A DNA stretch of 64,000 bases, from the NCBI GenBank assembly GCA_016208585.1, contig JACQXR010000039.1, positions 7,163 through 71,162 on the forward strand, in the 5' to 3' direction. The DNA is from a candidate division TA06 bacterium (GTDB lineage Bacteria; Edwardsbacteria; AC1; EtOH8). Of the stretch, positions 1 through 64,000 are shown piece by piece. The notes below the pieces were generated by a model. It was given only the letters and a program-made list of their open reading frames with translations, had not been told where the DNA came from and ran no database searches. Position numbers and translations under genes: made by a program. Numbering within the stretch: position 1 is the first letter of the stretch; the number at the start of each line of letters is the position of its first letter.

Positions 1-812
1 GAGTGGGCAAGACCGAACTGGCCAGAACCCTGGCCGCCTTTTTGTTTGAGGACGAAAACGCTCTGATCCGGGTGGACATGTCCGAATACATGGAAAAGCA
101 CGCGGTCTCCCGGATAATGGGCGCTCCTCCGGGGTACGTGGGCTACGAGGAGGGCGGACAGCTTACCGAGAAGGTAAGGCGCCGCCCTTATTCGGTAATT
201 CTTTTAGACGAGATCGAGAAGGCCCACCCCGACGTCTTCAGCGTGTTGCTCCAAGTGCTGGAGGACGGCCTGCTGACCGATTCCTACGGCCGCAAGGTCA
301 GCTTCAAGAACGCGGTGGTGATCATGACCTCCAACCTGGGGGCCAGGGAGATCAAGAAGGGGGTCAGCCTGGGGTTTCAGTCCTCGGGCGACCAGCAGTC
401 CTTTGACCAGATGAAGGACAAGGTGCTGGCCGAGCTGAAAAAGACCTTCAATCCTGAATTCCTGAACCGGGTGGACGAAACCGTGGTGTTCCGCTCTTTG
501 GGCAAGCCGGAGATGGAGCAGATCGTGGAGATCCTGACCGGGCAGTTGTCCCAAAGGCTGGCCGAAAAGGACATCAAGATCAAACTGAGCCCCGAGGCCA
601 AGCAGCTTTTGGCGGACCAAGGGTTCGATCCTTTCTACGGGGCCCGGCCGGTCAAACGGACCATCCAGAGATTAGTGGAAGACCCCCTTTCGGAGGAGAT
701 CCTGAAGGGCGCGGTCAAGCCCGGGGATACGGTGGAGGTGGAGGCCAAAGACGAGGCCATCCAGTTCAAGGCGGCCAGGAGCAAGGCAGTGAGCGGAAAG
801 AAAAAATCCTGA
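1..812 (+). CDS. Clp/Hsp100 AAA+ ATPase (ClpC/ClpB family), C-terminal D2 domain fragment. The 5' end lies outside the window.
   Basis: Translation begins inside a Walker-A motif (GVGKTELARTLA). It carries the sensor/arginine-finger region (RPYSVILLDEIEKAHPDVFSVLLQVLEDG...GARP.KR) typical of the ClpA/B/C D2 small domain. Confidence 0.85.
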   Translation, partial: VGKTELARTLAAFLFEDENALIRVDMSEYMEKHAVSRIMGAPPGYVGYEEGGQLTEKVRRRPYSVILLDEIEKAHPDVFSVLLQVLEDGLLTDSYGRKVSFKNAVVIMTSNLGAREIKKGVSLGFQSSGDQQSFDQMKDKVLAELKKTFNPEFLNRVDETVVFRSLGKPEMEQIVEILTGQLSQRLAEKDIKIKLSPEAKQLLADQGFDPFYGARPVKRTIQRLVEDPLSEEILKGAVKPGDTVEVEAKDEAIQFKAARSKAVSGKKKS

Positions 813-933
813 CGGCATAAATATATTGTTTACGTGGCTTGCAACATTTTATGAATTTTTAATACCCCGCCCGCTTGCGGCGGGGCAATTCATTGTTAGC
901 CAAGAATACGGTGATTTAGAGTATAGCAAATGA

Positions 934-1058
934 CGCTCCTCGCAGCAAGCTGCGAGGTATCGATCGTGTAGATACCATCTGTATGAAAACCTGCGGTTTT
1001 CATACTTTCCCTTTGGGGTAACCCCGAAGCGAGCTTCGAGGAATTTTTTCGATTAAAT
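934..1058. repeat. About 125-bp three-hairpin repeat element (family 1, copy A). An inverted copy lies at 7413-7533.
   Basis: Contains the hairpins cctcgcagc-aa-gctgcgagg, atgaaaacc-tgc-ggttttcat and ccccgaagc-g-agcttcgagg. Its reverse complement aligns almost base for base with 7413-7533. Confidence 0.7.
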
Positions 1059-1069
1059 GATGCACCTGT

Positions 1070-1870
1070 ATGAATCCCGAAATACTTAAATATCAGATAG
1101 GTACTATCGACACCCACCTCCACAGCCGGATCTCCTGCGATTCCGAGATGGGGATGCAGGCCGCCTGCCGCCAGGCCCTGAAGCTGGGCCTGAAGGCCCT
1201 GGTCTTTACCGAGCACGCGGACTTCGACCCCTCCGATCAGGGATATAATTTTTACGACGACCGGAAGTATAATGAAGATCTGGCCGAGGCCCAGGTGGCT
1301 ATGGGCCGATCGCTGAAGATCTACCAAGGCATTGAGATCACCTACCAGCCCCAGTACCGGCAGAAGATACTTGACTTCATCCACCAACACCAGTTCGACT
1401 TTACCATCGGCTCGGTGCATAAGGTGGGGGAGGACGATGTTTCCTGGCCCGAGCTGGCCAAAAAATATTATGGCTTGATGGAAGAGGAACAGGCCTACGG
1501 CGAGTATTTCCAAGAAGTGGAGAAACTGATAGATAGCCGGCTGTTCGACTGCCTGGGCCACCTGGACCTTTGCAAAAGGTACGGCCACCTGCATTACGGC
1601 CCGCTGATATACAGAAAATACGAGAAGAGCTATAAAAAGCTGTTGAAACGGCTGATCCAGTTGGACATGATGCTGGAGATAAATACCTCGGGCCTGCGCC
1701 GGCAGATCCGGGAGACTTTCCCTCCTTATCCGGCGGTGCTGGAATACCTGAAGATGGGCGGGACCAGGCTGATCTTGGGCAGCGACGCCCACCGCATTCA
1801 GGATATCGGCCAGGACTTCGAAAAAGTGCTCCAGGACCTACCCCAACTCAACAAGATAAAGCGCAAGTGA
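1070..1870 (+). CDS. PHP-domain phosphoesterase (histidinol-phosphatase HisJ family).
   Basis: N-terminal metal-binding motif IDTHLHS and the EHADFD motif are both present. The size is ~266 aa. Confidence 0.65.
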
Positions 1871-2658
1871 AAATCGCCCTGACCATCGCCGGCTCCGACA
1901 GCGGGGCCGGGGCCGGGATCCAGGCCGACCTCAAGACCTTCGCCGCCTGCGGGGTCTACGGCATCAACGTCATTACCGCGTTGACCGCCCAGAACACCCA
2001 GGGCGTCTTCGGGATATTTCCGGTCAAGCCCGAATTCATCAGCCGGCAACTGGAGGTCCTGTTGAAGGACATGGGCTGCCAGGCCGCCAAGACGGGGATG
2101 CTTTTCAACCGCCAGGTGATCGAGGCCGTGGCCCACGACATCCGCAAGCACAAAATAGAACCCTTGGTGGTGGATCCGGTGATGGTGGCCAAAGGCGGGC
2201 ATTCGTTGCTGCAGCCCGAGGCCGAAGCGGCCATAGTGTCCTGTCTTTTCCCCCTGGCCTTTCTGGTGACCCCGAACTTGGATGAGGCCAAGCGGATCGC
2301 CAAGATGAAAGCTATCGCCGGCATAGACCAGATGAAAGAGGCGGCCTTCAAGATCTCGGTGCTGGGGCCGCGCCAGGTGCTGATCAAGGGCGGGCACCTG
2401 CCGGGCAGCGCCACCGACCTTCTGTTCGACGGAAAAAAGTTTACCGTGCTGGAAGCGCCGCGCAGCCATACTTCCAACAACCACGGCACCGGCTGCACCT
2501 ATTCGGCGGCCATCACCGCCTTCCTGGCCCGGGGCGAAAAGATCGACAGCGCCGTGGCCAAGGCCAAGCGCTATGTGACCGGAGGAATTCAGCATTCGCT
2601 TTCCATCGGCCACGGCCATGGTCCGCTGGACCATTTCTGGGAGATGGAGAAAAAGTAG
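1867..2658 (+). CDS. thiD: Hydroxymethylpyrimidine/phosphomethylpyrimidine kinase.
   Basis: N-terminus [25 protein letters not shown] matches the ThiD/PdxK ribokinase fold. The GTGC motif is present near the C-terminus. There is a 4-nt overlap with the upstream gene. Confidence 0.85.
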
Positions 2659-2765
2659 ATCTTGATTTGTCGGCGTCTCCGGATGCTATTCCTTTGAACA
2701 GGTTTGGGGATCGCTCGTTGACGCTAAAACGTAATACCAATTCATAATCTAAAAAGGGCATTTAA

Positions 2766-4703
2766 ATGTTGTTGTCTTTATTGGAAATAAAAAACGGCGA
2801 ATCGGGTCGCATAGAAAACATCTTCGGTGGCCCCGGTCTCCAGGCCAGGCTGGAGAGACTGGGGCTGCATGCCGGGCTGAAAATAACCAAGGTCTCCGAC
2901 TTCGGACCGGTGGTGGTGTCATCGGACAATGGACAGGCGGCCATAGGAAGGGGAATGGCCGGTCATATCAAAGTGATGGTCGACGATTTTAAGGTGCTGC
3001 TATTCGGCAATCCCAACGTGGGGAAGAGCGTGGTATTTTCTAGGCTGACCGGCCTGGGCGCCGTTTCTTCCAATTATGCAGGAACCACGGTGGAGTTTTC
3101 AAAAGGGGCCATTTGGGCCGAAGGCAAAAGGATGGAGCTGATAGATGTGCCAGGGGCCTATACTTTGGAGGCCACTTGCGCCGCCGAGAAGGTGGCCAGC
3201 GATTTCTGCTCCCGGGACCAGGCCGACCTTATTGTTAATGTGGTCGATGCCAATAACCTGGAGCGTAACCTTTATTTGACCCTGCAACTGCTGGAAAAGA
3301 AAATACCTATGATGGTGGTCCTCAACAAATGGGATATCGCCCGCCGCAAGGGCATCAATATCAACTGCGACGAGCTAGCCAAACGGCTGGGAGTGAAAGT
3401 CATTCCGGTGGTGGCCGTGACCGGCCAGGGATTGCGGGAACTGATGTCAGCCGTGGCCGCCGCCGGCCGGGAGGCAATAACCCCGCCCGTTTTCAAGCCC
3501 ATCGATCATCAGGAGCGTTGGCATATCATCGGGCATATCAGCCAGGAGGTGCAGCGAATCACCCACAAGCACCCCAGCCCGCTGGAGAAACTGGAGGACG
3601 CAAGCGTCCGGCCTCTCTCCGGGGTGCCGATCGCGCTGGCGGTGATGGTGTTTTCCTTTACGGTCATAAGATTTCTGGGCGAGGGCCTGATAAAATACCT
3701 GATGGACCCCTTCTTTAAAAACGTCTATGGCCCGGTGGTGCACAAGTTGGTTTCTTTTATTCCCTGGCCGGTGCTCCGCCACTTGCTGGCCGGTCGGACC
3801 CCGGAGTTTATGGAATCGTTCGGGGCTTTAACTACTGGGGTTTATATTCCCATGGCCATCGTTCTGCCGTATATTATAACATTCTATCTGGTGTTGGGTT
3901 TTCTGGAGGACATCGGATATCTGCCGCGCCTGGCGGTACTGCTGGACCGGACCATGCACCGGCTGGGGCTTCACGGCTATGCTGCTCTGCCGTTAGTTTT
4001 GAGCTGCGGCTGCAAAGTGCCCGGAGTACTAGCCTTGAGGGTGCTAGAATCGCGGCGGGAGAAGATATTGGCCCTGACCCTCTTATTAATGGCTGCCCCC
4101 TGCCTGCCTCAGTCGGCCATGATCGTATCCCTGTTATCTAACTTCGGGATGGGCTACGTCCTTATGGTTTTCGGCATTTTGATCCTGGTGGCAGTGATCA
4201 ACAGCTTATTCCTGAACCGCATCCTCAAGGGGCAGTCCCCCGAAATCATAATGGAGATACCTTCCTACCAGATACCCCACGCCGGAACACTTTTCCGGAA
4301 AACCTGGCTGCGCGTCAAGAGCTTTTTGCAGGAGGCCACCCCGCTGATAGCGCTGGGGGTGCTGGCGGTAAATATCCTGGAGATGCTGGGAGTGATAAGA
4401 TTGCTGGGCCGTCTGGCCAGACCTCTGGTGGTAAACGTCTTAGGCCTGCCCAGTGAGGCGATAAGCGTCATCCTCTTCGGGTTCCTGCGCAAGGATATCT
4501 CCATTGCTTTGTTAGAGCCTCTCAATCTCTCTCCCAAACAGGCGGTAATAGCCTCGGTGTTCCTGGTGCTGTACCTGCCATGCCTGGCTACATTTTTTGT
4601 GGCCTTCAGAGAGATCGGATGGAAGGGAATTGTGCGGGTGCTGGCTTTGACCTTTAGTTGGGCGGTAGCGGTGGGATTTCTTATTAATATGCTTTGGATT
4701 TAG
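2766..4703 (+). CDS. feoB: Ferrous iron transporter, a FeoA-FeoB fusion.
   Basis: The N-terminal ~75 aa form a FeoA SH3-like domain (IKNGESGRI...GLKITKV). This is followed by a FeoB G-domain (LLFGNPNVGKSVVFSRLTG) and a polytopic membrane domain. Confidence 0.85.
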   Translation: MLLSLLEIKNGESGRIENIFGGPGLQARLERLGLHAGLKITKVSDFGPVVVSSDNGQAAIGRGMAGHIKVMVDDFKVLLFGNPNVGKSVVFSRLTGLGAVSSNYAGTTVEFSKGAIWAEGKRMELIDVPGAYTLEATCAAEKVASDFCSRDQADLIVNVVDANNLERNLYLTLQLLEKKIPMMVVLNKWDIARRKGININCDELAKRLGVKVIPVVAVTGQGLRELMSAVAAAGREAITPPVFKPIDHQERWHIIGHISQEVQRITHKHPSPLEKLEDASVRPLSGVPIALAVMVFSFTVIRFLGEGLIKYLMDPFFKNVYGPVVHKLVSFIPWPVLRHLLAGRTPEFMESFGALTTGVYIPMAIVLPYIITFYLVLGFLEDIGYLPRLAVLLDRTMHRLGLHGYAALPLVLSCGCKVPGVLALRVLESRREKILALTLLLMAAPCLPQSAMIVSLLSNFGMGYVLMVFGILILVAVINSLFLNRILKGQSPEIIMEIPSYQIPHAGTLFRKTWLRVKSFLQEATPLIALGVLAVNILEMLGVIRLLGRLARPLVVNVLGLPSEAISVILFGFLRKDISIALLEPLNLSPKQAVIASVFLVLYLPCLATFFVAFREIGWKGIVRVLALTFSWAVAVGFLINMLWI

Positions 4704-4712
4704 ACAATGAGG

Positions 4713-4950
4713 CAGCCTTTAGAGTGGAGTGCGTCAAGGAGGTGGCTTTGATACGCCGCCACAGGCGGTCACTCAGCAGCCTTTAGTGTGGAGTGTGTCA
4801 AGGAGGTGGTTTCGATACGCCGCCACAGGCGGTCACTCAGCAGCCTTTAGTGTGGAGTGTGTCAAGGAGGTGGCTTCGATACGCCGCCACAGGCGGTTAC
4901 TCAGCCACCACGCAGTTTCAGGCCGGGGGCTGAGCAGGCCGTAGGTGGCC
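4713..4950. repeat. Three tandem 64-bp direct repeats followed by a terminal hairpin, immediately upstream of the GIY-YIG gene.
   Basis: The unit cagcctttagtgtggagtgtgtcaaggaggtggyttcgatacgccgccacaggcggtcactcag occurs three times head to tail. The array ends in ccaccacgcagtttcaggccgggggctgagcaggccgtaggtggcc. Confidence 0.8.
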
Positions 4951-4996
4951 TTATCTAATCCCCAACTTTGAGCAGTTAATAAAAAAGGGAATCCAG

Positions 4997-5287
4997 ATGC
5001 CTTACATGTATATTCTGGAATGTTCTGATGGCAGCTATTATACGGGCAGCACAGTATCATTGGAAAAGCGCTTAAGGGAACACCAGAATGGCTTGGGTGC
5101 AAACCATACTAAAAAACGGTTGCCGGTAAAATTGGTTTATTATGAGGAATACCAAAGGATAGTCACCGCCTTTTACCGGGAAAAACAGGTCCAGGGATGG
5201 ACCCGGGCAAAGAAAATTGCCTTGATAAAAAACACTATTGGGGAATTGCCGAAATTGGCTAAAAAGATATTCAGGAAGAAGATCTAA
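4997..5287 (+). CDS. GIY-YIG nuclease family protein (UPF0213/YhbQ-like, 96 aa).
   Basis: YMYILECSDGSYYTGST...R..EH and the QVQGWTR motif are present. An RBS (aaaaaaggga) lies upstream. Confidence 0.7.
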   Translation: MPYMYILECSDGSYYTGSTVSLEKRLREHQNGLGANHTKKRLPVKLVYYEEYQRIVTAFYREKQVQGWTRAKKIALIKNTIGELPKLAKKIFRKKI

Positions 5288-5290
5288 TCG

Positions 5291-5385
5291 GGTGGCTTCG
5301 ATACAACCGCCACAGGCGGTCACTCAGCCACCACTCAGTATCCTGCCGGGGGCTGAGTAGGCCGTAAGGACGTATCGAAGCCCCC
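5291..5385. repeat. Partial copy of the 64-bp unit plus terminal hairpin, downstream of the GIY-YIG gene.
   Basis: The sequence ggtggcttcgatac..ccgccacaggcggtcactcagccaccac..ccgggggctgagtaggccgtaagg..gtatcgaagcc repeats the right half of the upstream array. It can fold as a long hairpin (gcttcgatac/gtatcgaagc). Confidence 0.75.
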
Positions 5386-5434
5386 AGGCCCAGGCAGTTT
5401 CATAATCAACGCATCTTTTCAAACTTCCCAACCC

Positions 5435-7315
5435 ATGCCATTTCTCTCCTTTGCCAATCCCGCCGGACTTTTGTTCCTGCCCCTGGCCGGGCTGCCGCTT
5501 TTGATCCATCTTTTCAGAAGACGGCGGGCCGGCGTGATCCCGTTCCCAGACATCCGTCTGCTGCAGCAGATCCAGAACGCCGCCTTAAGGCCCAGCCGGA
5601 TCAAAGAGTACCTGCTGCTGGCGGTCCGCACGTTGGTCATCCTTTTGCTGGCCCTGGTCCTGGCCCGTCCTGCAGTCAACCTGACCTTGCCGGGCTGGCT
5701 TTCCGGGGCTTCGCAGACCTGCGTCATCATTATGGACAATTCGGATAGCATGGCGGCCATCAGTCAGGATACCACGTTGCTGGACCGGGCCAAACAGAGC
5801 GCCCGGCAAGTTTTAAAAGCGCTGGGGCCCAACGCCCGGACGGCGGTGGTTTCGGCCGTTACGTGCAGCCCGGTGGTCTGCGGGCTGGCTTCCGCCGCCA
5901 CGGTCGAACGCGCGGTAACCGCGCTGCCCCAGACCGAACTCGGCACTGACCTGGAAGGCTCGATCCAGACTGCGGCCAGGATACTTGAAACCGCAGGGGT
6001 CTCCGGCGGAAGGATCATTATTTTTTCCGACCTGCAAAAAACGGCTTTCGGCCCCAAACTCTCCCCTCTTAATAAACTGCCCGGCGATCGGCCGGTCACG
6101 GTCTATCAGATAAAACCTTTCCGGCCTTTGAACAACCTGATCTGGCAGAAGGTTCAGGTCAAACCCTTGATCAATAAAATAATCGTCCAGGCCATGGTCC
6201 AGGGAGAACGCCTGCCCCAAATCGGCTTGGCGGCCAGGGGCAAAACCATTTATCAGACAAACTCCCGGCCCGGCCAGAACGGGATGATCACTTTAAGCTT
6301 CGGGCTGCCGGACCGTGATTCGCTTTACCTTTTTACCGCCGGCGACGATTTGCCGCTGGACGACAAATATTATCTGGCTTCGGTCGATAAAACAAAAAAA
6401 AATATCCTGCTGATCTCGGACGGGCCTGGCGGCGGGCCGGATTATCTTTATCAGGCCTTTGCGGTCATGGGTCAGGCCGGTTATTCGACAAAAAGAGTAA
6501 ATACATGGGAACATCAGTATTCTAAGGGCTTTGATCTGGCCGTCATCGCCAAAGCCTCAATAGATAAGGAAATACAGGCCGGAGCATTAAAATTATTGCA
6601 TAACGGCGCGGGTTTGCTGATGGCGCCTCCAGTCAATTCCGACCGGGATCAGTACCAGGAACTGTTGAAACAGTTTTCCGACATCACCCTTTCGGGCCTG
6701 GCCGATTCTTTACCTCATAATATCTACCGCCTGAACCGCTCCGGGAATGGAGAAGATATCTTGAGCGATCTAAGCCCGGCCGACCTTGAGGGGGTCAGAA
6801 TAAAAACGTATTGGAAAGCTTTTACCCGGCAAAATGCCGAACTGACGATCAACCGATCAGACCCGGTACTGATCTTCGGCTCCGGCCCAAAATTAAAAAC
6901 GGCCGTTCTTTTGGCCGGCGGTCAGCCCGGGTTTGGCGACCTGGTTTTTAAGCCGGCCTTTCTGGTGATGCTCTTGCAGACCGCCGACCGCCTGACCCGA
7001 AAATCCGCCCGGCAATCGGCAACCGGACCAGATGAAACCAACTCCGGCGGAAACTCAGAAATAAGGCAAAAATCCGGCTGGGGCCGAATAAACGGGGGAG
7101 TATCCAGAGCGGTAAACATTGCCGCGGCGGAGTCCGATCTGACGCCAGCTTCAGGTGCGGAGCTTAAAAATATCCTCCAAAATATTTCATGGAATCCCGC
7201 AGGATCAGGTTCCGGAGCGTTTTCCGGGCAAAGTCCGGCTTCAGGGCTATTTCTGTTTTTTGCCGGGCTGATGCTCTTATTGGAGATGATCATCCGGGCC
7301 GCTTCCAAAAAGTAA
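5435..7315 (+). CDS. Membrane protein with a BatA-type N-terminal double-TM domain, a vWA (MIDAS DxSxS) domain and a C-terminal TM segment.
   Basis: N-terminus MPFLSFANPAGLLFLPLAGLPLLIHLFRRRR matches the TIGR02226-like double-TM motif. IIMDNSDSM is a MIDAS-like motif. The C-terminus is hydrophobic (LFLFFAGLMLLLEMII). Confidence 0.55.
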   Translation: MPFLSFANPAGLLFLPLAGLPLLIHLFRRRRAGVIPFPDIRLLQQIQNAALRPSRIKEYLLLAVRTLVILLLALVLARPAVNLTLPGWLSGASQTCVIIMDNSDSMAAISQDTTLLDRAKQSARQVLKALGPNARTAVVSAVTCSPVVCGLASAATVERAVTALPQTELGTDLEGSIQTAARILETAGVSGGRIIIFSDLQKTAFGPKLSPLNKLPGDRPVTVYQIKPFRPLNNLIWQKVQVKPLINKIIVQAMVQGERLPQIGLAARGKTIYQTNSRPGQNGMITLSFGLPDRDSLYLFTAGDDLPLDDKYYLASVDKTKKNILLISDGPGGGPDYLYQAFAVMGQAGYSTKRVNTWEHQYSKGFDLAVIAKASIDKEIQAGALKLLHNGAGLLMAPPVNSDRDQYQELLKQFSDITLSGLADSLPHNIYRLNRSGNGEDILSDLSPADLEGVRIKTYWKAFTRQNAELTINRSDPVLIFGSGPKLKTAVLLAGGQPGFGDLVFKPAFLVMLLQTADRLTRKSARQSATGPDETNSGGNSEIRQKSGWGRINGGVSRAVNIAAAESDLTPASGAELKNILQNISWNPAGSGSGAFSGQSPASGLFLFFAGLMLLLEMIIRAASKK

Positions 7316-7412
7316 AAAAAAAGCAAAAAAATATTTGACAAAACGCTTTAAATGTGCTAATAATTATGCTTTTAAGGCCTAAAAGCTGATCCGGCCCGGA
7401 GTCAATTTATTG

Positions 7413-7533
7413 TTTAATCAATAATTCCTCCAAGCTTGCTTCGAGGTTTTCTTGAAAGGAAAGTATGAAAACCGTAAGGTTTTCATGCCAGATAAACTAC
7501 CTATAGATACCTCGTAGCTTGCTGCGAGGAGCT
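7413..7533. repeat. Family 1 three-hairpin repeat element, copy B (inverted relative to copy A).
   Basis: The reverse complement aligns with 934-1058 (gctcctcgcagcaagctRcgaggtatc ... atgaaaaccNNcggttttcatactttcc ... cgaagcRagcttSgaggaatt). Confidence 0.7.
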
Positions 7534-7953
7534 TCATTAAAAAATTCCGCCTCGACCATCTGCCTAAAATACGAAATAACCGAAACGGTGCATCTTAAGA
7601 ATTAAGGGTTGGCTTAAATAACTTAGCATTTTCGAGTTTATATTGCAATGAATATTAGCGAACACTCACTTTGTTAGTCAAAAAACATGTCATCAGTTTT
7701 ATTGTGTCATTCCCGCAAAGCTTGTCCTCGTGAAAACGGGGAGCGGGAATCCAGATGTTTTACTGGATGCCTGCTTTTGCAGGCATGACATGACACAACA
7801 AACATAACACGATAACCCTTTGTTGATATTGTTATCATTCAGCTTTATTGTGGTATATTATTTCCGCCTCGGTTTTAATCGCTTGCCCGGGAAAAAATAA
7901 GGCCCGGCAGATTTAAAATATATAAGCAATCATAAATTAAGGGGAGAATTTTT

Positions 7954-8979
7954 ATGGCTGGCAATAAAAGCCCTAATTTGGGCGGTATGATAATGGTGCT
8001 GGCTCTTTCGGCGTTGCTGACGGTGGGCGCGGTGTTGGGCGTGGCTTTGGCCACCTGGCCCGGAAGCGCCGCCCCGGCCAAGCCGGGCGCGGCCGATCCC
8101 AAGCTGGAGATGTTTGCCGCCACCGCCAGCCGCCTGACGGGCTTCATATTCTTTGCCTATCCCGATGAGGTCAAAGATTACCTGAGCCCGGTGTTGGCCG
8201 ATCTGAAAACAAAACTGCAGCCGGCCTTGAAATCAATCACCGTCACCGATCCCGCCGGTCTGATAGTGGGCTCGGACAAAGAAGATCAGATAGATAAAAC
8301 TTACCAGCTGCCCAAAGGGGCCATGCCCCCGGCCGGGGACAAGCTGGAGATTCAGGAGATCGCTCCGGGCCAGTTTCTGGTGGCCGTGCCCGCCATTTAC
8401 AACAACAAGATCAAGGGCGGGCTCCGGATGCTGGTGGAGCTGCCCCAGGCCAAGGCCTCCAGCGGCGGCGGCAATGGTATGGTGATAATCATCGGGCTGG
8501 CGGCCATGCTGATCGGCCTGATAATTCCCATTGCGGCCGTTCCGGCCATGACCAAACAATTGTCCGCAGTTTCGGCGGCCCCGGCCGGCGCGGGAAAAGC
8601 CCAGGCCATGAAGGCTGAAGAGTCATCCATCAATACCCGGCTGGAATCCCTGCGCCGGGAGCTGGGCAAGGCCGAAGAACTGAAGGCCGAGCAGGACCAG
8701 CTGACGGCCGAAGTGGAATCCCTGCGTAAACAGCAGTTTGAAGAGGGTTATAAGCTGGAAGGGCTGAAGAAGGAAGTGACCGAGCTGGGGGTCCAGATGG
8801 AACAGCGGCGCCAAATGTTGGAGGCCACTCCCGACGAGCGTCAGGCCCAGCTGACCCAGGAGGACCGGGACCTGATGCAGAAGATCATCAACCACAAAAA
8901 AGAAGAGCTGGCCCTGGCCCAGAAGATCCAGGATATCCGGCGCAAGGTAATGGAACTGGAAAAGCGCACCAAGGCCTGA
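7954..8979 (+). CDS. Hypothetical bitopic membrane protein with two TM segments and a long C-terminal coiled coil.
   Basis: TM1 spans aa 10-35 and TM2 aa ~165-195. The C-terminus has an E/K/Q/L-rich heptad character (ELKAEQDQLTAEVESLRKQQ...). An RBS (aaggggag) lies upstream. Confidence 0.4.
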   Translation: MAGNKSPNLGGMIMVLALSALLTVGAVLGVALATWPGSAAPAKPGAADPKLEMFAATASRLTGFIFFAYPDEVKDYLSPVLADLKTKLQPALKSITVTDPAGLIVGSDKEDQIDKTYQLPKGAMPPAGDKLEIQEIAPGQFLVAVPAIYNNKIKGGLRMLVELPQAKASSGGGNGMVIIIGLAAMLIGLIIPIAAVPAMTKQLSAVSAAPAGAGKAQAMKAEESSINTRLESLRRELGKAEELKAEQDQLTAEVESLRKQQFEEGYKLEGLKKEVTELGVQMEQRRQMLEATPDERQAQLTQEDRDLMQKIINHKKEELALAQKIQDIRRKVMELEKRTKA

Positions 8980-9012
8980 TAGCAATAAATCCGGGCAGCG
9001 GTAATTTTTAAA

Positions 9013-9046
9013 AGACGGGGCAGAATTAAAATCTCCCCGTCTTTTG
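9013..9046 (+). terminator. Rho-independent terminator.
   Basis: Sequence aaagacggggcagaattaaaatctccccgtcttttgc has a GC stem followed by a T-tract. Confidence 0.55.
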
Positions 9047-9173
9047 CTAACAGTTATTCATGCCGGGCTTATTTTTCCGGTATGACAGGATTTACATGAT
9101 TTTCCGGCCCGGCCGTTGTTAGCGGCAGCAACGCTCACTAAAATGCCGGTAAACAACAAACCACCATTATACT

Positions 9174-10469
9174 TTGATGAAAAAATTCGGCGCCTTAAGC
9201 CTGCAGACCTTTTTATATCAAGCCCTGAGCATGGCACTGGGGCTGGCGTGCGGAGTGCTAGTGGCCCGGTACCTGGGCCCCACCGCCAAAGGAGCCATTG
9301 CCCTGTATGGCCTGATCGCCGGCTTTTTGGTGCTGGCTGGCAATCTGGGGCTGGGGCTGGCCAATGTTCATTTGGCCGGAAGCGGTCAGATAATGCCGGG
9401 CCGGGCTTGGGCCAATTCCCTTTACCTGGCGGTGCTGACCGGATCTCTTCTGGCCGTGCTGACGATATTCTTGTTCCCGGTCCTGGGGATTATCGTAAAA
9501 AGGCCGGTGGACATGGGCCTTTTGGGCATAGTTCTGTGCGGAGTGCCGTTGCTGCTGCTGCTGGATTATCAGATAAACCTGCTGCGGGGACTGGGCGATC
9601 TGGACGGTTTCAACCAGGCGGGTTTGATGCGCCAGGCCGGGCGGCTGGCGGCATTGGGCCTGCTGGTGGCGGCCCTGGGCGGTTTCGTAGCCGCAGCCCT
9701 GTGGGCGGCCAATATTTCAATCGCCGCTGCGGTGCTATGGAGCGGTTTTAGGCTTAAGAAAAAAACCGCCCTGTCGTTGGTACCGTCCTGGATCGGCCTG
9801 AAAAAATCATTGAGCTACGGACTGAAGGGCCAGCCCGGCCAGATAATCCAGTTCTTCAATTACCGTCTGGATCTGATCCTGCTGGCCTTGTTCTGGACCA
9901 ACCGCGAAGTGGGCATCTATGCCACCGCGGTTTTTTTAGCCGAACTGATTTGGTACATTCCGGCGGCGGTCTCCACCGTGCTGCTGCCGGCGGTTTCCTC
10001 GGCAGATTCGGAGTCCCGGGCCAAAAGCATCAGCCTTAAGGCCATCCGGCATACGGTATTCCTGAGCCTGGCCGCAGCGGTCCTCCTAGCCGTTTCGGCC
10101 CAGTGGCTGATAACAGCGCTTTACGGACCGGAATTTGCGCCCGCCGTCCGGGCGCTGCAGATCCTGCTTTTCGGAGTGGTGATGCTTTCGCCGGCCAAGC
10201 TCATCGTCAGCCATCTGGCCGGCGTGGGAAAATCGCAATACGTCAGTTATCTGGCCTTAAGCGGACTGGGCCTGACCCTGCTGCTGGACCTCGTCCTGAT
10301 CCCAAAATTCGGACTGAGGGGCGCGGCCTGGGCCTCGGCCGCCGCTTACAGCTGCTCCGGCCTGCTGTCGCTGTTCTGGCTCAAACGTCATCTGAATGTT
10401 GAGATCGTGCCCAACCTGATCCTGAACAAGGAGGACTGGCAGGAATACCGGGAGTTGATCAATCTATGA
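9174..10469 (+). CDS. Oligosaccharide flippase (Wzx/MOP superfamily polysaccharide biosynthesis protein).
   Basis: Roughly 12 TM segments across 431 aa, with a MOP-like N-terminus and glycine-rich helices. It lies in a glycan locus. Confidence 0.7.
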   Translation: MMKKFGALSLQTFLYQALSMALGLACGVLVARYLGPTAKGAIALYGLIAGFLVLAGNLGLGLANVHLAGSGQIMPGRAWANSLYLAVLTGSLLAVLTIFLFPVLGIIVKRPVDMGLLGIVLCGVPLLLLLDYQINLLRGLGDLDGFNQAGLMRQAGRLAALGLLVAALGGFVAAALWAANISIAAAVLWSGFRLKKKTALSLVPSWIGLKKSLSYGLKGQPGQIIQFFNYRLDLILLALFWTNREVGIYATAVFLAELIWYIPAAVSTVLLPAVSSADSESRAKSISLKAIRHTVFLSLAAAVLLAVSAQWLITALYGPEFAPAVRALQILLFGVVMLSPAKLIVSHLAGVGKSQYVSYLALSGLGLTLLLDLVLIPKFGLRGAAWASAAAYSCSGLLSLFWLKRHLNVEIVPNLILNKEDWQEYRELINL

Positions 10470-11740
10470 AAAAGGTATTGCTGCTGACATCAGTGGAAGT
10501 GCCTTTCCGCGGCAATCTGATAGAAGGGCAGTTCCTGGCTCCGATCCTGGGTGCCGGGGGAAATGACCCCGAACTAAAATTCCGTTACCTGTCGCTGGCC
10601 CCGGTACTGTTCTTTGCCGGGCGCCGCCGGCCCATTAAAACATATCTGGCTGGGCGGGCTAAACGGGCGGCCATAAAATCATTTACCTCAGGCCTGGGCT
10701 GCCGGACGGATATCTGGCCGATCTTATTCCCCTTCTTCCCCCGGGATTTCAACCTTACCAGGCTGAAATATTTTTTGTATCTGGCTTCGGCTCTGGCGCC
10801 GTTCTTCGCCTACCTGTTATTGTACCGCCCAGCTTTGGTGATCGCCCGCAGCTATCCGGCTGCCTCTCTGGCCCGGCTGGCCAAAAAACATTTCGGCATC
10901 CCATATGTTTTTGACCTGCGGGGGATGTACCCCGAGGAGGCGGTCAATGCCGGGGTATTTCCGGCTGACTCGCCGGATTATCGTTTCTGGAAAAAGCAGG
11001 AAAAAGCACTGGCCTCACAGGCATCCCTGAACATAGTGGTTTCGGAGCCGTTTGCCGAGCATCTGAAAAGCATTGATCCCAAAACTCGTTCATCCGTCAT
11101 TCCCTGCTGCGTGAACCTGCAAAAAATAAAGTTTGAACCGGCCCGCCGGGAAACATTAAAAAACAAATATGGGTTAAAAGACAGGTTCGTGCTGCTGCAC
11201 CTGGGGTCATTTGGGACTCCCGAAGACCGGGGCCTGGTGGCAGCCTACCTGCAGCGTTTTAAGAAGGCAAGGCAGGGTGCCTTTCTGGTAGTGGCTTCGG
11301 GCACGCCAGCCTTTTCACCCTCGATCCATCAGGCCTTAAGGACTGCCGGCCTCAAAGAGGGCGATTACCTGCTGGTCAATCCTTCTTCTCCGGAGCAGCT
11401 TTCCGAGATGCTGGCTCTGGGCGATGCCGGGCTGATCCTGGAACGCCGAAAGTCCAATACCAAGGTCTGTCTTTCGGTCAAGCTGGGGGAATATCTGGCT
11501 GCCGGCCTGCCGGTAATCTGCACGCCCTTCGTGGAGGGGGCGGCCCGGCTGGTCCGGCAGTACGATTGCGGCCTGCTGGTTGATCCCGAAGGCGATGAAC
11601 CGCTGGACAAAGAAAAGAGGTTTTTGAAAGATTACCAAATGCTGCGGGACCATGGATTCAAATTGGCAGGGGAAGCGCTGTCTCTGGAGCATTGCCGCCG
11701 GCTGTGGTGGCAATCCTTGTCAGGAGTTATAAGAACATGA
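10466..11740 (+). CDS. Glycosyltransferase, GT-B fold (GT4-like).
   Basis: C-terminal Glycos_transf_1-like region (GLPVICTPFVEGAARLV...GLLVDPEG). There is a 4-nt overlap with the flippase gene. Confidence 0.6.
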   Translation: MKKVLLLTSVEVPFRGNLIEGQFLAPILGAGGNDPELKFRYLSLAPVLFFAGRRRPIKTYLAGRAKRAAIKSFTSGLGCRTDIWPILFPFFPRDFNLTRLKYFLYLASALAPFFAYLLLYRPALVIARSYPAASLARLAKKHFGIPYVFDLRGMYPEEAVNAGVFPADSPDYRFWKKQEKALASQASLNIVVSEPFAEHLKSIDPKTRSSVIPCCVNLQKIKFEPARRETLKNKYGLKDRFVLLHLGSFGTPEDRGLVAAYLQRFKKARQGAFLVVASGTPAFSPSIHQALRTAGLKEGDYLLVNPSSPEQLSEMLALGDAGLILERRKSNTKVCLSVKLGEYLAAGLPVICTPFVEGAARLVRQYDCGLLVDPEGDEPLDKEKRFLKDYQMLRDHGFKLAGEALSLEHCRRLWWQSLSGVIRT

Positions 11741-12960
11741 GGACGAAGTCCAAAATATTTTATTTTGTCTTTCTGCTGGGTCTGGCCTTGAGACTGTCCT
11801 TTGTATTTGCGGTCCCGCCCTTTGCCGGTCCGGACGAGCAGTGCCATTACGATTACGTCAAACATCTGGTCGAAAATAAAACCCTGCCGGCGGACATTTA
11901 CCAGGATGCACATTACGAGTATTTTCAGGCGCCCCTGTATTATCTGACCCTAACGCCGCTCTATGCCCTGGCGGAAGGGCAGTCCCCGGCCTTCCGGCTT
12001 TACCTGCTGCGCCTGTTCAACTTTCTGCTGGCGGCGGCAATCCTCTGGCTGGCTTATCTGATCCTGGGAAGAACCTTTCCCGGAGCCGATTCCCTGATCG
12101 CCGGAGGGCTGGCCTTTGCAGCCTGGCACCCGGTCTATGCCCGGAATTCGGTCTGCATCAACAATGACAACCTGGCGGCATTGATCAGCGCGGTGCTGCT
12201 GTATTTTCTAACAAACAAAGACCTGATCCGGAAACAGTTCAATAAGTACGCTGCCATCGGTCTGCTTTGGGGCCTGGGGGTTCTGGCCAAAACATCGTTG
12301 CTGGCAGTCGCCCCGCTGATCTTCTACTCCGCCAATCAGGACGGAGGAACTGAACCTTTCAAAGTCAAAGGCCGGAAGGGCGCTGTCCTTTTCCTGCTGG
12401 CATCGGCAATAGCCGTTATGACCTGCGGTTTCTGGCTCATCCGCAACCAGGCGCTTTACGGCAACCTGATGGGGATGGGGCCTTACTGGCCCAGGCCCCA
12501 GGCCCCGTTCAGCCTGGCATTTCAGGCGGCCACGCTTAAACATAACTGGGTGAGTTTTTGGCGGTGCTTTAACGTGGCTGGGGAATCCGGGATATGGGAA
12601 ATTTTCAAATATGGCTGGTTGTTGTTTACGGTCGGGGCTTGGATCGGATGGAGCAAACTGTTAGGCTCTAAAAGGAACCTTTTGTACGGTAACGTTGGCC
12701 TTTGCCTTAGTGCTGTCTTGTTCCTTGCTTTTTATGTTGCCGGCTGGCTGTACGGAACAATCTACGGCAAGGGATTTCACGGGTTCTTCGAAGGAAGGTT
12801 TTTGTTTGCAGTGATGATCCCGGCCGGGGCTTTATTTGCTTATGGCATGGAGTCCATCGTTCCCGATGTCCTGAAAAAATATATCTGGGCAGCCTGGTCG
12901 CTTTTGTTGGCATTGAACGCTGGTTTGCTGTTGCTGGCGATGCTGAAAGTAATCCGATAA
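11737..12960 (+). CDS. GT-C fold membrane glycosyltransferase (ArnT/PMT-like, polyprenol-phosphate-sugar dependent).
   Basis: Polytopic protein with an early periplasmic-loop acidic motif (GPDEQCHYDY) following TM1. The ATGA overlap with the upstream stop suggests the start is at 11737. Confidence 0.45.
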   Translation: MRTKSKIFYFVFLLGLALRLSFVFAVPPFAGPDEQCHYDYVKHLVENKTLPADIYQDAHYEYFQAPLYYLTLTPLYALAEGQSPAFRLYLLRLFNFLLAAAILWLAYLILGRTFPGADSLIAGGLAFAAWHPVYARNSVCINNDNLAALISAVLLYFLTNKDLIRKQFNKYAAIGLLWGLGVLAKTSLLAVAPLIFYSANQDGGTEPFKVKGRKGAVLFLLASAIAVMTCGFWLIRNQALYGNLMGMGPYWPRPQAPFSLAFQAATLKHNWVSFWRCFNVAGESGIWEIFKYGWLLFTVGAWIGWSKLLGSKRNLLYGNVGLCLSAVLFLAFYVAGWLYGTIYGKGFHGFFEGRFLFAVMIPAGALFAYGMESIVPDVLKKYIWAAWSLLLALNAGLLLLAMLKVIR

Positions 12961-12978
12961 ATAAAAAGAGGAAAAACC

Positions 12979-13608
12979 ATGTTCAAAAAAGTACTGGTGC
13001 TGGCGCCCCACACCGATGACGGCGAGTTCGGATGCGGGGGATTCATAGCTAAACTGCTGAAGCAAAAAGCGCAGGTTCATTATGCCGCATTTTCCTCGGC
13101 CGAAAAATCGCTGCCTAAAGGGGCCAACCCCGATACTCTCAAAAAAGAGCTTCAGGCGGCCCTGGACAGTCTGGGGATCAAAAAACAACACCGCATCATC
13201 TATAATTATCCGGTGCGCGATTTTCCCCAGCACCGTCAGGCGATATTGGACGACATGATTAGGCTGAAAAGAAAAATAAATCCCGACCTGGTGCTGATCC
13301 CCTGCTTCAACGATACCCATCAGGACCATCTGACCATCGCCCAGGAGGGTTTTAGGGCCTTCAAGGACCGCACTATTCTGGGTTACGAGATCCCCTGGAA
13401 CAATAAGACCTTTGAGACCCAGTCTTTCGTGCTGCTGGAGCCGCGGCATATCGAGGCCAAGATCAAAGCCCTGAAGCGCTATAAGTCCCAGCTGGGGAGG
13501 TTTTACGCCAATCCGGAATTCATCAAGGCTCTGGCCAAGACCCGGGGGACGCAGATCGGGGCCCGGTACGCCGAGGCCTTTGAGGTCATCCGCTGGGTTA
13601 TACATTAA
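12979..13608 (+). CDS. PIG-L/LmbE family N-acetylglucosaminyl deacetylase.
   Basis: VLVLAPHTDDGEFGCGG and the HQDH motif are present. Confidence 0.8.
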   Translation: MFKKVLVLAPHTDDGEFGCGGFIAKLLKQKAQVHYAAFSSAEKSLPKGANPDTLKKELQAALDSLGIKKQHRIIYNYPVRDFPQHRQAILDDMIRLKRKINPDLVLIPCFNDTHQDHLTIAQEGFRAFKDRTILGYEIPWNNKTFETQSFVLLEPRHIEAKIKALKRYKSQLGRFYANPEFIKALAKTRGTQIGARYAEAFEVIRWVIH

Positions 13609-13637
13609 TTGCAAATTCCAAATTACTAATTGAAAAT

Positions 13638-13991
13638 ATGGAAAAGAAAGATATTTGCGAAAGAACTTTTAACTATGCGGTTGCAATTGTTAAATTTTGC
13701 CGGGCAATTGATAATGGGAGAAATGTTGAACGACTTCTATCGCGGCAGCTGTTCCGTTCGGGAACATCTATAGGGGCAAATGTTGAAGAAGCCCAGGCTG
13801 GACAAAGCAAGGCGGATTTCATATCCAAAATGTCAATAGCTCGAAAAGAGGCCAGGGAAACAAGATATTGGCTCTCCCTCTGTAATAGCTTAAACATAGG
13901 CATCCCTCGTGATGTTGATGTTTTACTCAAAGAAATCAACGAATTAATTGCAATATTAACGACGATAATTAAAAAGACAAAGGGTAATTAA
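13638..13991 (+). CDS. Four-helix-bundle protein (TIGR02436; 23S rRNA intervening-sequence protein family).
   Basis: Motifs F.RQL.RS.TSIGAN..EAQ and KMSIARKEARETRYWL are present. The gene is AT-rich. Confidence 0.8.
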   Translation: MEKKDICERTFNYAVAIVKFCRAIDNGRNVERLLSRQLFRSGTSIGANVEEAQAGQSKADFISKMSIARKEARETRYWLSLCNSLNIGIPRDVDVLLKEINELIAILTTIIKKTKGN

Positions 13992-14014
13992 GGAAACAAA
14001 ATGTCATTATTAAT

Positions 14015-14722
14015 TTGGAATTTAGTAATTCAAAGATGATCATCGCCGCGCATCAACCAAACTACCTGCCCTGGGCGGGCTATTTTTATAAAATGGTCCG
14101 CTGCGATGTGTTTGTCTTTATGGACAGCGTTCAGTATTCCCGCACCTCGTACACCGCCCGGTGCTCCATCAAACAAAACGATGGCAACGCCAGCTGGCTC
14201 TCGGTGCCGGTTCTAAAAAAGGGCCGCTACTTCCAAAACGTCAGCGAAGTAATCATTGACAACCAAAGGCCCTGGCAGGCCGAGCATCTGAAGACCTTGG
14301 AATCGTGCTATTCCCGGACGCCGCATTTCAAAGAATATTCCTGGCTGCTGGATCTGGCTTACGGACAAAAATGGGAAAACCTGTCGCAGTTGAACCGGAC
14401 GGTAATAATGAGACTGGCTGAGCATCTGGGAATAAAAACGAAGTTCGTAGACCTTTCAACACTTGATGTCAAAGGCAGCTCTACGGAAATGCTGGTGTCA
14501 CTATGCCGGAGCCTTAATGCGGACGAGTATCTCTCCGGCACAGGGGGACAGAAGTATCTGGACCAGGAACAGTTTCGGCAGGCCGGGATAAGCCTCAAGT
14601 ATACAAAATACCAGCCCCAACCCTATCCTCAGCCCTGGGGAGAATTCGCGCCCGGGCTTTCGATGATAGATATGCTTTTCAACTGCGGGCCGGAAGAAAC
14701 CCAAAAAATAATCATCCATTGA
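14015..14722 (+). CDS. WbqC-like family protein.
   Basis: IAAHQPNYLPWAGYFYKM and QYSRTSYTARC match the WbqC signature (PF08889). Confidence 0.7.
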   Translation: MEFSNSKMIIAAHQPNYLPWAGYFYKMVRCDVFVFMDSVQYSRTSYTARCSIKQNDGNASWLSVPVLKKGRYFQNVSEVIIDNQRPWQAEHLKTLESCYSRTPHFKEYSWLLDLAYGQKWENLSQLNRTVIMRLAEHLGIKTKFVDLSTLDVKGSSTEMLVSLCRSLNADEYLSGTGGQKYLDQEQFRQAGISLKYTKYQPQPYPQPWGEFAPGLSMIDMLFNCGPEETQKIIIH

Positions 14723-14729
14723 ACCTGGC

Positions 14730-15713
14730 ATGAAGATCATTTTGGCCGGAGTGTTCAACGTTCCCTGGTCCACCAACCAGTTCATGAAAAAACACCTGGA
14801 GCGGCTGGGGCACCAGGTATTGCCGTTTGAGATCGACTGGTCCCATCCCCGTCCGTTGAACTTAGCGGAAAGAATCAAGTTCAAGTTTTCTACCACAGCC
14901 AAGGGCCGGCAGGCCGGGACAAAACTGCTACAGATGGCCCAAGCCCAAAATCCCGATGCCGTGATCATCGTCAAGGGAAAACGATTGAATCCCGGCATCA
15001 CAAAACAATTGGCCGCTCAGGCTTTGGTGGCCTACCGTTACATGGATGCCCCGCTTCTGCCTTACGTGGCGGCCCACGCCTCGGCCAGCCATTTGACCCT
15101 GGTGACCGGAGGACATCTTGTTGATCCCTTGGCCAAGATCACCGGAAACAACAATGTCTACAAGCTTCTTGAGGGATGCGATCCCGAAGCACACAAACCA
15201 GTGTCCTTTGACCAGGAGTACTCATGCGATGTGGCTTTCGTAGGCGCTCCGGCCCGGGACCGGATTTCTCTCCTGCGGGCCAGCAAAAAAGCCGGGTATA
15301 AGATAATGATCTGGGGTTCACCGGGCTGGCCCAAAGATCTGGGCTACTGTCAAAAATTCGCTTACGGCCAGGATTTTGCCAAGGTCTGCGCCTCGGCCAG
15401 GATCGTTCTGGGCATTAACAGCCGAAACGACTGCCCCGGCTATTTCTCCGACCGGGCCTTTCTGGTCTTGGCCTGCCGGGGATTTTTTCTGACCCATTAT
15501 GTTCCGGGGCTGGAAAAATATTTTGATAATCACAAGCAGCTGGTATGGTTTAAAGACCGGACCGAGTTGCTGGGAATGACAGATAAATATATTCGCGGCG
15601 ATGCTGCCCGTTCCGATATTGCCGGGGCGGGACAGAAACTGGTATATCAAAAATATACCTGGGAGAAATCCATGCGGGTTCTGATGGAAATCCTGAAACA
15701 ACAAAAGCGCTGA
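14730..15713 (+). CDS. CgeB-like glycosyltransferase (DUF3880 plus Glyco_trans_1_2).
   Basis: N-terminal pattern MKI..........LGHQV..F and C-terminal GFFLT..Y region. It is a paralog of 37042-38094. Confidence 0.5.
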   Translation: MKIILAGVFNVPWSTNQFMKKHLERLGHQVLPFEIDWSHPRPLNLAERIKFKFSTTAKGRQAGTKLLQMAQAQNPDAVIIVKGKRLNPGITKQLAAQALVAYRYMDAPLLPYVAAHASASHLTLVTGGHLVDPLAKITGNNNVYKLLEGCDPEAHKPVSFDQEYSCDVAFVGAPARDRISLLRASKKAGYKIMIWGSPGWPKDLGYCQKFAYGQDFAKVCASARIVLGINSRNDCPGYFSDRAFLVLACRGFFLTHYVPGLEKYFDNHKQLVWFKDRTELLGMTDKYIRGDAARSDIAGAGQKLVYQKYTWEKSMRVLMEILKQQKR

Positions 15714-16684
15714 TGCGCCCGGAACTGTTGGAAATACTGCAATGTCCCGGCTGCCGGCAAAGCAACTGGCGGCTTAAGTCACTGAAGGAAGACAACCGGG
15801 AGATCCGCCGGGGGGCTTTGACCTGCGCGGGCTGTCAAAGTATTTATTCCATAAACAACGGGATACTTGACTGCCTGGTTGGCGGACACCCCTGGATAGA
15901 GAGCGCCCAAAGAAGCTATCGCCGCTCAAAAACAACCACCGCTCAAAAATGGAGCCCGGAACAACTGGCCCGGCGGAAACACCTGGAAAACACTTATACC
16001 AGCGACAGCCGGGCCAACTTTGCCCAGCTGATAAAAAGACTGCCGGCGGGAGAGGGTTGGGCTTTGGACATGGGAGCCGGAACGGGGTGGACCACTGCGC
16101 AAATCGCGGCCCTGGGCTACCGGAGCATTGCCCTGGACATCAGCGCCGACAATAAGTTGGAGCTGGGAGAATGTTTTTTTGACCGCAACATTTACTTTGA
16201 CCGGATACTGGCCGATATGAACCGGCTGCCATTTAAGGCCGGCTCGCTGTCTTTAGCGGCCGCCTCGGCCGTCCTGCATCACAGTTATGATCTGAGCGGA
16301 GCGGTCCGGGAAATAAGTCGGACGCTGGTCCCTAACGGCCGGCTGGAACTGGCCAATGAGCCGGTGAAGGGTTTGGCCGAAGCTTTTTTATCCCGGCCCG
16401 GTAATATTGACGAAGATGTCAAAGAGGCCAGCTATTCGCTGTCAACCTGGCGGGCCCTGTTACTTCGTTACGGACTTGAAAACAGGATATATTTTCCCCA
16501 AAGCATTCAACTAAGGCTGGCAAAAAATAATTTCAACCCCCGGCATAAATTTTTCATTGCCGCCCGGGCGGTCTCCGGTCTGGCCAGATCGGCGCCGGGA
16601 CTGTTGTTCGGCGGCTTCAGCTTAAAGTTGGGCCACGCACTGTTCGGCCTGCCCCTGTCGCTTTCGGCCAGAAAGATGAAATGA
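15713..16684 (+). CDS. Class I SAM-dependent methyltransferase with an N-terminal Trm112-like zinc ribbon.
   Basis: LEILQCPGC...LTCAGC is a zinc ribbon. ALDMGAGTGWTT is motif I. Confidence 0.7.
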   Translation: MRPELLEILQCPGCRQSNWRLKSLKEDNREIRRGALTCAGCQSIYSINNGILDCLVGGHPWIESAQRSYRRSKTTTAQKWSPEQLARRKHLENTYTSDSRANFAQLIKRLPAGEGWALDMGAGTGWTTAQIAALGYRSIALDISADNKLELGECFFDRNIYFDRILADMNRLPFKAGSLSLAAASAVLHHSYDLSGAVREISRTLVPNGRLELANEPVKGLAEAFLSRPGNIDEDVKEASYSLSTWRALLLRYGLENRIYFPQSIQLRLAKNNFNPRHKFFIAARAVSGLARSAPGLLFGGFSLKLGHALFGLPLSLSARKMK

Positions 16685-18507
16685 AGCAGGGCTTTTCCAT
16701 AATCATCCCCACTTGCAACACCCTTCCTTATCTAAAACTTTGCTTGAAAAGTTTTAAGGACCACTCGGCTTATTCCCATCAGATAATAGTCTGCGCCGAC
16801 GGCTGCCGCGACGGCACCAACGAATTCCTGAGAACTTATCCCGGGATAGATGCCGTAATCCTGGACAAGAACCAGGGAATCTGCAGCGCTACCAACCAGG
16901 CCGCCCGTTTGGCCAACCGGGAATATCTGTTTCTGGCCAACGATGATTTAGTCGCCGCACCCGGCTGGGATCAGGCCCTGATGTCTCTGGCAACATCCGA
17001 CCGGATATTAAGCGGAGTCCAGATAGAGCCGGAATGGGTGCCGGTGGCGCCCTGCCACCTCAAGCAGGATTTCGGCCGGGTATTTGACGAATTTCGGGAA
17101 CCGGAATTCCTAAAATACGCTGCGGAGGAGAGCCGGCAGAAACAGGGGGTTGCAGAGGCAGGAGTAAATTATCCCTTTTTGGTCCACCGGGAATTATGGA
17201 ACCGGCTGGAGGGTTTGGATGAGCGGTTCAATCCCGGGCCGGGATCTGACCCCGACCTTTTCTACCGGCTGGCCCTGGGAGGGGCGGAATTCCTGCGGAT
17301 CCGTTCCTGTTTGTTCTACCATTTCGGAGGCCGGGCCTCGCGCTTTGCCGGCGAGTCGGGCCGCCAGTCAAATTCCTGGAAACAGGCCGCCGCCCGCAGC
17401 CGGGATGTTTTTTCTCAAAAATGGGGAAGGCCCTGGGATTTTGGTTTTGGGCAGGCGCCAAAAATAAAAAGGCCGGAATCCCTGGCCTTTTTCGTCTGGG
17501 GCGGCATCGGCAACATGATCATGGCCTTGCCGGCCATCGATGCCGCCAGAAAAGACCTACCGGAGGCCAAGATCACAGTGATTGCCCAAAAGCAGATCAT
17601 GCTGCAGTTGGTTCCGCCTGAAATTCAAAGTACAGTGGCGCTTAATGATCCGAGCTACCGGGGCGCAACGGGATTATTGAAATTAATCAAAGACTTAAGA
17701 AAGATCAAACCCCGGATAACCTTAACCAGCCTGCCTTTCCCCCCAATTAGATATGGCCTTCTGGCCCTGATCTCTGGCGCCCGGGACCGGGTATGTCCAA
17801 AAGCAAATAAAATTCCGGGCTGCAACCTGAAAATACAAACCGGGGGGAAACATTATCTGGAGCGCAATCTGGAACTGCTGCGGCCGGCGGGCATCGACCG
17901 GAAATTCCGAGGCTACAATTTAGCGCTGGTCCAGGATGAAATAAAACAGGCAGATGAATTCTTACGGCGGCAGAAAATAGACAGTTCAAAACGGGTCGGT
18001 CTGCATCCCGGAGCGGGGCATCCCCGGAAACGATGGGCCAAAGAGAGTTTTGTTGCCTTGGGAAAAATCTTAACAGGGCGGGGATTTTACCTGCTGGTCT
18101 TCGGCGGCCCGGAGGAAAAGCAGTTGGCGGATTATCTGGCTTCAAGCATCGGATCCAGCGCTTATTCCTGGGTTGGAAATCATGAGTTCAGGGCCACGCT
18201 GGCATTAATCAGAAGCTGCCGGGCCTTTATTTCCAACGACAGCGGCCTGGCCCATTGCGCTGCAGCATTGGCGGTTCCCACCCTTACCATTTTCGGCCCT
18301 ACCGATCCGGCCTTAAGCCGGCCTTACGGCCAGATGGCCAGGGTGGTTCAAAGTCCGGTAAAATGCGGCCCCTGCTATCGTCCGGCCAATAGATACGGTT
18401 GCCGGCAATGTGATCCGCGGTGTCTTTCACAAATCTTTCCGGAACAAGTTTTAAAGGAATTTGAAACTTTGTGGCGGCAGTCAAAACCCAAGGAAAAAAC
18501 AATTTGA
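16681..18507 (+). CDS. Bifunctional glycosyltransferase: N-terminal GT2 fused to C-terminal GT9 (heptosyltransferase-like).
   Basis: FSIIIPTCN...DGCRDGT, a DxD region, and NDDL indicate GT2. The C-terminus has GLHPGAGHPRKRW...NDSGLAHCAAALAVPTLTIFGPTDP, which is GT9. Confidence 0.8.
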   Translation: MKQGFSIIIPTCNTLPYLKLCLKSFKDHSAYSHQIIVCADGCRDGTNEFLRTYPGIDAVILDKNQGICSATNQAARLANREYLFLANDDLVAAPGWDQALMSLATSDRILSGVQIEPEWVPVAPCHLKQDFGRVFDEFREPEFLKYAAEESRQKQGVAEAGVNYPFLVHRELWNRLEGLDERFNPGPGSDPDLFYRLALGGAEFLRIRSCLFYHFGGRASRFAGESGRQSNSWKQAAARSRDVFSQKWGRPWDFGFGQAPKIKRPESLAFFVWGGIGNMIMALPAIDAARKDLPEAKITVIAQKQIMLQLVPPEIQSTVALNDPSYRGATGLLKLIKDLRKIKPRITLTSLPFPPIRYGLLALISGARDRVCPKANKIPGCNLKIQTGGKHYLERNLELLRPAGIDRKFRGYNLALVQDEIKQADEFLRRQKIDSSKRVGLHPGAGHPRKRWAKESFVALGKILTGRGFYLLVFGGPEEKQLADYLASSIGSSAYSWVGNHEFRATLALIRSCRAFISNDSGLAHCAAALAVPTLTIFGPTDPALSRPYGQMARVVQSPVKCGPCYRPANRYGCRQCDPRCLSQIFPEQVLKEFETLWRQSKPKEKTI

Positions 18508-18591
18508 CCAAGACCTAATTGACCAAGGTATAAAATTATTGACTTTTAACATATCTTGTGTTATCATAATCTGTTATAAATCAAGGTTATA

Positions 18592-19791
18592 GTGAAGGTA
18601 TTATTTTTTGATCATTCACCGGTTTACGGCGGGGCCGAGCAAAGCCTGCTTTCAATTTTACCGGCCTTAAAACCGCCAATAGCGCCGGTTTTGCTGGTTT
18701 TACCCGACAGCATTCTGGTTAAAAAAGCCCGGGAACTGAAAATAAGATTCCGGACGATAAACTTAAGCCCCAGGCTTGCCTCTTTGCCCCAGGCCCGGCT
18801 GGCAAAAAATATTTTTAATCCGCTTTTATGGAGGGATATCTCCCGGACCAAAAGGGCTTTGGCAGATGCGGTTCAAAAAGAAAAAGCCGACTTGGTTTAT
18901 GCCAATACCCTGAAATCCGTCATCCTGCTGGGTCTCTGCAGCAAAAAGATCCCCCAGCCGCAGGTGTGGCATATCCGAGATATCGTCTCCGGCCTGCCGG
19001 CGGTTTTGCTGTGGCGGGTTGGCCGGATCAGCAGTCCCAAAGTCATAGCTGTTTCCCGGGTTGCCGCCGGCCAGCCGGCTTTGAAGTTCAGCGCCACTGC
19101 TCCGACAGTGATCCACAATGGAATAGATCAGGAAAAATGGATATTTGACAGCCGACAGCAAAAGCCTGACGAGGTCAAAGCCCGGTTGGGAATTAAGCCG
19201 GGAGAATCTTTGATTGGCGTTTTTGGCCAGCTTTCGGCCTGGAAGGGGCAGGAACACGCCATCCAGGCCTTGGCCCACCTTAAGCGGCGGGGATTTTTGT
19301 GCAAACTGCTTTTGGCCGGTGACGCCATTTTTGCCGGGCAGGGATATCCTGAAAAACTGAAGAGTTTAGCCGGATCCTTGAATATCTCCGAAGATGTGAT
19401 ATTTTCCGGCTGGTTAGAAAACGCCGCTCCCTATATGATGGCGGCCGATATCATTGTTCACACTCCGGTAAAGCCGGAGCCTTTCGGCCGGGTGCTGATC
19501 GAGGCCATGGCTTTGGGCAAGCCGGTGGTGGCCATTAAAAACGGAGGGATTCCCGAGATCATCGACCACGGGCGGAGCGGATTGCTGCTGGAAAGCCACC
19601 AGGAACTGCCTTTTGTGCTGGAACGGCTTTTATGCCAGCCGGCCCAGGCCAAGGCTTTGGGTGATGAAGCCCGGCGCCAGGTTGAATTGAGGTTCAAGCT
19701 GTCGGATACGGTTTCAAGAGTCTCGGATTTCTTAACGGGGGCGTTCTCAAATATTTCCAGAACAAGTTTAAAGGGTTTTGAAATTTTGTAG
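18592..19791 (+). CDS. Glycosyltransferase family 4.
   Basis: GTG start. FFDHSPVYGGAEQ and the EX7E region (HTPVKPEPFGRVLIEAMALGKPVVA) are present. Confidence 0.8.
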   Translation: MKVLFFDHSPVYGGAEQSLLSILPALKPPIAPVLLVLPDSILVKKARELKIRFRTINLSPRLASLPQARLAKNIFNPLLWRDISRTKRALADAVQKEKADLVYANTLKSVILLGLCSKKIPQPQVWHIRDIVSGLPAVLLWRVGRISSPKVIAVSRVAAGQPALKFSATAPTVIHNGIDQEKWIFDSRQQKPDEVKARLGIKPGESLIGVFGQLSAWKGQEHAIQALAHLKRRGFLCKLLLAGDAIFAGQGYPEKLKSLAGSLNISEDVIFSGWLENAAPYMMAADIIVHTPVKPEPFGRVLIEAMALGKPVVAIKNGGIPEIIDHGRSGLLLESHQELPFVLERLLCQPAQAKALGDEARRQVELRFKLSDTVSRVSDFLTGAFSNISRTSLKGFEIL

Positions 19792-20099
19792 CGGCAGCCA
19801 AATCTACAATAATAAACAGACTGAATGAGACTTAGTTTTATTGACTTTTACTGATGGGAGCGGATACCCTTCACCGGACTAAATATCGGTCATATTCAGG
19901 GCAAGCTCTGTGGTGAGCGACTTGTACTGAGCTTGCCGAAGTAAGCCGAACCAATAGTGGACCTGGTTTGACAAGCCTTGGCGGAGTTTGACAGCAATTT
20001 AGATCCAGCCCTATTAACCAATTGGGGTTGTTCGGAAAATAACCGGTCAGTACTGCACCCAGTTAAATTAAAATCTGTTATTTCAAAGGATATGATAAT

Positions 20100-22121
20100 A
20101 TGAAAGAAACATTGAAGAATCTATTTTTTATAGCTGCGCTGCTGTTCTTCCAAAGCGCCCTGGCTCAGGATGCGGCCAAGGCAATCACTGAGGCCGGCCT
20201 GACGGTTCCTGACGCGGTTGATAAGGCCAAAGAGGTTGGTTATTCCGACCAGGAAATCCTCAAAGCCATTGAACAGGCCAAAAATGAGGGAAAGGTTCCG
20301 GTGGAGCAGCCATCTGTTCCGGATGAAAAGAGAATCAAAGAAACTCTTGGCCTAAGCCGGACTTTTCAAGAAATACAAAATGCCGTCTTCGAAAGCTACA
20401 ATATCATAACGACCCCCAAATACAGGCTGTTTGCCCTGCCGCCGTTTGGCTACGAGATATTCAACAATCCCCCTGCCAGCTTTGAGCCGCTGGACTACGG
20501 TCCGGCCGATCCCAACTACCAGATCGGCCCGGGCGATGAATTGGCCGTAAGCCTTTACGGAGACGTCCAGTATTCCAACACTTTTAAGGTTGACCGCGAA
20601 GGAAAGATCACCATACCCGAGGCGGGTATTATTATCGTTAACGGAGAGACTTTGGCCGCGGCAAGCAAAAAGATCGTCGAACGGCTGTCATTGGTCTATT
20701 CAGGCATAAGATCCAGGTCAATATCGGCAGACATAACGCTGGGAAAACTAAAACGGATCAAGATATTCGTCATGGGCGAGGTTCGGCAGCCCGGTGGCTT
20801 TACCATCTCCAGCACCAACACCGCTTTTACCGCCCTTTATTATGCCGCCGGTCCGACCAATCAGGGATCCCTGCGGAGGGTGCAGGTCCTGCGGAACAAT
20901 AAAACCATTGCCACTATTGACCTGTACGATCTGATCCTCAAAGGTAAAAAGGACAGCGATATCCGGCTGCAGAATGGGGATGTGGTCTACGTGCCCCTGG
21001 CCCCCAAAAAGGTTGCCATTCCCAGAGGGGTTTACCGTCCGGGCATCTACGAGCCTTTGCCCGGGGAAGGTTTAAAGGCGGTCCTGGCGTTGGCCGGAGG
21101 CTTGCGCCCCGATGCCTACACCGATATCATCCAGATCAACCGCACCGGCAAGGACGGACTTGTCAAACTGATAGACCTGCCCTCTAAGGAAATTGCCGGA
21201 TCCGCCGCCGAATATGACCTGGAGAGCGAGGACGTGATAGGCATTTACAAGGTGCCGGAAGGGGTGGACAATATCGTCCAGATCAACGGATTGGTGCTGA
21301 TACCGGGGACCTATCAGATAACCGACAGCACTACCCTGGGGGATCTGATAACCAAGGCCGGCGGCCTGCTGAAGATTGCCTATCAACCGCGGGCCGAAGT
21401 ATCGCGGATACTGTTTTATGCCCGGCCCGAGTCGACGGTTACCTTCATCCTTAACCTAGACAGCGAGGCCGACCTGTCCTTTCCCCTGAAATTCCGGGAC
21501 AAGGTGATCGTAAGACAGGATCCCGATTACCACTTACAGAAGGGGGTCACCATCGACGGGATGGTCCATTTCCCGGGATATTATTCGCTGACCGCCGAGG
21601 GCGAGAGGCTCTCCAGCGTCATCAAGCGGGCCGGGGGACTGAAGCCGCTGGCTTACCCCGAGGGAAGCATTTTTAGCCGGGCCGGGGCGGGGCAGATAGA
21701 CGTCAACCTGGCTAAGGCCCTGAGCAATAATGGCAGCCTGCATGATGTGGTAATGCGAGACGGCGATGCGCTGTCGGTCCCGGAGATGCCATCCACGGTG
21801 AATGTCATTGGCGCGGTGCGGTTTCCGGTCAATACTCTCTACGAACGGGGGCAGGGGTATAAGTACTACCTGGAAAAGGTGGGCGGCGCCACCGAAGAGG
21901 CCGACCGTAAAAGGATAACCGTCAGGCTGCCCAACGGGCGCAATATGAAGCCAAAAACTTTCTTTGGGCTGGTTCAAAGGGATATTCCTCCCGGCGCCTC
22001 GATCATCGTGCCCCGGAAAAAGGAAAGCACAGACATCAACTGGGGCGATGTCCTCCAAAATACAGCGGCAATTATATCGACTGCCGTAATGACCATAGCG
22101 GTAATCCGACAATATAAATAA
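20100..22121 (+). CDS. Polysaccharide export protein (Wza-like) with multiple SLBB domains and a signal peptide.
   Basis: Signal peptide, the Poly_export motif (YQIGPGDELAVSLYGD) and repeated SLBB-like units (GDVVYVP, GDALSVPE). Confidence 0.8.
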   Translation: MKETLKNLFFIAALLFFQSALAQDAAKAITEAGLTVPDAVDKAKEVGYSDQEILKAIEQAKNEGKVPVEQPSVPDEKRIKETLGLSRTFQEIQNAVFESYNIITTPKYRLFALPPFGYEIFNNPPASFEPLDYGPADPNYQIGPGDELAVSLYGDVQYSNTFKVDREGKITIPEAGIIIVNGETLAAASKKIVERLSLVYSGIRSRSISADITLGKLKRIKIFVMGEVRQPGGFTISSTNTAFTALYYAAGPTNQGSLRRVQVLRNNKTIATIDLYDLILKGKKDSDIRLQNGDVVYVPLAPKKVAIPRGVYRPGIYEPLPGEGLKAVLALAGGLRPDAYTDIIQINRTGKDGLVKLIDLPSKEIAGSAAEYDLESEDVIGIYKVPEGVDNIVQINGLVLIPGTYQITDSTTLGDLITKAGGLLKIAYQPRAEVSRILFYARPESTVTFILNLDSEADLSFPLKFRDKVIVRQDPDYHLQKGVTIDGMVHFPGYYSLTAEGERLSSVIKRAGGLKPLAYPEGSIFSRAGAGQIDVNLAKALSNNGSLHDVVMRDGDALSVPEMPSTVNVIGAVRFPVNTLYERGQGYKYYLEKVGGATEEADRKRITVRLPNGRNMKPKTFFGLVQRDIPPGASIIVPRKKESTDINWGDVLQNTAAIISTAVMTIAVIRQYK

Positions 22122-22220
22122 GACAGTCTCCTAACAGGGAATCCGGGTGGGCATCTTCCAACAGCAGGCCATGGAAGATCAAAGATTGACATAAAATTAA
22201 CCCAAGGAGTTTGATAACTT

Positions 22221-22425
22221 ATGGACAACATTCAACTGACCAAAGGTCCGGATTTTGATATTGATGCGCTTTTGAAGCATCTGGGCATTTTTTTTGATGC
22301 CCTGGAAAAAAACAGCAATATTCTGCATTGCCATTACGGCAATAACAGCAGTGGTCCTGTTTATTATGCCAAATCACTATACTGCGCAGGCCACCATCTT
22401 TGCCATCAAGCAAATCAAGCAATAA
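22221..22425 (+). pseudogene. N-terminal remnant of a Wzz/PCP chain-length-determinant gene, frameshifted in a T8/A7 homopolymer tract.
   Basis: Frame 1 reads MDNIQLTKGPDFDIDALLKHLGIFF. After the tract ggcattttttttgatgccctggaaaaaaac, a second frame reads KTAIFCIAITAITAVVLFIMPNHYTAQATIFAIKQIKQ*, the canonical Wzz TM1 plus the P.YTA.A motif. Confidence 0.5.
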
Positions 22426-22492
22426 TAGGTTTCCGGCCGGCCCCTGAAACATGCCCCAAGAGGATCAAAACGATGAAAAGGAGAATCCATTG

Positions 22493-23530
22493 ATGGATAA
22501 TGAAACCCGTAAAAACATCATTAATCAAGAAGCCGTTTATCATTATCTCAACATCATTCTGGCCAACTGGAGAAGGATGGCGATGTTCATGGGGGCGGCG
22601 CTGTTAATTTCGGCCGCAGTATTGCTAATAACTCCCAATTACTACGTTTCACAAGTCACCATTCTGCCCGCCGGCAAAAGCTCCTTTTCGGGGCTGATGA
22701 ACCTGGCTTCGGAGCTGGGTTATTCATCATCGGGCGAGGTCATTATCAATTCTCCTCAGGTCATTTTCCGGATAGTGCGCAGCCGCATACTGTCCGAGAT
22801 GCTCGGCAAGCGGGTCTATTTTCACAGCGGCAAAAACCGCGCCCTAATGCTCCATGAGGTTTTTAAGATAAAGGAAAAGGATCCGGCGCGGAGAGAATAC
22901 TTTACTCATCTGGCTTTAAACCGGGCCATGACCACCAGCATAGATGCCCGGATCAAGAGCCTGGATATTTCTTTAAAAGTAGATGACCCGCAGATAGCCG
23001 CGGAACTAATGAATGCCATAGTCGAGGAGCTTGATAATTACAATATCTTGTACCGGAACAATAAAGCCAAAATGAACCGGGAATTCGTTGAGAAAAGGCT
23101 GAAAGACACAGGCGATTCGCTGGCAAAATACGAAGAGGCGCTGAGGCTGTTCAGGGAAGAGAACCGCAACGTAGCTCAATCACCCATGCTCATGCTAAGG
23201 CAGCAGAGGCTGGTCAGAAGAGTAAATGTCAGCTATGAGCTATACCTGCTATTAACCAAAGAATACGAAACCGCCAAGCTTCAGGAGGTCAGGGACACCC
23301 CGGTGCTGGATATCATTGAAAGGGCCAGGCCGCTGCCGGTAAAGAGCGGCCCGGTAAGGAGAAAAGCCCTGATGACGGTGTTTCTTCTGGCCCTAGTCTC
23401 GGGTTTGTTTTTTCTGCTGGCCGGCGAGCATCTTAAAAAATCCGGGATCATCGTTCGGCTTCGCCAGCTGGAAGGATATCGGGCAATATCCCGGGACCTG
23501 TCCGCTGTTTTCAAAAGGCTCCGGGGATGA
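22493..23530 (+). CDS. Wzz-like polysaccharide co-polymerase (chain-length determinant).
   Basis: RBS aaaaggag lies 7 nt upstream. N-terminal TM plus PNYYVSQVTIL, a periplasmic coiled region, and a C-terminal TM (LMTVFLLALVSGLFFLLAGE). Confidence 0.65.
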   Translation: MDNETRKNIINQEAVYHYLNIILANWRRMAMFMGAALLISAAVLLITPNYYVSQVTILPAGKSSFSGLMNLASELGYSSSGEVIINSPQVIFRIVRSRILSEMLGKRVYFHSGKNRALMLHEVFKIKEKDPARREYFTHLALNRAMTTSIDARIKSLDISLKVDDPQIAAELMNAIVEELDNYNILYRNNKAKMNREFVEKRLKDTGDSLAKYEEALRLFREENRNVAQSPMLMLRQQRLVRRVNVSYELYLLLTKEYETAKLQEVRDTPVLDIIERARPLPVKSGPVRRKALMTVFLLALVSGLFFLLAGEHLKKSGIIVRLRQLEGYRAISRDLSAVFKRLRG

Positions 23531-23584
23531 ACTTCAGGTACCGGCCGGCCGGATTCCATAATCAGATAATGAGGCCTGTTTAGA

Positions 23585-25384
23585 ATGTGCGGCATCTGCG
23601 GGATAGTGTCTCTCGGCCGGGAAGGACCGCCGGTGGATTCGAAAGAACTGCTGAGGATACGCGACAGGATGGCCGTCCGGGGGCCGGACGAAGCGGGGTT
23701 GTGGACTTCGCCTGACCGCAAAGCGGCCTTGGGCCACCGCCGACTTTCCATCATAGACCTGAGCCGGCAGGCGTCCCAGCCCATGACCGACGACAGCGGG
23801 CGATACGCCATAGTCTTTAACGGCGAGATATACAACTACCGGGACCTGCAAAGGCAGCTGTCCGGGTCGGGCCATAAATTCAGGAGCAACAGCGACACCG
23901 AGGTTTTGCTGGCCCTGTATGCCCAGATGGGCGCCGGCATGCTGGATTCTTTGCGGGGAATGTTCGCCCTGGCCATCTGGGATGACAGTGATAAGCGCCT
24001 TTTCCTGGCCCGGGATCATTTCGGCATAAAACCGCTGTATTACTCAAGGGACGGCAGATATTTCCGTTTTGCCTCCCAAGTCAAGGCCCTGCTGGCCGGA
24101 GGCAAGATCTCAAGCCGGGCAGACCAGGCTGGGCAGGCCGGTTTTCTGACCCTGGGGTATGTGCCGGAGCCCCACACTACATTTGAAAGCATCCAGGCTT
24201 TGCCGGCCGGGACTGCCAAAATGATCGGCCGATCGGGCCGGGAACGGGACATAAAGTATTTCGAGCTGACTAATGAATTAACCGGAGCCGAAGTATCTTT
24301 TAAGGAATCCTTTCAACCGGCTCTCCCCGTGGAAGAATTACAGTCAGCCTTCAGGGATTCCGTAAATTATCACTTGGTTTCGGACGTGCCGGTGGGGGTG
24401 TTTCTTTCATCCGGAGTAGATTCCACCACAATCGCTGCTTTGGCCTCCGAGCATAAAGCCGATATCAAAACAGTGACCCTGGGCTTTGCCGAATTTAAGG
24501 GAAAAGAAAACGACGAAGTCCCTCTGGCCGAAAAGACGGCCGCTTTGTTAGAGACCGATCATACTTCAAGTTGGATATCCCGGAGCGATTTTACCGGGCA
24601 ACTGGAAAAACTGCTGGAAGCCATGGATCAACCCTCTATCGACGGAGTCAACACTTACTTTGTCAGCCGGGCGGCCTCTCAGATAGGACTAAAAGTTGCA
24701 TTGTCTGGGCTAGGCGGAGATGAACTGTGCGGCAGCTATTCCAGCTTCAGGCATATTCCCCAAATGACCGCTTGGTTCAAAGGCTGGAAGGATCATCGCA
24801 AATTGGCTGGAAATATCCGCCGGCTGGCTAGTCCGATGTTAAAATCTTTTATCTCTCCCAAATATGCCGGGCTTTTTGAATACGGGGGGTCTTATGGCGG
24901 GGCATATCTCTTAAGAAGGGGGCTTTTTATGCCCTGGGAATTGCCGGGACTAATGGGAAAAGATGAGGCCGAAAGGGGCTGGGCCGATTTGAACTTATTA
25001 AACCGCCTGGAGAACGCAGTGGAGCCGATAAAGGCTCCCCGCCTGAAAGTTGCCGCGCTGGAGCTCTCCTGGTATATGAAAAACCAGCTTTTGAAGGATT
25101 CGGACTGGGCCGGCATGGCCCATTCCCTGGAGATTAGGGCGCCCTGGGTGGATGTAAAACTTTTCCGGGCCCTGTTGCCGTTCATGGCAAGGGGGAAAGT
25201 GGATAAAACCTCATTGCTTTCCAGCGTCATCAACACATTGCCGCCTGAAATAAGAAGCAGAAAAAGAACCGGTTTCTCGGTTCCGGTCAGAAACTGGCTG
25301 ATGGAAGAAATCCCGGCCCGCCGCAAGGCGTGGGGATTGAGAGATTGGGCCAGACTTTTACACAATAAATGGGTTAATATATGA
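23585..25384 (+). CDS. asnB: Asparagine synthase (glutamine-hydrolysing)-type amidotransferase, probably a glycan amidotransferase of WbpS type.
   Basis: MCGICGI is the class II glutaminase N-terminus. SGGVDSTTIAAL is the PP-loop (SGGxDS). It lies in a glycan locus. Confidence 0.85.
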   Translation: MCGICGIVSLGREGPPVDSKELLRIRDRMAVRGPDEAGLWTSPDRKAALGHRRLSIIDLSRQASQPMTDDSGRYAIVFNGEIYNYRDLQRQLSGSGHKFRSNSDTEVLLALYAQMGAGMLDSLRGMFALAIWDDSDKRLFLARDHFGIKPLYYSRDGRYFRFASQVKALLAGGKISSRADQAGQAGFLTLGYVPEPHTTFESIQALPAGTAKMIGRSGRERDIKYFELTNELTGAEVSFKESFQPALPVEELQSAFRDSVNYHLVSDVPVGVFLSSGVDSTTIAALASEHKADIKTVTLGFAEFKGKENDEVPLAEKTAALLETDHTSSWISRSDFTGQLEKLLEAMDQPSIDGVNTYFVSRAASQIGLKVALSGLGGDELCGSYSSFRHIPQMTAWFKGWKDHRKLAGNIRRLASPMLKSFISPKYAGLFEYGGSYGGAYLLRRGLFMPWELPGLMGKDEAERGWADLNLLNRLENAVEPIKAPRLKVAALELSWYMKNQLLKDSDWAGMAHSLEIRAPWVDVKLFRALLPFMARGKVDKTSLLSSVINTLPPEIRSRKRTGFSVPVRNWLMEEIPARRKAWGLRDWARLLHNKWVNI

Positions 25385-26064
25385 AATTGGTCCGAGTCTG
25401 CGATCATACATTCATCTGCGATTGGCTGAATGATAATTCCGTATTATTGGATTGCGGGGTGAATCATGGCGATTTCTCCAAGTGGATAGAAATGAACATT
25501 GGGTGTTCTATCTATGGTTTTGAGCCTGACCCGGGGTTGTTTATACATCTTCCGCAAATAGCCAAGGCTCAGTTTTTCCCCGTTGCCATTTTAGATAAGA
25601 TAGGCGAGATGCCCTTGAATTTAGGCACAAATATTTGCAGCAGCTTAATATTCAAAGAAACTCCGAAGCAGGATGTTCGGCGGGTAAAAACAACAACCTT
25701 GGAAAGCTTTTGTCAGCAACGTAATATTCAACAGATAGACTTTTTGAAATTGGATATTGAAAGAGCTGAAATCGGAGTGCTTGAAAATGTGAAACCCGAT
25801 ATGTTGCGACAGATTGTTCAAATAACGGTGGAATTCCATGACCATCTTGACATAAGGGAAAGACCGAAAATAAAAAGGGTGATTAAGAGGCTGAACAGGT
25901 TGGGCTTTTATTGTATTCGTTTCTCCTTTTTTAAATATACGGACACTCTTTTCATCAATAGTTATTTAGCTCCCTTATCACCAATTGATCTGTTATGGCT
26001 TAATGTAAAAAGCTTTTCCCTGGGTCTAAAAAGATATATGTATAGAATGTTTATGCGAAAATAA
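25381..26064 (+). CDS. FkbM-family methyltransferase.
   Basis: LLDCGVNHGDFS and FLKLDIERAEIGVL are present. The gene is AT-rich. Confidence 0.65.
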   Translation: MKLVRVCDHTFICDWLNDNSVLLDCGVNHGDFSKWIEMNIGCSIYGFEPDPGLFIHLPQIAKAQFFPVAILDKIGEMPLNLGTNICSSLIFKETPKQDVRRVKTTTLESFCQQRNIQQIDFLKLDIERAEIGVLENVKPDMLRQIVQITVEFHDHLDIRERPKIKRVIKRLNRLGFYCIRFSFFKYTDTLFINSYLAPLSPIDLLWLNVKSFSLGLKRYMYRMFMRK

Positions 26065-26095
26065 ATGAGAGCGCTGTTTTTTACTACCGAGGCAT

Positions 26096-26362
26096 TTGGC
26101 GGGCATGGCACATTCCTTGGAGATAAGGGTGCCCTGGGTTGATGTCAAGCTTTTTCGGACATTGTTGCCGTCAATAGCAAAAGGTGAATTGGGTAAAGGA
26201 TCGTTGCTTTCCACCGTTGCCGATATGCTGCCGCCGGATATTGGAAGCAGGAAGAAAACCGGGTTTTCGGTCCCGGTAAGGGAGTGGTTGATGAAGGGAA
26301 ACCAAAATTCCATGACGAGGGGATTAAGAAAATGGGCGAAAATAATAAAGGACAATTATTAA
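26096..26362 (+). pseudogene. Duplicated C-terminal fragment of the AsnB-type gene.
   Basis: MAGMAHSLEIRVPWVDVKLFRTLLP..TGFSVPVREWLM compares with the asnB C-terminus WAGMAHSLEIRAPWVDVKLFRALLP..TGFSVPVRNWLM. Nucleotide identity with 25098-25384 is roughly 80%. Confidence 0.75.
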
Positions 26363-26368
26363 GGTAGT

Positions 26369-27166
26369 ATGAATAAATGTAAGTTTTGTGACAATAACTT
26401 ATCAATATTTTCCGAATCATATTTGCAATGCACGCATTGCGATATTCTTATTAGCAGTCTTCCGGAAGGCTCTTATGACGCAAAATATTATTATGTTGAA
26501 AATTATCGATCTAAGGAGACCCAATTTAGATCAAAACAATTATTTAAATATTTCAAGCAATATATAGGAGAAAAAAAATGCCTTGATTTCGGTTGTAATG
26601 ACGGTTCGTATGTGCTGTATTCAAGAGCAAAGGGGATTGATTGTATCGGGATAGATATAAACAAATATGTTATGGCGAAGAATAAATCTCATTCACCCGA
26701 TATATTTTTTCATCCCGATGAAATCAGGTCGAAATTTTCTTGCGTTACGGCTTTTGATGTTATTGAGCATTTTGATGATATAAATGTTTTTTTTCATGAG
26801 ATTGAACGCTTTGTGGATAGCACCGGCATGCTGATTTTTACAACGCCGAATGTACACAGTAAGTGGATTAAAATATATAAGAAGGGTTGGCACGGATACG
26901 GCATTCCGAAGTATCATAGGTATATTTTTTCGGTAGGTTTTTTAAAAAATATTCTAATGGCAAAAGGATTTAATGTTGATGCCGTTTTTACAGTAGCGCC
27001 AATTGATAAAAATGGATTTAGTTTATTGGTGCGTTCTGGCTATAGATTAAAAAAGAAAAAAATCGAAAAATTATTATTGCTGCCGGTCGCAATTATAAAA
27101 TATTTATTGGGTAATTTCAAAAATGGACAAGAGGATACGATTTGCATCGTTGCTCGGAAAAAATAA
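26369..27166 (+). CDS. Class I SAM-dependent methyltransferase with an N-terminal Cys4 zinc ribbon.
   Basis: CKFCDN...CTHCD is the zinc ribbon. LDFGCNDGSY is motif I. GC content is very low. Confidence 0.65.
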   Translation: MNKCKFCDNNLSIFSESYLQCTHCDILISSLPEGSYDAKYYYVENYRSKETQFRSKQLFKYFKQYIGEKKCLDFGCNDGSYVLYSRAKGIDCIGIDINKYVMAKNKSHSPDIFFHPDEIRSKFSCVTAFDVIEHFDDINVFFHEIERFVDSTGMLIFTTPNVHSKWIKIYKKGWHGYGIPKYHRYIFSVGFLKNILMAKGFNVDAVFTVAPIDKNGFSLLVRSGYRLKKKKIEKLLLLPVAIIKYLLGNFKNGQEDTICIVARKK

Positions 27167-28235
27167 GAACTTACTGGGTGCACGTAAAGTATTAATTTAT
27201 AGATTAGGTAGCCTTGGCGATACAGTTATTGCCTTGCCGCTTTTTCATCTCATTCAGCGTGTTTTTCCAAGCGCTGGAATTGCAGTTTTATCAGCCAATG
27301 TTACTGATAGCAAAGCTATTTCAGTAAAATCATTGCTTGATGGATCAGGCTTGGTTCATCAGTACATTAATTATCAAGTAAGACTTAGGAACTTGAAGGA
27401 TATATATGGTTTAAGACAAAGAATAAGGGATTATAATCCTGATGTACTTATATATTTAACCGAGCCCCGAGGCCGGTTCTCAATTTACCGTGACACAGCT
27501 TTCTTTTACTTCTGCGGCATAAAATGCATTATCGGCGCTCCATTGTCTGCGGACAAATTAAATAACAGTTTTGATGAAGCAAATGGTTTGTATGAAAATG
27601 AAACGGAAAGATTGGCACGGTGTTTGTCCGTGTTGGGTGATGCGCATTTGGAGTTGATGGAGAATTGGAGTTTACGTCTTTCAAAGGAGGAAGAGCATAA
27701 GGCGGATAATTTATTAAAACAAAATAGAGCGGTCTCAAAATTTATTGTTTTTGGATTGGGCACTAAGATAAAATCGAAGGATTGGGGGCAATCAAACTGG
27801 CAAAATTTGATTGCCAAATTATCCGAGAAATTCTATGACTATGCCGTAGTATTTATTGGCGCAAAGGATGAATATGATTATTGTGATAGTGTTGGCAGGT
27901 TTTGGAAGAATGATAAAATAAATTTATGCGGTCTTACCAAACCCAGAGAAGCTGCCGCAATTATAAAAAAAGCGGCAGTGTACATCGGACATGATTCCGG
28001 GTCAATGCATTTAGCCGCAGCACAGGGGATTCCGATTGTAGCGATATTTAGTTCTCGAGCAAAACCGGGCATTTGGTTTCCTTATTGGAGCAGACAAAAT
28101 ATTCTTTTTAATAGTATTAAATGCCAGGGGTGTTTATTGGATAATTGCCCAAAAGACAACAAATGTATAAAAATGACAACGGTAGATAAAGTATATTTAA
28201 AAATTGAAAAGGTTCTAAAATCAACCAGTTCTTAA
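27123..28235 (+). CDS. Glycosyltransferase family 9 (heptosyltransferase-like).
   Basis: VLIYRLGSLGDTVIALPLF and GHDSGSMHLAAAQGIPIVAIFS are present. Confidence 0.75.
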   Translation: MDKRIRFASLLGKNKNLLGARKVLIYRLGSLGDTVIALPLFHLIQRVFPSAGIAVLSANVTDSKAISVKSLLDGSGLVHQYINYQVRLRNLKDIYGLRQRIRDYNPDVLIYLTEPRGRFSIYRDTAFFYFCGIKCIIGAPLSADKLNNSFDEANGLYENETERLARCLSVLGDAHLELMENWSLRLSKEEEHKADNLLKQNRAVSKFIVFGLGTKIKSKDWGQSNWQNLIAKLSEKFYDYAVVFIGAKDEYDYCDSVGRFWKNDKINLCGLTKPREAAAIIKKAAVYIGHDSGSMHLAAAQGIPIVAIFSSRAKPGIWFPYWSRQNILFNSIKCQGCLLDNCPKDNKCIKMTTVDKVYLKIEKVLKSTSS

Positions 28236-28486
28236 AATACTTTATGGACCACTGTCTAATGAATTTACTGAACTTTGGCAAATTTACCAGGTCTACGTCA
28301 TTTTGAGAATTACTCCTTGCTTTGCCATTGAAAAATCAATATATTTTGTCAGATTCCCTTCATAAGCCATGCATGGCACTCATTTCAGGGCGGCGCTTCG
28401 ATTGTAAGGCTTGATGTTGCGCTCAGAATGACTCGATTAGTTTTTTTTCCAAAGTTGAGAAATTTATTCTTCCTTCGGAATACTAT

Positions 28487-28590
28487 GTCCGTTAGGGCGT
28501 AGATGAAGTGAATCCTGCAAAGCAGGACCGACGAAGTCTGAGATCAAGACTAAGATGCTATGGCCGTAAGGCCATAGTCATTCACTAACC
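28487..28590. repeat. Family 2 structured repeat element, copy C (GNRA-hairpin rich). An inverted copy lies at 53925-54036.
   Basis: Contains the hairpins tcctgc-aaa-gcagga, agtct-gagatca-agact and ctatggcc-gtaa-ggccatag. Its reverse complement aligns with 53925-54036. Confidence 0.7.
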
Positions 28591-28614
28591 ATTGAAAAAG
28601 CGATAGGTGTTAAA

Positions 28615-29883
28615 ATGAGAAAATTGTTTTTTCTATTGGGCTGGTTTTCTTTTGTTACCGCCGCCTGGGGAAGTCAAATCCCCGAAGCGGCCAATTTGGA
28701 AAACAAGCCTGCCAATCCGTGGACAGCATACCTGAACAATTCCGTTGACAGTGTAAAACAGATCTTTTTTGCCAACCAGGATACTGATAAACTATTGCTG
28801 CAATCGCCGTCAAATGACGGCTATGTCAACTTTAACTTGGCCCAGGGGCTACACCAAAACCCGGCAGGAGCCAGGTATAACCCGACGGCATATCTGGGCT
28901 GGAATGTAATGAACGGCGGGGCACGAGAAATAGCCGGGGAAGCTCAGGTTTTCGACAGTTGGGAACACCGCTTTGTTCCCCAAGTAGGCAAAACGTTGTT
29001 GGAGCGGCATTGGATCTTCGGTGGCGAGACAGGCAATAGTTATAGGCCAATATCTTCATCAATGCAGGTTGAGAACGAGTTGGTGGATCTATCTTTTTGT
29101 GCCGACGAAATAAATTTTTTTGATAAAACATCTACCTTCCAATATTTTATTTTGCGGGCCATCGGCAGCATAATCATTAATAATAAAAGCATTGAACATA
29201 CTATGAATGATGACCGTGCCTACTATATAAACCAAACCCTGCCTGCCACGAAAGATATTCAGGTTATATATGCTATGGGCGGCGCTAATATATGGAGCCA
29301 AAGAATAATGGCTGGAAGCTATGATTATTCCATATATAACATAACCCGAGGGCATGATTTATATATCAGAAATGCAGATGGTTTTGTTGGTATCGGGACG
29401 ACAACCCCCTTGGCAAGATTGGATGTAAACGGGGGAGTAAGGGCTAAAACTCTGCAGATAGGAGACAGTACTGTATATATAACCAAACAAAAATTCATAC
29501 GCAGAGACACATTATTTGAGGTGGTTAATTCGGATACCTTCTACATGCTTAAAAAAGGCGCAGTATCTGCAGTATCTGAAGATACTGTGCTGCCGGACAA
29601 AGAAAGTTACAATGCGCTGATGCAAAATTATCCAAACCCAGTATCAAATATTGCAAGGATAGAATATCGGTTAGCTAAAAATGGGCACGTAAAATTGGAT
29701 ATATATAACACGTTGGGGCAAAAGGTCAGAACATTGATTGATCGGAACATGCCTCCAGGCGCCCATGTGTCGGTATGGGACGGCAAGGATGATGAAGACA
29801 GAAAGGTCTCGGCCGGGATATATATATATAAATTGGAGGCGGATGATTTTAATGCCGTGCAAAAAATGATATTGATCAGGTAG
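28615..29883 (+). CDS. Secreted protein with a C-terminal T9SS sorting domain (Por_Secre_tail).
   Basis: Signal peptide (FFLLGWFSFVTAAWG). The C-terminal ~80 aa read NYPNPVSNIARIEYRL...LDIYNTLGQKVRTL...AGIYIYKL, which is a CTD. Confidence 0.7.
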   Translation: MRKLFFLLGWFSFVTAAWGSQIPEAANLENKPANPWTAYLNNSVDSVKQIFFANQDTDKLLLQSPSNDGYVNFNLAQGLHQNPAGARYNPTAYLGWNVMNGGAREIAGEAQVFDSWEHRFVPQVGKTLLERHWIFGGETGNSYRPISSSMQVENELVDLSFCADEINFFDKTSTFQYFILRAIGSIIINNKSIEHTMNDDRAYYINQTLPATKDIQVIYAMGGANIWSQRIMAGSYDYSIYNITRGHDLYIRNADGFVGIGTTTPLARLDVNGGVRAKTLQIGDSTVYITKQKFIRRDTLFEVVNSDTFYMLKKGAVSAVSEDTVLPDKESYNALMQNYPNPVSNIARIEYRLAKNGHVKLDIYNTLGQKVRTLIDRNMPPGAHVSVWDGKDDEDRKVSAGIYIYKLEADDFNAVQKMILIR

Positions 29884-30009
29884 GCGCTCCCTAAAAAATC
29901 TGCCGGGGAGCTGTTTATGCCGCTACGTTTTAGCATTTTGTTTTAGACCGGCCTACCACTTTTAGAAGTAACCTGACGAATATAAAAGTACGTCACCCGG
30001 AGATGACCG

Positions 30010-31221
30010 TTGAAAATCAAAGATAAAAAACGTTTGGCATTCCTGGCTACCCATCCCATACAATATCAAGCTCCTTTGTTGCGAAGAATCGCTAAGGAGG
30101 AGGATATAGATTTAACGGTGTATTTTTGCAGCGATCTATCAGTAAGAGGCTATAAGGATCCGGGGTTTGGTAAAAAAATTGCCTGGGATACTGATCTACT
30201 TAGCGGATATTCCTATGAATTCCTGCCCATCGTAGACGGTAATAACAGCGTGACGACGTTGAGACCCTTCAACTATGGTTTACTGAAACGTTTAAAGAAA
30301 AAGAACATTGATGCTATTTTTATCAATGGCTATGCCCGCTGGTATAACCTTTGGGTCATCATCCAATCAAAGTCCGCAGGGATAAAGGTATTGATAAGGG
30401 ACGAAGCTACGCCCATCAGCGCCAGAAGAAATGCGATTAAAAAAATGCTGAAGCGCATTTTTTTTCAACTGCTGAACAAGCTATGCGATGGGTTTATGGC
30501 CATAGGCACGCTAAATCGGCAGTACTACCTTCAAAATGGCATACCTGCCGAGAAAATATTTATGATGCCCTACGCAGTGGACAACGATTACTTCCGGCAT
30601 TTGTCCGAAGAAGCCAAGGCGAAACGGCAGGAGTTTGCCCGTGAGTTGGGCGTCGATTCCCGGAGACCGGTGATACTTTATGCCAGCAAATTGACTCAAC
30701 GAAAGAGGGCCCAGGATTTGCTGGACGCCTATATCCTGCTTTCGCCCGATGGCCAGGCCGAGCCGGATCCATATCTTCTGGTTATTGGCGAGGGAGAGGC
30801 CAGGGCCTTTGTCGAGGAGAAGGCCCGGGCTAGGGGGTGGAATTCCATAAAGTTCTTGGGCTTTAAGAATCAGAGCGAACTTCCGGCCTATTTTGAGCTA
30901 TGCGATGTGTTTGTGCTGCCATCGGTTTATGAACCCTGGGGACTGGTGGTCAATGAGGCCATGAGCGCCGGCAGGGCGGTCATCGTATCGGACCAGGCGG
31001 GGTGCGGCCCGGACCTGGTGCAGGACGGCCGGAACGGATTTATTTTTAAGGCAGGCGATATATGGCAATTATCCGAGGCTTTAAAAAAAATTACGGGGGA
31101 TAGGGAGCTTGCCCGTTCTCTGGGCATGAAAAGCCGTGAAATAATAGGATCTTGGGGTATTGAACAGGACATTGTCGGGCTACGTAAGGCCATGGGATTA
31201 AAGCCGGGCGTTCCCGGGTAA
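30010..31221 (+). CDS. Glycosyltransferase family 4.
   Basis: VLPSVYEPWGLVVNEAMSAGRAVIVSDQAGCGPDLVQDGRNGF is an EX7E motif. Confidence 0.8.
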   Translation: MKIKDKKRLAFLATHPIQYQAPLLRRIAKEEDIDLTVYFCSDLSVRGYKDPGFGKKIAWDTDLLSGYSYEFLPIVDGNNSVTTLRPFNYGLLKRLKKKNIDAIFINGYARWYNLWVIIQSKSAGIKVLIRDEATPISARRNAIKKMLKRIFFQLLNKLCDGFMAIGTLNRQYYLQNGIPAEKIFMMPYAVDNDYFRHLSEEAKAKRQEFARELGVDSRRPVILYASKLTQRKRAQDLLDAYILLSPDGQAEPDPYLLVIGEGEARAFVEEKARARGWNSIKFLGFKNQSELPAYFELCDVFVLPSVYEPWGLVVNEAMSAGRAVIVSDQAGCGPDLVQDGRNGFIFKAGDIWQLSEALKKITGDRELARSLGMKSREIIGSWGIEQDIVGLRKAMGLKPGVPG

Positions 31222-31224
31222 TTT

Positions 31225-32730
31225 ATGACCAGCGGCATTTTGGGCAGAATAACCAAGACAGCAGCGGCCCTGGCGGCGAATCAGTTTTTACAGCTGCTGA
31301 TGCAACTGTTGCTGCCGCCGCTTTTTCTGGCAAGCTATGGCGTGAAAGGCTATAGCGAATGGCTGGTGCTATCGGCTGCCATCGGTTTTTTCAGCGTGCT
31401 GGACCTGGGCCTGCAGACCTATGTGGCCAACAAGCTGACAGTATTTTACCACAACAACGATCTTGACAATTTCCACCGCTTTCAGACTACCGGACTGTTA
31501 ATATCCCTGATAGCGATATCATCTGCGGCGGCCTTGGCCCTGGCAGTCTTTCTGCTTCCGGTCGGCCGGTGGCTGTCCCTTTCCGTGCCGTCGGCCAGGG
31601 TTACGGCAATAATATACCTTTTGGCGCTTCAGATCCTGGTTCTGATTTTATGGGGTCAATTAGCATCGCCCTATCGCGCCATCGGGCGGGCCTACCGGGG
31701 CGTGATGTGGCTCAATCTGCAGAAGCTGGCAATGCTGGCGGTTACGGTTGCAGCAGTTGCTTTAAAGCAATCTTTTATGATATTGGCTTTATTGCAGCTT
31801 GGGGTGGCATTGCTAAGCCTGGCGTCTGTTTGGCTGGACCTGAAATTGAAATTTAATGATGTTTCGGTAAAGCCGATACGCATGGAATGGTCATTAGCCA
31901 AGGAGATCATAAGGCCTAGCCTCTATTTTTCCTTGTTCGTCTTCAACAACTTTTTAATATACCAGCTTCCGGTCTTAATACTGAACCGTTTTGAAACGCC
32001 GCTGGCGATCATCGTGTTTTCGGTAGGCCGCACCCTTTTCTCCTTTGTCAGGCAGGGCCTTTCGGTGATCCAGGCATCGATTGGCCCTGAAATAACCCGC
32101 TTGGAAGGAATAAAAGACTGGGCAAATCTAAAAAGGCTGTATCAAAGCGCCGAATCGCTGACCATCTCGGCCGCGGTCGTTGTTAACACAGTCATATTTA
32201 CGGCCAGCCCGGTGTTGTTGCAGGTATGGATGAAGCGAACGGATATTTTCGTTTTTAAGCCAATGTTATTTTTAATGCTCATAGCGGCCGTCATATGCCT
32301 GAAGGATTTTAAATTTTATTATCAAAGCATGACCAATCGACATGAAAAGATGGCCATAATAATGTTTGTTACGTACATTGCAATGACGGTATTGTCGTTT
32401 TGGTCAATAAAATATAAAGGCTTGAACGGTTTTCTTATGACATGGTTGGCGGTTGAAACAATTCAATTGTTGGTTATTAATAAATATAATAATGATTTGT
32501 TTATAGACTTTTTTAAAATGTCATTGAAGCCAATTGTATCTACGTTGTCAACATTGTTTGCCTTGACAGTAATATTTGTATTGTTTAAAGACCGATTAAC
32601 CAACCAGACCCCGTATATGATAATTGCGCAATCATTAATTATCGGCGCCGTTATTTTTATAGCGGCCTACCGATATATTGGTTTGCGAGAGTGTTTTAAA
32701 TTATTGTACAAGCAATTGAAGCATAGTTAG
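31225..32730 (+). CDS. Second oligosaccharide flippase / polysaccharide biosynthesis membrane protein (MOP-like).
   Basis: Polytopic (~12-14 TM), 501 aa, with a Wzx-like N-terminus (LLPPLFLASYGVKGYSEWLVL). Confidence 0.55.
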   Translation: MTSGILGRITKTAAALAANQFLQLLMQLLLPPLFLASYGVKGYSEWLVLSAAIGFFSVLDLGLQTYVANKLTVFYHNNDLDNFHRFQTTGLLISLIAISSAAALALAVFLLPVGRWLSLSVPSARVTAIIYLLALQILVLILWGQLASPYRAIGRAYRGVMWLNLQKLAMLAVTVAAVALKQSFMILALLQLGVALLSLASVWLDLKLKFNDVSVKPIRMEWSLAKEIIRPSLYFSLFVFNNFLIYQLPVLILNRFETPLAIIVFSVGRTLFSFVRQGLSVIQASIGPEITRLEGIKDWANLKRLYQSAESLTISAAVVVNTVIFTASPVLLQVWMKRTDIFVFKPMLFLMLIAAVICLKDFKFYYQSMTNRHEKMAIIMFVTYIAMTVLSFWSIKYKGLNGFLMTWLAVETIQLLVINKYNNDLFIDFFKMSLKPIVSTLSTLFALTVIFVLFKDRLTNQTPYMIIAQSLIIGAVIFIAAYRYIGLRECFKLLYKQLKHS

Positions 32731-32763
32731 GCCTTTCAATGCGAAAATCATAGTGGGGGTATA

Positions 32764-33696
32764 TTGTCAGTGCGTTGCCTGATTCTGGGAGGCGCCGGTT
32801 TTATCGGCGCTAACGTCGCTAGATCCCTTGTGGAACAGGGTGATGCGGTTAGAATATTCGACCGGCCCAATGTTGATTTGAGCAATATTGCCGATGTTTC
32901 GGAGCACATTGAATTCATTGGGGGTGATTTTACTAACCCAAAGGATCTTAATGAAGCGCTGTCTGGAATTGATGTGGTCCTTCACCTTATTGGAACAACC
33001 TTGCCGGCTACCTCGGTTGCCAATCCGGTATATGATATAGAAACCAATGTTGTTGGCACTATTAAACTGCTCGAGTTGTGCTGCCAGAAAAAAACACAAA
33101 AAATTATTTTCCCTTCCTCCGGAGGTACAATTTACGGGCGCCCCCAGACGCTGCCGATACCTGAAACTCATCCCACCAACCCCGTCTGCTCATATGGCAT
33201 ATCAAAACTTGCCATAGAAAAATATCTTAGATTGTTCAACGAACTTTACGGATTGAAATATACGATTCTGCGGATAGCCAATCCATACGGGCGGTACCAA
33301 AACCAGTTTGGGCAGTTAGGGGCGGTTAATGTGTTTTTGTGGAAGACAATTACCGGCCAGCCTATCGTGATCTGGGGCGACGGCACTATCGCCAGGGATT
33401 ATTTTCATATCGATGACCTAGTGGGTGCGTTTCTTTTGGCGATAAAAAAGCCGACGAATTCGCATATTTTTAATATAGGCAGCGGCAAGGCGCATACTTT
33501 GAATGAAGTAATCTCATCAATAAGCGAGATAACGGGAATCAAGCCGGTGATTGAATATACAGCTGGACGTAAGTTCGACATTCCATCAAATTATCTTGAT
33601 ATAAGTAGAGCAGAGATAGAATTGGGATGGCGTCCCAGTGTGGATCTAGATAAAGGCCTTGTCCTTACCTGGGAATGGATGAAGACGCTTAAATGA
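32764..33696 (+). CDS. NAD-dependent epimerase/dehydratase (GalE-like extended SDR).
   Basis: ILGGAGFIGANVARSL is a Rossmann motif. The YxxxK motif (YGISKLAIEKY) is present. Confidence 0.85.
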   Translation: MSVRCLILGGAGFIGANVARSLVEQGDAVRIFDRPNVDLSNIADVSEHIEFIGGDFTNPKDLNEALSGIDVVLHLIGTTLPATSVANPVYDIETNVVGTIKLLELCCQKKTQKIIFPSSGGTIYGRPQTLPIPETHPTNPVCSYGISKLAIEKYLRLFNELYGLKYTILRIANPYGRYQNQFGQLGAVNVFLWKTITGQPIVIWGDGTIARDYFHIDDLVGAFLLAIKKPTNSHIFNIGSGKAHTLNEVISSISEITGIKPVIEYTAGRKFDIPSNYLDISRAEIELGWRPSVDLDKGLVLTWEWMKTLK

Positions 33697-33900
33697 TAGC
33701 TGCTAACTTTGCAATAAAAGCGTAGACGCCCGGGTCAAGTTTTAAATGACTAAAAGTGCTTTCTTGAAAGATAATCGGTTGTTTATCATCGTTATTAGGT
33801 TTTTTCCAACGTCATTGCGAGTTTGGCTTCTTGCCTGATCCGCCTGAGGCGGAAAGCAATCCAGGAAAAATTCAAATCAGCAGTTTAAATAGGGTAACAC

Positions 33901-35061
33901 ATGAAAATAGTACAAACAGTTTTCGGCAAGTTTCATCATTTTCATTTAGCCAGGCAATTGCATAAAAGGGGAATGCTGGAAGCCATATTCTCAAGTTATC
34001 CTTCGTGGAAATTGCGGAACGAGGGATTGCCCATGGAGAAGATAAAAACCTTCCCATGGATCCACACGGCAATGATGGCAAAATGGCGTTTTGGAATGCA
34101 TAATGATCGTTTGGACAAGGAACTGGCCTGGGCACTGGCCAATACATTGGACAGGCATGTTGCAAATAAACTGCCGCACTGCGACGTATTTATTGGAATA
34201 TCGGGATCCGGCCTGCGGACGGGCGGCATATCGCAGAAGCGGGGGGCAAAATATATCTGCGATCGGGGTTCCACCCATATACAATATGCCAAACAAATAC
34301 TGGATGAGGAATATAACCATTGGGGATTAAAATTCCCCGGGATTGACCCCCGGGCCATAGAAAGGGAGAGGGCGGAATACTATCGGTCCGATATTATTAC
34401 GGTGCCATCTGAATTTGTCCGGAAAAGCTTTATTGAAAAGGGTGTAAATCCCAATAAAATACGAAAGATACCTTATGGAGCGGACCTGAATATGTTTGCG
34501 CCCGTTGATAAACCACCGGATGATGTTTTTGAGGTTTTATTTGTTGGGCAGGTTTCATTGCGAAAAGGCATTCCATATTTATTGAAGGGCTTTTCAAAAT
34601 TTAAACATTCAAAAAAAAGACTGAGGATTGTGGGATCCGCTTTTCCGGGGATGGATGTTATTTTTAAAAGACATGATATGGGACAGGTTGAATTAATGGC
34701 TCCGATACCATATAACAAACTGAAATATATTATGAGCAAAAGCCATGTTATGGTCTTGCCAAGCATTGAAGAGGGATTGGCTTTGGTCCAAGGTCACGCA
34801 ATGGCCTGCGGCTGTCCTTTGATAAGCTCCATTAATACCGGCGCAGAGGACCTTTTCACAAATGGAAGGGAAGGGTTTATAATACCGATCCGTGATTCCG
34901 ATGCTATAACGGAAAAACTGGAAATAATGGCCCAGAATCGTCAAAAAAGAGAAGAAATGAGCGTTGCTGCTTTAGAACGAGTAAATTCTATTAAAGGGTG
35001 GGATACTTATGGCGATCAATTTGCCCGGTTGTGCCAGGAAATAACTTTGGTTAATTTGTGA
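33901..35061 (+). CDS. Glycosyltransferase family 4.
   Basis: VLPSIEEGLALVQGHAMACGCPLISS is an EX7E motif. Confidence 0.75.
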   Translation: MKIVQTVFGKFHHFHLARQLHKRGMLEAIFSSYPSWKLRNEGLPMEKIKTFPWIHTAMMAKWRFGMHNDRLDKELAWALANTLDRHVANKLPHCDVFIGISGSGLRTGGISQKRGAKYICDRGSTHIQYAKQILDEEYNHWGLKFPGIDPRAIERERAEYYRSDIITVPSEFVRKSFIEKGVNPNKIRKIPYGADLNMFAPVDKPPDDVFEVLFVGQVSLRKGIPYLLKGFSKFKHSKKRLRIVGSAFPGMDVIFKRHDMGQVELMAPIPYNKLKYIMSKSHVMVLPSIEEGLALVQGHAMACGCPLISSINTGAEDLFTNGREGFIIPIRDSDAITEKLEIMAQNRQKREEMSVAALERVNSIKGWDTYGDQFARLCQEITLVNL

Positions 35062-35064
35062 ACA

Positions 35065-36177
35065 ATGAAGGACCGGTCGGCTATAATATTTGTTCCCTAT
35101 ATTGAAGCCTTTGGCGGTTGCGAAAGATTGCTATTAGACCTGTCGAGGTATCTTAACAGTCAAGGCATAAAACATAAAGTGATATGCTACCGCCATGAAA
35201 TAGATTTATCAAATTATTCCGAATGGCCCATTAAGGTTGCGGATTTGACCCAAAGCAACAACCCCTTACGCCGAGCGGGTTATTTGAAAAAATATCTTTC
35301 AGAACAATCTTTCGATCAATTGGGTGAAACACTACTGGTCGGTTTGCAGGCGGCGCGTCATGCCGGTTATTTGGGCTTAAATAATTACTCGGTGCTTATC
35401 ATTGACCCACCCAGTCTTTTACAGCCGGTCGAAAGCAGATGGAAAAATATCTTAGACCGATTTAGAAATATAATTACAATAAATTATGTCAGAAGGGGCA
35501 TGGCCCGGGCTTCATGGACTGCTGTTATGACACAATATATTTCTTCTGAAATTATAAACCTATGCGGAGTTCATCCTCTTCTAATCAGGCCGGGCGTTTC
35601 ATTGGGAGCGGAGCATTTTAAAATCAGGTTCCATTCGACTTCGGAACCGTTCCATATTCTTTCAGTCTCCCGCCTTGAGAAAAGCAAGAGGATAGACTGG
35701 ATATTTAAAGCGCTGGAATGCCTGGATAAAAACAACGGGAATTTTCCAAATGGTTTTTCTTGGGTATTTGACGTGGCGGGATCTGGCAGCGATGAGACAA
35801 GACTGAAAAGGATGGCCCGGGAAAAGGGTTTGTCAGACAAAGTAGTTTTTCACGGGCATGTTTCTCCGGATGGTTTAAAAAAACTATTTTCCATGGCCCA
35901 TCTTTTCGTCATGCCGGCCCGTCAGGGATACGGCTTGCCGGCCCTGGAGTCCCTGATACAGGGGATTCCGGTATTACTGCATCGGGAATCCGGCGTAGGC
36001 GAAATTCTTGGGGAAACCCAATGGGCCGAGGTGGTGGATGATGACAGTCTGGTTGAGGGTCTTGAGCGTATGGTTGACAGAGTCCGTTCCGGATTTATGA
36101 AAACAACGCCCTTGCCTTACATTCCCAGTTCACAGGACTGGGCTAAGCAGATTTGCCGGCAATGCCGCTGGCAATAA
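35065..36177 (+). CDS. Glycosyltransferase family 4.
   Basis: FVMPARQGYGLPALESLIQGIPVLL is the C-terminal GT-B motif. Confidence 0.7.
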   Translation: MKDRSAIIFVPYIEAFGGCERLLLDLSRYLNSQGIKHKVICYRHEIDLSNYSEWPIKVADLTQSNNPLRRAGYLKKYLSEQSFDQLGETLLVGLQAARHAGYLGLNNYSVLIIDPPSLLQPVESRWKNILDRFRNIITINYVRRGMARASWTAVMTQYISSEIINLCGVHPLLIRPGVSLGAEHFKIRFHSTSEPFHILSVSRLEKSKRIDWIFKALECLDKNNGNFPNGFSWVFDVAGSGSDETRLKRMAREKGLSDKVVFHGHVSPDGLKKLFSMAHLFVMPARQGYGLPALESLIQGIPVLLHRESGVGEILGETQWAEVVDDDSLVEGLERMVDRVRSGFMKTTPLPYIPSSQDWAKQICRQCRWQ

Positions 36178-36196
36178 AAACCGCGGAGTTGTATAT

Positions 36197-37045
36197 ATGA
36201 ACAAATTAATGCGCTATCTGTTTTCGTTACGGGATATTCAACGGATAAATTTATCTTTGGCCAGAGCTTCAGCCACGGCTCCATTGCGCCAAATAGATCC
36301 CACAAATCCGGCCACATGGGAGTTTTCCGGCTTCAGCCAGCATGGGGAGGACGGGATTATAGATTATTTGACCGGCAGGTTGAAACGTCCGGAAGGCTAT
36401 TTTGTGGAGATCGGGACCGGCAACGGACTGGAAAACAATTCTTCCTGGCTGGCTGTTGCCAAATATTACAGCGGGCTGATGATTGACGGCAATCAAGATA
36501 ATGTTGATTGGTGCAGGTATTTATTACAACCGATGAATTACGGATTGGATTTCAACCAAGCGTTTGTCTCTAGGGAAAGTATCCCTCGAATAATAGGCAT
36601 GATGGTTATAAAAATGCCCGACCTGTTTTCGTTGGACATAGACGGCAATGATTATTACATTTGTTCCGAATTGATGCGCCAAGGGATAAGACCAAAGATA
36701 TGGGCCGTGGAATACAATTCAGCATATGGCCCAGAAAAGGCCATTACCATTAAGTACCAGCCCGATTTCCGCCGCGCCAACGATGGCAACGGGAAACTTT
36801 ACTACGGGTGTTCGATAGCCGGTTGGGTCAAGTTAATGGGCGGTTATGGTTATAGCTTCATCGGGGTTGACAGCTGCGGGGTGAATGCCTTTTTTGTAAA
36901 TCCGGACGAATTTGAACAGGGCTTTATAAAACAAATAAAGGCGACTAATTTTAAGGAAAATGTTTCTCAAATGCGGGAATTCAGAAAGACTTGGGAAGGG
37001 CAATTTGCGTTGATTCAAAACATGGAGTTTGAGAATGTTTTATGA
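36197..37045 (+). CDS. FkbM-family methyltransferase-like protein.
   Basis: SQHGEDGII and YFVEIGTGNGLENNSSWL are present. LDIDGNDY compares with the FkbM KiDvEG motif. Confidence 0.5.
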   Translation: MNKLMRYLFSLRDIQRINLSLARASATAPLRQIDPTNPATWEFSGFSQHGEDGIIDYLTGRLKRPEGYFVEIGTGNGLENNSSWLAVAKYYSGLMIDGNQDNVDWCRYLLQPMNYGLDFNQAFVSRESIPRIIGMMVIKMPDLFSLDIDGNDYYICSELMRQGIRPKIWAVEYNSAYGPEKAITIKYQPDFRRANDGNGKLYYGCSIAGWVKLMGGYGYSFIGVDSCGVNAFFVNPDEFEQGFIKQIKATNFKENVSQMREFRKTWEGQFALIQNMEFENVL

Positions 37046-38094
37046 AAATTTTCTTTGCCAGTTACTTGGGCGCTAATTGGATGTCCGGCTGGCAACGGGC
37101 CTGCGCTTTGGAAAACCTGGGACATCAAGTAACCAGATTTTGCTATGATCGCTATGACAGAAAGACCGGATGGGGGGGGAAAATAATCGCCAAATTGTTG
37201 CCCCGACCATTTGATTCTCAAATATTGTCCCTTTTTAACAAAGAGTTTTACCAATCGTTATCCCAATATAAGCCGGATGTGGCTTGGATCGAAAAGCCCC
37301 TTTTGTTGCTTCCCGATACGCTTAGTAGCTGCCGGGCATTATTGCCCAACTGTGTTTTTGTGTGCTTTCAAGATGACGACCCGTTTGGTTTTCGTAACAA
37401 GGAAGAACATCAATGGCGCTATTTTAAACAGATCCTGCCCCTGTTTGACTTTCACCTGCTTAAAAAGAACGTTGATCTGGAGGAATTTCCCAGGCACGGG
37501 GCGAAGAGGGTTATAAAATTCCGGGGCGGGTATTTCGGCCAGATATTCAGACCCTATGACCTTAATTCGCTTGACGCACAATATAAATGGCCGGTTTCCT
37601 TTGTCGGCACGGCCCTGGATAAAAGGATAGATACAGTAAAGGAAATAGTGGAACGTTATAACATAGACCTCCATGTATGCGGGAATTCATGGAACCGGCA
37701 TTTGGTCTATTACCTTCACCGAGAGCGGTTTCATCCCGCAGTTCACGGCGAGGGTTACGCCAAAACTATTGCCGGCAGCAAGATATCCCTGGGGTTTGTG
37801 TCTTTTTCCAACCGGGATGAGTTCAGCATGAGGAGTTTTGAGATACCGGCCTGCCGGGGTTTCTTTCTGGGGCAGAGGACAGGGGTCCATCGGGAATTAT
37901 ACCGGGAGGGCGTGGAGGCGGAATTTTTTGACGGTGCCGAGGAATGCGCCGACAAAATACGCTTTTATCTGTCCCATGATTCGGCCAGGGAAAAGGTCGC
38001 TTCGGCCGGATACAAAAGATGCATAGAGTCAGATTACAGCCTGGAGGGCAGCCTAAGACAGGCCCTGAAGCAGATAATCGGAAGCAGCCGATGA
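37042..38094 (+). CDS. CgeB-like glycosyltransferase (paralog of 14730-15713).
   Basis: MKIFFASY...LGHQVTRF at the N-terminus and CRGFFLGQ at the C-terminus. Confidence 0.5.
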   Translation: MKIFFASYLGANWMSGWQRACALENLGHQVTRFCYDRYDRKTGWGGKIIAKLLPRPFDSQILSLFNKEFYQSLSQYKPDVAWIEKPLLLLPDTLSSCRALLPNCVFVCFQDDDPFGFRNKEEHQWRYFKQILPLFDFHLLKKNVDLEEFPRHGAKRVIKFRGGYFGQIFRPYDLNSLDAQYKWPVSFVGTALDKRIDTVKEIVERYNIDLHVCGNSWNRHLVYYLHRERFHPAVHGEGYAKTIAGSKISLGFVSFSNRDEFSMRSFEIPACRGFFLGQRTGVHRELYREGVEAEFFDGAEECADKIRFYLSHDSAREKVASAGYKRCIESDYSLEGSLRQALKQIIGSSR

Positions 38095-38106
38095 CGGAGC
38101 GCCGGT

Positions 38107-39642
38107 ATGGAATTTAGGCTGGATTCATTCAGGCGGATCAAAATGGCCCAGGCCTGGATCTTCGCAGTGGCGCTATTCCTGATGCAGCTGTTGACCGGGA
38201 CCAATCTGGATTTTGCCCTGCTGGTCCTGGCGTTTGTCATATTCACCGCGGCGGCAGTCAACCGCGCCGGCGGCCCATTGACGGTTGGCGGTTTCGGAAT
38301 AGCCATGTTGGGGCTAAAGATAGTGATAATCTCCCAGTGGGCCAAAATATTTTTCGGACAACCGGGAGACAGCTATCTGGATGTTCCTGTCCTGACCATC
38401 GGCGTTCTGACGGCCGGCATGATAAGCATCTGGCTGGCCGGGCTGACGGCGGGGCTGTTTATCGGCCAAAGAAAGGCATTAAAGCCGGAAACAAGCCCCG
38501 AGATTCTGCTGGGCCTTTCAGTTACTGTATATGTTATTGGTCTGGGGTCTTACCTTTATGTCATGTTCCACGGATATGACCAGGCGGCAGGGGAGATCAG
38601 CGTGGGAGGGATCACCGGTCTTCTCCGTCAGATTGGCTTTATCTATCCGGTTTCCACCATCAGCGCTGTGGCCTATACCATAATTGCCTCCGGCCATAAA
38701 AGGAGCATTAGCCCTTGGGCCACAATACCATTGGCAACCCAGTTCTTCTTTGGCGTTTTGGGCACCAGCAAGCAGATGATGTTCGAGCCATTCCTGCTTT
38801 ATTTGCTTACCTGCCTGGCCTTCAATTACAAGTTCAGGCCAAGGCATATAATATCCCTCTCTTTGATATTCTTGGCAATGGTTACGGTGCTTTTTCCTTT
38901 TGCTCAGATCGGCCGGGCAATGACCCGGGACAATGATCCCCAGCAGAATCTTGCTCTTACCAATATTTTTATCAGAGATATTTTCCTGAACAAGGAGAAC
39001 CTGGAAGAGGTGGAATGGTGCATCGAGGAGGTTGCGTACAAAAAACAACGGTTTTTGTATTACGGCCGGGACATGGGGCTTCTTGACAGGATGTCCCTGA
39101 TTGAGCAGAACGATGAACTTATCCGGGCTGTCGGAGAGCAAGGTTTCTCCGGATGGCATACCGTAATCCATGGTTTCAAGATGCTTCCACCCAGATTATT
39201 GTATCCCGAAAAACCGATATATAATACCGCCAATTATTTCGGGCATAAAATAGAAACATTGGCTGACGAGGATTTTACAACCCAGATAGCTATGGGAATA
39301 ATTGCCGAGGCCTATGACGCTTTCGGCTGGCTGGGGGTGATTATAATACCGTACCTGATAATGGCGGCGTTCATCCTGCTTTTCAACACCCTTAGCGGCA
39401 CGATGGAGCGTAATATCTGGACGATTTTCCTGATGGGTATTTTTCACCATAATCTGGTGGAAGCCACCGTTTCTTCCATTACGTTGTATATCTTTCAGTT
39501 TCCCTTGTTGCTCTTGGCGATGTATTTCCTGCTGATGAAAACTGTTTACGTCATGCTGCCGCTTTGGGAGCGCTTGCAGTCGTTCGGGCCTTTTGCTGTC
39601 CGTCCGTCAGGACGGCGATGGTATCTTGCCAGTTTCGCTTGA
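38107..39642 (+). CDS. Polytopic membrane protein, candidate Wzy-type oligosaccharide repeat-unit polymerase.
   Basis: At least 10 TM segments with a large loop. Position in the locus supports the assignment. No diagnostic motif can be verified by eye. Confidence 0.4.
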   Translation: MEFRLDSFRRIKMAQAWIFAVALFLMQLLTGTNLDFALLVLAFVIFTAAAVNRAGGPLTVGGFGIAMLGLKIVIISQWAKIFFGQPGDSYLDVPVLTIGVLTAGMISIWLAGLTAGLFIGQRKALKPETSPEILLGLSVTVYVIGLGSYLYVMFHGYDQAAGEISVGGITGLLRQIGFIYPVSTISAVAYTIIASGHKRSISPWATIPLATQFFFGVLGTSKQMMFEPFLLYLLTCLAFNYKFRPRHIISLSLIFLAMVTVLFPFAQIGRAMTRDNDPQQNLALTNIFIRDIFLNKENLEEVEWCIEEVAYKKQRFLYYGRDMGLLDRMSLIEQNDELIRAVGEQGFSGWHTVIHGFKMLPPRLLYPEKPIYNTANYFGHKIETLADEDFTTQIAMGIIAEAYDAFGWLGVIIIPYLIMAAFILLFNTLSGTMERNIWTIFLMGIFHHNLVEATVSSITLYIFQFPLLLLAMYFLLMKTVYVMLPLWERLQSFGPFAVRPSGRRWYLASFA

Positions 39643-40654
39643 GATCCCCGTGATTGATAACGGCGTTGAGATCAGATATTTTTCCATTCAGCATCCGAAA
39701 TTCTGGGGCACTTCTTTGCCCCTGGGCCTGGCTTTAAGGCGCGATCTGCCAGCATACGATATAATCCATATTCATTCGTTATACTTATTTCACGATCTAA
39801 CAGCAGGCCAACTGTGCCGCAAATACCGGGTGCCGTATATAATCCGGCCCCATGGCACCTTGGACCCCTACATTTACAAGCGGCATCGCCTGAGAAAAAG
39901 GATTATGGAGATATTGTTTGAAAACCGGAACATCAAGGGCGCCGCTGCTCTACACTATACCACCGAAGAGGAGATGCTTCTGGCCAAGCCGTATGTTTTT
40001 AACTCTCCGGGGGTGGTTGTTCCCAACGGATTGAATTTGGGGGAATATGAGAAATTGCCTCCGCCCGGCGCTTTCAGACAATTGTTCCCCCAAGTTGGCG
40101 ATAAACGCTTGATCCTTTTTCTGGGAAGGATAAATTTCAAAAAGGGATTGGATATACTAGTGCCGGCCTTTGCCGGGGCATTAAAATCGTTTCCCAATCT
40201 TCATTTGGTTGTTGCTGGTCCGGATAACGACGGCTATGGACAGAAGGTTCGTGTTTGGCTTAAGGAACAGAATATACTTGACAGGGCAACCTTCACCGGG
40301 ATGCTGGAGGGCCGGGATAAATTGGCCGCTTTTCGGGATGCCGAGATGTTTGTCCTGCCGTCCTATACCGAAAATTTCGGGATATCGGTTTTAGAAGCCA
40401 TGGCCTGCGGTGTCCCGGTAGTGGTATCGGATAAGGTTAATATATGGCGCGAAATAAAGGGGGCCGGGGCGGGGCTGGTGGTGCCTACCGAGCCGGAATC
40501 TCTTGCCGAGGCAATAACTGTCCTATTAAACGACCAGGCTTCGACCAGGCAGATGGGACAAGCCGGACAAAAATTGGTCAGGGAAAATTATCAATGGACG
40601 ATGATTGCCCAAAAATTAGAACAGGCTTATGTCTCTTTATCCGGTAAAGTATAA
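39593..40654 (+). CDS. Glycosyltransferase family 4.
   Basis: FVLPSYTENFGISVLEAMACGVPVVVSD is an EX7E motif. The start is uncertain because the ORF overlaps the previous one by 50 nt. Confidence 0.75.
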   Translation: MLSVRQDGDGILPVSLEIPVIDNGVEIRYFSIQHPKFWGTSLPLGLALRRDLPAYDIIHIHSLYLFHDLTAGQLCRKYRVPYIIRPHGTLDPYIYKRHRLRKRIMEILFENRNIKGAAALHYTTEEEMLLAKPYVFNSPGVVVPNGLNLGEYEKLPPPGAFRQLFPQVGDKRLILFLGRINFKKGLDILVPAFAGALKSFPNLHLVVAGPDNDGYGQKVRVWLKEQNILDRATFTGMLEGRDKLAAFRDAEMFVLPSYTENFGISVLEAMACGVPVVVSDKVNIWREIKGAGAGLVVPTEPESLAEAITVLLNDQASTRQMGQAGQKLVRENYQWTMIAQKLEQAYVSLSGKV

Positions 40655-40663
40655 AAAATTATT

Positions 40664-41068
40664 ATGGCGTTGAATAATCCCCAAAAATGGCTGTTTGAAC
40701 CGAAAATCTGGCGGGTGATAACCGGAGTTTATGTTTTAATTATCACTTTTGCCAGTCTTAATCCCTGGTTCCGTCCGCGATCGGAAAATAATTTTTGGTC
40801 GCCTGATAAATGGCTGCATTTTGCCGCTTATTCGGGGCTTTCTATTCTGCTGGGTTTGTCCTATGCCCGATTGAAAAAAAACGACTGGTTGGCAATAATG
40901 GCTACAGCCGGGACCTTGGGATTTGGACTGGAATTGGTTCAAGGGATAGCCCTTCCCTTTCGTACATTTTCCTGGCATGACGCAGCGTCAAACATAGCCG
41001 GGGCGGCGCTGGGTGCGATAGTGGTTAAAGTTATAATCCGTCCAGCAGATTTTCCAAGTGTGAAATGA
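40664..41068 (+). CDS. VanZ-like family membrane protein.
   Basis: Four TM segments. WLHFAAYSGLSILL and HDAASNIAGAALG are present. Confidence 0.65.
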   Translation: MALNNPQKWLFEPKIWRVITGVYVLIITFASLNPWFRPRSENNFWSPDKWLHFAAYSGLSILLGLSYARLKKNDWLAIMATAGTLGFGLELVQGIALPFRTFSWHDAASNIAGAALGAIVVKVIIRPADFPSVK

Positions 41069-41139
41069 TCTTCGGGTTAGTAACAGCAATGCTTTCGACC
41101 GGTATTTAAAAATGTATCGAATTACGACATGGAGCAAAA

Positions 41140-41889
41140 ATGAATAATAAGGAAACTTTTTATCCCGAATCCCGTTTTGGCGGATTTACAGATATTGATG
41201 GTACAGTGGCGTTTTACAATAGGGTTAATTCACTGCTTGCTCCCGCACAGGTGGTCCTTGATATTGGATGCGGCAGAGGGTCTTTTAAAGAAGACCAGGT
41301 AACACTTAGAAAAAACCTCAGAATTTTGAAAGGGAAAGTAGCAAGGGTTATTGGAATTGATGTCGATCAAAATGCTAAGGAAAATCCATTTATAGATGAA
41401 TTTCGTCTTATGCAGGATTATCCTTGGCCGATAGATAATGACTCTGTCGATCTGATTATTTGTGATAATGTTTTAGAACATATTGATGCTCCCGATCGTT
41501 TTTTTGGGGAAATTCACCGGGTGTTAAGTAATGGCGGCTTTTTGTGCCTGCGGACCCCCAATCGGTGGAGTTACTTTGCGATAGCTGCCACTATTATTCC
41601 CAACAAGTATCATGCAAAAGTTACGGCTATTGCTCAGAAGGGCAGGAAAGATGAAGATGTGTTTCCCGCGTTTTATAAATGTAACAGTATCAATAAACTA
41701 AAGCGCATCTTCAAAAAAAGTGGTTTTAATTATATCGTCTATGGCTACGAAGCTGAGCCAAGCTATCTTTCATTTTCGAAACTGGCATATTTTTTTGGTG
41801 TTTTGCATCAAAGGTTTGCTCCGGGATTTCTTAAACCGGCAATATTCGCATTTGGAAGAATAAGCAAAGAGTCCAACCTCTATAAATAA
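41140..41889 (+). CDS. Class I SAM-dependent methyltransferase.
   Basis: VLDIGCGRGSF is motif I. DLIICDNVLEH matches the Methyltransf_11 pattern. Confidence 0.7.
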   Translation: MNNKETFYPESRFGGFTDIDGTVAFYNRVNSLLAPAQVVLDIGCGRGSFKEDQVTLRKNLRILKGKVARVIGIDVDQNAKENPFIDEFRLMQDYPWPIDNDSVDLIICDNVLEHIDAPDRFFGEIHRVLSNGGFLCLRTPNRWSYFAIAATIIPNKYHAKVTAIAQKGRKDEDVFPAFYKCNSINKLKRIFKKSGFNYIVYGYEAEPSYLSFSKLAYFFGVLHQRFAPGFLKPAIFAFGRISKESNLYK

Positions 41890-42042
41890 GCTTCTAAGCA
41901 AATTAAATGACGGCAAGGAAAAGTTGAGGGATATTGAAAATATCAATCAGCGAGAGTCTTGAACAAATTCTTTAGACAGAATATTTAACCGCAACGAATT
42001 GCTAATACTAAGTTAAAAGTTTTATATTAAGAGAGAACAACA

Positions 42043-42668
42043 ATGATGAAAAACGGAGGTAGCATTATTACTGACTATGGATGGAAGGATGATGCTCCTA
42101 CCCAGGCGCATAGCTACCTTTGGCCGGCTATTTGCCGACAGTTGCCTGCTAAACCGGCTAACGTTTTCGATATAGGTTGTGGCAACGGCTATATTTCTTC
42201 TTTGATAGCGGATAAAGGGCATAATGTAACGGGCATAGATTGTTCGTCTGACGGTATTGAAATTGCTAAGGCACGATATCTCAACGCTAAGTTTGAAGTC
42301 GGGTCTGCTTATGATAATCTTGATGATATAGCACTAAATATAGATTTGATAATATCGGTTGAGGTTATTGAACATCTTTATAATCCCAAAATATTTATCG
42401 ACAATATCTTTAAAAATCTTCATCTTGGGGAAAAGTAGTGCTAACCACGCCCTATCATGGATATTGGAAAAACCTGGCGATTGCGTTATTCAACCAGTGG
42501 GATTTTCATCATACGGTTAACTGGCAGGGCGGTCACATTAAATTCTTTTCCCCGCGGACATTAAGAAGCCTTTTAGAAGAGGCGGGGTTTAAAAATATCG
42601 AATTCAAATATGCCGGTCGCTTTCCATTATTATGGAAATCGATGATTGCCATTGCACGAAAACCATAG
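42043..42668 (+). pseudogene. Class I SAM methyltransferase split by a frameshift at about 42438.
   Basis: ORF 42043-42438 carries motif I (VFDIGCGNGY) and ISVEVIEHL. ORF 42438-42668, in another frame, carries the C-terminal MTase part (TPYHGY...GGHIKFFSPRTLRSLLEEAGF). Confidence 0.6.
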
Positions 42669-42672
42669 AAAA

Positions 42673-43566
42673 ATGACAAATCAAACCGTTAATAATGATC
42701 CAGCCCCGGTCTCTATTCTAGTCATAACCAGAAATGAAGAGAGGAATATTAGTTCTTGCCTGGAAAGCCTTGGCTGGGCTACGGAACTGGTCGTTCTTGA
42801 TTCCTTCAGCACCGATGCCACGGTCAGTTTAGCTGAAAAGTACGGGGCCAGGGTTTTTCAGCGGCAATTCGATAATTTTGCCTCCCATAAAAACTGGGCC
42901 ATTGATCATATCGACTTTAAAAACCGGTGGCTGCTGATAGTAGATGCCGATGAGAGAGTAAGCCTCAAGCTGGCCCGGGAGATAGAGTCGTTGCTGGCGG
43001 CGCCGTCCGAACACAACGGCTATTATATCGCCCGCCAGAATATATTTGCCGGCAAATGGATTCGGTTTGGCGGCTGGTATCCCGACTGGCAGCTGCGGCT
43101 GATAAAAATCGGCAAGGCCCGATATGAGAACCGGATAGTTCATGAACATATGATGCTGGAAGGGTCTGCTGGTTTTTTGAAAAATCCGCTAGTACACTAT
43201 GATTACAAGGGTATCGAAAGATATTTTAATCGCCATAATACTTACTCCAGTATGGAAGCAGTGGAAATTTACCGATCCCTTAATGGGTTGAACAATAAGG
43301 GTATCATTCCGGAGGGGTTTTTATCAAAGGGTCCAGCCCGACGAAGATTCCTGAAAAATTTTGCCTATCGGCACCTTTTTGCTCGCCCATTATTCAAGTT
43401 CATTTGGATGTATTTCCTGAAGTTTGGATTTTTAGACGGCAGGATAGGGTTTCGTTTTTCAATGCTGCATGCCTTTTATGATTATCAGATCAGCCTGAAG
43501 CTAAACGAGTTGAAAGACAAAAATTCGCCGCTATATGAAAAATATAAGGAATATATTGAAAAATGA
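42673..43566 (+). CDS. Glycosyltransferase family 2.
   Basis: VSILVITRNEE...LDSFSTD and a DAD motif are present. Confidence 0.8.
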   Translation: MTNQTVNNDPAPVSILVITRNEERNISSCLESLGWATELVVLDSFSTDATVSLAEKYGARVFQRQFDNFASHKNWAIDHIDFKNRWLLIVDADERVSLKLAREIESLLAAPSEHNGYYIARQNIFAGKWIRFGGWYPDWQLRLIKIGKARYENRIVHEHMMLEGSAGFLKNPLVHYDYKGIERYFNRHNTYSSMEAVEIYRSLNGLNNKGIIPEGFLSKGPARRRFLKNFAYRHLFARPLFKFIWMYFLKFGFLDGRIGFRFSMLHAFYDYQISLKLNELKDKNSPLYEKYKEYIEK

Positions 43567-44510
43567 CTTCACCGGAAGGCATATGTTTGATCTGCGGGAG
43601 CAAAATTGAAACAACAGTTAAGAATGTGTTTGATACCAGATTTGGGATAAAGGGATTTTACGATGTCGGCAAATGCCTTTCCTGCGGCCTGGAACAACTG
43701 TTTCCCCGTCCGGACGGTAACGAACTGAAGAAGCTTTATGAGGATCACTATAATTTTCAGGGGGGCGATAGCGCGAAATACCGGGCCAGACGGCAGAAGT
43801 TCTTGTCTTCTTTTCTCTACAGGTTTTGGATGTTTATTGACGGCGATATCGCTTTTTACCGGACAAAGGGCCGGGGCCGGCTTTTGGATGTCGGCTGCAA
43901 TGAGGGCCGGGGGATGATTCGGTACCAAAGAAACGGCTATACGGTTGAAGGGCTGGAGATCAACCGGGTGGCGGCCCAGGCCGCCCGGTCTCTGGGTTTT
44001 ATGGTGCATGCCGATCCGCTGGAAAGCTTTCAGCCTTCGGAAGCATACGATGTAGCGGTGCTGGCCAATGTTTTGGAGCACTCATTGGCTCCGGCTGATA
44101 TGCTTGAAAGCATCGGAGATCTGCTAATGCCCGGCGGCCAGGTTTGGATAAGCTGTCCCAACGGTCAAAGCTGGTATAAAAAAATTTTCGGCCGATACTG
44201 GATAAACTGGCATCCGCCGTTCCACCTTGTCCATTTTTCCCGGACGACCCTGGTCAAAATGTTGAACAGGGAAGGCTTTGCCGTAGAAACAGTAAAAAAC
44301 GAGACCCCGGCGCTGTGGGTCGCCCAATCGCTGATAGCTGCCGGATTTGCCCGGCTGGGCATTGTCACGCGGCAGCTGCGTACAGCCTGGCTGGTGGGCG
44401 GCGCCATGCTCCTGATCCGCCTGCTGTTTTTTCCGCTGCTCTGGTTGGGGAACCTGCTGGGGAGAGGTGACTGCCTGGTGATAAAGGCTTATAGGGGTAA
44501 GGGCGATTGA
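43563..44510 (+). CDS. Class I SAM-dependent methyltransferase with an N-terminal zinc ribbon.
   Basis: CLICGS...CLSCG is the zinc ribbon. LLDVGCNEGRG is motif I. Confidence 0.7.
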   Translation: MTSPEGICLICGSKIETTVKNVFDTRFGIKGFYDVGKCLSCGLEQLFPRPDGNELKKLYEDHYNFQGGDSAKYRARRQKFLSSFLYRFWMFIDGDIAFYRTKGRGRLLDVGCNEGRGMIRYQRNGYTVEGLEINRVAAQAARSLGFMVHADPLESFQPSEAYDVAVLANVLEHSLAPADMLESIGDLLMPGGQVWISCPNGQSWYKKIFGRYWINWHPPFHLVHFSRTTLVKMLNREGFAVETVKNETPALWVAQSLIAAGFARLGIVTRQLRTAWLVGGAMLLIRLLFFPLLWLGNLLGRGDCLVIKAYRGKGD

Positions 44511-45763
44511 AGATTCTGATATACGGACTAAATTTCTGGCCGGAATTGACCGGCATAGGAAAATACACCAGCGAAATGGCGGAATGGCTGGCCGGCCGGG
44601 GCCATAAAGTTGAGGTCATTACCACGCCGCCCTATTATCCTATGTGGAAGGTGCCACAGGGATACACCAGCCTCTTTTACAACAAAGAGCAGTGGGGTAA
44701 GGTGTCCATCTGCCGCTGTCCCCTATGGGTGCCGGACCGGCCCAACGGATTCAAGCGGGTGATGCACCTGTTGTCCTTCGTGCTGAGCAGTCTGCCGGTT
44801 CTCGTATATATGGCGATCGCCGGCCGGCCCGATGTCATCTGGACCGTGGAACCGGCCTTCCTGGGGGTTCCGGGAACCTGGCTGGCGGCCAGGCTGTCGG
44901 GGGCCCGCTGCTGGCTTCATGTCCAGGATTTTGAGATCGATGCCGCCTTTGGACTGGGGTTGTTAAGGGGGCGGATCCTTTATAAAATCATGTCGGTCAT
45001 GGAACGGTGGCTGATGGCCCGCTTTGATAGAATTTCCAGCATTTCCCAGGCGATGGTGGGAAAGCTGAAAGAACGGGGAATAGGGGAGGGAAAATCGGCC
45101 CCGTTCTCCAATTGGGTTGACACTGCCCTGATCCGCCCGCTGCCCCGGGAAAAATCGCTCAGAACGGAATGGGGCATTCCGGACGATAAGACCGTGGTGC
45201 TGTATTCCGGCAATATGGGGAAAAAGCAGGGCTTGGACCTTGTGTTGCAACCTGCCGGAGAATTCAGGAACAGCCATCCCGGGGTCATCTTTTTATTGGT
45301 CGGCGAGGGAGCGGCCCGCCGGGAAATCGCCGCTGAGGCTGAAAGGATGGGTCTGGATAACATCCTGTTCAAGCCTCTCCAGCCTGCCGCAGCCATGCCG
45401 GCTCTGCTGGCCAGCGGGGACATCCATCTGGTTCTGCAGAAGAGGGGAGTGGCGGACCTGGCGATGCCCTCAAAATTGACAGGCATACTGGCCGCCGGGG
45501 GGGCGGCCATTTTGACGGCCGATCCAGGAACGGAAATGTATCGGGCCGTCAGCGAAAATAATCTGGGCTACATTATCGAGCCGGAGTCCGCTCCGGCCCT
45601 GGCCCAAGCCTTGGCTGAGTTGATCAATAACCGGGAGATGAGGGACAAATTCAGGAAAAACGCCAGGGATTATGCCGAGCAATACCTGGACAAGAATAAA
45701 ATCCTTGCCGCGATGGAGGACGAATTAAAAGCAATGCCAAAGGCCCGCGATCACGACCGCTAA
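44507..45763 (+). CDS. WcaI/WbuB-type GT4 glycosyltransferase.
   Basis: MKILIYGLNFWPELTGIGKYTSEMAEWLAGRGHKVEVITTPPYYPMW is the hallmark N-terminus of the WcaI family. Confidence 0.8.
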   Translation: MKILIYGLNFWPELTGIGKYTSEMAEWLAGRGHKVEVITTPPYYPMWKVPQGYTSLFYNKEQWGKVSICRCPLWVPDRPNGFKRVMHLLSFVLSSLPVLVYMAIAGRPDVIWTVEPAFLGVPGTWLAARLSGARCWLHVQDFEIDAAFGLGLLRGRILYKIMSVMERWLMARFDRISSISQAMVGKLKERGIGEGKSAPFSNWVDTALIRPLPREKSLRTEWGIPDDKTVVLYSGNMGKKQGLDLVLQPAGEFRNSHPGVIFLLVGEGAARREIAAEAERMGLDNILFKPLQPAAAMPALLASGDIHLVLQKRGVADLAMPSKLTGILAAGGAAILTADPGTEMYRAVSENNLGYIIEPESAPALAQALAELINNREMRDKFRKNARDYAEQYLDKNKILAAMEDELKAMPKARDHDR

Positions 45764-45782
45764 GCAACCAGAATCATTTTAC

Positions 45783-47270
45783 ATGAATAATCCAATAAAA
45801 GTTTACCTGCTGTTGCTATCAGCATCTGTTGCTATGAACGGGGATCCCTGCCAGGCGGCCGATTTCACAATAACCGACCGGGGTTTGGAAAGGCTTTCGG
45901 AAGAACTGGAACTGAGGGGTTTGGCGCCGGCAGCTTCGCTTGGCGGACCCCTGCTTTTCAGCCGCTTTCGGCAGTGCCCTGATTCGGTCAAAAGCCTGGG
46001 CCAGTTCAAAGAGCTAAGCCGGGGAGTCCCCTACAATCATGACCAGAACCTAGGCCTCTTCTCTACGATTGAGAGCAGTCTGGAACAAAGCCGGACCGGG
46101 CATTCAACCATCGGCCATTTCCGGGGCGGCCTGCTGATGGGCTCGGGGCCCTGGTCAATGGCGGGAACCTATGACGGCGTTTCCGGAGATGATGCCCAAG
46201 ATAATTATTACGGCTACCGCTGGCGGGGGGTCCGGGCCAGGACCGACCAGGTTTACCTGAGGTGGTCAGGCGACAGGGCTTTCTGCCAGCTGGGCAAGGA
46301 CTACCTGCGGTACGGTTTGGGGATGGGATTGGCGGGCAACTCCCCCGTTGAGAATATTCAGGCAGGAATTCGGGTCGGCCGGCACATAAAGCTGCATGGC
46401 TTTACCGGCAAACTGGACGGATGGCTCAGGGACAGCGTTTTCGTCAACCGCTTCCTGGCCGGCCATCGGGTCCAACTGGATATCGGATTCCTCCAGCTGG
46501 GGCTTTCGGAGTTTGCCATATACGGCGGCCCCGGCAGGACCTACGAGCCTTATTACCTGCTGCCGCTGTACATATTTCTGGGCGAGCAGGACAACCGCCA
46601 GATCGACGACAATATCATCTGGGACCTGGACTGCAAAGTATTGCTGCCGCCATTTGCCTTCAAGGCCGAGCTGATGGTGGACGATTTTCAGATAGAACGT
46701 AAAAGCAGGGGGGATGAGGAACCCACCGAGGCCGGATTTGGAATCCAGGCCGACTGGGCCATCCTGTCATCTCCGCTGTATCTCAGCGCAACGGCATCCT
46801 ATCGGATGGTCACCAACTGGACATTCAATCAGAATAAGGACTGGAACCGTTTCATTTTTGAGGGCCAGCCCATAGGTCCCCGGGAGGGAAACGATTTTGA
46901 TCTGGCCAGCTTCAAGCTTAACGCCCTCGGCAACCGCTGGGATGCCTGGGCCGAGATCTATTACCGGCGGAGGGGCCAGGGCCGGATAGACGATCCCTGG
47001 ACCAGCCCCTGGACGACAGATTCCACCTGGAGCCAAACTTTTCCCAGCGGCTTGGTGGAGAAAATCACGGGGTTTCAGGCCGGGATAAATTACCTGCTGC
47101 CGGGTTCATGGTTTTTCGGCTCCCGGAGACAGGCCGGCGTTTTCGGGCAATGGAGTTATCGGCAGGCGGTAAATCAGTCTAACCTGCCCGGGATTGACGG
47201 CAAAGACTGGGTTATTAAATTGGGCTTGGGAATTTCACTGTCCCGCAGCTTAGAAACACTTGCCCAATAG
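45783..47270 (+). CDS. Secreted or outer-membrane protein, tentatively Wzi-like capsule-assembly protein.
   Basis: Signal peptide, and a Trp/Tyr/Gly-rich beta-rich composition typical of OM barrels. Locus context supports the call. Wzi identity is not verifiable by eye. Confidence 0.3.
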   Translation: MNNPIKVYLLLLSASVAMNGDPCQAADFTITDRGLERLSEELELRGLAPAASLGGPLLFSRFRQCPDSVKSLGQFKELSRGVPYNHDQNLGLFSTIESSLEQSRTGHSTIGHFRGGLLMGSGPWSMAGTYDGVSGDDAQDNYYGYRWRGVRARTDQVYLRWSGDRAFCQLGKDYLRYGLGMGLAGNSPVENIQAGIRVGRHIKLHGFTGKLDGWLRDSVFVNRFLAGHRVQLDIGFLQLGLSEFAIYGGPGRTYEPYYLLPLYIFLGEQDNRQIDDNIIWDLDCKVLLPPFAFKAELMVDDFQIERKSRGDEEPTEAGFGIQADWAILSSPLYLSATASYRMVTNWTFNQNKDWNRFIFEGQPIGPREGNDFDLASFKLNALGNRWDAWAEIYYRRRGQGRIDDPWTSPWTTDSTWSQTFPSGLVEKITGFQAGINYLLPGSWFFGSRRQAGVFGQWSYRQAVNQSNLPGIDGKDWVIKLGLGISLSRSLETLAQ

Positions 47271-47294
47271 CGTTCAATCGTTTTTTTTTATACT

Positions 47295-48422
47295 ATGGTA
47301 ACGGACATCAATAAAGCCAGGATAGCACTGGTTCACGATTATCTCAACCAGTATGGTGGGGCGGAGAGGGTGCTGGAGGCTATTCACGGGCTTTTCCCCC
47401 AGGCTCCGGTATATACTTTGCTTTATGACCAGGCGAAACTTCCCGATCATTTTAAGCTTTGGGAGATCAGAGCGTCCTTCCTGAACCGGATGCCTGGACG
47501 CCGGCGGCATTACCAGAAAATGCTGCCGCTTTTCCCTTTAGCCATTGAAAGCTTTGACCTGAGAGATTACGACATCGTGATCTCCAGTTCTAATGCCTGG
47601 GCCAAGGGGGCCGTTACTTCCGGCCGGACTTTTCATCTATGTTACATCCATACCCCCATGCGATTCGTGCGGGACTGGTATCACCACATTCCTTTTGAAC
47701 ACAATGCCCTGACCAATGTCTTTCTTCTGCCATTGTTAAACCGGATCCGGGGGTGGGACACCGCCAGCGCTGCCCGTCCGGATTGCTATATTTCAAATTC
47801 CAATGAAGTCCAGGACCGGGTGTCCAAATACTACCGGCGCCCCTCGCAGGTCATTTACCCGCCGGTAAACACCGACTTCTTCCGGCCGGCCGATGCCCCG
47901 CCTGGCGGAGATTATTTTCTGACTGTCTCCAGGTTAAAGCCATACAAGAGGCTGGATCTGGCGGTAAAGGCTTTCAACGAGATGGACCTGAAGCTTACCA
48001 TCGTGGGCGAGGGGAGCGAGCTTAATAAGCTTAAAAAGATGGCCGGCCCCAAGATCAAATTGGCCGGCAGAGTGTCCGACATGCAGTTGCTCAACTATTA
48101 CCAGAACTGCCGGGCCCTGGTATTTCCCGGCCTGGAGGATTTTGGCATTGCCCCGGTAGAGGCCCAGTCCTGCGGCCGTCCGGTGATTGCCTACGGGAAG
48201 GGCGGGTGCCGGGAAACGGTTATTGACAAAGGGACCGGAATACTGTTTTCCCGCCAGACAGAGGCCGGCCTAATGGAAGCGGTCAGATCCTTCAAGCCGG
48301 AGGACTTTGACCGGCAGGCCATCAGGCGGCATGCCCTTTCCTTTGACCGGAAGATTTTCGTAGGCAAATTTACCGAGATGTTAGCCAACCAATATTCCAA
48401 CTTTATCAAAAAAACGGCCTGA
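47295..48422 (+). CDS. Glycosyltransferase family 4.
   Basis: IALVHDYLNQYGGAERV and VFPGLEDFGIAPVEAQSCGRPVIAYGKGG are present. Confidence 0.8.
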   Translation: MVTDINKARIALVHDYLNQYGGAERVLEAIHGLFPQAPVYTLLYDQAKLPDHFKLWEIRASFLNRMPGRRRHYQKMLPLFPLAIESFDLRDYDIVISSSNAWAKGAVTSGRTFHLCYIHTPMRFVRDWYHHIPFEHNALTNVFLLPLLNRIRGWDTASAARPDCYISNSNEVQDRVSKYYRRPSQVIYPPVNTDFFRPADAPPGGDYFLTVSRLKPYKRLDLAVKAFNEMDLKLTIVGEGSELNKLKKMAGPKIKLAGRVSDMQLLNYYQNCRALVFPGLEDFGIAPVEAQSCGRPVIAYGKGGCRETVIDKGTGILFSRQTEAGLMEAVRSFKPEDFDRQAIRRHALSFDRKIFVGKFTEMLANQYSNFIKKTA

Positions 48423-48424
48423 AC

Positions 48425-49834
48425 ATGAAAAAGAACTGGTCCGGCCTGTATTCCTGGTTGTCGGTGGCCAGCGACATGATATTAGGATTAGTAGCCGGGC
48501 AGCTGTTGTGGCGGCTATGGTTTGTGGAATGGGGCAATTGGCTGGGACCGCAACCCCTGGAGATGGAGCAGAAAATTTTGGTGGTTTTTTCCCTTCTGCT
48601 CTCGATACTATTGCATGGCGGTTACCGCAATACCTATAAACTGAACCGCCTGGAGCAGATCCTGAACATCTATAAATCATCGCTGGTCAGCCTGTTCTCT
48701 ATAATTCTAATTGTATTTATAATCAAGGGTTACCGATATTCCCGGGGCTACATCGTGCTCTACTATACCGTGGCTCCTTTCTTTCTGTCGCTGGGCAGGG
48801 TAGCTTTGTTTTCGCTTAATCTGGCCCTGATGAAGCGCGGTTGGGGGATAAAGAAGGCCGTCATCGCGGGCAGTAGTAAACCCGCCAAAGCAATACTTGA
48901 CCACCTTTTGGAAAACCGGGCCTACGGTTATCAAATAGTGGGTTTTTTGGTGGGCCATCCCCAAGACCTTTCCTTCGGCTACCGCGGAGTCAAAGCTATC
49001 GGCCTGCACAGCCAATGCAATTTGGCCGTCAGGGACCGGAAGGTTGAAAAGATTTTCATCCCGGGACTTACCGGGCGGCTGGCGGATTATAGCGACATGC
49101 TGGAGCTGTGCCGGCATCTGAAAATAGAGGTCAGCATCATTTCCCATCGTTTTGACCTGCTTGCCCGGGCAGCCGGAATATACGATGTGGCCGGGGTGGC
49201 AATACTCTCCCAACCCGGGCCCTTCTACGCCAGAATGTACCCGGTTATCAAGCGGATCTTGGATATTGGCCTGTCCAGCCTGGCCCTGCTGTTGTTCAGC
49301 CCGCTGATGCTGTTTATTTCCCTTATGATAAAATTGAACTCCCCCGGCCCGGTTTTCTTCCGACAGCAGCGGTTCGGCAAGGATAGCCGACTCTACCAGC
49401 TGATGAAATTTCGCACCATGCGCCAGGGGACCGATAAGATCAAAAAAGATCTCCAGCACCAGAACGAAGCCGACGGACCGATATTCAAGATGAAAGACGA
49501 CCCCCGGATCACCCGGGTGGGCCGCTGGCTGAGGCGGCTGAGCTTGGATGAACTGCCGCAATTGATAAATGTTTTCCGGGGCGAGATGAGCCTGGTGGGC
49601 CCGCGTCCGCCGCTTCCTTCCGAGGTCGAGCATTACCAGAAATGGCATAAATACCGGCTGAACGGCCCCCAGGGCATGACCGGACTTTGGCAGGTTTCGG
49701 GGCGAAGCGAATTATCTTTCGAGGAAATGGTCCTGCTGGATATCTACTATCTGGAGCACTGGTCCCCTATGATGGACATAGAGATACTCATCAAAACCAT
49801 CCCGGCGGTGATAACCGCTAAAGGCGCATACTAA
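48425..49834 (+). CDS. Initiating polyprenyl-phosphate glycosyl-1-phosphate transferase (WbaP/exopolysaccharide sugar transferase family).
   Basis: The bacterial sugar transferase C-terminal domain is present: DIGLSSLALLLFSPLMLFISLMIKLNSPGPVFFRQQRFGK...KFRTM...DELPQLINV..GEMSLVGPRP. Confidence 0.85.
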   Translation: MKKNWSGLYSWLSVASDMILGLVAGQLLWRLWFVEWGNWLGPQPLEMEQKILVVFSLLLSILLHGGYRNTYKLNRLEQILNIYKSSLVSLFSIILIVFIIKGYRYSRGYIVLYYTVAPFFLSLGRVALFSLNLALMKRGWGIKKAVIAGSSKPAKAILDHLLENRAYGYQIVGFLVGHPQDLSFGYRGVKAIGLHSQCNLAVRDRKVEKIFIPGLTGRLADYSDMLELCRHLKIEVSIISHRFDLLARAAGIYDVAGVAILSQPGPFYARMYPVIKRILDIGLSSLALLLFSPLMLFISLMIKLNSPGPVFFRQQRFGKDSRLYQLMKFRTMRQGTDKIKKDLQHQNEADGPIFKMKDDPRITRVGRWLRRLSLDELPQLINVFRGEMSLVGPRPPLPSEVEHYQKWHKYRLNGPQGMTGLWQVSGRSELSFEEMVLLDIYYLEHWSPMMDIEILIKTIPAVITAKGAY

Positions 49835-49926
49835 ACAAATCGCAGTCAACCGATAACAAAATCAAGATATCAAAAAACATAGTCCGGCTGGGCTGGGTCA
49901 GCCTGCTGACCGACGTATCCTCGGAG

Positions 49927-51051
49927 ATGTTGTACCCGATCGTGCCGATATTCATCACTTCCGTGCTGGGCGCACCTCTGGCGGCATTGGGGCTGATAGA
50001 AGGCCTGGCCGAAAGCATCTCCAATATCCTGAAGATATTTTCCGGCTGGTGGTCCGATCGGGCCGGGAAGAGAAGGCCGTTCGTGATCGGGGGATACTCG
50101 CTGTCGACCTTTTCCAAACCGCTGCTGGCTTTTGCCCAATACCTGGGCTGGCCGTTCGTCCTGGCCATGCGCATCCTGGACCGCGCCGGAAAGGGCTTAA
50201 GAACCTCGGCCCGCGACGCCCTGATCGCCGATTATACCCCGGAATCGCAAAGGGGCAAAGCCTTCGGATTGCACCGGGCCATGGATTCCCTGGGGGCGGT
50301 GTTGGGGCCATTGGCCGCCCTGTTCTTTATGAGCAAAATGAACGCCTCCAATCCCGTCGCCCAGGCCCTGTCATACCGCCAGGTTTTTTTATGGGCCTTC
50401 GTCCCCGCAGCGCTGGGAGTGATCGTATTGTTTCTGGTCAAAGAAAAGCCTTTCACTGCCCGTTATAAAAAGCCCCAGTTCGGCTGGAAAATGTTCGGCC
50501 GGGAGTTCAAGATATTCATTTTCATCAACCTGATCTTTGCCATCGGAAATTCGTCCGATGTTTTTCTGATCATCAGGGCCAAGGATCTTTTTACCGGCGT
50601 GTCAAATCCGATAGTGACGGTCATTCTGGCTTACGTGCTTTATAACCTGACATATTCCATGGGTTCCTACCCCGCCGGGGTGCTGGCCGACCGGATCGGC
50701 TCGAGAAAAGTGTATGCCTTGGGACTGTTATTGTTCGGCCTGGTATATCTGGGTTTCTCCTTTAACCATAACCCGGCCCTGGTCTGGGTTTTATTCGCAG
50801 TCTACGGGTTCTACACGGCCTTCACCGACGGAGTGGGAAAGGCCTACGCCTCCAAACTGGCGCCGGAAGACTTGCGGGCCACCGGTATGGGCGTATATCA
50901 CATGTCCACCGGGTTGGCCACCTTTGCCGCCAGCACAGTGGCCGGCTTGCTATGGCAGGCGTGGGGTTTTAAGGCCGCATTTCTTTATGGGGCGGGAGCC
51001 GCCCTGCTGGCGGTGGCCATGTTTGTTTTCTTAGTCAAAGGGAAAAAATAA
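49927..51051 (+). CDS. MFS transporter. The N-terminus probably extends upstream through a non-ATG start.
   Basis: 12 TM segments. In-frame upstream codons read KNIVRLGWVSLLTDVSSEM, typical of an MFS N-terminus, but no ATG is present before 49927. Confidence 0.65.
   Translation: MLYPIVPIFITSVLGAPLAALGLIEGLAESISNILKIFSGWWSDRAGKRRPFVIGGYSLSTFSKPLLAFAQYLGWPFVLAMRILDRAGKGLRTSARDALIADYTPESQRGKAFGLHRAMDSLGAVLGPLAALFFMSKMNASNPVAQALSYRQVFLWAFVPAALGVIVLFLVKEKPFTARYKKPQFGWKMFGREFKIFIFINLIFAIGNSSDVFLIIRAKDLFTGVSNPIVTVILAYVLYNLTYSMGSYPAGVLADRIGSRKVYALGLLLFGLVYLGFSFNHNPALVWVLFAVYGFYTAFTDGVGKAYASKLAPEDLRATGMGVYHMSTGLATFAASTVAGLLWQAWGFKAAFLYGAGAALLAVAMFVFLVKGKK

Positions 51052-64000: not shown

Follow-up and report, generated by a model that had tools for sequence, protein, structure and literature searches.

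Two three-hairpin repeats of a candidate division TA06 bacterium as probable transposase-less derivatives of an IS200-type insertion sequence

Introduction

In a candidate division TA06 bacterium, a short repeat built from two similar palindromes around a third hairpin stands in inverted orientation on either side of a 6.6-kb block of genes. What kind of element is this, and do its two copies delimit a unit? Both copies lie in the window, the whole 64-kb stretch of DNA that was analysed. A preliminary description had left the choice between a REP/MITE-like element, a small RNA and an array of protein-binding sites. From the comparisons given below, it is probable (roughly 0.87) that the copies are transposase-less, non-autonomous derivatives of an IS200-type insertion sequence (IS200/IS605 family), known as palindrome-associated transposable elements (PATEs). 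Such elements lack inverted terminal repeats and target duplications, carry palindromes close to their termini, are too short to code and arise by deletion of the core (PMC3119063). Minimal IS200/IS605 elements without tnpA have also been described (PMC10055086). On this reading the repeat belongs to an ordinary kind of small mobile DNA; neither a novel RNA gene nor an array of regulatory sites is involved.

The two copies and their parts

Both three-hairpin copies of about 125 bp were recovered by gapped alignment, as inverted-repeat arms and by palindrome counting. The copies share 80% mean column identity over ~190 nt, and 74% over the refined elements alone. The ungapped arms pair 929–964 with 7503–7538 (92%) and 986–1048 with 7420–7482 (79%). 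The palindrome CCTCGNAGCNAGCTNNGAGG starts at four sites (938, 1022, 7427 and 7510), giving 8 strand matches where 0.39 were expected, a count reached in 0 of 100 shuffles. Each copy thus holds the palindrome pair that had been reported around the third hairpin, with a spacing of ~84 nt.

The location given earlier (934–1058 and 7413–7533) stood, while the exact ends were moved to 929–1057 and 7413–7538. These limits were set by comparison with full-length relatives, and the TTTAAT adjoining the left end is counted in. Two covariance models, built from tnpA-carrying elements only, were used to assign the parts: R1 describes the left end (LE) with the leader hairpin, and R2 the right end (RE). 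On the active strand the order in copy A is the TTTAAT target or flank, the LE palindrome, the leader hairpin, a linker of ~21 nt, the RE palindrome and an end in ..GTCATT. The features are as follows.

929–1057, minus strand (the active, transposase-sense strand): copy A, whole miniature element, from R1 and R2 and from side-by-side comparison with tnpA-carrying elements
1052–1057, minus strand: TTTAAT adjoining copy A on its left, either target or transposon-adjacent motif; 8–9 tnpA-carrying elements have it at the same LE boundary
1022–1041, minus strand: LE subterminal palindrome of copy A, reading CCTCGAAGCTCGCTTCGGGG on that strand (palindrome search and R1)
983–1003, minus strand: leader (5'UTR-type) hairpin of copy A, ATGAAAACC-GCA-GGTTTTCAT, with GGGAAAGT ahead of it
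938–957, minus strand: RE subterminal palindrome of copy A, CCTCGCAGCTTGCTGCGAGG, with GATA before and AGCGTCATT after it
7413–7538, plus strand (here the active strand): copy B, whole miniature element, from R1 and R2
7413–7418, plus strand: TTTAAT adjoining the left end of copy B; two relatives (L211 and L214) read ..GTTTAAT at the aligned position
7427–7446, plus strand: LE palindrome of copy B, CCTCCAAGCTTGCTTCGAGG, in which one pair is broken
7465–7486, plus strand: leader hairpin of copy B, ATGAAAACC-GTAA-GGTTTTCAT
7510–7529, plus strand: RE palindrome of copy B, CCTCGTAGCTTGCTGCGAGG, which includes a T.G wobble; AGCTTCATT comes next
858–896, plus strand: solo RE-like hairpin, taataCCCCGCCCGCTTGCGGCGGGGcaattcatt, matched by R2 with 39.1 bits and E=2.6e-11

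The solo right end had been overlooked; it lies 46 nt past the clpB stop, tail-to-tail with copy A.

With 129 nt (copy A) and 126 nt (copy B), the elements are too short for a transposase, and neither tnpA nor an ORF was found inside them, in agreement with the reported lack of coding potential. A small ORF running through the hairpin was considered and rejected, because the frames that start from the hairpin AUG differ between the copies. The loop of this middle hairpin has 3 nt (copy A) or 4 nt (copy B). Folding z-scores of the element range from -4.1 to -5.7 on either strand. The hairpin-compensating substitutions claimed between the copies were not recovered: from copy to copy, two stem changes are one-sided and preserve a T.G wobble, and one further change disrupts a pair. 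Compensation (A-T versus C-G at the N positions) is seen between the LE and RE palindromes inside each copy. With a divergence of 20–26% and a disrupted stem pair in the LE of copy B, the copies may be old and no longer active.

Homology to tnpA-carrying elements

Each of the three hairpins has its counterpart in IS200-like elements coding for a Y1 (HUH) transposase, namely in the LE palindrome, the leader upstream of tnpA and the RE palindrome. In copy A, R1 matches 1057–980 on the minus strand (80.1 bits, E=8e-16) and R2 matches 964–927 on the same strand (42.9 bits, E=8e-13). In copy B the corresponding plus-strand matches are 7413–7489 for R1 (65 bits, E=2e-12) and 7503–7540 for R2 (50.2 bits, E=1e-15). 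The opposite strands score much lower, and the orientation of the copies is thereby fixed. Apart from copies A and B and the solo right end, the models found nothing of note in the window.

Searched against plasmids with blastn, copy A matches Piscirickettsia plasmids, where the matching hairpin end is located 12 nt past the stop of an annotated IS200/IS605 tnpA. This IS200-like element interrupts an IS30 gene, its TnpA belongs to Pfam Y1_Tnp (E=7.7e-36), and its right end is near-identical to that of copy A. A metagenome scan for the middle hairpin yielded further elements made up of LE palindrome, this hairpin, tnpA and RE palindrome in one continuous stretch; their TnpAs are also Y1_Tnp proteins (E ~1e-33 to 1e-37). 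The parent TnpAs match the solved transposases of ISDra2 and ISHp608 with E-values from 1e-13 to 1e-22. It had been foreseen that similarity limited to the two loci would point to a chance local duplication; what was found is a very large family across phyla, whose related loci in other genomes and in metagenomes number in the hundreds.

Several searches returned little. No cognate tnpA was detected within the 64-kb window (tblastn). An approximate IS608 TnpA sequence as phmmer query gave no match in 120 genome loci, while an actual TnpA as tblastn query gave C-terminal fragments at the truncated ends of three loci (L063, L064 and L081). A quick look at the ORFs beside hairpins that lack a second palindrome revealed no obvious transposase. 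A Desulfobacterales-type consensus searched against plasmids with blastn hit only unannotated Manganitrophus sequence, and no publication turned up in a literature search for the palindrome sequence.

Folding of one strand

One palindrome pair had been left free by the pattern of the genome scan and could be tested in 121 distinct sequences. A standard pair is present in 120 of them (CG 66, UG 29, GC 11, AU 9, UA 5), with a gap in the remaining one and 0 mismatches. All U.G wobbles at this unconstrained pair (29/29) lie on the tnpA-sense strand. Within the window, T.G pairs on that strand are likewise seen in copy B (RE) and copy A (LE). At the level of sequence, this shows the asymmetry that would be expected for hairpins folding on one DNA strand.

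Ends, target motif and empty sites

Both ends of each copy carry subterminal palindromes that resemble each other, as in PATEs. No inverted repeat is formed by the termini, (T)CGAAAAAATT.. and ..AGCGTCATT, and the copies have no TIRs. A target-site duplication was looked for and not found: the flanks of copy A (..CATCA / TGCTATAC) and copy B (..TTATTG / AAAAAATT) share no direct repeat. A classical DDE-derived MITE was ruled out, as neither TIRs nor a TSD are present. Of the earlier label REP/MITE-like, the general neighbourhood was right, the element being a non-autonomous IS200-family derivative, but terminal inverted repeats and a target duplication are missing.

TTTAAT adjoins the left end in both window copies and in 8 of the 9 tnpA-carrying parents. 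The intact Piscirickettsia IS30 copy provides the empty site GATATCAAT|TTCAAAATG: insertion took place after TCAA(T), without duplication and with an ambiguity of at most 1 nt, so that the target is TCAAT. For the window copies, L211 and L214 read GTTTAAT at the very start point of copy B and then continue into unrelated sequence, the element being absent, and a third relative (L213) has ATTAAAT at the left-end position of copy A, before the PHP start. In these relatives only the LE-side flanks are conserved. A precise two-sided empty site is therefore not available for the window copies, the RE-side flanks of both being non-homologous. Pairing of the IS608 type between nucleotides 5' of the hairpins and TTTAAT or TCATT was inspected by eye and followed no consistent rule.

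The 6.6-kb block

The view that the inverted pair delimits a 6.6-kb unit did not survive comparison with relatives. The order PHP-thiD-transporter-vWA-340aa and its orientation are the same in five relatives without any copy, so the block is not inverted and the flanking arrangement is incidental. A composite transposon or an invertible 6.6-kb segment was rejected on the same synteny. From the known mechanism, the copies could not act as one composite single-strand transposon either, since their LE and RE lie on opposite strands. In relatives with 73–86% identical PHP proteins the gene order is kept, and no LE or RE match was found in 74 kb. Assemblies typically end at repeats, and Logan contigs encoding an identical PHP protein break off inside copy A, at window position 1016. 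Contigs carrying proteins identical to those flanking the copies, which were searched for presence or absence of the element, came from the same sample only, or were not found.

Proposed origin and movement

The autonomous parent begins with TTTAAT, ~10–17 nt, the LE palindrome, GGAAAGT with the hairpin ATGAAAACC-NNN-GGTTTTCAT, and ~30 nt. It continues with tnpA (~150 aa, Y1/HUH), GATA with the RE palindrome, and ~9 nt ending in TCATT. Deletion of tnpA and its immediate flanks, from just past the leader hairpin to ~20 nt before the RE palindrome, would leave the LE, leader and RE hairpins fused in ~125 nt. The same deletion junction is common to both copies, which stand at unrelated loci; this argues that one deletion derivative spread to two sites. 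The shared junction, together with the absence of the copies from relatives, is indirect evidence of excision and integration.

Presumably the copies were moved in trans as single-stranded DNA, by a 'peel-and-paste' route. A Y1 transposase supplied in trans would bind both folded palindromes on the transposase-sense strand. After it had cleaved the strand 3' of TTTAAT and at the terminal TCATT, the excised strand would be reinserted 3' of another T-N-A-A-T site.

Alternative explanations

The closest rival holds that the palindromes are domesticated repeats of the REP/REPIN type, kept by a single-copy RAYT (REP-associated tyrosine transposase) and serving the host, e.g. as mRNA stabilisers or terminators. 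Two similar palindromes ~84 nt apart could fold locally or against each other, some TnpA homologues bear the label 'RayT' in automatic JGI annotation, the leader and LE hairpins look like terminators on the antisense strand, and the solo hairpin lies where a clpB terminator is expected. However, the related transposases are found inside discrete LE/RE-bounded elements at different sites (L126–L128); these elements interrupt other genes and lie mostly on short contigs, as would be expected of a multi-copy insertion sequence rather than of a single-copy RAYT. The window copies, moreover, keep the tnpA leader hairpin and a probable remnant of the tnpA 3' end, and five relatives lack them, in contrast to the vertical inheritance of REP families. 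This explanation is considered very unlikely. As for a chance local duplication without a family, the window has just two full copies, but hundreds of related loci elsewhere and model E-values of 1e-12 to 1e-16 have already refuted it.

A structured cis-regulatory or small RNA with its own function, e.g. a leader of PHP-thiD-feoAB or of the downstream polysaccharide genes, would agree with the strong predicted structure (z -4 to -5.7) and with the positions of the copies: copy A stops 12 nt short of the PHP start codon, and copy B lies ~50 nt downstream of a conserved promoter-like site. The 5'UTR of Salmonella IS200 is moreover processed into a regulatory RNA (PMC5435999). Against this, copy A is antisense and copy B sense to the downstream gene, and the orthologous leaders of five relatives lack the element. 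Rfam 15 gave no match in the window at the gathering threshold (only chance-level hits around copy A at E<=10) and, in 18 related loci, none that falls on the element. When the neighbouring ORFs of 120 loci were clustered all against all, no gene family recurred, which disfavours a gene-linked cis-regulator. As the structure is fully accounted for by transposon ends and leader, the small RNA proposed earlier gains no support, and an RNA of this kind is highly improbable. The suggested protein-binding site array fares no better. Two near-identical 20-bp palindromes ~84 bp apart could be read as operators of a transcription factor, eight helical turns apart around a third palindrome, but in many phyla these palindromes stand on either side of transposase genes, the wobble asymmetry speaks for single-strand folding and not duplex recognition, and no regulator gene is associated. 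With every part homologous to transposon ends and leader, the chance of such an array is negligible.

Relation to known systems

The transposase-less IS200-type derivatives of the window resemble the PATEs of Haloquadratum walsbyi, where the class was first defined (PMC3119063), and the tnpA-less minis of Geobacillus stearothermophilus (PMC10055086). All are too short for a coding sequence and have near-terminal palindromes related to those of IS200/IS605 transposons, and in all of them TIRs and target duplications are missing and the core was deleted from a full element. The window copies differ in coming from an uncultured bacterium, with Candidatus Edwardsbacteria as nearest named relatives, and from a tnpA-only parent (IS200 group). 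They also keep a third, internal hairpin, the tnpA leader stem-loop, beside the two end palindromes. REP, BIME and REPIN sequences mobilised by RAYTs (PMC2817692) are likewise short, GC-rich extragenic palindromes related to the recognition hairpins of Y1 transposases and occurring as intergenic doublets; here, in contrast, the palindromes are ends of a bona fide mobile IS, with a leader remnant, and are absent from close relatives.

The parent TnpA is homologous to those of IS608 (ISHp608) and ISDra2. In IS608 the cleavage or target motif lies shortly 5' of the LE hairpin, and the element ends ~9–10 nt 3' of the RE hairpin; the parent geometry is similar. Unlike in IS608 and ISDra2, the target is T-N-A-A-T (TTTAAT, TCAAT) and not TTAC or TTGAT, and tnpB is missing.

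For annotation, the assignment guards against reading two structured intergenic repeats as sRNA genes, riboswitch-like leaders or operator arrays. This IS200 clade and its miniature derivatives break assemblies of metagenome-assembled genomes, and the models of LE with leader and of RE are ready for masking this widespread clade and its minis there. In the lineage, the copies mark two places of recent insertion or rearrangement, one at the clpB|PHP junction and one in the leader of a gene of the polysaccharide cluster. The element itself opens no new biological question.

The leader hairpin

IS200 of Salmonella and other Enterobacteriaceae is a tnpA-only element of ~0.6–0.7 kb with a Y1 transposase, whose left end combines a terminator hairpin with a second stem-loop in the tnpA 5'UTR by which the Shine-Dalgarno sequence (SD) is hidden (PMC4513863). 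By analogy, the leader hairpin of the window copies would most likely be a relic of translational control of tnpA. The likeness has limits: no nucleotide similarity to Salmonella IS200 is detectable with Rfam (no match of the STnc490/art200 type), the leader hairpin here holds an AUG behind a strong SD and not the SD of tnpA itself, and the window copies are devoid of tnpA.

The module reads GGAAAGU-AUGAAAACC-NNN-GGUUUUCAU, often with the 3-codon ORF AUG-AAA-ACC-UAA. It was kept in tnpA-less minis that arose independently (the window, L193, L138 and L143). It is also present in other repeat families without recognisable LE or RE palindromes, which leaves a gap in a pure relic view. That the module is a functional unit in its own right is unlikely. 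If it were, the leader could act in cis as a signal needed when the single strand transposes, or it could be reused by the host or the element to terminate RNA or to load ribosomes; the window copies would then not be mere inert relics. The leader-bearing repeat families are abundant in one metagenome, where some of them abut tRNA genes.

Structure of the two copies

The two inverted repeat copies of the preliminary description are real, and the element is a transposase-less miniature element of the IS200 family. In a gapped alignment of 900-1090 (+) against 7380-7570 (-), the mean column identity is 80%. A repeat finder returned the inverted-repeat arms 929-964/7503-7538 (92%) and 986-1048/7420-7482 (79%). 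The palindrome CCTCGNAGCNAGCTNNGAGG was found at 938, 1022, 7427 and 7510 in a scan of the window, against a chance expectation of 0.39 matches; the observed count was reached in 0 of 100 shuffles. The folding of the copies is well above that of shuffles on both strands (z -4.1 to -5.7). The refined copies are 74% identical and, together with a further hairpin resembling a right-end palindrome (RE), are located as follows:

858-896, plus strand, solo RE-like hairpin (model R2, described below: 39.1 bits, E=2.6e-11), 46 nt 3' of the stop codon of clpB
929-1057, active strand minus, copy A
983-1003, central (leader) hairpin ATGAAAACC-loop-GGTTTTCAT of copy A
7413-7538, active strand plus, copy B
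7465-7486, the same leader hairpin in copy B

The reported lack of coding potential is borne out: the copies are without an ORF and the frames starting at the hairpin AUG differ between them. Terminal inverted repeats are absent from both copies. A search for target-site duplications, as had been proposed, gave no direct repeat in the flanks of copies A and B. No Rfam family matched the window or the local region around the copies.

Identification as IS200-type ends

The first 40 nt of copy A match plasmids of Piscirickettsia salmonis (blastn against plasmids). In these plasmids, the stop codon of a tnpA annotated as 'IS200/IS605 family transposase' is followed 12 nt later by the matching hairpin, and this tnpA splits an IS30 transposase gene. 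The encoded TnpA belongs to Pfam Y1_Tnp (E=7.7e-36) and has thousands of homologues of ~150 aa, mostly on short contigs. Several of these share ..TTTAATC-N10-17-ATT-CCTCGAAGCTTGCTTCG.. on the 5' side of tnpA and GATA-CC(T/C)CG(N)AGCTTGCT(N)CG(A/G)GG-N4-5-TCATT on the 3' side. Since the same features surround the tnpA homologues, the 'left' palindrome of the preliminary description is, by its sequence, an IS200-type RE read backwards, and the 'right' one is the left-end palindrome (LE).

Scanning a metagenome for the middle hairpin, combined with tblastn, yielded full elements (L136, L137, L141, L159 and L166), in which this hairpin, preceded by GGAAAGT, is located between LE and the start codon of tnpA. 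Their TnpAs are Y1_Tnp proteins homologous to the solved transposases of ISDra2 and ISHp608. The left end of the window copies reads TTTAATCGAAA..ATTCCTCGAAGC. On the minus strand, copy A reads TTTAATCGAAAAAATT-(LE palindrome)-..GGGAAAGT-(ATGAAAACCGCAGGTTTTCAT)-21 nt-GATA(RE palindrome)AGCGTCATT, and the left end of L159 reads TTTAATCGAAAGAATT-(palindrome)-..AGGAAAGT-(ATGAAAACCTTTGGTTTTCAT). The comparison of these layouts accounts for all three hairpins. In this comparison, the part deleted in the copies extends from the 3' edge of the leader hairpin to ~20 nt before the RE palindrome, i.e. tnpA and its immediate flanks.

The assignment was tested with two covariance models built from tnpA-carrying elements only: R1 (LE and leader hairpin, 8 sequences) and R2 (RE, 9 sequences). 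With filters off, R1 detected both copies, at 1057-980 (-) with a score of 80.1 bits (E=8e-16) and at 7413-7489 (+) with 65 bits (E=2e-12), while the reverse orientations gave only 32 and 26 bits. R2 detected 7503-7540 (+) at 50.2 bits and 964-927 (-) at 42.9 bits.

The single-strand folding known for IS200/IS605 ends can be recognized as well. In 121 distinct RE hairpins, 99.4% of cells are paired on the tnpA-sense strand. The sole pair left unconstrained by the scan pattern is CG in 66, UG in 29, GC in 11, AU in 9 and UA in 5 hairpins (unpaired 0, gapped 1). Every one of the 29 wobbles belongs to the sense strand, and the opposite strand would have C.A mismatches in their place; the asymmetry is the signature of hairpin folding on one strand.

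Both window copies and 8 of the 9 parents start directly after (T)TTAAT. In Piscirickettsia, an intact IS30 on the same plasmid provides the empty site GATATCAAT/TTCAAAATG (slashes mark junctions), and the element was inserted after TCAA(T) without duplication. PATEs have been defined by the absence of terminal inverted repeats, near-terminal palindromes, a lack of target duplication, a non-coding length and a core deletion of IS605-type transposons (PMC3119063), and the features of the window copies fit this definition. Similar minimal elements without tnpA are described from Geobacillus (PMC10055086). The window thus contains a new element of an already known kind, and its general interest is low.

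Distribution of the palindrome

A scan for CCTCGNAGCNAGCTNCGAGG with one genome per species gave at least 120 matching loci, so that the palindrome is a member of a very large family. In about three quarters of the loci listed, a common context outside the scanned pattern is present, with (A/T)(A/T)TGA-N4-5 on the 5' side of the palindrome and (T/A)ATC on the 3' side. Among these, a second related palindrome usually follows 25-100 nt onward, and then ..GATTAAA or ..GGTTCAA. The loci listed belong to Planctomycetia, Patescibacteria, Bacteroidota, Spirochaetota, Chloroflexota and other phyla, and include Desulfobacterales MAGs with many copies each. Among them no recurrent protein family was found beside the elements, and Rfam, searched with 18 related loci, gave no match to the element. 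Together with the many phyla, this marks the pattern as a dispersed intergenic repeat untied to a particular gene.

Probable insertion in this lineage

Homologues of the PHP protein show 73-86% identity; the nearest named ones (65%) are from Candidatus Edwardsbacteria. Five syntenic contigs (L211-L215) carry PHP-thiD-Zip-(GIY-YIG)-BatA/vWA-340aa-.. on a single strand as in the window, and neither R1 nor R2 matched their 74 kb. The ~100 nt directly 3' of the vWA stop codon (7316-7405) are nearly invariant in six sequences (the window and five relatives), while the proteins are only 73-90% identical. After this block, L211 continues ..CTTGTTTAAT/TAAAACACGG, L214 ..ACGGTTTAAT/CCCGTGG and the window ..ATTGTTTAAT/CAATAATTCCTCC, the start of copy B. 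At the site of copy A, ATTAAAT stands 2 nt before the start codon of PHP in L213, and the window sequence is ATTAAAT-GATGCACCTGT-ATG. The left junctions and targets are thereby documented at the sequence level; a two-sided empty site for the window copies was not found among the relatives, because the RE-side flank is non-conserved for both. Uninterrupted sites would read ..TTTAAT/TGCTATAC.. or ..GTTTAAT/AAAAAATTCC.. Logan contigs with an identical PHP protein stop within copy A, at position 1016 of the window; assemblies typically end at repeats.

Next to copy A is the solo RE, followed by clpB. The latter is upstream of PHP in the window only (812-1069); in the relatives its place is taken by other genes, which often overlap the start of PHP. 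FeoAB (2766-4703) is replaced by a Zip transporter in L211-L214, the four relatives with this interval fetched. From this gene order, a synteny breakpoint lies at the position of copy A and the solo RE.

An inversion of the enclosed 6.6-kb block had been considered. The block is not inverted, as the genes inside and outside the pair of copies have the order and orientation of those in the relatives without copies. A composite element formed by both copies was also rejected: the ends of copy A and those of copy B are on opposite strands and, from the known mechanism, a Y1 transposase acting on one strand could not use them as the ends of such an element. That the copies flank the block is best explained by two independent insertion events in intergenic, AT-rich DNA. 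The internal junction GGTTTTCAT-(A/G)C-CAGAT.. is common to both copies, which suggests that one deletion derivative spread to both sites.

The transposition route of IS608 and ISDra2 serves as the model for the mechanism. By analogy, the Y1 TnpA of a full-length copy would bind, in trans, the folded LE and RE on the single-stranded sense strand. It would cleave after TTTAAT and at ..TCATT and circularize the strand, and the circle would reinsert 3' of another T-N-A-A-T. The IS200/IS605 route has been outlined (PMC10055086). GC skew suggests the plus strand as lagging-strand template. Copy B and the solo RE would agree with this, and copy A would not; the observation is weak and was kept outside the verdict.

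Leader hairpin

In the parents, the leader hairpin probably serves the translational control of tnpA. It contains an AUG behind a strong SD, in many cases within AUG-AAA-ACC-UAA; the AUG of tnpA itself is without SD. This three-codon ORF lies inside the hairpin in 5 of 9 tnpA-carrying parents (left ends L136, L137, L139, L141 and L187), and L166 has a longer upstream ORF ending in AUGA that overlaps the tnpA start. The upstream ORFs suggest translational coupling or standby control. The hairpin is reminiscent of the leader stem-loop of Salmonella IS200, which sequesters the SD (PMC4513863).

A separate function of the module is a less probable reading, prompted by its recurrence in independently formed miniature elements and among further repeat families within a single metagenome. 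In this metagenome (Ga0172379, loci L132-L204, ~40 contigs), GATGAAAACCTACGGTTTTCATACTTTCCCTT also constitutes the 3' portion of further abundant repeat families, in which no recognizable LE or RE palindromes were found. One family begins with TATTTGGATATCGCTCGCGCGGCTCGCTGGGCG, with some copies directly after a tRNA 3' end (L154, L179, L194, L195); another is flanked by CCAAGGACAGTC/GGACTGTCCTTGG.

Other repeats and variable regions

A second multi-hairpin repeat family of 118 nt (81% complementary) occurs at 28467-28584 (+) and 53923-54040 (-), with an ORF directly downstream of each copy. The repeat ends in GATG-CTATGGCCGTAAGGCCATAG-TCATTCA and may be another PATE, because the hairpin and TCATT tail resemble an IS200-type RE. 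It gave no match to plasmids.

The block at 7316-7405 contains a near-consensus TTGACA-18-AATAAT (7335-7364) and the palindrome AGCTTTTAGGCCTTAAAAGC, and is a candidate for a conserved promoter, leader or small RNA. The distance from its -10 downstream to copy B is ~50 nt. The ~350 nt 3' of copy B are absent from the relatives and include a nested hairpin cluster at 7706-7792 (GTCATTCCCGC..GCGGGAATCCAG..CTGGATGCCTGC..GCAGGCATGAC). This module is also present in the unrelated loci L100, L118, L156, L167, L179 and L205, twice inside IS200-type miniature elements.

The small GIY-YIG ORF (4997-5287) is bracketed by a 64-nt tandem repeat of 3 units (4712-4905) and a 60-nt direct repeat (4884-4943; 5307-5366). 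The cassette is variable and probably mobile, since only L212 among the syntenic relatives has a GIY-YIG ORF at this position. The ~41-kb polysaccharide-biosynthesis region at 8979-49846 is a variable island; from 24 to 44 kb, its GC content is down to 0.43-0.48. In L211, MFS/ABC genes are direct neighbours of the 341-aa gene, and in the window this island lies between them.

Follow-up and report, generated by a model that had tools for sequence, protein, structure and literature searches.

A minimal Slx1-like GIY-YIG nuclease gene and its associated modular hairpin repeats in a candidate division TA06 bacterium: a putative selfish cassette

The locus described here lies within a 64,000-nucleotide stretch of a candidate division TA06 contig (the window), between a gene encoding a FeoA-FeoB fusion (2766..4703, + strand) and a gene encoding a BatA/VWA protein (5435..7315, +), both of which are outside the element itself. 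The intervening DNA contains two extra copies of a hairpin module, termed U, followed by a degenerate doublet of such modules, a gene encoding a 96-aa GIY-YIG nuclease of the Slx1-like/UPF0213 branch (4997..5287, +; identified by Pfam, PDB and Foldseek matches) and an intact doublet. U comprises a covarying 5-6 bp stem around the block CTTCGRTAC, a variable hairpin and the block YACTCAG, whereas a doublet of ~95 nt is formed by U, or U(+), followed by inverted U, or U(-). The element is present at one locus in the 64-kb window, and a search for the repeat motifs elsewhere in the window returned none, the shuffle expectation being 0.

Tandem Repeats Finder delineates an array with a 64-nt period at 4712..4905 (+; 3.0 copies, 95% matches, score 353; direct-repeat family D1), in which each copy consists of one U(+) module and a spacer of ~30 nt. 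A sequence-only reading of the region had described perfect to near-perfect 64-bp repeats ahead of the GIY-YIG ORF and a related copy behind it. Repeats are indeed present on both sides of the ORF, although those in the array are near-perfect rather than perfect, with 60-62 of 64 bases in common between any two of the three copies. Two extra U(+) half-modules are located at 4741..4781 (+; partial cmsearch match at 4740-4790, 34 bits; single-stranded DNA fold) and 4805..4845 (+; blocks at 4810-4840; partial cmsearch match at 4804-4854, 32 bits), the former having the blocks CTTTGATAC and CACTCAG (4746-4776) and the hairpin CCGCC-ACA-GGCGG (4756-4768) above a weak lower stem. The third repeat noted previously is present also, but constitutes the 5' half of a complete, albeit degenerate, doublet (4868..4963, +; cmsearch 93.7 bits; alignment A1), which has U(+) at 4869-4909, a central loop at 4910-4924, and U(-) at 4925-4963 with CTGAGCA in place of CTGAGTA and TTATCTAAT in place of GTATCGAAG. 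A leader, AACTTTGAGCAGTTAATAAAAAAGGGAATCCAG (4964..4996, +), extends from this doublet to the start codon; it is common to the syntenic relative L003, and the sequence before the ATG in relatives L004 and L010 resembles it. The suspicion that a 71-aa ORF over the array (4729..4944, +) is spurious was well founded: it has no Pfam match, and the 64-nt period, being indivisible by 3, shifts the reading frame from each of the three copies to the next. A possible origin of the 30-nt spacer as a remnant of the 3' end of a ZIP gene was rejected, the alignment being no better than those of shuffled sequences.

The downstream copy (5290..5385, +), which had been taken to be truncated, is instead the sole intact full element, with a cmsearch score of 110 bits (5290-5384) compared with 94 bits for 4868-4963. 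Its U(+) module (5291-5332) has the stem GGTGG/CCACC, the blocks CTTCGATAC and CACTCAG and a hairpin at 5307-5319, and is separated by a loop (5333-5347) from U(-) (5348-5385), which has the stem GGGGG/CCCCC, CTGAGTA, the hairpin GGCC-GTAA-GGAC (5360-5371) and GTATCGAAG. Inverted-repeat arms at 5291-5304 and 5372-5385 close this copy (I3). The upstream and downstream doublets share 83.5% identity overall, and 5291-5366 forms a direct repeat of ~90% identity with 4869-4943 (D2/D3). The predicted RNA fold of the intact doublet has an energy of -56.8 kcal/mol (z -6.5), and its half-modules folded as single-stranded DNA have z values of -4.6 to -4.9. Searches for known features returned no Rfam match at gathering thresholds across the window, or at E<=10 within 4600-5500, no tRNA or tmRNA gene with ARAGORN, and no match in the PADLOC defence or PHROG phage libraries. 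Similarly, a scan for sigma-70 promoters and intrinsic terminators yielded no candidate stronger than those in shuffled sequence, and none at all on the + strand.

The encoded protein matches the GIY-YIG family PF01541 across residues 1-73 (E 2.8e-17; score 63.2 bits, cut-off 22.6). Residues Y5, Y15, T16, G17, R25, H29 and E62 are invariant among 18 homologues, and are presumed to have the catalytic roles assigned to their counterparts on the basis of what is known of I-TevI and UvrC. A phmmer search against the PDB recovered 1ZG2 (E 1.2e-12) and 1YWL (E 7e-11), and the AlphaFold2 model of the 96-aa protein (pLDDT 89.6) retrieved, in order, the UPF0213 structures 1zg2 and 1ywl and then the Slx1 entries 6seh, 4xlg and 7cq2 with Foldseek. 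Both 1ywl and 1zg2 have been assigned to the Slx1 family (PMC1564403). The gene is a member of a highly conserved Slx1-like/UPF0213 subfamily, in which identity between proteins from unrelated phyla amounts to 70-88%, and its product is a predicted nuclease. Both Pfam and the AlphaFold2 model indicate that the protein comprises the catalytic core alone, with no NUMOD/HTH or separate DNA-binding domain.

The structure of the repeat was examined by scanning metagenome DNA with a three-block pattern, which yielded 108 stretches. The closing block GTAYCGRA, which formed no part of the search pattern, is present in 101 of 131 distinct matches, where chance would account for ~0.3% per match; these loci were motif-selected, and conservation of the required blocks is not assessable from them. 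The module is two-tiered, with a variable lower stem closed by a conserved C-G pair, conserved internal-loop blocks, and a variable hairpin on top, while simpler relatives of the module have only the loop TTCGAC-NNNN-CTCAG. Within modules, 79.8% of stem positions are paired, compared with 50.5 +/- 1.3% after permutation and with 67 different 5-mers represented, whereas pairing across modules (54.3%) is close to the permuted value (53.5%); within-module pairing exceeds cross-module pairing in 111 of 117 elements. The upper hairpin is represented by 166 distinct segments, and its stem pairs are ~96% Watson-Crick. In an alignment of the window clade 94.3% of cells are paired. None of 500 shuffles reached the observed values for cells paired, for both-side pair or cell changes or for the covariation score, and two of 500 reached the observed number of further pair types. 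The cmsearch alignment A2, in which palindromic elements are represented by a mixture of their two strands, was left out of the pair counts.

A cloverleaf, or four-way junction, with P1 formed by TTCGATAC/GTATCGAA and P3 by CACTCAG/CTGAGTG, was suggested by the minimum free energy fold and by visual inspection, but is not the structure under selection: pairing of the variable flanks is confined to the halves and does not extend between them, and R5 and Y1 show no cross-half covariation (AT 67, AC 24, GT 22, GC 4). Of the two internal inverted repeats pointed out previously, ccgcc-aca-ggcgg is borne out, as it covaries in relatives, whereas ctcagcc...ggctgag lacks covariation and is a by-product of two modules lying in inverted order. 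Wobble pairs favour one folding strand, being more frequent on the CTGAG..TCGAA strand than on the other in both complex (65 versus 27) and simple (49 versus 13) modules, and loops on that strand are mostly of the G-N-A or G-NN-A type. Bias from replication or transcription cannot account for this asymmetry, since each doublet contains both orientations. Wobble bias and G..A loops are as compatible with folded RNA as with single-stranded DNA. Attempts to orient whole elements by G.T/C.A markers or by the difference in folding energy between strands gave contradictory orientations for close relatives, because the doublet is symmetric at the level of the module.

The association between module and gene was assessed at 80 homologous loci selected by protein similarity alone (60-84% identity), from Cyanobacteria, Geobacter, Chloroflexota, Bacteroidota, Gammaproteobacteria, Nitrospirae and others. 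At 68 of these at least one U-type hairpin is located within 400 nt of the gene, and the density of U is 13-fold greater near the gene (3.27 per kb) than at distances of more than 500 nt (0.25 per kb). A U(+) module is present at a fixed spot directly 3' of the ORF at ~38 loci, as tallied from the table of loci. The commonest arrangement is + - [gene] + -, with the innermost modules inverted around the gene. In the standard layout, one or more doublets and a leader precede the gene, and one or more doublets follow it. The gene recurs between hsdM and hsdS, and some modules are inserted in-frame within the hsdM coding sequence. Conversely, none of 42 relatives on viral contigs (33-58% identity) has U-type hairpins. 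Viral contigs yielded no close relatives of the 96-aa protein, and a pattern scan of their DNA gave 12 matches that are essentially random, except that L099 may contain a variant at its end. Relatives in the plasmid collection were all below 50% identity and uninformative. The expectation that the unit would be encountered at different loci in other genomes was borne out: the repeats are a widespread family with a close tie to the GIY-YIG subfamily.

Among close relatives, the gene varies in its presence at the batA locus. It is present at the batA site in the window and in L003, whereas in L004 and L010 (84-85% identity) it is in another context, and genes that are 85-88% identical occur beside both FeoB/BatA and YjbQ. 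In four other TA06 genomes (L210, L212, L213 and L214, representing three distinct loci) the gene is missing from the batA site, and a solo doublet occupies the same place upstream of batA, with the same 3' flank; this doublet is orthologous to that at 5290-5385 in the window. The empty allele has one intact doublet. In the filled allele the gene has a doublet on each flank, of which one is intact, such that the presumed site is duplicated and not destroyed. Loss of the gene by deletion between direct repeats would fit this comparison of solo and filled sites as well as gain. Elsewhere, two copies in one Chloroflexi genome are 94% identical over 531 nt, with homology that stops at the units. 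Solo doublets and arrays also commonly occur without the gene: elements alone are present at 16 loci with at least 1 kb of sequence on each side, and no gene is nearby at 65 of 85 element loci found by pattern. They are intergenic, with 20% lying in long frames compared with 79% of random windows, and decay of modules is common, as at 4930-4963 in the window and in L213. Across the five TA06 genomes, the doublet upstream of batA is better conserved (81-92% nucleotide identity) than batA itself (70-83%), a hint of concerted evolution, or of a function in cis or for the host, rather than of a neutral parasite. No known transposase was identified at the inspected loci, and no target duplication was evident on inspection.

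These comparisons support the central idea of the sequence-only reading, that of a selfish or mobile GIY-YIG cassette with repeats, by virtue of the linkage, the varied contexts, the gene-less relatives and the unit-bounded homology. The opposite pattern, in which the repeat is absent elsewhere and the gene retains conserved synteny among relatives without repeats, was not found, since linked repeats are widespread, contexts vary, gene-less solo sites exist and unit number differs between relatives (U(+) is present three times in the window and twice in syntenic L003). However, the 64-nt copies are amplified half-modules rather than terminal repeats, the stems of functional relevance are those inside each half, and elements exist without the gene. 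The 64-nt array itself is lineage-specific; among relatives, arrays differ in size and in the side of the gene on which they lie, and either half-module may be amplified. The alternative proposal of a repeat-regulated gene is unsupported, because arrays may precede or follow the gene, with either half amplified, and the + strand has no outstanding promoter or terminator signal.

We lean, with moderate confidence, towards the view that the repeats are the cognate modular hairpin element of one conserved minimal Slx1-like (UPF0213) GIY-YIG subfamily, with a selfish or homing-like character. The locus itself is best read, with the same moderate confidence, as a cassette of a selfish nuclease and its cognate hairpin repeats, akin to both REP/RAYT pairs and homing genes. 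In this scheme the nuclease would bind or cut the hairpin, the likeliest substrate being extruded or single-stranded DNA, by analogy with Slx1, which cuts branched DNA. Recombination among doublets would repair breaks within them, and may insert the gene at a resident doublet, converting a solo doublet to doublet-gene-doublet, or delete it again, whereas slipped or unequal repair would yield tandem arrays of half-modules. In the window, the upstream doublet has undergone decay, and two further tandem copies of its U(+) half have arisen by amplification. In this sense the system would resemble a homing endonuclease gene that homes to a dispersed repeat, and equally a REP/RAYT pair built on a GIY-YIG nuclease; both cleavage of the hairpin and the mode of movement are putative. 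Several observations sit less comfortably with this scheme. The gene-bearing allele retains intact doublets, where a classical homing site is destroyed by insertion; copy number in this genome is low, with one locus within the 64-kb window; and the 96-aa protein is devoid of a separate DNA-binding domain.

The modules might alternatively be structured RNA that stabilises, processes or regulates transcripts, either through autoregulation or by protecting them from exonucleases in the manner of REP hairpins, such that the link with the nuclease is regulatory. Several features are in keeping with this idea, including the strong covariation of the stems, the G.U pairs that favour one strand, the GNRA-like loops (GTAA, GAAA) and the very stable RNA fold of the doublet (z -6.5). 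Moreover, modules would fall inside called ORFs and operon mRNAs, and the solo doublet in the batA 5' region is conserved above the level of the coding sequence. However, the conserved nucleotides form blocks that do not differ between orientations, the two modules of a doublet are opposite in sense, and the modules amplified in arrays may have either sense with respect to the gene. The module most fixed in position, 3' of the ORF, is read as U(+) in the mRNA, and this fold is the less favoured of the two. The in-frame modules within hsdM resemble DNA insertion. Rfam gave no match even at E<=10, the gene strand has no outstanding promoter or terminator signal, and DNA is established as the substrate of all known GIY-YIG enzymes (PMC1564403). 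An RNA function is considered unlikely.

A further possibility is that repeat and nuclease form a domesticated, mostly vertically inherited pair that serves the host in genome structure, operon punctuation or the function of defence loci, as has been proposed for REPIN-RAYT systems; the nuclease would then sustain a small population of doublets of use to the host. The inverted doublets flank the gene as REPs flank RAYTs (PMC3116915, PMC3337134), five genomes have retained a conserved solo doublet at one orthologous site, the 64-kb window has a single copy of the gene, and the position of the gene between hsdM and hsdS recurs. This reading is nevertheless rather improbable, given proteins that are 70-88% identical between unrelated phyla, near-identical genes in different contexts, at least one genome with several copies, and the commonness of decayed modules (4930-4963 and L213). 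Indeed, identity across phyla, varied contexts and a multi-copy genome together point to horizontal spread and copying within genomes.

Coincidence, in which the GIY-YIG gene landed beside host repeats of a generic REP- or MITE-like kind, or beside a product of local slippage, draws on the 65 of 85 pattern-found loci with no nearby gene and on the lineage-specific array, but is very improbable: modules occupy fixed positions at 68 of 80 protein-selected loci with 13-fold local enrichment, compared with 0 of 42 controls, and the finding that modules bound the homology between gene copies contradicts it. A type III toxin-antitoxin-like system, in which RNA from the upstream tandem repeats neutralises a small nuclease toxin, is scarcely credible despite the same-strand direct repeats immediately upstream of a small nuclease gene, as relatives have arrays downstream, on both sides or not at all with either half-module amplified, the repeats are DNA-symmetric doublets, the protein has a GIY-YIG DNase-type fold unlike ToxN/AbiQ, PADLOC gave no match and the interval between array and gene has no terminator.

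Among known systems, the cassette most closely recalls REP/REPIN-RAYT pairs, in which short imperfect palindromes form inverted doublets that are intergenic and either dispersed or clustered (PMC3116915, PMC3337134, PMC3479197). Repeats are likewise found on both sides of a single associated nuclease gene, and one strand apparently folds into the hairpin. The protein, however, is a 96-aa GIY-YIG enzyme rather than an IS200-like HUH/Y1 tyrosine transposase, and covalent strand transfer is therefore unexpected. Neither is there a GTAG/CGTC tag at the foot of the palindrome (the criterion of PMC3733652); instead, CTTCGRTAC/YACTCAG forms an internal loop inside a hairpin whose stems vary freely. 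Tens to hundreds of copies per genome would mark a REP/REPIN-RAYT system; copy number here is low, with one locus in the 64-kb window, and the gene looks horizontally mobile and is at times multi-copy. The free-standing GIY-YIG homing genes of the I-TevI/Seg type are similar in being small selfish genes lodged between host genes, present or absent at one site in relatives and found at other sites elsewhere. They differ in that the protein here is of the Slx1-like branch rather than that of I-TevI/UvrC and has no NUMOD/HTH (PMC1564403), in that its presumed target is a dispersed structured repeat that is intact on both sides of the gene, and in the lack of close relatives on viral contigs.

Slx1 and the UPF0213 proteins 1ZG2 and 1YWL, which share the minimal GIY-YIG core, are the nearest relatives in sequence and fold. 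Slx1 cuts branched DNA (title of PDB 6SEH; PMC1564403), an activity that fits a putative hairpin or cruciform substrate, although Slx1 differs in having a RING domain and in acting with Slx4. MITEs and Rickettsia palindromic elements are also small, non-autonomous structured repeats that are mostly intergenic and occasionally in-frame in genes; the elements here, though, have no identified transposase or target-site duplication, and their half-units amplify in tandem and are tied to a nuclease gene. Integron attC sites were rejected as a candidate identity upon sequence inspection only, the conserved blocks differing from attC core sites.

Bacterial UPF0213/Slx1-like GIY-YIG proteins are abundant, and two structures have been available for about twenty years, yet their function is not known. 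We are aware of no repeat partner for any bacterial UPF0213 protein, nor of a function for 1ZG2 or 1YWL. A survey in 2006 raised the question of whether some such GIY-YIG proteins are molecular parasites (PMC1564403), and the present locus provides a concrete and testable answer for one highly conserved subfamily, which in many phyla is accompanied by a defined hairpin repeat. Full-text searches of the literature, with the motif sequences included, recovered no description of the GIY-YIG-associated repeats. It is possible, if tentative, that these represent an unrecognised and widespread selfish class, in which a minimal Slx1-like GIY-YIG nuclease recognises a two-tier hairpin, with its conserved internal loop, on single-stranded or extruded DNA, the hairpin being both the homing or recombination site and the propagated non-autonomous repeat; such a class would be the GIY-YIG counterpart of REPIN-RAYT and IS200-type systems, with a recurrent foothold in type I restriction-modification operons. 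Should the nuclease act on the hairpin, an orphan protein family would gain a substrate and a role, and GIY-YIG would become a third enzyme chemistry, besides HUH and DDE, in repeat-propagating systems. It would then also be clear why metagenome-assembled genomes have many of their intergenic repeats, breaks in assembly and spuriously extended ORFs, and the 96-aa predicted structure-specific nuclease and its 40-nt cognate hairpin could feasibly serve as a tool. With regard to genomic setting, at least 32 of the 80 distant loci are housed in type I restriction-modification operons, which could mean a defence-related role.

The sequence-only reading had proposed that a GIY-YIG nuclease gene sits between 64-nt repeats and a further repeat copy downstream, and all three components proved to be real. 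Tandem Repeats Finder returned a single strong array in the window, at 4712-4905 (period 64, 3.0 copies, 95% matches), the copies having 60-62 of 64 bases in common. The ORF at 4997-5287 on the forward strand encodes a 96-aa protein with a GIY-YIG domain (PF01541, E 2.8e-17), and the stretch 3' of it, 5291-5366, repeats 4869-4943 with ~90% identity; in this downstream region 5291-5304 is complementary to 5372-5385. A 100%-identical NCBI protein entry places the window in a candidate division TA06 bacterium. The neighbouring genes encode a FeoA-FeoB fusion upstream (2766-4703) and BatA/VWA downstream (5435-7315). The ORF at 4729-4944, already suspected to be spurious, is indeed so, since it lacks a family match and is in a different frame in each 64-nt copy. 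The copy number of the element in the window is low, and no repeat motifs were found elsewhere in the 64 kb, where shuffling also leads to an expectation of none. Two independent Logan unitigs with an identical gene (L001 and L002, starting at window position 4844) break within the third 64-nt copy; the array is therefore unresolvable by assemblers, and its copy number in the window comes from one assembly.

Reading the window sequence against that of relatives defined the underlying unit, a hairpin module designated U. In the U(+) sense this comprises five variable bases, a conserved C, TTCGRTAC, 0-2 bases, a variable hairpin, YACTCAG and five further bases; the last G of YACTCAG pairs with the conserved C, and the terminal five bases are complementary to the first five. 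The full element, or doublet, is ~95 nt long and consists of U(+), a short loop and the inverted U(-), which reads CTGAGTR, hairpin, GTAYCGAAG. The doublet at 5290-5385 is intact, with stems GGTGG/CCACC and GGGGG/CCCCC and hairpins CCGCC-ACA-GGCGG and GGCC-GTAA-GGAC, while that at 4868-4963 has a decayed U(-), with TTATCTAAT where GTATCGAAG is expected. The remainder of the 64-nt array is two more U(+) modules, both with a 30-nt spacer in front. With a covariance model from the window's clade, the intact doublet reached 110 bits and the decayed one 94, and the extra half-modules 34 and 32.

The fold of the whole doublet is very stable (-56.8 kcal/mol, z -6.5). A cloverleaf, pairing TTCGATAC with GTATCGAA and CACTCAG with CTGAGTG, can be drawn but is not maintained by evolution, the variable bases pairing within modules. 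Among 117 distinct elements, within-module pairing of the five variable bases was found in 79.8% of cells, as against 50.5 ± 1.3% on permutation of partners, whereas pairing across modules stood at 54.3% against 53.5%; within-module pairing was the better in 111 elements and cross pairing in three. Within the conserved blocks two positions are polymorphic, and these showed no cross-module covariation. The ctcagcc...ggctgag inverted repeat noted in the sequence-only reading is accordingly a by-product of two like modules lying head to head, because it is pairing within and not between modules that covaries. The upper hairpins vary greatly in sequence (166 distinct segments), and their stem pairs are ~96% Watson-Crick. 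For the window's clade, a two-hairpin model left 94.3% of cells paired with both-sided change in five pairs; none of 500 shuffles matched the observed values for cells paired, for pairs and cells changed on both sides or for covariation score, and two of 500 attained that for further pair types.

The strand on which folding is selected was examined by reading all modules in the U(+) sense and counting A.C and G.U stem pairs. The former outnumber the latter by 65 to 27 in complex modules and by 49 to 13 in an independent set of simple modules, and the wobble pairs therefore lie on the strand CTGAG...TCGAA, whose loops are mostly G-N-A or G-NN-A (GAA, GCA, GGA, GTAA, GATA). Since every doublet has one module in each orientation, replication or transcription bias is not the cause of this pattern, which indicates that selection acts on the folding of one particular strand per module, be it as DNA or as RNA. 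The modules may function as RNA.

Next, the association between repeat and gene was examined in 80 loci chosen solely on protein similarity, with one genome per species. This is a large protein family with unusually high conservation (70-88% identity across TA06, Bacteroidota, Edwardsbacteria, KSB1, Ignavibacteria and others). Of the 80 loci, 68 have one or more U-type hairpins within 400 nt of the gene; such hairpins occur at 3.27 per kb close to the gene versus 0.25 per kb further off. By hand count, a U(+) directly follows the conserved ORF portion at a fixed spot in ~38 loci, and a U(-) lies 28-55 nt upstream of the start codon in many. Forty-two relatives from viral contigs, more distant at 33-58% identity, had no U-type hairpins. 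In most of the protein-selected loci the module is simpler, a stem around TTCGAC-TYCG-CTCAG plus its inverse; the window's repeat family is this design with an extra hairpin in the loop. Unit maps give a standard layout of (U+ U-)n - gene - (U+ U-)m, with lineage-specific tandem amplification of either half: U(+) in the window and its nearest homologue L003, U(-) in L010 and L108, and a 35-nt sub-unit in L005.

Several loci depart from these forms. An Edwardsbacteria locus with a 73%-identical gene (L008) appears to have only a degenerate U(+)-like half upstream (2900-2960) and only a U(-)-like half downstream (3345-3420), and its gene may lie inside a single doublet. At a viral contig end (L099 14299-14379), one helix, GCTACGC...GCGTAGC, between the conserved blocks replaces the two variable hairpins, a possible nested variant, and in Actinomycetota homologues (L063, L088) the flanking arrays consist of another hairpin pair, GGTCTCGACAGGCTCGACC / GATCGAGCTTGTCGAGATC, which may be a third form of the module. 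Gene callers (L005 3302-3841; proteins P0020, P0007 and P0060) run GIY-YIG ORFs through modules, yielding tails of the form AFDCAQ...EPFDTAQ, and called a 179-aa gene entirely within a repeat array; both are probably annotation artefacts caused by the repeats.

The repeats also occur without the gene. A metagenome scan with a pattern of three of the conserved blocks returned 108 stretches, and the closing block, which the pattern did not demand, was present in 101 of 131 distinct matches. A GIY-YIG gene was nearby in only 20 of the 85 stretches with a parsable complete element (17 among the first 80 listed); 16 stretches extend 1 kb or more to either side and have no such gene. Arrays of complete doublets, spaced at roughly 95-110 nt, make up some loci. 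Long reading frames are avoided, at 20% of elements versus 79% of random windows.

Comparison of related loci revealed signs of movement. The nearest homologue (L003, 88% identity) is syntenic, FeoB-gene-BatA, with two U(+) versus three in the window, and 84-86%-identical homologues adjoin YjbQ and other genes, again flanked by doublets. Four other TA06 contigs (three distinct loci; BatA 67-74% identical) have the order ThiD-ZIP-BatA and lack the GIY-YIG gene; in all four, one solo doublet occupies the corresponding site upstream of batA, and the flank after it (caggtagtttcaaaa) is also the same. Solo doublet and doublet-gene-doublet would be the products expected of inter-doublet recombination, in either direction. 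One Chloroflexi genome has two copies of the gene that are alike over 531 nt (94% identity), with modules at both limits of this homology.

The comparisons show a conserved nuclease subfamily occurring together with a conserved hairpin module; inverted modules bracket the gene, the module also exists as solo copies, and at a doublet the gene may be present or missing. No variation across homologues was seen at the catalytic residues. Among solved structures the UPF0213 proteins 1ZG2 and 1YWL are nearest, and a confident AlphaFold model (pLDDT 89.6) matches these and then Slx1, including Slx1-Slx4 on branched DNA. 1YWL and 1ZG2 were assigned to the Slx1 family, as a minimal GIY-YIG form, by Dunin-Horkawicz et al. 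(2006; PMC1564403), who also described such a domain freshly inserted into an HsdR gene and raised the question of whether proteins of this kind are molecular parasites. We suggest that the module is the recognition target of the nuclease, probably in the form of a DNA hairpin, extruded or single-stranded, that would display the conserved blocks in its internal loop. Doublet breaks could then be repaired through recombination with other doublets, which would copy the gene into resident doublets, remove it through direct-repeat deletion and multiply half-modules in tandem. This proposed mode resembles that of a homing endonuclease gene with a dispersed repeat as presumed target, and likewise that of REP/RAYT, yet the system qualifies as neither: the protein has no DNA-binding domain, the presumed target appears not to be disrupted, and both HUH transposase and GTAG tag are lacking. 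Rfam, ARAGORN, PADLOC and PHROGs gave no match, and full-text literature searches, motif sequences included, found neither the repeats nor their link to GIY-YIG described, within a partial journal coverage that makes an earlier description possible. We regard the locus as a candidate member of the known kind of system in which a selfish nuclease gene has cognate repeats.

The pre-batA doublet (window 5290-5385 versus L003, L210, L212 and L213) has 81-92% nucleotide identity, versus 70-83% for batA and 60-81% for the spacer to the start codon; concerted evolution, or a role in cis or for the host, may explain this. Genes of type I restriction-modification operons, hsdM or hsdS, adjoin at least 32 of 80 distant loci (L010-L089; examples are L014, L015, L016, L029 and L056), and in those examined the nuclease gene lies between hsdM (N6_Mtase) and hsdS (Methylase_S). 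Such a location may offer the gene a safe harbour, or may point to a defence role or functional link. Within hsdM itself, L015 has simple modules (gctccc TTCGACTCCGCTCAG ggagc) in-frame at 974-1010 and ~1215-1240, adding peptides such as APFDSAQGA and resembling in-frame palindromic element insertions. Finally, in TA06 relatives (L210, 2550-3353; L212, L213, L214) a ZIP metal transporter gene lies between thiD and the pre-batA doublet, in the slot held by FeoAB in the window (2766-4703) and L003, such that metal-uptake genes have been swapped beside the element.

Follow-up and report, generated by a model that had tools for sequence, protein, structure and literature searches.

A mosaic, methyltransferase-rich polysaccharide locus with an embedded T9SS cargo gene in a candidate division TA06 bacterium

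Introduction

The window analysed here, a 64,000-nucleotide stretch of DNA, carries a long polysaccharide locus (9174-49834, in window positions) that encloses a gene for a protein with a T9SS C-terminal sorting domain (CTD). This raises the question of whether the locus builds the glycan that anchors T9SS cargo, as the original prediction proposed by reference to Bacteroidota, or whether the cargo protein has some other relation to the polymer made beside it. The host is an uncultivated TA06/Edwardsbacteria bacterium of the FCB group and not a member of the Bacteroidota. Domain searches found no T9SS machinery genes in the window, and secretion of the protein by this route is predicted from its CTD alone.

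Gene content and layout

The locus is a single co-oriented array of about 36 genes, all on the + strand with short intergenic gaps. Families were assigned by Pfam and NCBIfam searches, and confirmed assignments are those above curated cut-offs. In the lists below, core genes are those kept in related loci, which carry L numbers. The left arm (9174-19791) and the genes up to asnB are as follows.

9174..10469, +, Wzx1, MOP-family flippase (PF13440 60.6 bits, cut-off 23; ~12 hydrophobic helices)
10466..11740, +, GT4a glycosyltransferase (PF13439, PF00534)
11692..12960, +, GT-C-like polytopic membrane protein, PMT_2/ArnT-like (PF13231 29.8 bits, cut-off 26.1; at least 9 helices; no PDB sequence match)
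12979..13608, +, PIG-L family de-N-acetylase (PF02585, 1.2e-17)
13638..13991, +, 23S_rRNA_IVP family protein, low-GC insert at 39% (PF05635, 3.8e-21)
14015..14722, +, WbqC-like protein (PF08889, 1e-76)
14730..15713, +, CgeB-like glycosyltransferase (Glyco_trans_1_2), copy 1 (PF13524, 8.3e-22)
15713..16684, +, SAM methyltransferase with N-terminal Trm112p-type zinc ribbon (PF08241, PF03966; CPGC...CAGC)
16681..18507, +, GT2-GT9 fusion (PF00535 residues 6-107, PF01075 residues 386-572), heptosyltransferase-like by NCBIfam but below cut-off
18592..19791, +, GT4b glycosyltransferase (PF00534, 1.2e-30)
20100..22121, +, Wza-type OPX outer-membrane polysaccharide export protein, core (PF02563 and SLBB domains; top NCBIfam matches EpsE and PEP-CTERM export protein; 54-75% identity in relatives)
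22451..23530, +, putative PCP/Wzz-like chain-length protein without kinase domain, core (two TM helices around a soluble domain; weak Wzz, GNVR, Wzc and EpsF matches; weak Wzz annotation on relatives' copies)
23585..25384, +, AsnB-type glutamine amidotransferase, core (TIGR01536 390 bits, cut-off 267; XrtA/PEP-CTERM amidotransferase model 347 bits, below that model's cut-off)

The remainder of the array comprises the cassette region and the right end.

25381..26064, +, FkbM-type methyltransferase, variable, GC 38% (PF05050, 2.7e-15; not in relatives)
26099..26359, +, leftover 3' end of a second asnB (tblastn match of 88 aa to residues 509-596 of the resident AsnB, 60% identity, E 1e-31)
26369..27166, +, SAM methyltransferase with N-terminal 2xCxxC ribbon, variable, GC 33% (PF13489; CKFC...CTHC; orthologue in L008 only among compared loci)
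27123..28235, +, GT9 glycosyltransferase, variable (PF01075, 2.7e-24)
28615..29883, +, T9SS type-A CTD cargo, core (TIGR04183, PF18962)
30010..31221, +, GT4c glycosyltransferase, variable (PF00534; relatives' gene non-orthologous)
31225..32730, +, 14-helix membrane protein, putative Wzx2, core (topology and conserved position; no Pfam, NCBIfam or PDB match; 47-66% identity in relatives, 30% in distant L012)
32764..33696, +, NAD-dependent sugar epimerase/dehydratase, variable (PF01370, 6.2e-52; no tblastn match at E<=1e-5 in relatives' loci, which have their own epimerase gene)
33901..36177, +, GT4d (33901-35061) and GT4e (35065-36177) (PF00534; one or the other in relatives)
36197..37045, +, 282-aa protein paired with CgeB2, possible diverged FkbM-like methyltransferase (motifs FVEIGTGNG, SLDIDGNDYY; no Pfam, NCBIfam or PDB match; hhalign against FkbM E 0.14; orthologues in L001, L008, L016)
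37042..38094, +, CgeB-like glycosyltransferase, copy 2 (CgeB2), core (PF13524, 2.8e-25; 58-71% identity in relatives)
38107..39642, +, putative Wzy-like polytopic membrane protein, 511 aa, core (topology and weak SEDS-like fold match)
39593..40654, +, GT4f glycosyltransferase, HpsP-like, core (PF00534; NF038295 272 bits, below cut-off; 62-84% identity in relatives)
40664..41068, +, VanZ-like small membrane protein (PF04892 26.8 bits, below 30.1 cut-off; 80% identity to L007 gene)
41140..41889, +, SAM methyltransferase (PF13489, PF08241; 90% identity to L007 gene)
42043..42646, +, frameshifted SAM methyltransferase (PF13847 and PF13489 on 131-aa N-terminal part)
42646..43566, +, GT2 glycosyltransferase (PF00535)
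43563..44510, +, SAM methyltransferase with N-terminal 2xCxxC ribbon (PF13489; CLIC...CLSC)
44507..45763, +, GT4g, WcaI-family GT4 (NF007640 524 bits, cut-off 276)
45783..47270, +, Wzi-like secreted outer-membrane capsule-assembly protein, 495 aa (signal peptide in sequence; no direct Pfam match; PF14052 and the UniRef name 'Capsule assembly Wz...', read as Wzi, occur in homologues at 31-44% identity)
47295..48422, +, GT4h glycosyltransferase (PF00534)
48425..49834, +, WbaP-type initiating polyprenyl-phosphate hexose-1-phosphate transferase (PF02397, 2.9e-65; TIGR03025 394.8 bits, cut-off 295.6)

The original prediction had listed WbaP, Wza-like, PIG-L, WbqC, epimerase and AsnB genes, all recovered by domain searches, and about 14 glycosyltransferases. 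The latter comprise 13 GT-A/GT-B enzymes and one GT-C-like protein: eight GT4 genes (starting at 10466, 18592, 30010, 33901, 35065, 39593, 44507 and 47295), the expected pair of CgeB-like genes (14730 and 37042) and GT2-GT9 fusion (16681), a GT9 (27123) and a GT2 (42646). Other assignments stand in part. Wzx1 is a confirmed flippase, but the second predicted Wzx is identified by its 14-helix topology and conserved position, and the Wzz-like and Wzy-like proteins likewise fall below confirmation. Missing from that prediction were the Wzi-like, VanZ and 23S_rRNA_IVP genes and the asnB 3' end.

Pfam recognizes six SAM methyltransferases (15713, 25381 of the FkbM type, 26369, 41140, 42043 and 43563). 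As foreseen, three bear N-terminal ribbons (15713, 26369 and 43563) and one, at 42043, is broken: its N-terminal half (42043-42438) and its C-terminal half lie in different frames in a three-frame translation, with the frameshift near 42435, and the L007 orthologue is intact at 208 aa. A claimed seventh, presumably 36197-37045, has FkbM-like motifs but no family match, leaving only 25381 of two claimed FkbM-type enzymes. To expect a heavily methylated glycan is sensible but reads too much into the number of genes, since one methyltransferase is broken and one unproven; in T. forsythia three locus methyltransferases yield only two methyl groups (PMC6120980). The enzymes may also serve two glycans, given the two flippase candidates.

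The combination of WbaP, Wzx, Wzy-like, Wza, PCP-like and Wzi-like proteins fits a capsule/EPS export pathway, with Wzy-like, Wzx2 and PCP-like as putative members placed by topology, position or weak matches. A set of Wza, PCP-like and Wzi-like proteins sends the polymer out as capsule or EPS, not onto lipid A. The window yielded no tyrosine kinase gene.

Recombination around a conserved core

The mosaic, methyltransferase-rich character claimed for this amidotransferase-bearing locus is borne out by the family searches, a drop in GC, non-orthologous gene swaps and the asnB remnant. GC content is 33-50% across 25381-43566 and 52-60% elsewhere. All relatives share the low GC: their loci lie at 43-45%, while the names of Edwardsbacteria genomes point to 50-54%. 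The middle part (25.4-43.6 kb) is a recombining cassette region, where the glycosyltransferase and methyltransferase genes differ between related genomes; neighbouring genes there are non-orthologous replacements, and DNA identity to related loci (62-86%) comes in blocks that break at cassette borders. The second asnB 3' end is a direct recombination scar and marks one exchange point. From ~26098 to 28210 the sequence is collinear with the asnB-3'/methyltransferase/GT9 segment of L008 at 73% nucleotide identity.

Amid this turnover Wza, the PCP-like protein, AsnB, the CTD protein, Wzx2, CgeB2, the Wzy-like protein and GT4f are kept. In L001, L004, L007 and L008 they follow in this order, with variable genes on both sides of the CTD gene and further genes between Wzx2 and CgeB2. 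The CTD orthologues in these four loci are 66-72% identical. A recent insertion of the CTD gene unrelated to the locus, an origin the original prediction had itself raised, is ruled out by this shared position while the neighbours swap. The gene is under purifying selection (dN/dS ~0.05-0.14, with dS saturated), similar to AsnB, Wza and the Wzy-like gene. More distant locus versions lack the CTD gene, and one has an exosortase instead. As these versions do without it, the CTD protein is an accessory and not a requirement.

The CTD protein

The predicted T9SS-CTD gene is confirmed by TIGR04183 (36 bits, cut-off 23) and PF18962 (31, cut-off 27). Its product consists of a signal peptide (1-19), an orphan head (~35-165), one trimeric beta-helix fibre repeat (~165-280), a linker and the CTD (339-422). 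It matches a protein recorded for a 'candidate division TA06 bacterium' at 100% identity and belongs to a tiny, clade-restricted family with orthologues from Ca. Edwardsbacteria MAGs. The fibre repeat profile matches the Bd2133 beta-helix fibre (8ond) at E 1.2e-4, and thousands of giant repeat proteins match residues 205-300 only. In Bdellovibrio, fibres of the Bd2133 kind are displayed at the surface and bind glycans (PMC10769870).

When 1.84e9 representative proteins were searched exhaustively, the head turned up only in orthologues and in phage protein P0007 (49% identity), which is encoded downstream of a tape-measure gene and matches a tail-fibre PHROG. The module lies near the N-terminus of P0007; the N-terminus of a tail fibre is usually the virion-proximal end, not the receptor-binding tip. 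No catalytic or sugar-binding family was detected in the head, and the AF2 model of the protein has a pLDDT of 35.

Alternative readings

The array may combine two adjacent systems, the left arm (Wzx1, GT-C, PIG-L, WbqC, GT2-GT9) making or modifying another glycoconjugate (an LPS core/O-unit or a protein glycan, for instance) and the Wzx2/Wzy/Wza arm a capsule. The two flippase candidates are unrelated, GT9 is a domain type characteristic of LPS-core heptosyltransferases, GC is normal in the left arm but low in the cassette region, and L012 has the right-arm gene set only. Yet there is a single initiating transferase (WbaP), the genes share one strand with short gaps, and methyltransferase-Trm112/GT9/GT4 genes immediately precede wza in relatives as in the window. 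Such a division is possible but somewhat doubtful, and it is compatible with a capsule locus whose fibre acts on its own polymer. With a pair of candidate flippases and two GT9 domains, the locus may make two different glycans, one perhaps LPS-linked.

It is unlikely that the CTD protein has no functional link to the locus, its phage-derived fibre gene having been captured once in the clade ancestor and retained only through flanking conserved recombination anchors, with an unrelated role such as adhesion to particles or other cells, or phage exclusion. A head shared with a phage tail fibre, the small family and the missing gene in distant loci agree with this, as do Bdellovibrio fibres of the same type, which bind foreign surfaces, not self (PMC10769870). 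However, genes on both flanks have been replaced repeatedly with the CTD gene kept exactly in place, selection on it is as strong as on the assembly genes, and it is co-oriented, with no + strand terminator-like site after it.

Less probable still is a tether specific to this cargo, in which only the CTD fibre would be joined covalently to the locus polymer, either at the C-terminus once the CTD has been cut off or through glycosylation, giving a protein-tipped capsule. Strict co-inheritance with the assembly core is consistent with this, the best sub-threshold matches of AsnB and Wza are XrtA/PEP-CTERM system models, and the GT-C/PMT_2-like enzyme could act in the periplasm. The exosortase found in place of the CTD gene points the same way, since in Haft's PEP-CTERM/exosortase model exosortase likewise sorts proteins by their C-terminus and accompanies EPS loci, but this is an analogy from a locus whose core proteins are only 30-35% identical, and the points for linkage are indirect. 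Wza-exported capsule polymers are not known to serve PorU as acceptors. By eye, the CTD protein holds ~3 copies of the glycosylation sequon D(S/T)(A/I/L/V/M/T) (as given in PMC8550257), roughly chance level.

The P. gingivalis A-LPS pathway includes WbaP and WbpS, and its cargo-linking sugar is defined by WbpA/B/E/D and VimA/E (PMC13086638). The latter genes are all missing from the present locus, leaving six of seven Wbp/Vim linking-sugar enzymes without a counterpart; domain searches of the locus found no UDP-sugar dehydrogenase, Gfo/Idh/MocA oxidoreductase, DegT aminotransferase or acyl/acetyltransferase, and no Wzy_C/WaaL ligase domain. The proposed T9SS anchor glycan is unsupported because the linking-sugar genes and a recognizable WaaL are lacking, and a glycolipid dedicated to receiving T9SS cargo in general from a PorU-type sortase is very improbable: the stably embedded cargo gene, enzyme classes shared with A-LPS (WbaP, and AsnB for WbpS) and a PIG-L deacetylase that could conceivably expose a sugar amine as acceptor speak for it, but the Wza, PCP-like and Wzi-like genes indicate capsule export, a hypervariable cassette region is at odds with the conserved structure expected of a general anchor, a single cargo gene is linked to the locus, and the lineage is not Bacteroidota.

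A probable capsule locus with a proposed surface fibre

The preferred reading, to which about even confidence is given, is a Wzx/Wzy-dependent capsule/EPS cluster whose CTD protein, a fibre on the cell surface, binds or trims the polymer of its own locus. Repeat units would be assembled on undecaprenyl phosphate, decorated by methylation, amidation and partial de-N-acetylation, flipped, and polymerized by the Wzy-like protein (511 aa), with the PCP-like protein exerting control; the polymer would then leave through Wza, and the Wzi-like protein would retain it at the surface. The CTD protein would be exported by Sec, cross the outer membrane by a T9SS and form a short trimeric fibre on the surface, the orphan head facing outward. 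Because the head is otherwise known only from a phage tail fibre and its gene is fixed within the locus, the protein most likely acts on the polymer made here, as a lectin/organizer or a depolymerase.

A probable capsule-type locus and its gene content

The best-supported reading of the co-oriented array at 9174-49834 is a recombining capsule or EPS locus, whose conserved core includes a predicted T9SS-displayed, tail-fibre-like protein (the CTD protein). After all ORFs of 100 aa or more had been catalogued, the array was scanned against Pfam and NCBIfam.

Genes assigned in the locus, in window coordinates
9174-10469, +, Wzx1, MOP-family flippase (PF13440, 60.6 bits; cut-off 23)
11692, +, GT-C-like PMT_2 membrane protein
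12979, +, PIG-L
13638-13991, +, 23S_rRNA_IVP-family gene
14015, +, WbqC
14730 and 37042, +, two CgeB-like Glyco_trans_1_2 genes
16681, +, GT2-GT9 fusion
20100-22121, +, Wza (OPX; PF02563, 59.7 bits, cut-off 28, and SLBB domains)
22451-23530, +, PCP/Wzz-like protein (two-TM topology; weak Wzz, GNVR and Wzc matches, E 6.5e-4 to 0.07)
23585, +, AsnB
27123, +, GT9
32764, +, epimerase
40664, +, VanZ-like
42646, +, GT2
48425-49834, +, WbaP, initiating polyprenyl-phosphate sugar-1-phosphate transferase (TIGR03025, 394.8 bits, cut-off 295.6; PF02397)

Eight GT4 genes are also recognised by these libraries, one of them above the WcaI family cut-off. With small corrections, the family matches bear out the original prediction of the gene content (Wzx, Wza, WbaP, glycosyltransferases, PIG-L, WbqC, epimerase, AsnB and the CTD gene). 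Two flippases had been proposed, and only the first is supported by a family match; the putative Wzx2 (31225-32730) has 14 helices, no Pfam or NCBIfam match, and no significant similarity to Wzx1 by BLASTP or hhalign. It is one of four locus proteins without a Pfam match (31225, 36197, 38107 and 45783). The 38107 product, a polytopic protein of 511 aa, is the Wzy-like candidate. The 45783-47270 product is a secreted protein of 495 aa that has no PF14052 match itself; ten proteins homologous to it (31-44% identity; E as low as 1e-109) do have this domain, and the protein is therefore regarded as a putative distant Wzi relative. PDB sequence searches with the 282-aa (36197), Wzi-like, Wzy-like, Wzx2 and GT-C-like proteins gave nothing significant. 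The 23S_rRNA_IVP-family gene (13638-13991), with 39% GC, stands alone within a left arm of 50-59% GC and resembles a small separate insertion. Rfam and tRNA scans were empty, and promoter and terminator scans stayed at chance level.

To judge from their sequences, the WbaP, Wzx, Wzy-like, Wza, PCP-like and Wzi-like proteins would be the components of a Wzx/Wzy-dependent capsule or EPS system, with the Wzy, PCP and Wzi assignments putative. Group-1-type loci of this kind, with Wza, Wzc/PCP and Wzi, include those of E. coli K30 and colanic acid and the Klebsiella K loci. The locus shares with them a WbaP/WcaJ-class initiator, a flippase, a Wza OPX and a WcaI-family glycosyltransferase, as well as the placement of conserved assembly genes around a low-GC, recombining, serotype-like cassette; for the polymerase, the PCP and Wzi it has candidates, in the form of a polytopic protein, a PCP-like protein and a putative Wzi relative. 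It departs from them in four respects: no BY-kinase or phosphatase partner is seen for the PCP-like protein (Pfam and NCBIfam scans detect no kinase domain anywhere in the window), the Wzy and Wzx2 candidates fall outside described families, six to seven methyltransferases are present, and a T9SS cargo gene lies within the conserved core. Among NCBIfam models, those of the XrtA/PEP-CTERM system come closest to Wza, AsnB, WbaP and several GT4s, joined by EPS models for Wza, AsnB and the GT4s; all these scores are below cut-off.

The flanks are unrelated to the locus, with ClpB, PHP, ThiD, FeoAB and BatA upstream and MFS, ABC and arsenic/metal genes downstream. Between the BatA-like gene and Wzx1, positions 7954-8979 encode a protein of 341 aa that matches no family; it has two hydrophobic stretches, and its C-terminal part is a long coiled coil. 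Downstream, two ABC ATPase ORFs (51052-51729 and 51612-52457) overlap by 118 bases, the second of which probably begins at a later codon. The metal/arsenic cluster (52528-60445) comprises LMWPc (ArsC-like), a CDF transporter, CdhD-like, rhodanese and DsbD-like proteins, an ACR3-type SBF transporter and ArsR. Its LMWPc gene at 52528 was rejected as a Wzb phosphatase: because it lies beyond the MFS and ABC genes and near ArsR and ACR3, an ArsC-like protein is more likely.

Methyltransferases

Seven SAM-dependent methyltransferases, two of them FkbM-type, had been predicted, and domain scans recognise six, at 15713, 25381 (FkbM), 26369, 41140, 42043 and 43563. The seventh, counted as a second FkbM, is presumably the 282-aa protein (36197-37045), and its assignment is not upheld: neither PF05050 (at E<=1) nor any other family matches it, comparison with the FkbM of the locus by BLASTP and hhalign is not significant, and the resemblance is at the motif level only. 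Wherever it is present, the 282-aa gene overlaps, and lies directly upstream of, the CgeB-like glycosyltransferase gene (36197-38094 in the window), a pairing that recurs in the distant locus L016 (3709-5606) with 52% identity. In the related loci L004 and L007, a conventional methyltransferase occupies its place.

Two finer predictions, that three methyltransferases carry zinc ribbons and one is frameshifted, both proved correct. Half of the six start with two CxxC pairs, and one of these three also matches Trm112p. In the methyltransferase gene at 42043-42646, the frame breaks near 42435 and the C-terminal ~75 residues resume in another frame. In L007 the orthologue is unbroken, with 208 aa; either a genuine pseudogene or an indel in the assembly could explain the break. 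Gene counts call for caution in inferring methyl content, since three methyltransferases yield two methyl groups in the Tannerella forsythia O-glycosylation cluster (PMC6120980).

Position and selection of the CTD gene in a mosaic locus

The CTD gene (28615-29883, +) occupies the same place in each of the four loci that contain an orthologue and extensive flanking sequence (L001, L004, L007 and L008). The gene order they have in common runs Wza, Wzz-like, AsnB, variable genes, CTD, variable genes, Wzx2, GT4, 282-aa protein or methyltransferase, CgeB2 (the CgeB-like gene at 37042), Wzy-like and GT4f (the GT4 at 39593). Shorter contigs with the same orthologues (L003, L006 and L009) have matching neighbours up to their ends. 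The dN/dS of the CTD gene is 0.05-0.14 (with dS saturated), indicative of purifying selection, and AsnB, Wza and the Wzy-like gene behave likewise. An insertion of the gene is rejected on this kept position and selection, and the gene is a true member of the locus, as had been proposed.

The description of the locus as mosaic also holds, as seen from non-orthologous neighbours, broken identity blocks and a recombination scar. Between AsnB and CTD, the window carries FkbM, a methyltransferase and GT9; L001 and L004 have one GT4, L007 a methyltransferase and a GT4, and L008 a methyltransferase, a GT9 and a 274-aa ORF. The GT4 3′ of the window CTD gene finds only weak partial matches in relatives and is non-orthologous to their GT4, while the window epimerase finds no match in the relatives' loci and is non-orthologous to the epimerase they carry. 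DNA identity to relatives comes in blocks of 62-86% that end at cassette borders. Between the FkbM and MT23 methyltransferase genes, an apparent intergenic gap (26099-26359) codes for an 88-residue piece of another AsnB C-terminus. This piece shares 60% identity with the resident AsnB (E 1e-31), and the asnB-3′/MT/GT9 segment of L008 is collinear with it. By its sequence, this asnB remnant is a direct recombination scar.

The GC content of the 25.4-43.6 kb region is 33-50%, with 43-45% in the relatives' loci and 50-54% in Edwardsbacteria as given per genome names. Because the loci of relatives are just as poor in GC, recent import of this block into one genome was rejected, and low GC is a property of the cassette region. 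Many O-antigen and capsule loci are also low in GC. Neither IS-like nor long repeats were detected at the borders of the segment in a repeat search.

Three more distant loci (L012, L014 and L016; 35-46% protein identity) retain the CgeB-like, GT4, GT9 and methyltransferase neighbourhood. L012 also keeps a Wzx2-like protein (30% identity; Wzy-like 35%) and L016 the 282-aa protein; a CTD gene is visible in none of the three. At its end, L012 (GCA_945861535.1) has an exosortase EpsH gene (19000-20538), and its PCP bears a kinase domain. Between GT4 and wza, L001 (2321-3535) and L008 (609-1841) encode a polytopic membrane protein of 404-410 aa without family or window counterpart, which could be a ligase or polymerase-type protein.

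Architecture of the CTD protein

The C-terminal type-A sorting domain of the CTD protein (residues 339-419) matches TIGR04183 with 36 bits (cut-off 23) and PF18962 with 31 bits (cut-off 27), and the YPNP and terminal K-M-I-L-I-R motifs are present. At the N-terminus, a Sec-type signal peptide, MRKLFFLLGWFSFVTAAWG/SQ, can be read from the sequence. Pfam and NCBIfam scans of the 64-kb window find no T9SS machinery genes. According to the literature, other FCB phyla may have a T9SS (PMC11285876), and many CTD proteins from FCB candidate phyla are among the matches in a similarity search; a search of the literature on T9SS in TA06/Edwardsbacteria found nothing specific. The CTD protein is 100% identical to a protein of 'candidate division TA06 bacterium', and full-length orthologues (66-72% identity) occur in Ca. 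Edwardsbacteria and metagenome contigs; the organism therefore belongs to an FCB-group candidate lineage and not to Bacteroidota. An exact-sequence look-up of the window protein returned no entry.

The AF2 model (7-sequence alignment) has a pLDDT of 34.8 and is unusable. An exhaustive phmmer search with residues 34-309 as query returned about 8000 matches among 1.84 billion representatives, all but three of which cover residues ~205-300 only, corresponding to the GxVGIGTxxPxAKLDV repeat of giant repeat proteins. In a PDB profile search, residues ~165-280 match the beta-helix fibre of Bdellovibrio Bd2133 (8ond, E 1.2e-4). A weak PHROG tail-protein match was seen as well. Bdellovibrio MAT fibres are trimeric, phage-tail-fibre-like, surface-displayed and glycan-binding (PMC10769870). 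The head (N-terminal ~130 residues) is carried, among the same 1.84 billion representatives, only by the orthologues and by P0007, a phage tail-fibre protein with 49% identity. It was not found in IMG/VR, and of the GTDB species representatives just one, an Edwardsbacteria genome already known, contains it. P0007 (10001-11758 of L011, the 52-kb contig SRR13662871_2031) has 585 aa, a collagen-like N-terminus and a tail-fibre PHROG match, and is encoded 3′ of a tape-measure gene. The GC content of this contig is 52%, similar to Edwardsbacteria genomes.

The CTD protein thus shares the GxVGIGTxxPxAKLxV beta-helix repeat with phage tail and MAT fibres (PMC10769870) and its head with a phage protein. 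It differs in having about one repeat instead of a long stalk, an N-terminal globular module instead of a C-terminal binding tip, and a T9SS CTD where the fibres end in an S74 chaperone or tip domain; a long multi-repeat stalk with such an ending is absent. Given the Bd2133 repeat match and the restriction of the head to orthologues and P0007, the protein is predicted to be a short fibre consisting of orphan head, one fibre repeat, linker and CTD. Linkage, selection and the phage homologue suggest that it most likely binds or trims the locus polymer.

Comparison with the A-LPS anchor and other systems

The original prediction went further, suggesting as speculation that the locus may build the anchor glycan for T9SS cargo, a role that anionic LPS has in Bacteroidota. 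A-LPS-specific functions in P. gingivalis, according to Veith et al., are WbpA, B, E and D, VimA, VimE, WbpS, WbaP, GtfC, GtfF and VimF, along with Wzx, Wzy, WaaL and WzzP (PMC13086638). The two systems have in common a WbaP-class initiator (48425), an AsnB-type amidotransferase of the WbpS class (23585), the Wzx class, the Wzy and Wzz classes in the form of candidates, and an association with T9SS cargo (PMC13086638, PMC7468200); WbaP and AsnB correspond at the level of enzyme class only. The pathway for the amine-bearing linking sugar has no counterpart in the locus: no ORF in 9174-49834 contains a UDP-sugar dehydrogenase, Gfo/Idh/MocA, DegT, hexapeptide or acyltransferase domain, although such genes could lie elsewhere in the genome. 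WbpA/B/E/D and VimA/E equivalents are missing from the locus, and no Wzy_C/WaaL domain for ligation to lipid A-core is recognised in it. It has Wza and Wzi-like export genes and belongs to another phylum. The A-LPS genes of P. gingivalis are scattered, and none is reported to adjoin a cargo gene (PMC5445135). The A-LPS-like model fails these tests, and a general cargo anchor is further disfavoured by the capsule export genes, the hypervariable cassettes and the presence of only one linked cargo gene. What stands is a methyltransferase-rich, mosaic locus to which the cargo gene belongs. A specific relation of the CTD protein to the locus polymer is compatible with this outcome.

Three other systems offer parallels. 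Haft and colleagues reportedly described EPS loci associated with XrtA/EpsH exosortase and PEP-CTERM (TIGR03xxx models). The shared concept is an EPS locus tied to a C-terminally sorted surface protein, and an exosortase is present only in the distant L012. The sorting signal here is instead a T9SS type-A CTD, and Pfam and NCBIfam scans of the window detect neither exosortase (PF09721) nor a PEP-CTERM protein. In Flavobacterium johnsoniae, the T9SS-secreted surface lectin RemA is said by Shrivastava et al. (2012) to interact with polysaccharide from Wza/Wzc-linked genes. RemA is a T9SS cargo (PMC5445135). Its reported cooperation with a secreted surface polysaccharide resembles the proposed role of the CTD protein; RemA itself is a gliding adhesin of unrelated sequence, and remA is not reported within a polysaccharide locus.

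For methylated, amidated glycans on T9SS cargo, the 27-kb general protein O-glycosylation cluster of T. forsythia is a known precedent. It is one polycistronic cluster that, like the locus, has Wzx, several glycosyltransferases (five there), methyltransferases (three there) and AsnB, and its methylated, uronamide-containing glycan is placed on T9SS-secreted S-layer proteins (PMC6120980). Unlike the locus, it has no Wzy, Wza, PCP or Wzi, its product is an oligosaccharide and not a polymer, and the genes for its target proteins lie outside it. With the O-glycosylation flippase model, whose cut-off is 720, Wzx1 of the locus reaches 35.5 bits.

Implications

To our knowledge, almost nothing has been established about T9SS cargo function and surface retention outside Bacteroidota. 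Here, in several genomes, one cargo gene is firmly tied to a single polysaccharide pathway, and a phage tail fibre is the only other place where the head of its product is found. A bolder interpretation, which we consider improbable, is that capsule locus and cargo work as a single functional unit: once the CTD has been removed, the fibre protein would be covalently coupled to, or dock specifically on, the methylated, amidated polymer to give a protein-tipped capsule. This would be the T9SS counterpart of the exosortase/PEP-CTERM-EPS pairing in L012, and the phage would have borrowed the head module for recognising that surface. If the CTD link is mere co-location, the region is an ordinary capsule locus, though unusually methyltransferase-rich. 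The Wzy-like protein, Wzx2 and the 282-aa CgeB partner are not recognised by current family libraries. Together, the CTD protein and the polymer constitute a testable protein-glycan pair for a possible coupling of T9SS cargo to surface polysaccharide in other FCB phyla, and an uncultivated lineage gains a candidate system for phage reception.

Follow-up and report, generated by a model that had tools for sequence, protein, structure and literature searches.

Why does a polysaccharide gene cluster carry, downstream of an intact asnB, a second and truncated asnB 3' end? The cluster in question is of the Wza/Wzz type and lies in a 64,000-nt stretch of DNA (the window) from an uncultivated bacterium of the TA06/Edwardsbacteria group, an FCB-group lineage. 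The initial annotation described a low-GC insertion of 3 kb that comprises FkbM, zinc-ribbon methyltransferase and GT9 genes and is flanked by duplicated asnB ends. We compared the window with seven related loci that share a common framework and differ in slot content. The features of the region are as follows:

23585–25384, + strand: intact asnB-type glutamine amidotransferase gene, 599 aa (Pfam GATase_7/GATase_6/Asn_synthase)
25108–25384, + strand: 3' end of the intact asnB, repeat copy 1 (75% identical to copy 2 over 196 nt)
25381–26064, + strand: FkbM-family methyltransferase ORF, 227 aa (Pfam Methyltransf_21, aa 24–176, E = 2.7e-15)
25953–26064, + strand: homologue of the spacer that precedes GT4a in L015 (blastn)
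26065–26108, + strand: 5'-end relic of a lost GT4a gene, start codon plus 15 codons, MRALFFTTEAFGGHG (N-terminus alignment, blastx, blastn)
26098–26108, + strand: 11-nt junction microhomology, GGCGGGCATGG, with the crossover inside (sequence)
26098–26293, + strand: asnB relic, part 1, codons ~508–572 (90.3% nt identity over 196 nt to L005 4930–5125)
26294–26362, + strand: asnB relic, part 2, variable C-terminal tail (67% nt identity to L008, 35% to L005)
26369–27166, + strand: class I SAM methyltransferase, Methyltransf_23, MT23 (Pfam; 68% aa identity to L008 MT23)
27123–28235, + strand: GT9 (heptosyltransferase-like) glycosyltransferase (Pfam; 69% aa identity to P0131, the L008 GT9)
28236–28614, no strand: 379-nt spacer after GT9, which contains or adjoins the right-hand junction
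28615–29883, + strand: T9SS gene with C-terminal sorting domain (Pfam; 65–73% aa identity to all relatives)

A variable slot between asnB and the T9SS gene

The framework genes wza, wzz, asnB, the T9SS-tailed gene and p500 are conserved, with variable slots in between. The T9SS gene forms the right-hand border of the slot after asnB in all relatives, and the usual occupant of this slot is the glycosyltransferase gene GT4a, most relatives reading asnB-GT4a-T9SS gene. GT4a is found there in L002–L006 and L014, MT291 plus GT4a in L015, and MT23-GT9 in L008, L010 and L013. The slot of the window holds FkbM-relic-MT23-GT9, and we found no GT4a orthologue in the window. Two hallmarks of a mosaic cluster are therefore present: non-orthologous genes occupy the same slot across related genomes, and truncated remnants (a 15-codon GT4a stub and an 88-codon asnB relic) lie at a block junction. 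Divergence along the cluster is incongruent as well, with wza grouping the window with L002 and L008, wzz grouping L002, L005 and L015, and the relic grouping with L005. The nearest framework relatives of the window are L002, L005 and L015, all three with GT4a in the slot; its framework genes are 63–66% identical to those of L008 at the amino acid level.

The intact asnB has an N-terminal MCGICG and a PP-loop-like LSSGVDS. Its product is identical to the NCBI entry ‘asparagine synthase, candidate division TA06 bacterium’ (P0001) and 78% identical to an Edwardsbacteria orthologue. AsnB-GT4 and AsnB-GT9 fusions are common, and many bacteria have GT4a fused to such an AsnB; GT4a is 50–55% identical to the GT4 half of AsnB-GT4 fusions of ~958 aa. 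The GT9 of the slot shows ~30% identity to the GT9 domain of the AsnB-GT9 fusion proteins, compared to 21% to the other GT9 in the window.

Pfam bears out the annotated FkbM, zinc-ribbon methyltransferase (an N-terminal four-cysteine ribbon, CxxC...CxxC, in MT23) and GT9 genes, which do not form a single inserted unit. The segment 26098–28210, spanning the asnB 3' end, MT23 and GT9, is collinear with L008 11257–13367 at 72.8% nt identity over 2.1 kb; the GT9 homology starts at 27183. In L008, MT23 directly follows a full-length asnB and is in turn followed by GT9, and the gap between the asnB stop and the MT23 start is 9 nt, compared to 6 nt in the window. FkbM belongs with the intact asnB and the GT4a stub, which lies upstream of the relic. 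Its start overlaps the asnB stop (ATGA), and none of the seven related loci has an FkbM orthologue at the matching position. The Pfam domain of FkbM stops at aa 176 (about nt 25909), and from 25953, the right edge of FkbM-specific DNA, the window matches the L015 spacer (25953–26108 versus L015 12513–12667, 83.3% identity by blastn, E = 9.5e-41). The last ~34 FkbM codons derive from formerly intergenic DNA and are better annotated as an accidental read-through extension. The acquisition of FkbM is best read as a separate change that preceded the replacement of GT4a.

The described AT-richness holds for the genes: the GC content is 0.38 in FkbM, 0.33 in MT23 and 0.38 in GT9, versus 0.51 for the window as a whole (0.54 for the intact asnB). 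It does not extend to the relic, whose host-like GC3 of 0.56 differs from those of FkbM (0.43) and MT23 (0.31) on either side. Variable transferase and modification genes have a GC3 of 0.31–0.43 versus 0.60–0.66 in framework genes, and L008 behaves likewise. Low GC is not evidence of recency, because MT23-GT9 of L008 is equally AT-rich (GC3 0.27, beside an asnB at 0.55) and has diverged from that of the window (68–69% aa identity) nearly as far as the framework. The label ‘recent’ is acceptable only in a relative sense, on the grounds that the relic is undamaged. More generally, low GC is a poor sign of recent transfer, the AT-rich MT23-GT9 pair being present in a distant relative.

Origin and coding capacity of the asnB relic

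The 88-aa C-terminal AsnB fragment that had been predicted is present as an ORF at 26096–26362, with a TTG start and an in-frame stop at 26066. It matches PF00733 (Asn_synthase, profile positions 229–304, E = 9.5e-11) and is 74% identical to the C-terminus of P0003, which confirms its homology to the C-terminus of the family. The asnB homology begins at 26098, not at 26083 as first reported; the nucleotides 26065–26108 are the GT4 gene stub. The two asnB ends do form a direct repeat (25108–25313 and 26098–26303, spaced 990 nt apart), but an identity of ~80% was an overstatement. A blastn search within the window gave 75% over 196 ungapped nt (E = 1.7e-33), and identity falls to 70.1% (183/261) at the nucleotide level and 61% at the amino acid level when all aligned positions are counted (26098–26362 versus 25108–25384), with a longest exact run of 10 nt.

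The two ends are not duplicates of each other. In a codon alignment, relic part 1 is 89% identical to L005 and 64–74% identical to all others, including its own neighbor. Synonymous divergence gives the same picture, with a dS of 1.28 between the relic and the neighboring asnB and of 0.38 between the relic and L005 asnB. Because its first 196 nt are so close to L005 and the rest of the window is not (79% nt identity in the T9SS gene, 56% aa identity in wza), the relic looks foreign to both of its flanks; only the opening ~45 codons of the intact asnB, a conserved stretch, come as close to L005. Each type of asnB tail goes with a particular downstream cassette: tails of the GT4a type share 59–65% identity with each other, and the relic tail sides with L008. 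The tail of the intact asnB (about 25304–25384) had no close relative in this comparison.

The reading frame of the relic is undamaged, and relaxed constraint could not be detected; the dN/dS of the relic against L005 asnB is 0.14, within the range of 0.05–0.17 found for pairs of intact genes. Because the ORF is fully intact and a GAGG lies upstream (4 nt from the TTG and 13 nt from an ATG), it may be translated and have some function. However, the piece starts at family position ~508 and lacks both the Ntn glutaminase domain with its catalytic Cys2 and the PP-loop (SGGxDS-like; LSSGVDS in the intact gene), and it therefore cannot be catalytic. It is also out of frame with the GT4a start and would therefore be translated at most fortuitously. 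The relic ends 6 nt before the MT23 start, and its stop region likely carries the MT23 ribosome-binding site. Judging from the sequence, the 88-codon ORF is most likely a dead leftover and not a gene.

Could selection nevertheless maintain it as a small protein, such as a C-terminal AsnB module with a docking or helper role for MT23/GT9? The intact frame, the presence of all motifs conserved in the family, the low dN/dS and the NCBI annotation of the ORF as a hypothetical protein (P0121) speak for this idea. In its specific form, the last ~25–90 AsnB residues are a partner-specific docking or linker module, and the expressed 88-aa piece lets the imported MT23-GT9 work beside a non-cognate AsnB; this would account for the covariation of tails with GT4a or MT23-GT9 and for the frequent fusion of AsnB to GT4 or GT9. 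Yet a low dN/dS is equally expected for a piece recently cut from a working gene, simple linkage accounts for the co-segregation of the tails, and the piece has no native start. The initial annotation had proposed that a conserved small ORF in related genomes would count against a cassette footprint; every related locus that we compared lacks the fragment as a separate ORF. We therefore regard selection for a small protein as very unlikely and the stand-alone adaptor as a highly doubtful proposition.

The junction and its probable history

The remnant upstream of the relic resembles the N-termini of GT4a in L002 (MRILYLTTDAFGGHGG) and L015 (MRVLFLTTDAFGGYGG), with 11 of 15 residues identical by blastx (E = 7e-4) and 90% identity to L002 GT4a over 30 nt. 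A junk ORF of 25 codons now runs from the GT4a start to 26142. GT4a codon ~15 and asnB codon ~508 are joined out of frame within GGCGGGCATGG, which encodes GGHG in the GT4a 5' end and WAGMA in asnB, in differing reading frames; the same 11-mer recurs in two sets of intact genes, GT4a of L002 and asnB of L006, L008 and L014. The left junction thus joins sequences that are unrelated apart from a short microhomology, as in homology-facilitated illegitimate recombination (HFIR), and is best read as illegitimate and microhomology mediated. We infer that HFIR or an equivalent microhomology-mediated joining produced it. On the right, similarity to L008 stops at 28210 and the T9SS-gene similarity to all relatives restarts at ~28711, which would place the second junction within 28211–28710. 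The 379-nt spacer there yielded no relic by blastx and no credible RNA family by Rfam.

These observations suggest that the 88-codon ORF is probably a recombination scar and not a duplication, GT4a having been replaced by an imported segment that was joined at a microhomology at one end. The ancestor of the window would have carried asnB-FkbM-spacer-GT4a. A segment with a full-length second asnB followed by MT23-GT9, an arrangement still found in L008, would have arrived from another lineage and recombined at one end on the right, presumably after the GT9 stop and before the T9SS gene. Its other end would have been joined illegitimately in the 11-nt microhomology, near the GT4a start and at codon ~508 of the incoming asnB. 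This exchange would have deleted GT4a except for its start codon and 15 codons and added the last 265 nt of the incoming asnB together with MT23 and GT9. As part of the operon, the relic would now be transcribed passively, and its 3' end probably continues to provide the native ribosome-binding context of MT23. The glycan chemistry may have shifted from GT4 transfer to GT9 transfer and methylation, on top of the earlier methylation by FkbM. The microhomology of 11 nt, slightly above the 3–10 bp usual for HFIR, counts somewhat against this history. In the sampled genomes, we found no asnB-FkbM-GT4a locus and no highly identical match to either of the proposed parents, and the nearest MT23-GT9 is the one at 68–69% aa identity; searches of genome contigs with MT23 and with FkbM gave no match.

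The same scar would also arise from transfer in the opposite direction. The second asnB and MT23-GT9 would then be resident, and an incoming (wzz-)asnB-FkbM-spacer-GT4a' segment would have overwritten the first ~1525 nt of that asnB, anchored by homology on the left in the asnB 5' part or wzz and joined at its right end, in GT4a, to the resident asnB at the same microhomology. This yields exactly the observed anatomy, and the 68–70% aa identity of MT23-GT9 and the relic to L008 is close to the framework value and would fit vertical inheritance from a shared ancestor. The closeness of the relic's first 196 nt to L005, which the window otherwise shows only in the first ~45 asnB codons, and the GT4a occupying the slot in all three nearest framework relatives make this reversal rather unlikely, although it deserves serious consideration.

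Insertion of a low-GC cassette into asnB, with duplication of the 3' end in situ or homologous recombination at asnB, would make the copies flanking paralogues. This explanation is prompted by the direct orientation of the two ends at a spacing of 990 nt and by the AT-rich DNA that separates and follows them, but the ends have diverged strongly (dS ~1.3) and each is nearer to genes of other lineages. The GT4a stub between FkbM and copy 2 makes the junction GT4a::asnB and not asnB::asnB. The copies, moreover, flank FkbM only; MT23 and GT9 come after the second copy, outside the repeats, and adjoin an intact asnB elsewhere. We consider such an insertion extremely unlikely. The initial view of the fragment as the mark left by cassette replacement in a mosaic glycan locus is supported; the visible junction lies at an 11-nt microhomology and was not made by homologous recombination at asnB. 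Simple tandem or in-situ duplication was also tried and rejected: the copies are not each other's closest relatives, the relic being 89–90% identical to L005 and 74–75% to its neighbor.

The contig is metagenome assembled, and the junction is observed in this one MAG contig, an independent Logan contig of the same population stopping at 25636, inside FkbM. This break, and the clear polymorphism of the locus among lineages, could mean that the contig is chimeric, assembled from two co-occurring strains that differ in their slot alleles. However, the 11 nt at the junction and the runs of at most 10 identical nt between the asnB ends are much shorter than any k-mer used in assembly, and the assembly graph would not be expected to mis-join there. 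The stretch from FkbM through spacer, GT4a stub and relic to MT23 is also continuous, with tight gene spacing, and we hold an assembly artefact to be very improbable.

Relation to known cassette exchanges

Replacement of GT4a would imply a swappable slot with the conserved asnB 3' part on one side and the T9SS-tailed gene on the other, in which the asnB tail travels with the cassette and at least one swap proceeded by a microhomology junction and not by clean homologous exchange. The case provides a nearly base-resolved example of surface-glycan cassette exchange in an uncultivated FCB-group lineage, and HY768_03180 is better treated as a pseudogene fragment. Scars of this type are ordinary in surface-polysaccharide loci and reflect a known kind of event, and our findings will not surprise specialists in such loci.

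The galactose-initiated O-antigen clusters of Salmonella likewise have a conserved framework in which low-GC genes for glycosyltransferases and modification have been swapped; segments of unlike GC and divergence adjoin, and non-functional remnants, such as those of wzy and the H-repeat, lie at junctions (PMC3715488). The TA06 locus differs in its uncultivated host, in its AsnB-type amidotransferase as anchor gene and in its junction, where stubs of two unrelated genes are fused directly at a microhomology; the window has no IS or H-repeat. In the cps island of Neisseria meningitidis, an intact galE1 and a truncated galE2 (Regions D and D') border horizontally acquired capsule genes, for which illegitimate recombination into a resident gene has been proposed (PMC5349592). 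The TA06 locus shares this pairing of an intact gene with a 5'-truncated copy of different ancestry. In the meningococcus, the copies span kilobases in inverted orientation and mediate inversion, whereas those described here are direct, ~265 nt long and 70% identical, and further recombination between them is unlikely because no exact run exceeds 10 nt.

In HFIR, as summarized in PMC6382021 (citing de Vries & Wackernagel 2002), foreign DNA in Acinetobacter baylyi, S. pneumoniae and P. stutzeri is anchored by homology at one end and joined at the other at microhomologies of 3–10 bp, replacing resident DNA and leaving a fused junction. The TA06 scar has the microhomology-fused junction of that account and probably also the replacement of resident DNA; it differs in the 11-nt length, and its mechanism is proposed from the scar itself. 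Like other AsnB-type amidotransferases of glycan loci, the intact gene combines Ntn-glutaminase and Asn_synthase domains within a polysaccharide cluster, whereas the relic retains the last ~88 residues, devoid of every catalytic element.

Gene order and the repeated asnB end

The polysaccharide biosynthesis and export cluster runs from 20.1 to about 40 kb, with every gene on the + strand:

20100-22121, +, Wza-like exporter
22451-23530, +, Wzz-like protein
23585-25384, +, AsnB-type amidotransferase, 599 aa
25381-26064, +, FkbM methyltransferase
26096-26362, +, 88-codon ORF matching the C-terminal part of Asn_synthase only
26369-27166, +, Methyltransf_23 enzyme with N-terminal CxxC...CxxC (MT23)
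27123-28235, +, GT9 glycosyltransferase
28615-29883, +, protein with a T9SS sorting tail
from 30010 on, +, further GT4s, an epimerase and others

A candidate division TA06 MAG encodes the identical AsnB (P0001), and the 88-codon ORF (hereafter the relic) is recorded at NCBI as hypothetical protein HY768_03180 (P0121). The initial annotation was largely right in what it observed, with its numbers and geometry in need of correction. The asnB 3' end is directly repeated, 25108-25313 matching 26098-26303 at a spacing of 990 nt (blastn, 75% over 196 ungapped nt, E=1.7e-33). The ~80% identity first given to the copies is too high, as the whole alignment yields 70.1% over 261 nt (protein, 61%; longest exact run, 10 nt), and asnB homology starts at 26098 rather than 26083. 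FkbM alone sits between the copies, which do not flank a single 3-kb insertion. Repeat-mediated excision or phase variation of FkbM is unlikely, because an exact match of at most 10 nt falls short of what RecA substrate requirements would suggest. The AT-richness was confirmed, with GC of 0.38 in FkbM, 0.33 in MT23 and 0.38 in GT9 against 0.54 in asnB and 0.51 in the window; the relic, lying between FkbM (GC3 0.43) and MT23 (0.31), has a host-like GC3 of 0.56.

Several further features of the cluster were noted. A 28-nt imperfect inverted repeat, 75% complementary, spans the GT9 stop (28175-28256) ahead of the 379-nt spacer and may act as a weak transcription terminator or attenuator; a consensus terminator scan made no call there, and promoter and terminator scans performed no better than shuffles. 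An Rfam scan of 25-29 kb returned only one sub-threshold miRNA match, at this repeat, which is noise. Other variable slots lie at 30010-31221 and 32764-35061: the gene 3' of the T9SS-tailed gene is a GT4 non-orthologous to the GT4b-epimerase pair of relatives, and the interval between the p501 gene and GT4c holds two extra genes, an epimerase (32764-33696) and a GT4 (33901-35061). Upstream, a 608-aa ORF (16681-18507) fuses a GT2 to a GT9 domain; GT2, Zn-ribbon methyltransferase and GT9 are separate genes in another order in L002, L006, L008 and L015 (compared with window 14015-19791). A Glyco_trans_1_2 gene (14730-15713) is extra in the window, and a ~404-aa gene upstream of wza is missing.

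The slot downstream of asnB in related loci

AsnB has its closest homologues (65-78% aa) in Candidatus Edwardsbacteria and on metagenome contigs. These related loci share the framework wza-wzz-asnB-[slot]-T9SS gene-...-p500-GT4c-p282-p352, which is 61-80% (aa) identical to the window in L002 and 50-66% in L008. Its slot, the variable region between asnB and the T9SS-tailed gene, differs in content:

Contents of the slot in the window and in related loci
L002-L006 and L014: one GT4 (GT4a, 360-370 aa)
L015: a 291-aa methyltransferase and GT4a
L008, L010 and L013 (four independent samples): MT23 (267 aa) and GT9 (347 aa), directly after full-length asnB
Window: FkbM, relic, MT23 and GT9

The window holds no orthologue of GT4a, the canonical partner of this AsnB clade. 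In many ~958-aa proteins AsnB is fused to a GT4 domain, with which GT4a shares 50-55% identity. Other fusions join AsnB to a GT9 domain; the window GT9 is about 30% identical to that domain and 21% to the window's other GT9. Fusions of ~958-1000 aa to a GT4 or GT9 domain form a large share of the closest AsnB homologues (P0008-P0118), which argues from sequence that AsnB and the downstream glycosyltransferase act as a unit.

The relic belongs to a single aligned block in which window 26098-28210 corresponds to L008 11257-13367 (asnB 3' end, MT23 and GT9; 72.8% nt). Amino acid identity to L008 is uniform along it (relic 70%, MT23 68%, GT9 69%; framework genes, 63-66%), and the asnB stop and the MT23 start are separated by 6 nt (window) or 9 nt (L008). 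MT23-GT9 is equally AT-rich in L008 (GC3 0.27, beside an asnB with GC3 0.55), so the low GC is an old, lasting property of this cassette and no sign of recent arrival, and it does not date the transfer as had been proposed. The variable genes of Salmonella O-antigen clusters show the same pattern, with 28-37% GC in genomes that average 51-52% (PMC3715488).

As judged from their divergence, the two asnB ends of the window are not duplicates of each other. In codon alignments, the first 66 codons of the relic are 89% identical (nt) to L005 asnB (blastn, 90.3% over 196 nt), 74% to the adjoining intact asnB and 64-72% to others; the next-best pairs in the whole identity matrix reach 80-82%. Correspondingly, dS is ~1.3 between the relic and the neighbouring asnB and 0.38 between the relic and L005. 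The affinity changes beyond the conserved KTGFSVPVREWLM segment (about nt 26293): over the final ~22 codons, identity is 67% to L008 and 35% to L005. The asnB tails of GT4a-bearing loci cluster together (59-65%), indicating that the tail moves together with the cassette downstream of it. Discordance within the gene is generally greatest over the C-terminal ~90 aa (P0001 versus P0002, 81% N-terminal and 59% C-terminal). These patterns suggest, but do not prove, recurrent crossovers in the conserved 3' segment of asnB. A left crossover was sought within the intact asnB by sliding-window identity; the variable middle of the gene is L002-like, and no clean breakpoint was found near codon 508.

Across the group, sequence comparison depicts the whole locus as a recombination mosaic, with discordant gene trees from one part of the cluster to the next. 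The wza genes group the window, L002 and L008 (66-73% aa) against 55-56% to L005, L006 and L015. L002 and L005 are close to each other (86-90% aa) in both wzz and the T9SS-tailed gene, in which the window is 63-78% identical to all of these loci; in wzz, L015 is 93% identical to L002, and L008 and L014 share 85%. Between GT9 and the T9SS-tailed gene, L008 carries a GC-rich (0.60) stretch (13491-14430) with a minus-strand remnant of an IS30-like transposase HTH, a mobile-element trace beside the MT23-GT9 cassette with nothing comparable detectable in the window.

Searches for relatives of individual slot genes returned little. Genome contigs scanned with MT23 and with FkbM contained no relatives, a metagenome scan with MT23 gave a single irrelevant match (27%, L007), and neither the 88-aa ORF nor FkbM had an exact protein match on record. 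The homologues retrieved with the 88-aa ORF were short ORFs only. Two on long contigs, P0125 and P0123 (L016 4772-6357; L017 1165-2969), were rejected as comparable scars: each is the downstream half of an asnB gene split in two (418/419 aa plus 118/107 aa), probably through a frameshift or sequencing error. Both loci also carry transposases.

The GT4a-asnB junction and the state of the relic

A stub of GT4a precedes the relic. Window 25953-26108 matches L015 12513-12667 (83%, E=9.5e-41), which comprises the spacer upstream of GT4a and its first 44 nt, and window 26079-26108 matches the beginning of L002 GT4a at 90%. ATG 26065 opens MRALFFTTEAFGGHG, resembling the GT4a N-termini MRILYLTTDAFGGHGG (L002) and MRVLFLTTDAFGGYGG (L015). 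The last ~34 codons of the FkbM ORF, whose Pfam domain ends at aa 176, correspond to spacer DNA in L015. GT4a passes into asnB at GGCGGGCATGG (26098-26108), an 11-mer also present in intact GT4a (L002) and intact asnB (L006, L008 and L014). The reading frame is not kept across the junction: from the GT4a start a 25-codon peptide runs to a stop at 26142, and the asnB frame, closed by a stop at 26066, offers only internal starts, TTG 26096 or ATG 26105. A Logan assembly of SRR12113406 is 100% identical over window 19929-25636 and ends inside FkbM, so the junction rests on one contig. A graph mis-join is nonetheless unlikely, because the 11 nt shared at the junction and the ≤10-nt exact matches between the copies are far below assembler k-mers.

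The relic lacks the glutaminase domain, the PP-loop and a native start, and no related locus carries it as a separate ORF. Its dN/dS against L005 (0.14) falls inside the range of intact gene pairs (0.05-0.17), as a fragment of a functional gene would if severed recently on the scale of a dS of 0.38; from 7.7 observed nonsynonymous differences, we would roughly limit the neutral period to about 0.06 substitutions per site. We consider it very improbable that the relic is a small adaptor protein, and its 3' end probably still supplies the ribosome-binding context of MT23.

Proposed replacement history and known parallels

The anatomy is asnB / FkbM / ex-spacer / GT4a(1-44) :: asnB*(~1525-end) / MT23 / GT9 / 379-nt spacer / T9SS gene, where asnB* is the presumed full-length source allele of the relic. 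The simplest history would have two steps. FkbM would have entered between asnB and GT4a, a sub-slot occupied in L015 by another methyltransferase. An asnB*'-MT23-GT9 segment from another lineage would then have replaced GT4a, its left end joined illegitimately at the 11-nt microhomology and its right end resolved somewhere in 28211-28710, an interval with no detectable breakpoint. The spacer at 28236-28614 yielded neither a GT4a 3' relic nor a relic of the L008 274-aa/IS30-like region. The same anatomy would arise in reverse, had a left-anchored asnB-FkbM-GT4a' segment entered a resident asnB*-MT23-GT9 locus; we rate this direction lower, as only the relic nears 90% identity to L005 (the conserved 5' end of the intact asnB aside) and GT4a is present in the window's nearest framework relatives. 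Replacement of GT4a by the incoming segment retains the initial reading of a cassette-replacement scar but not of a single repeat-flanked 3-kb insertion, nor of homologous recombination at asnB, since the joint is GT4a::asnB, out of frame, at 11-nt microhomology.

Homology-facilitated illegitimate recombination would fit this scar. PMC6382021, which summarises de Vries & Wackernagel 2002, Prudhomme 2002 and Meier & Wackernagel 2003, describes a process yielding this kind of product, and we propose the mechanism from the form of the scar. The window scar, which has a parallel in the truncated galE2 adjoining the meningococcal cps island (PMC5349592), is a clear new example, in an uncultivated lineage, of a well-known phenomenon of polysaccharide loci.
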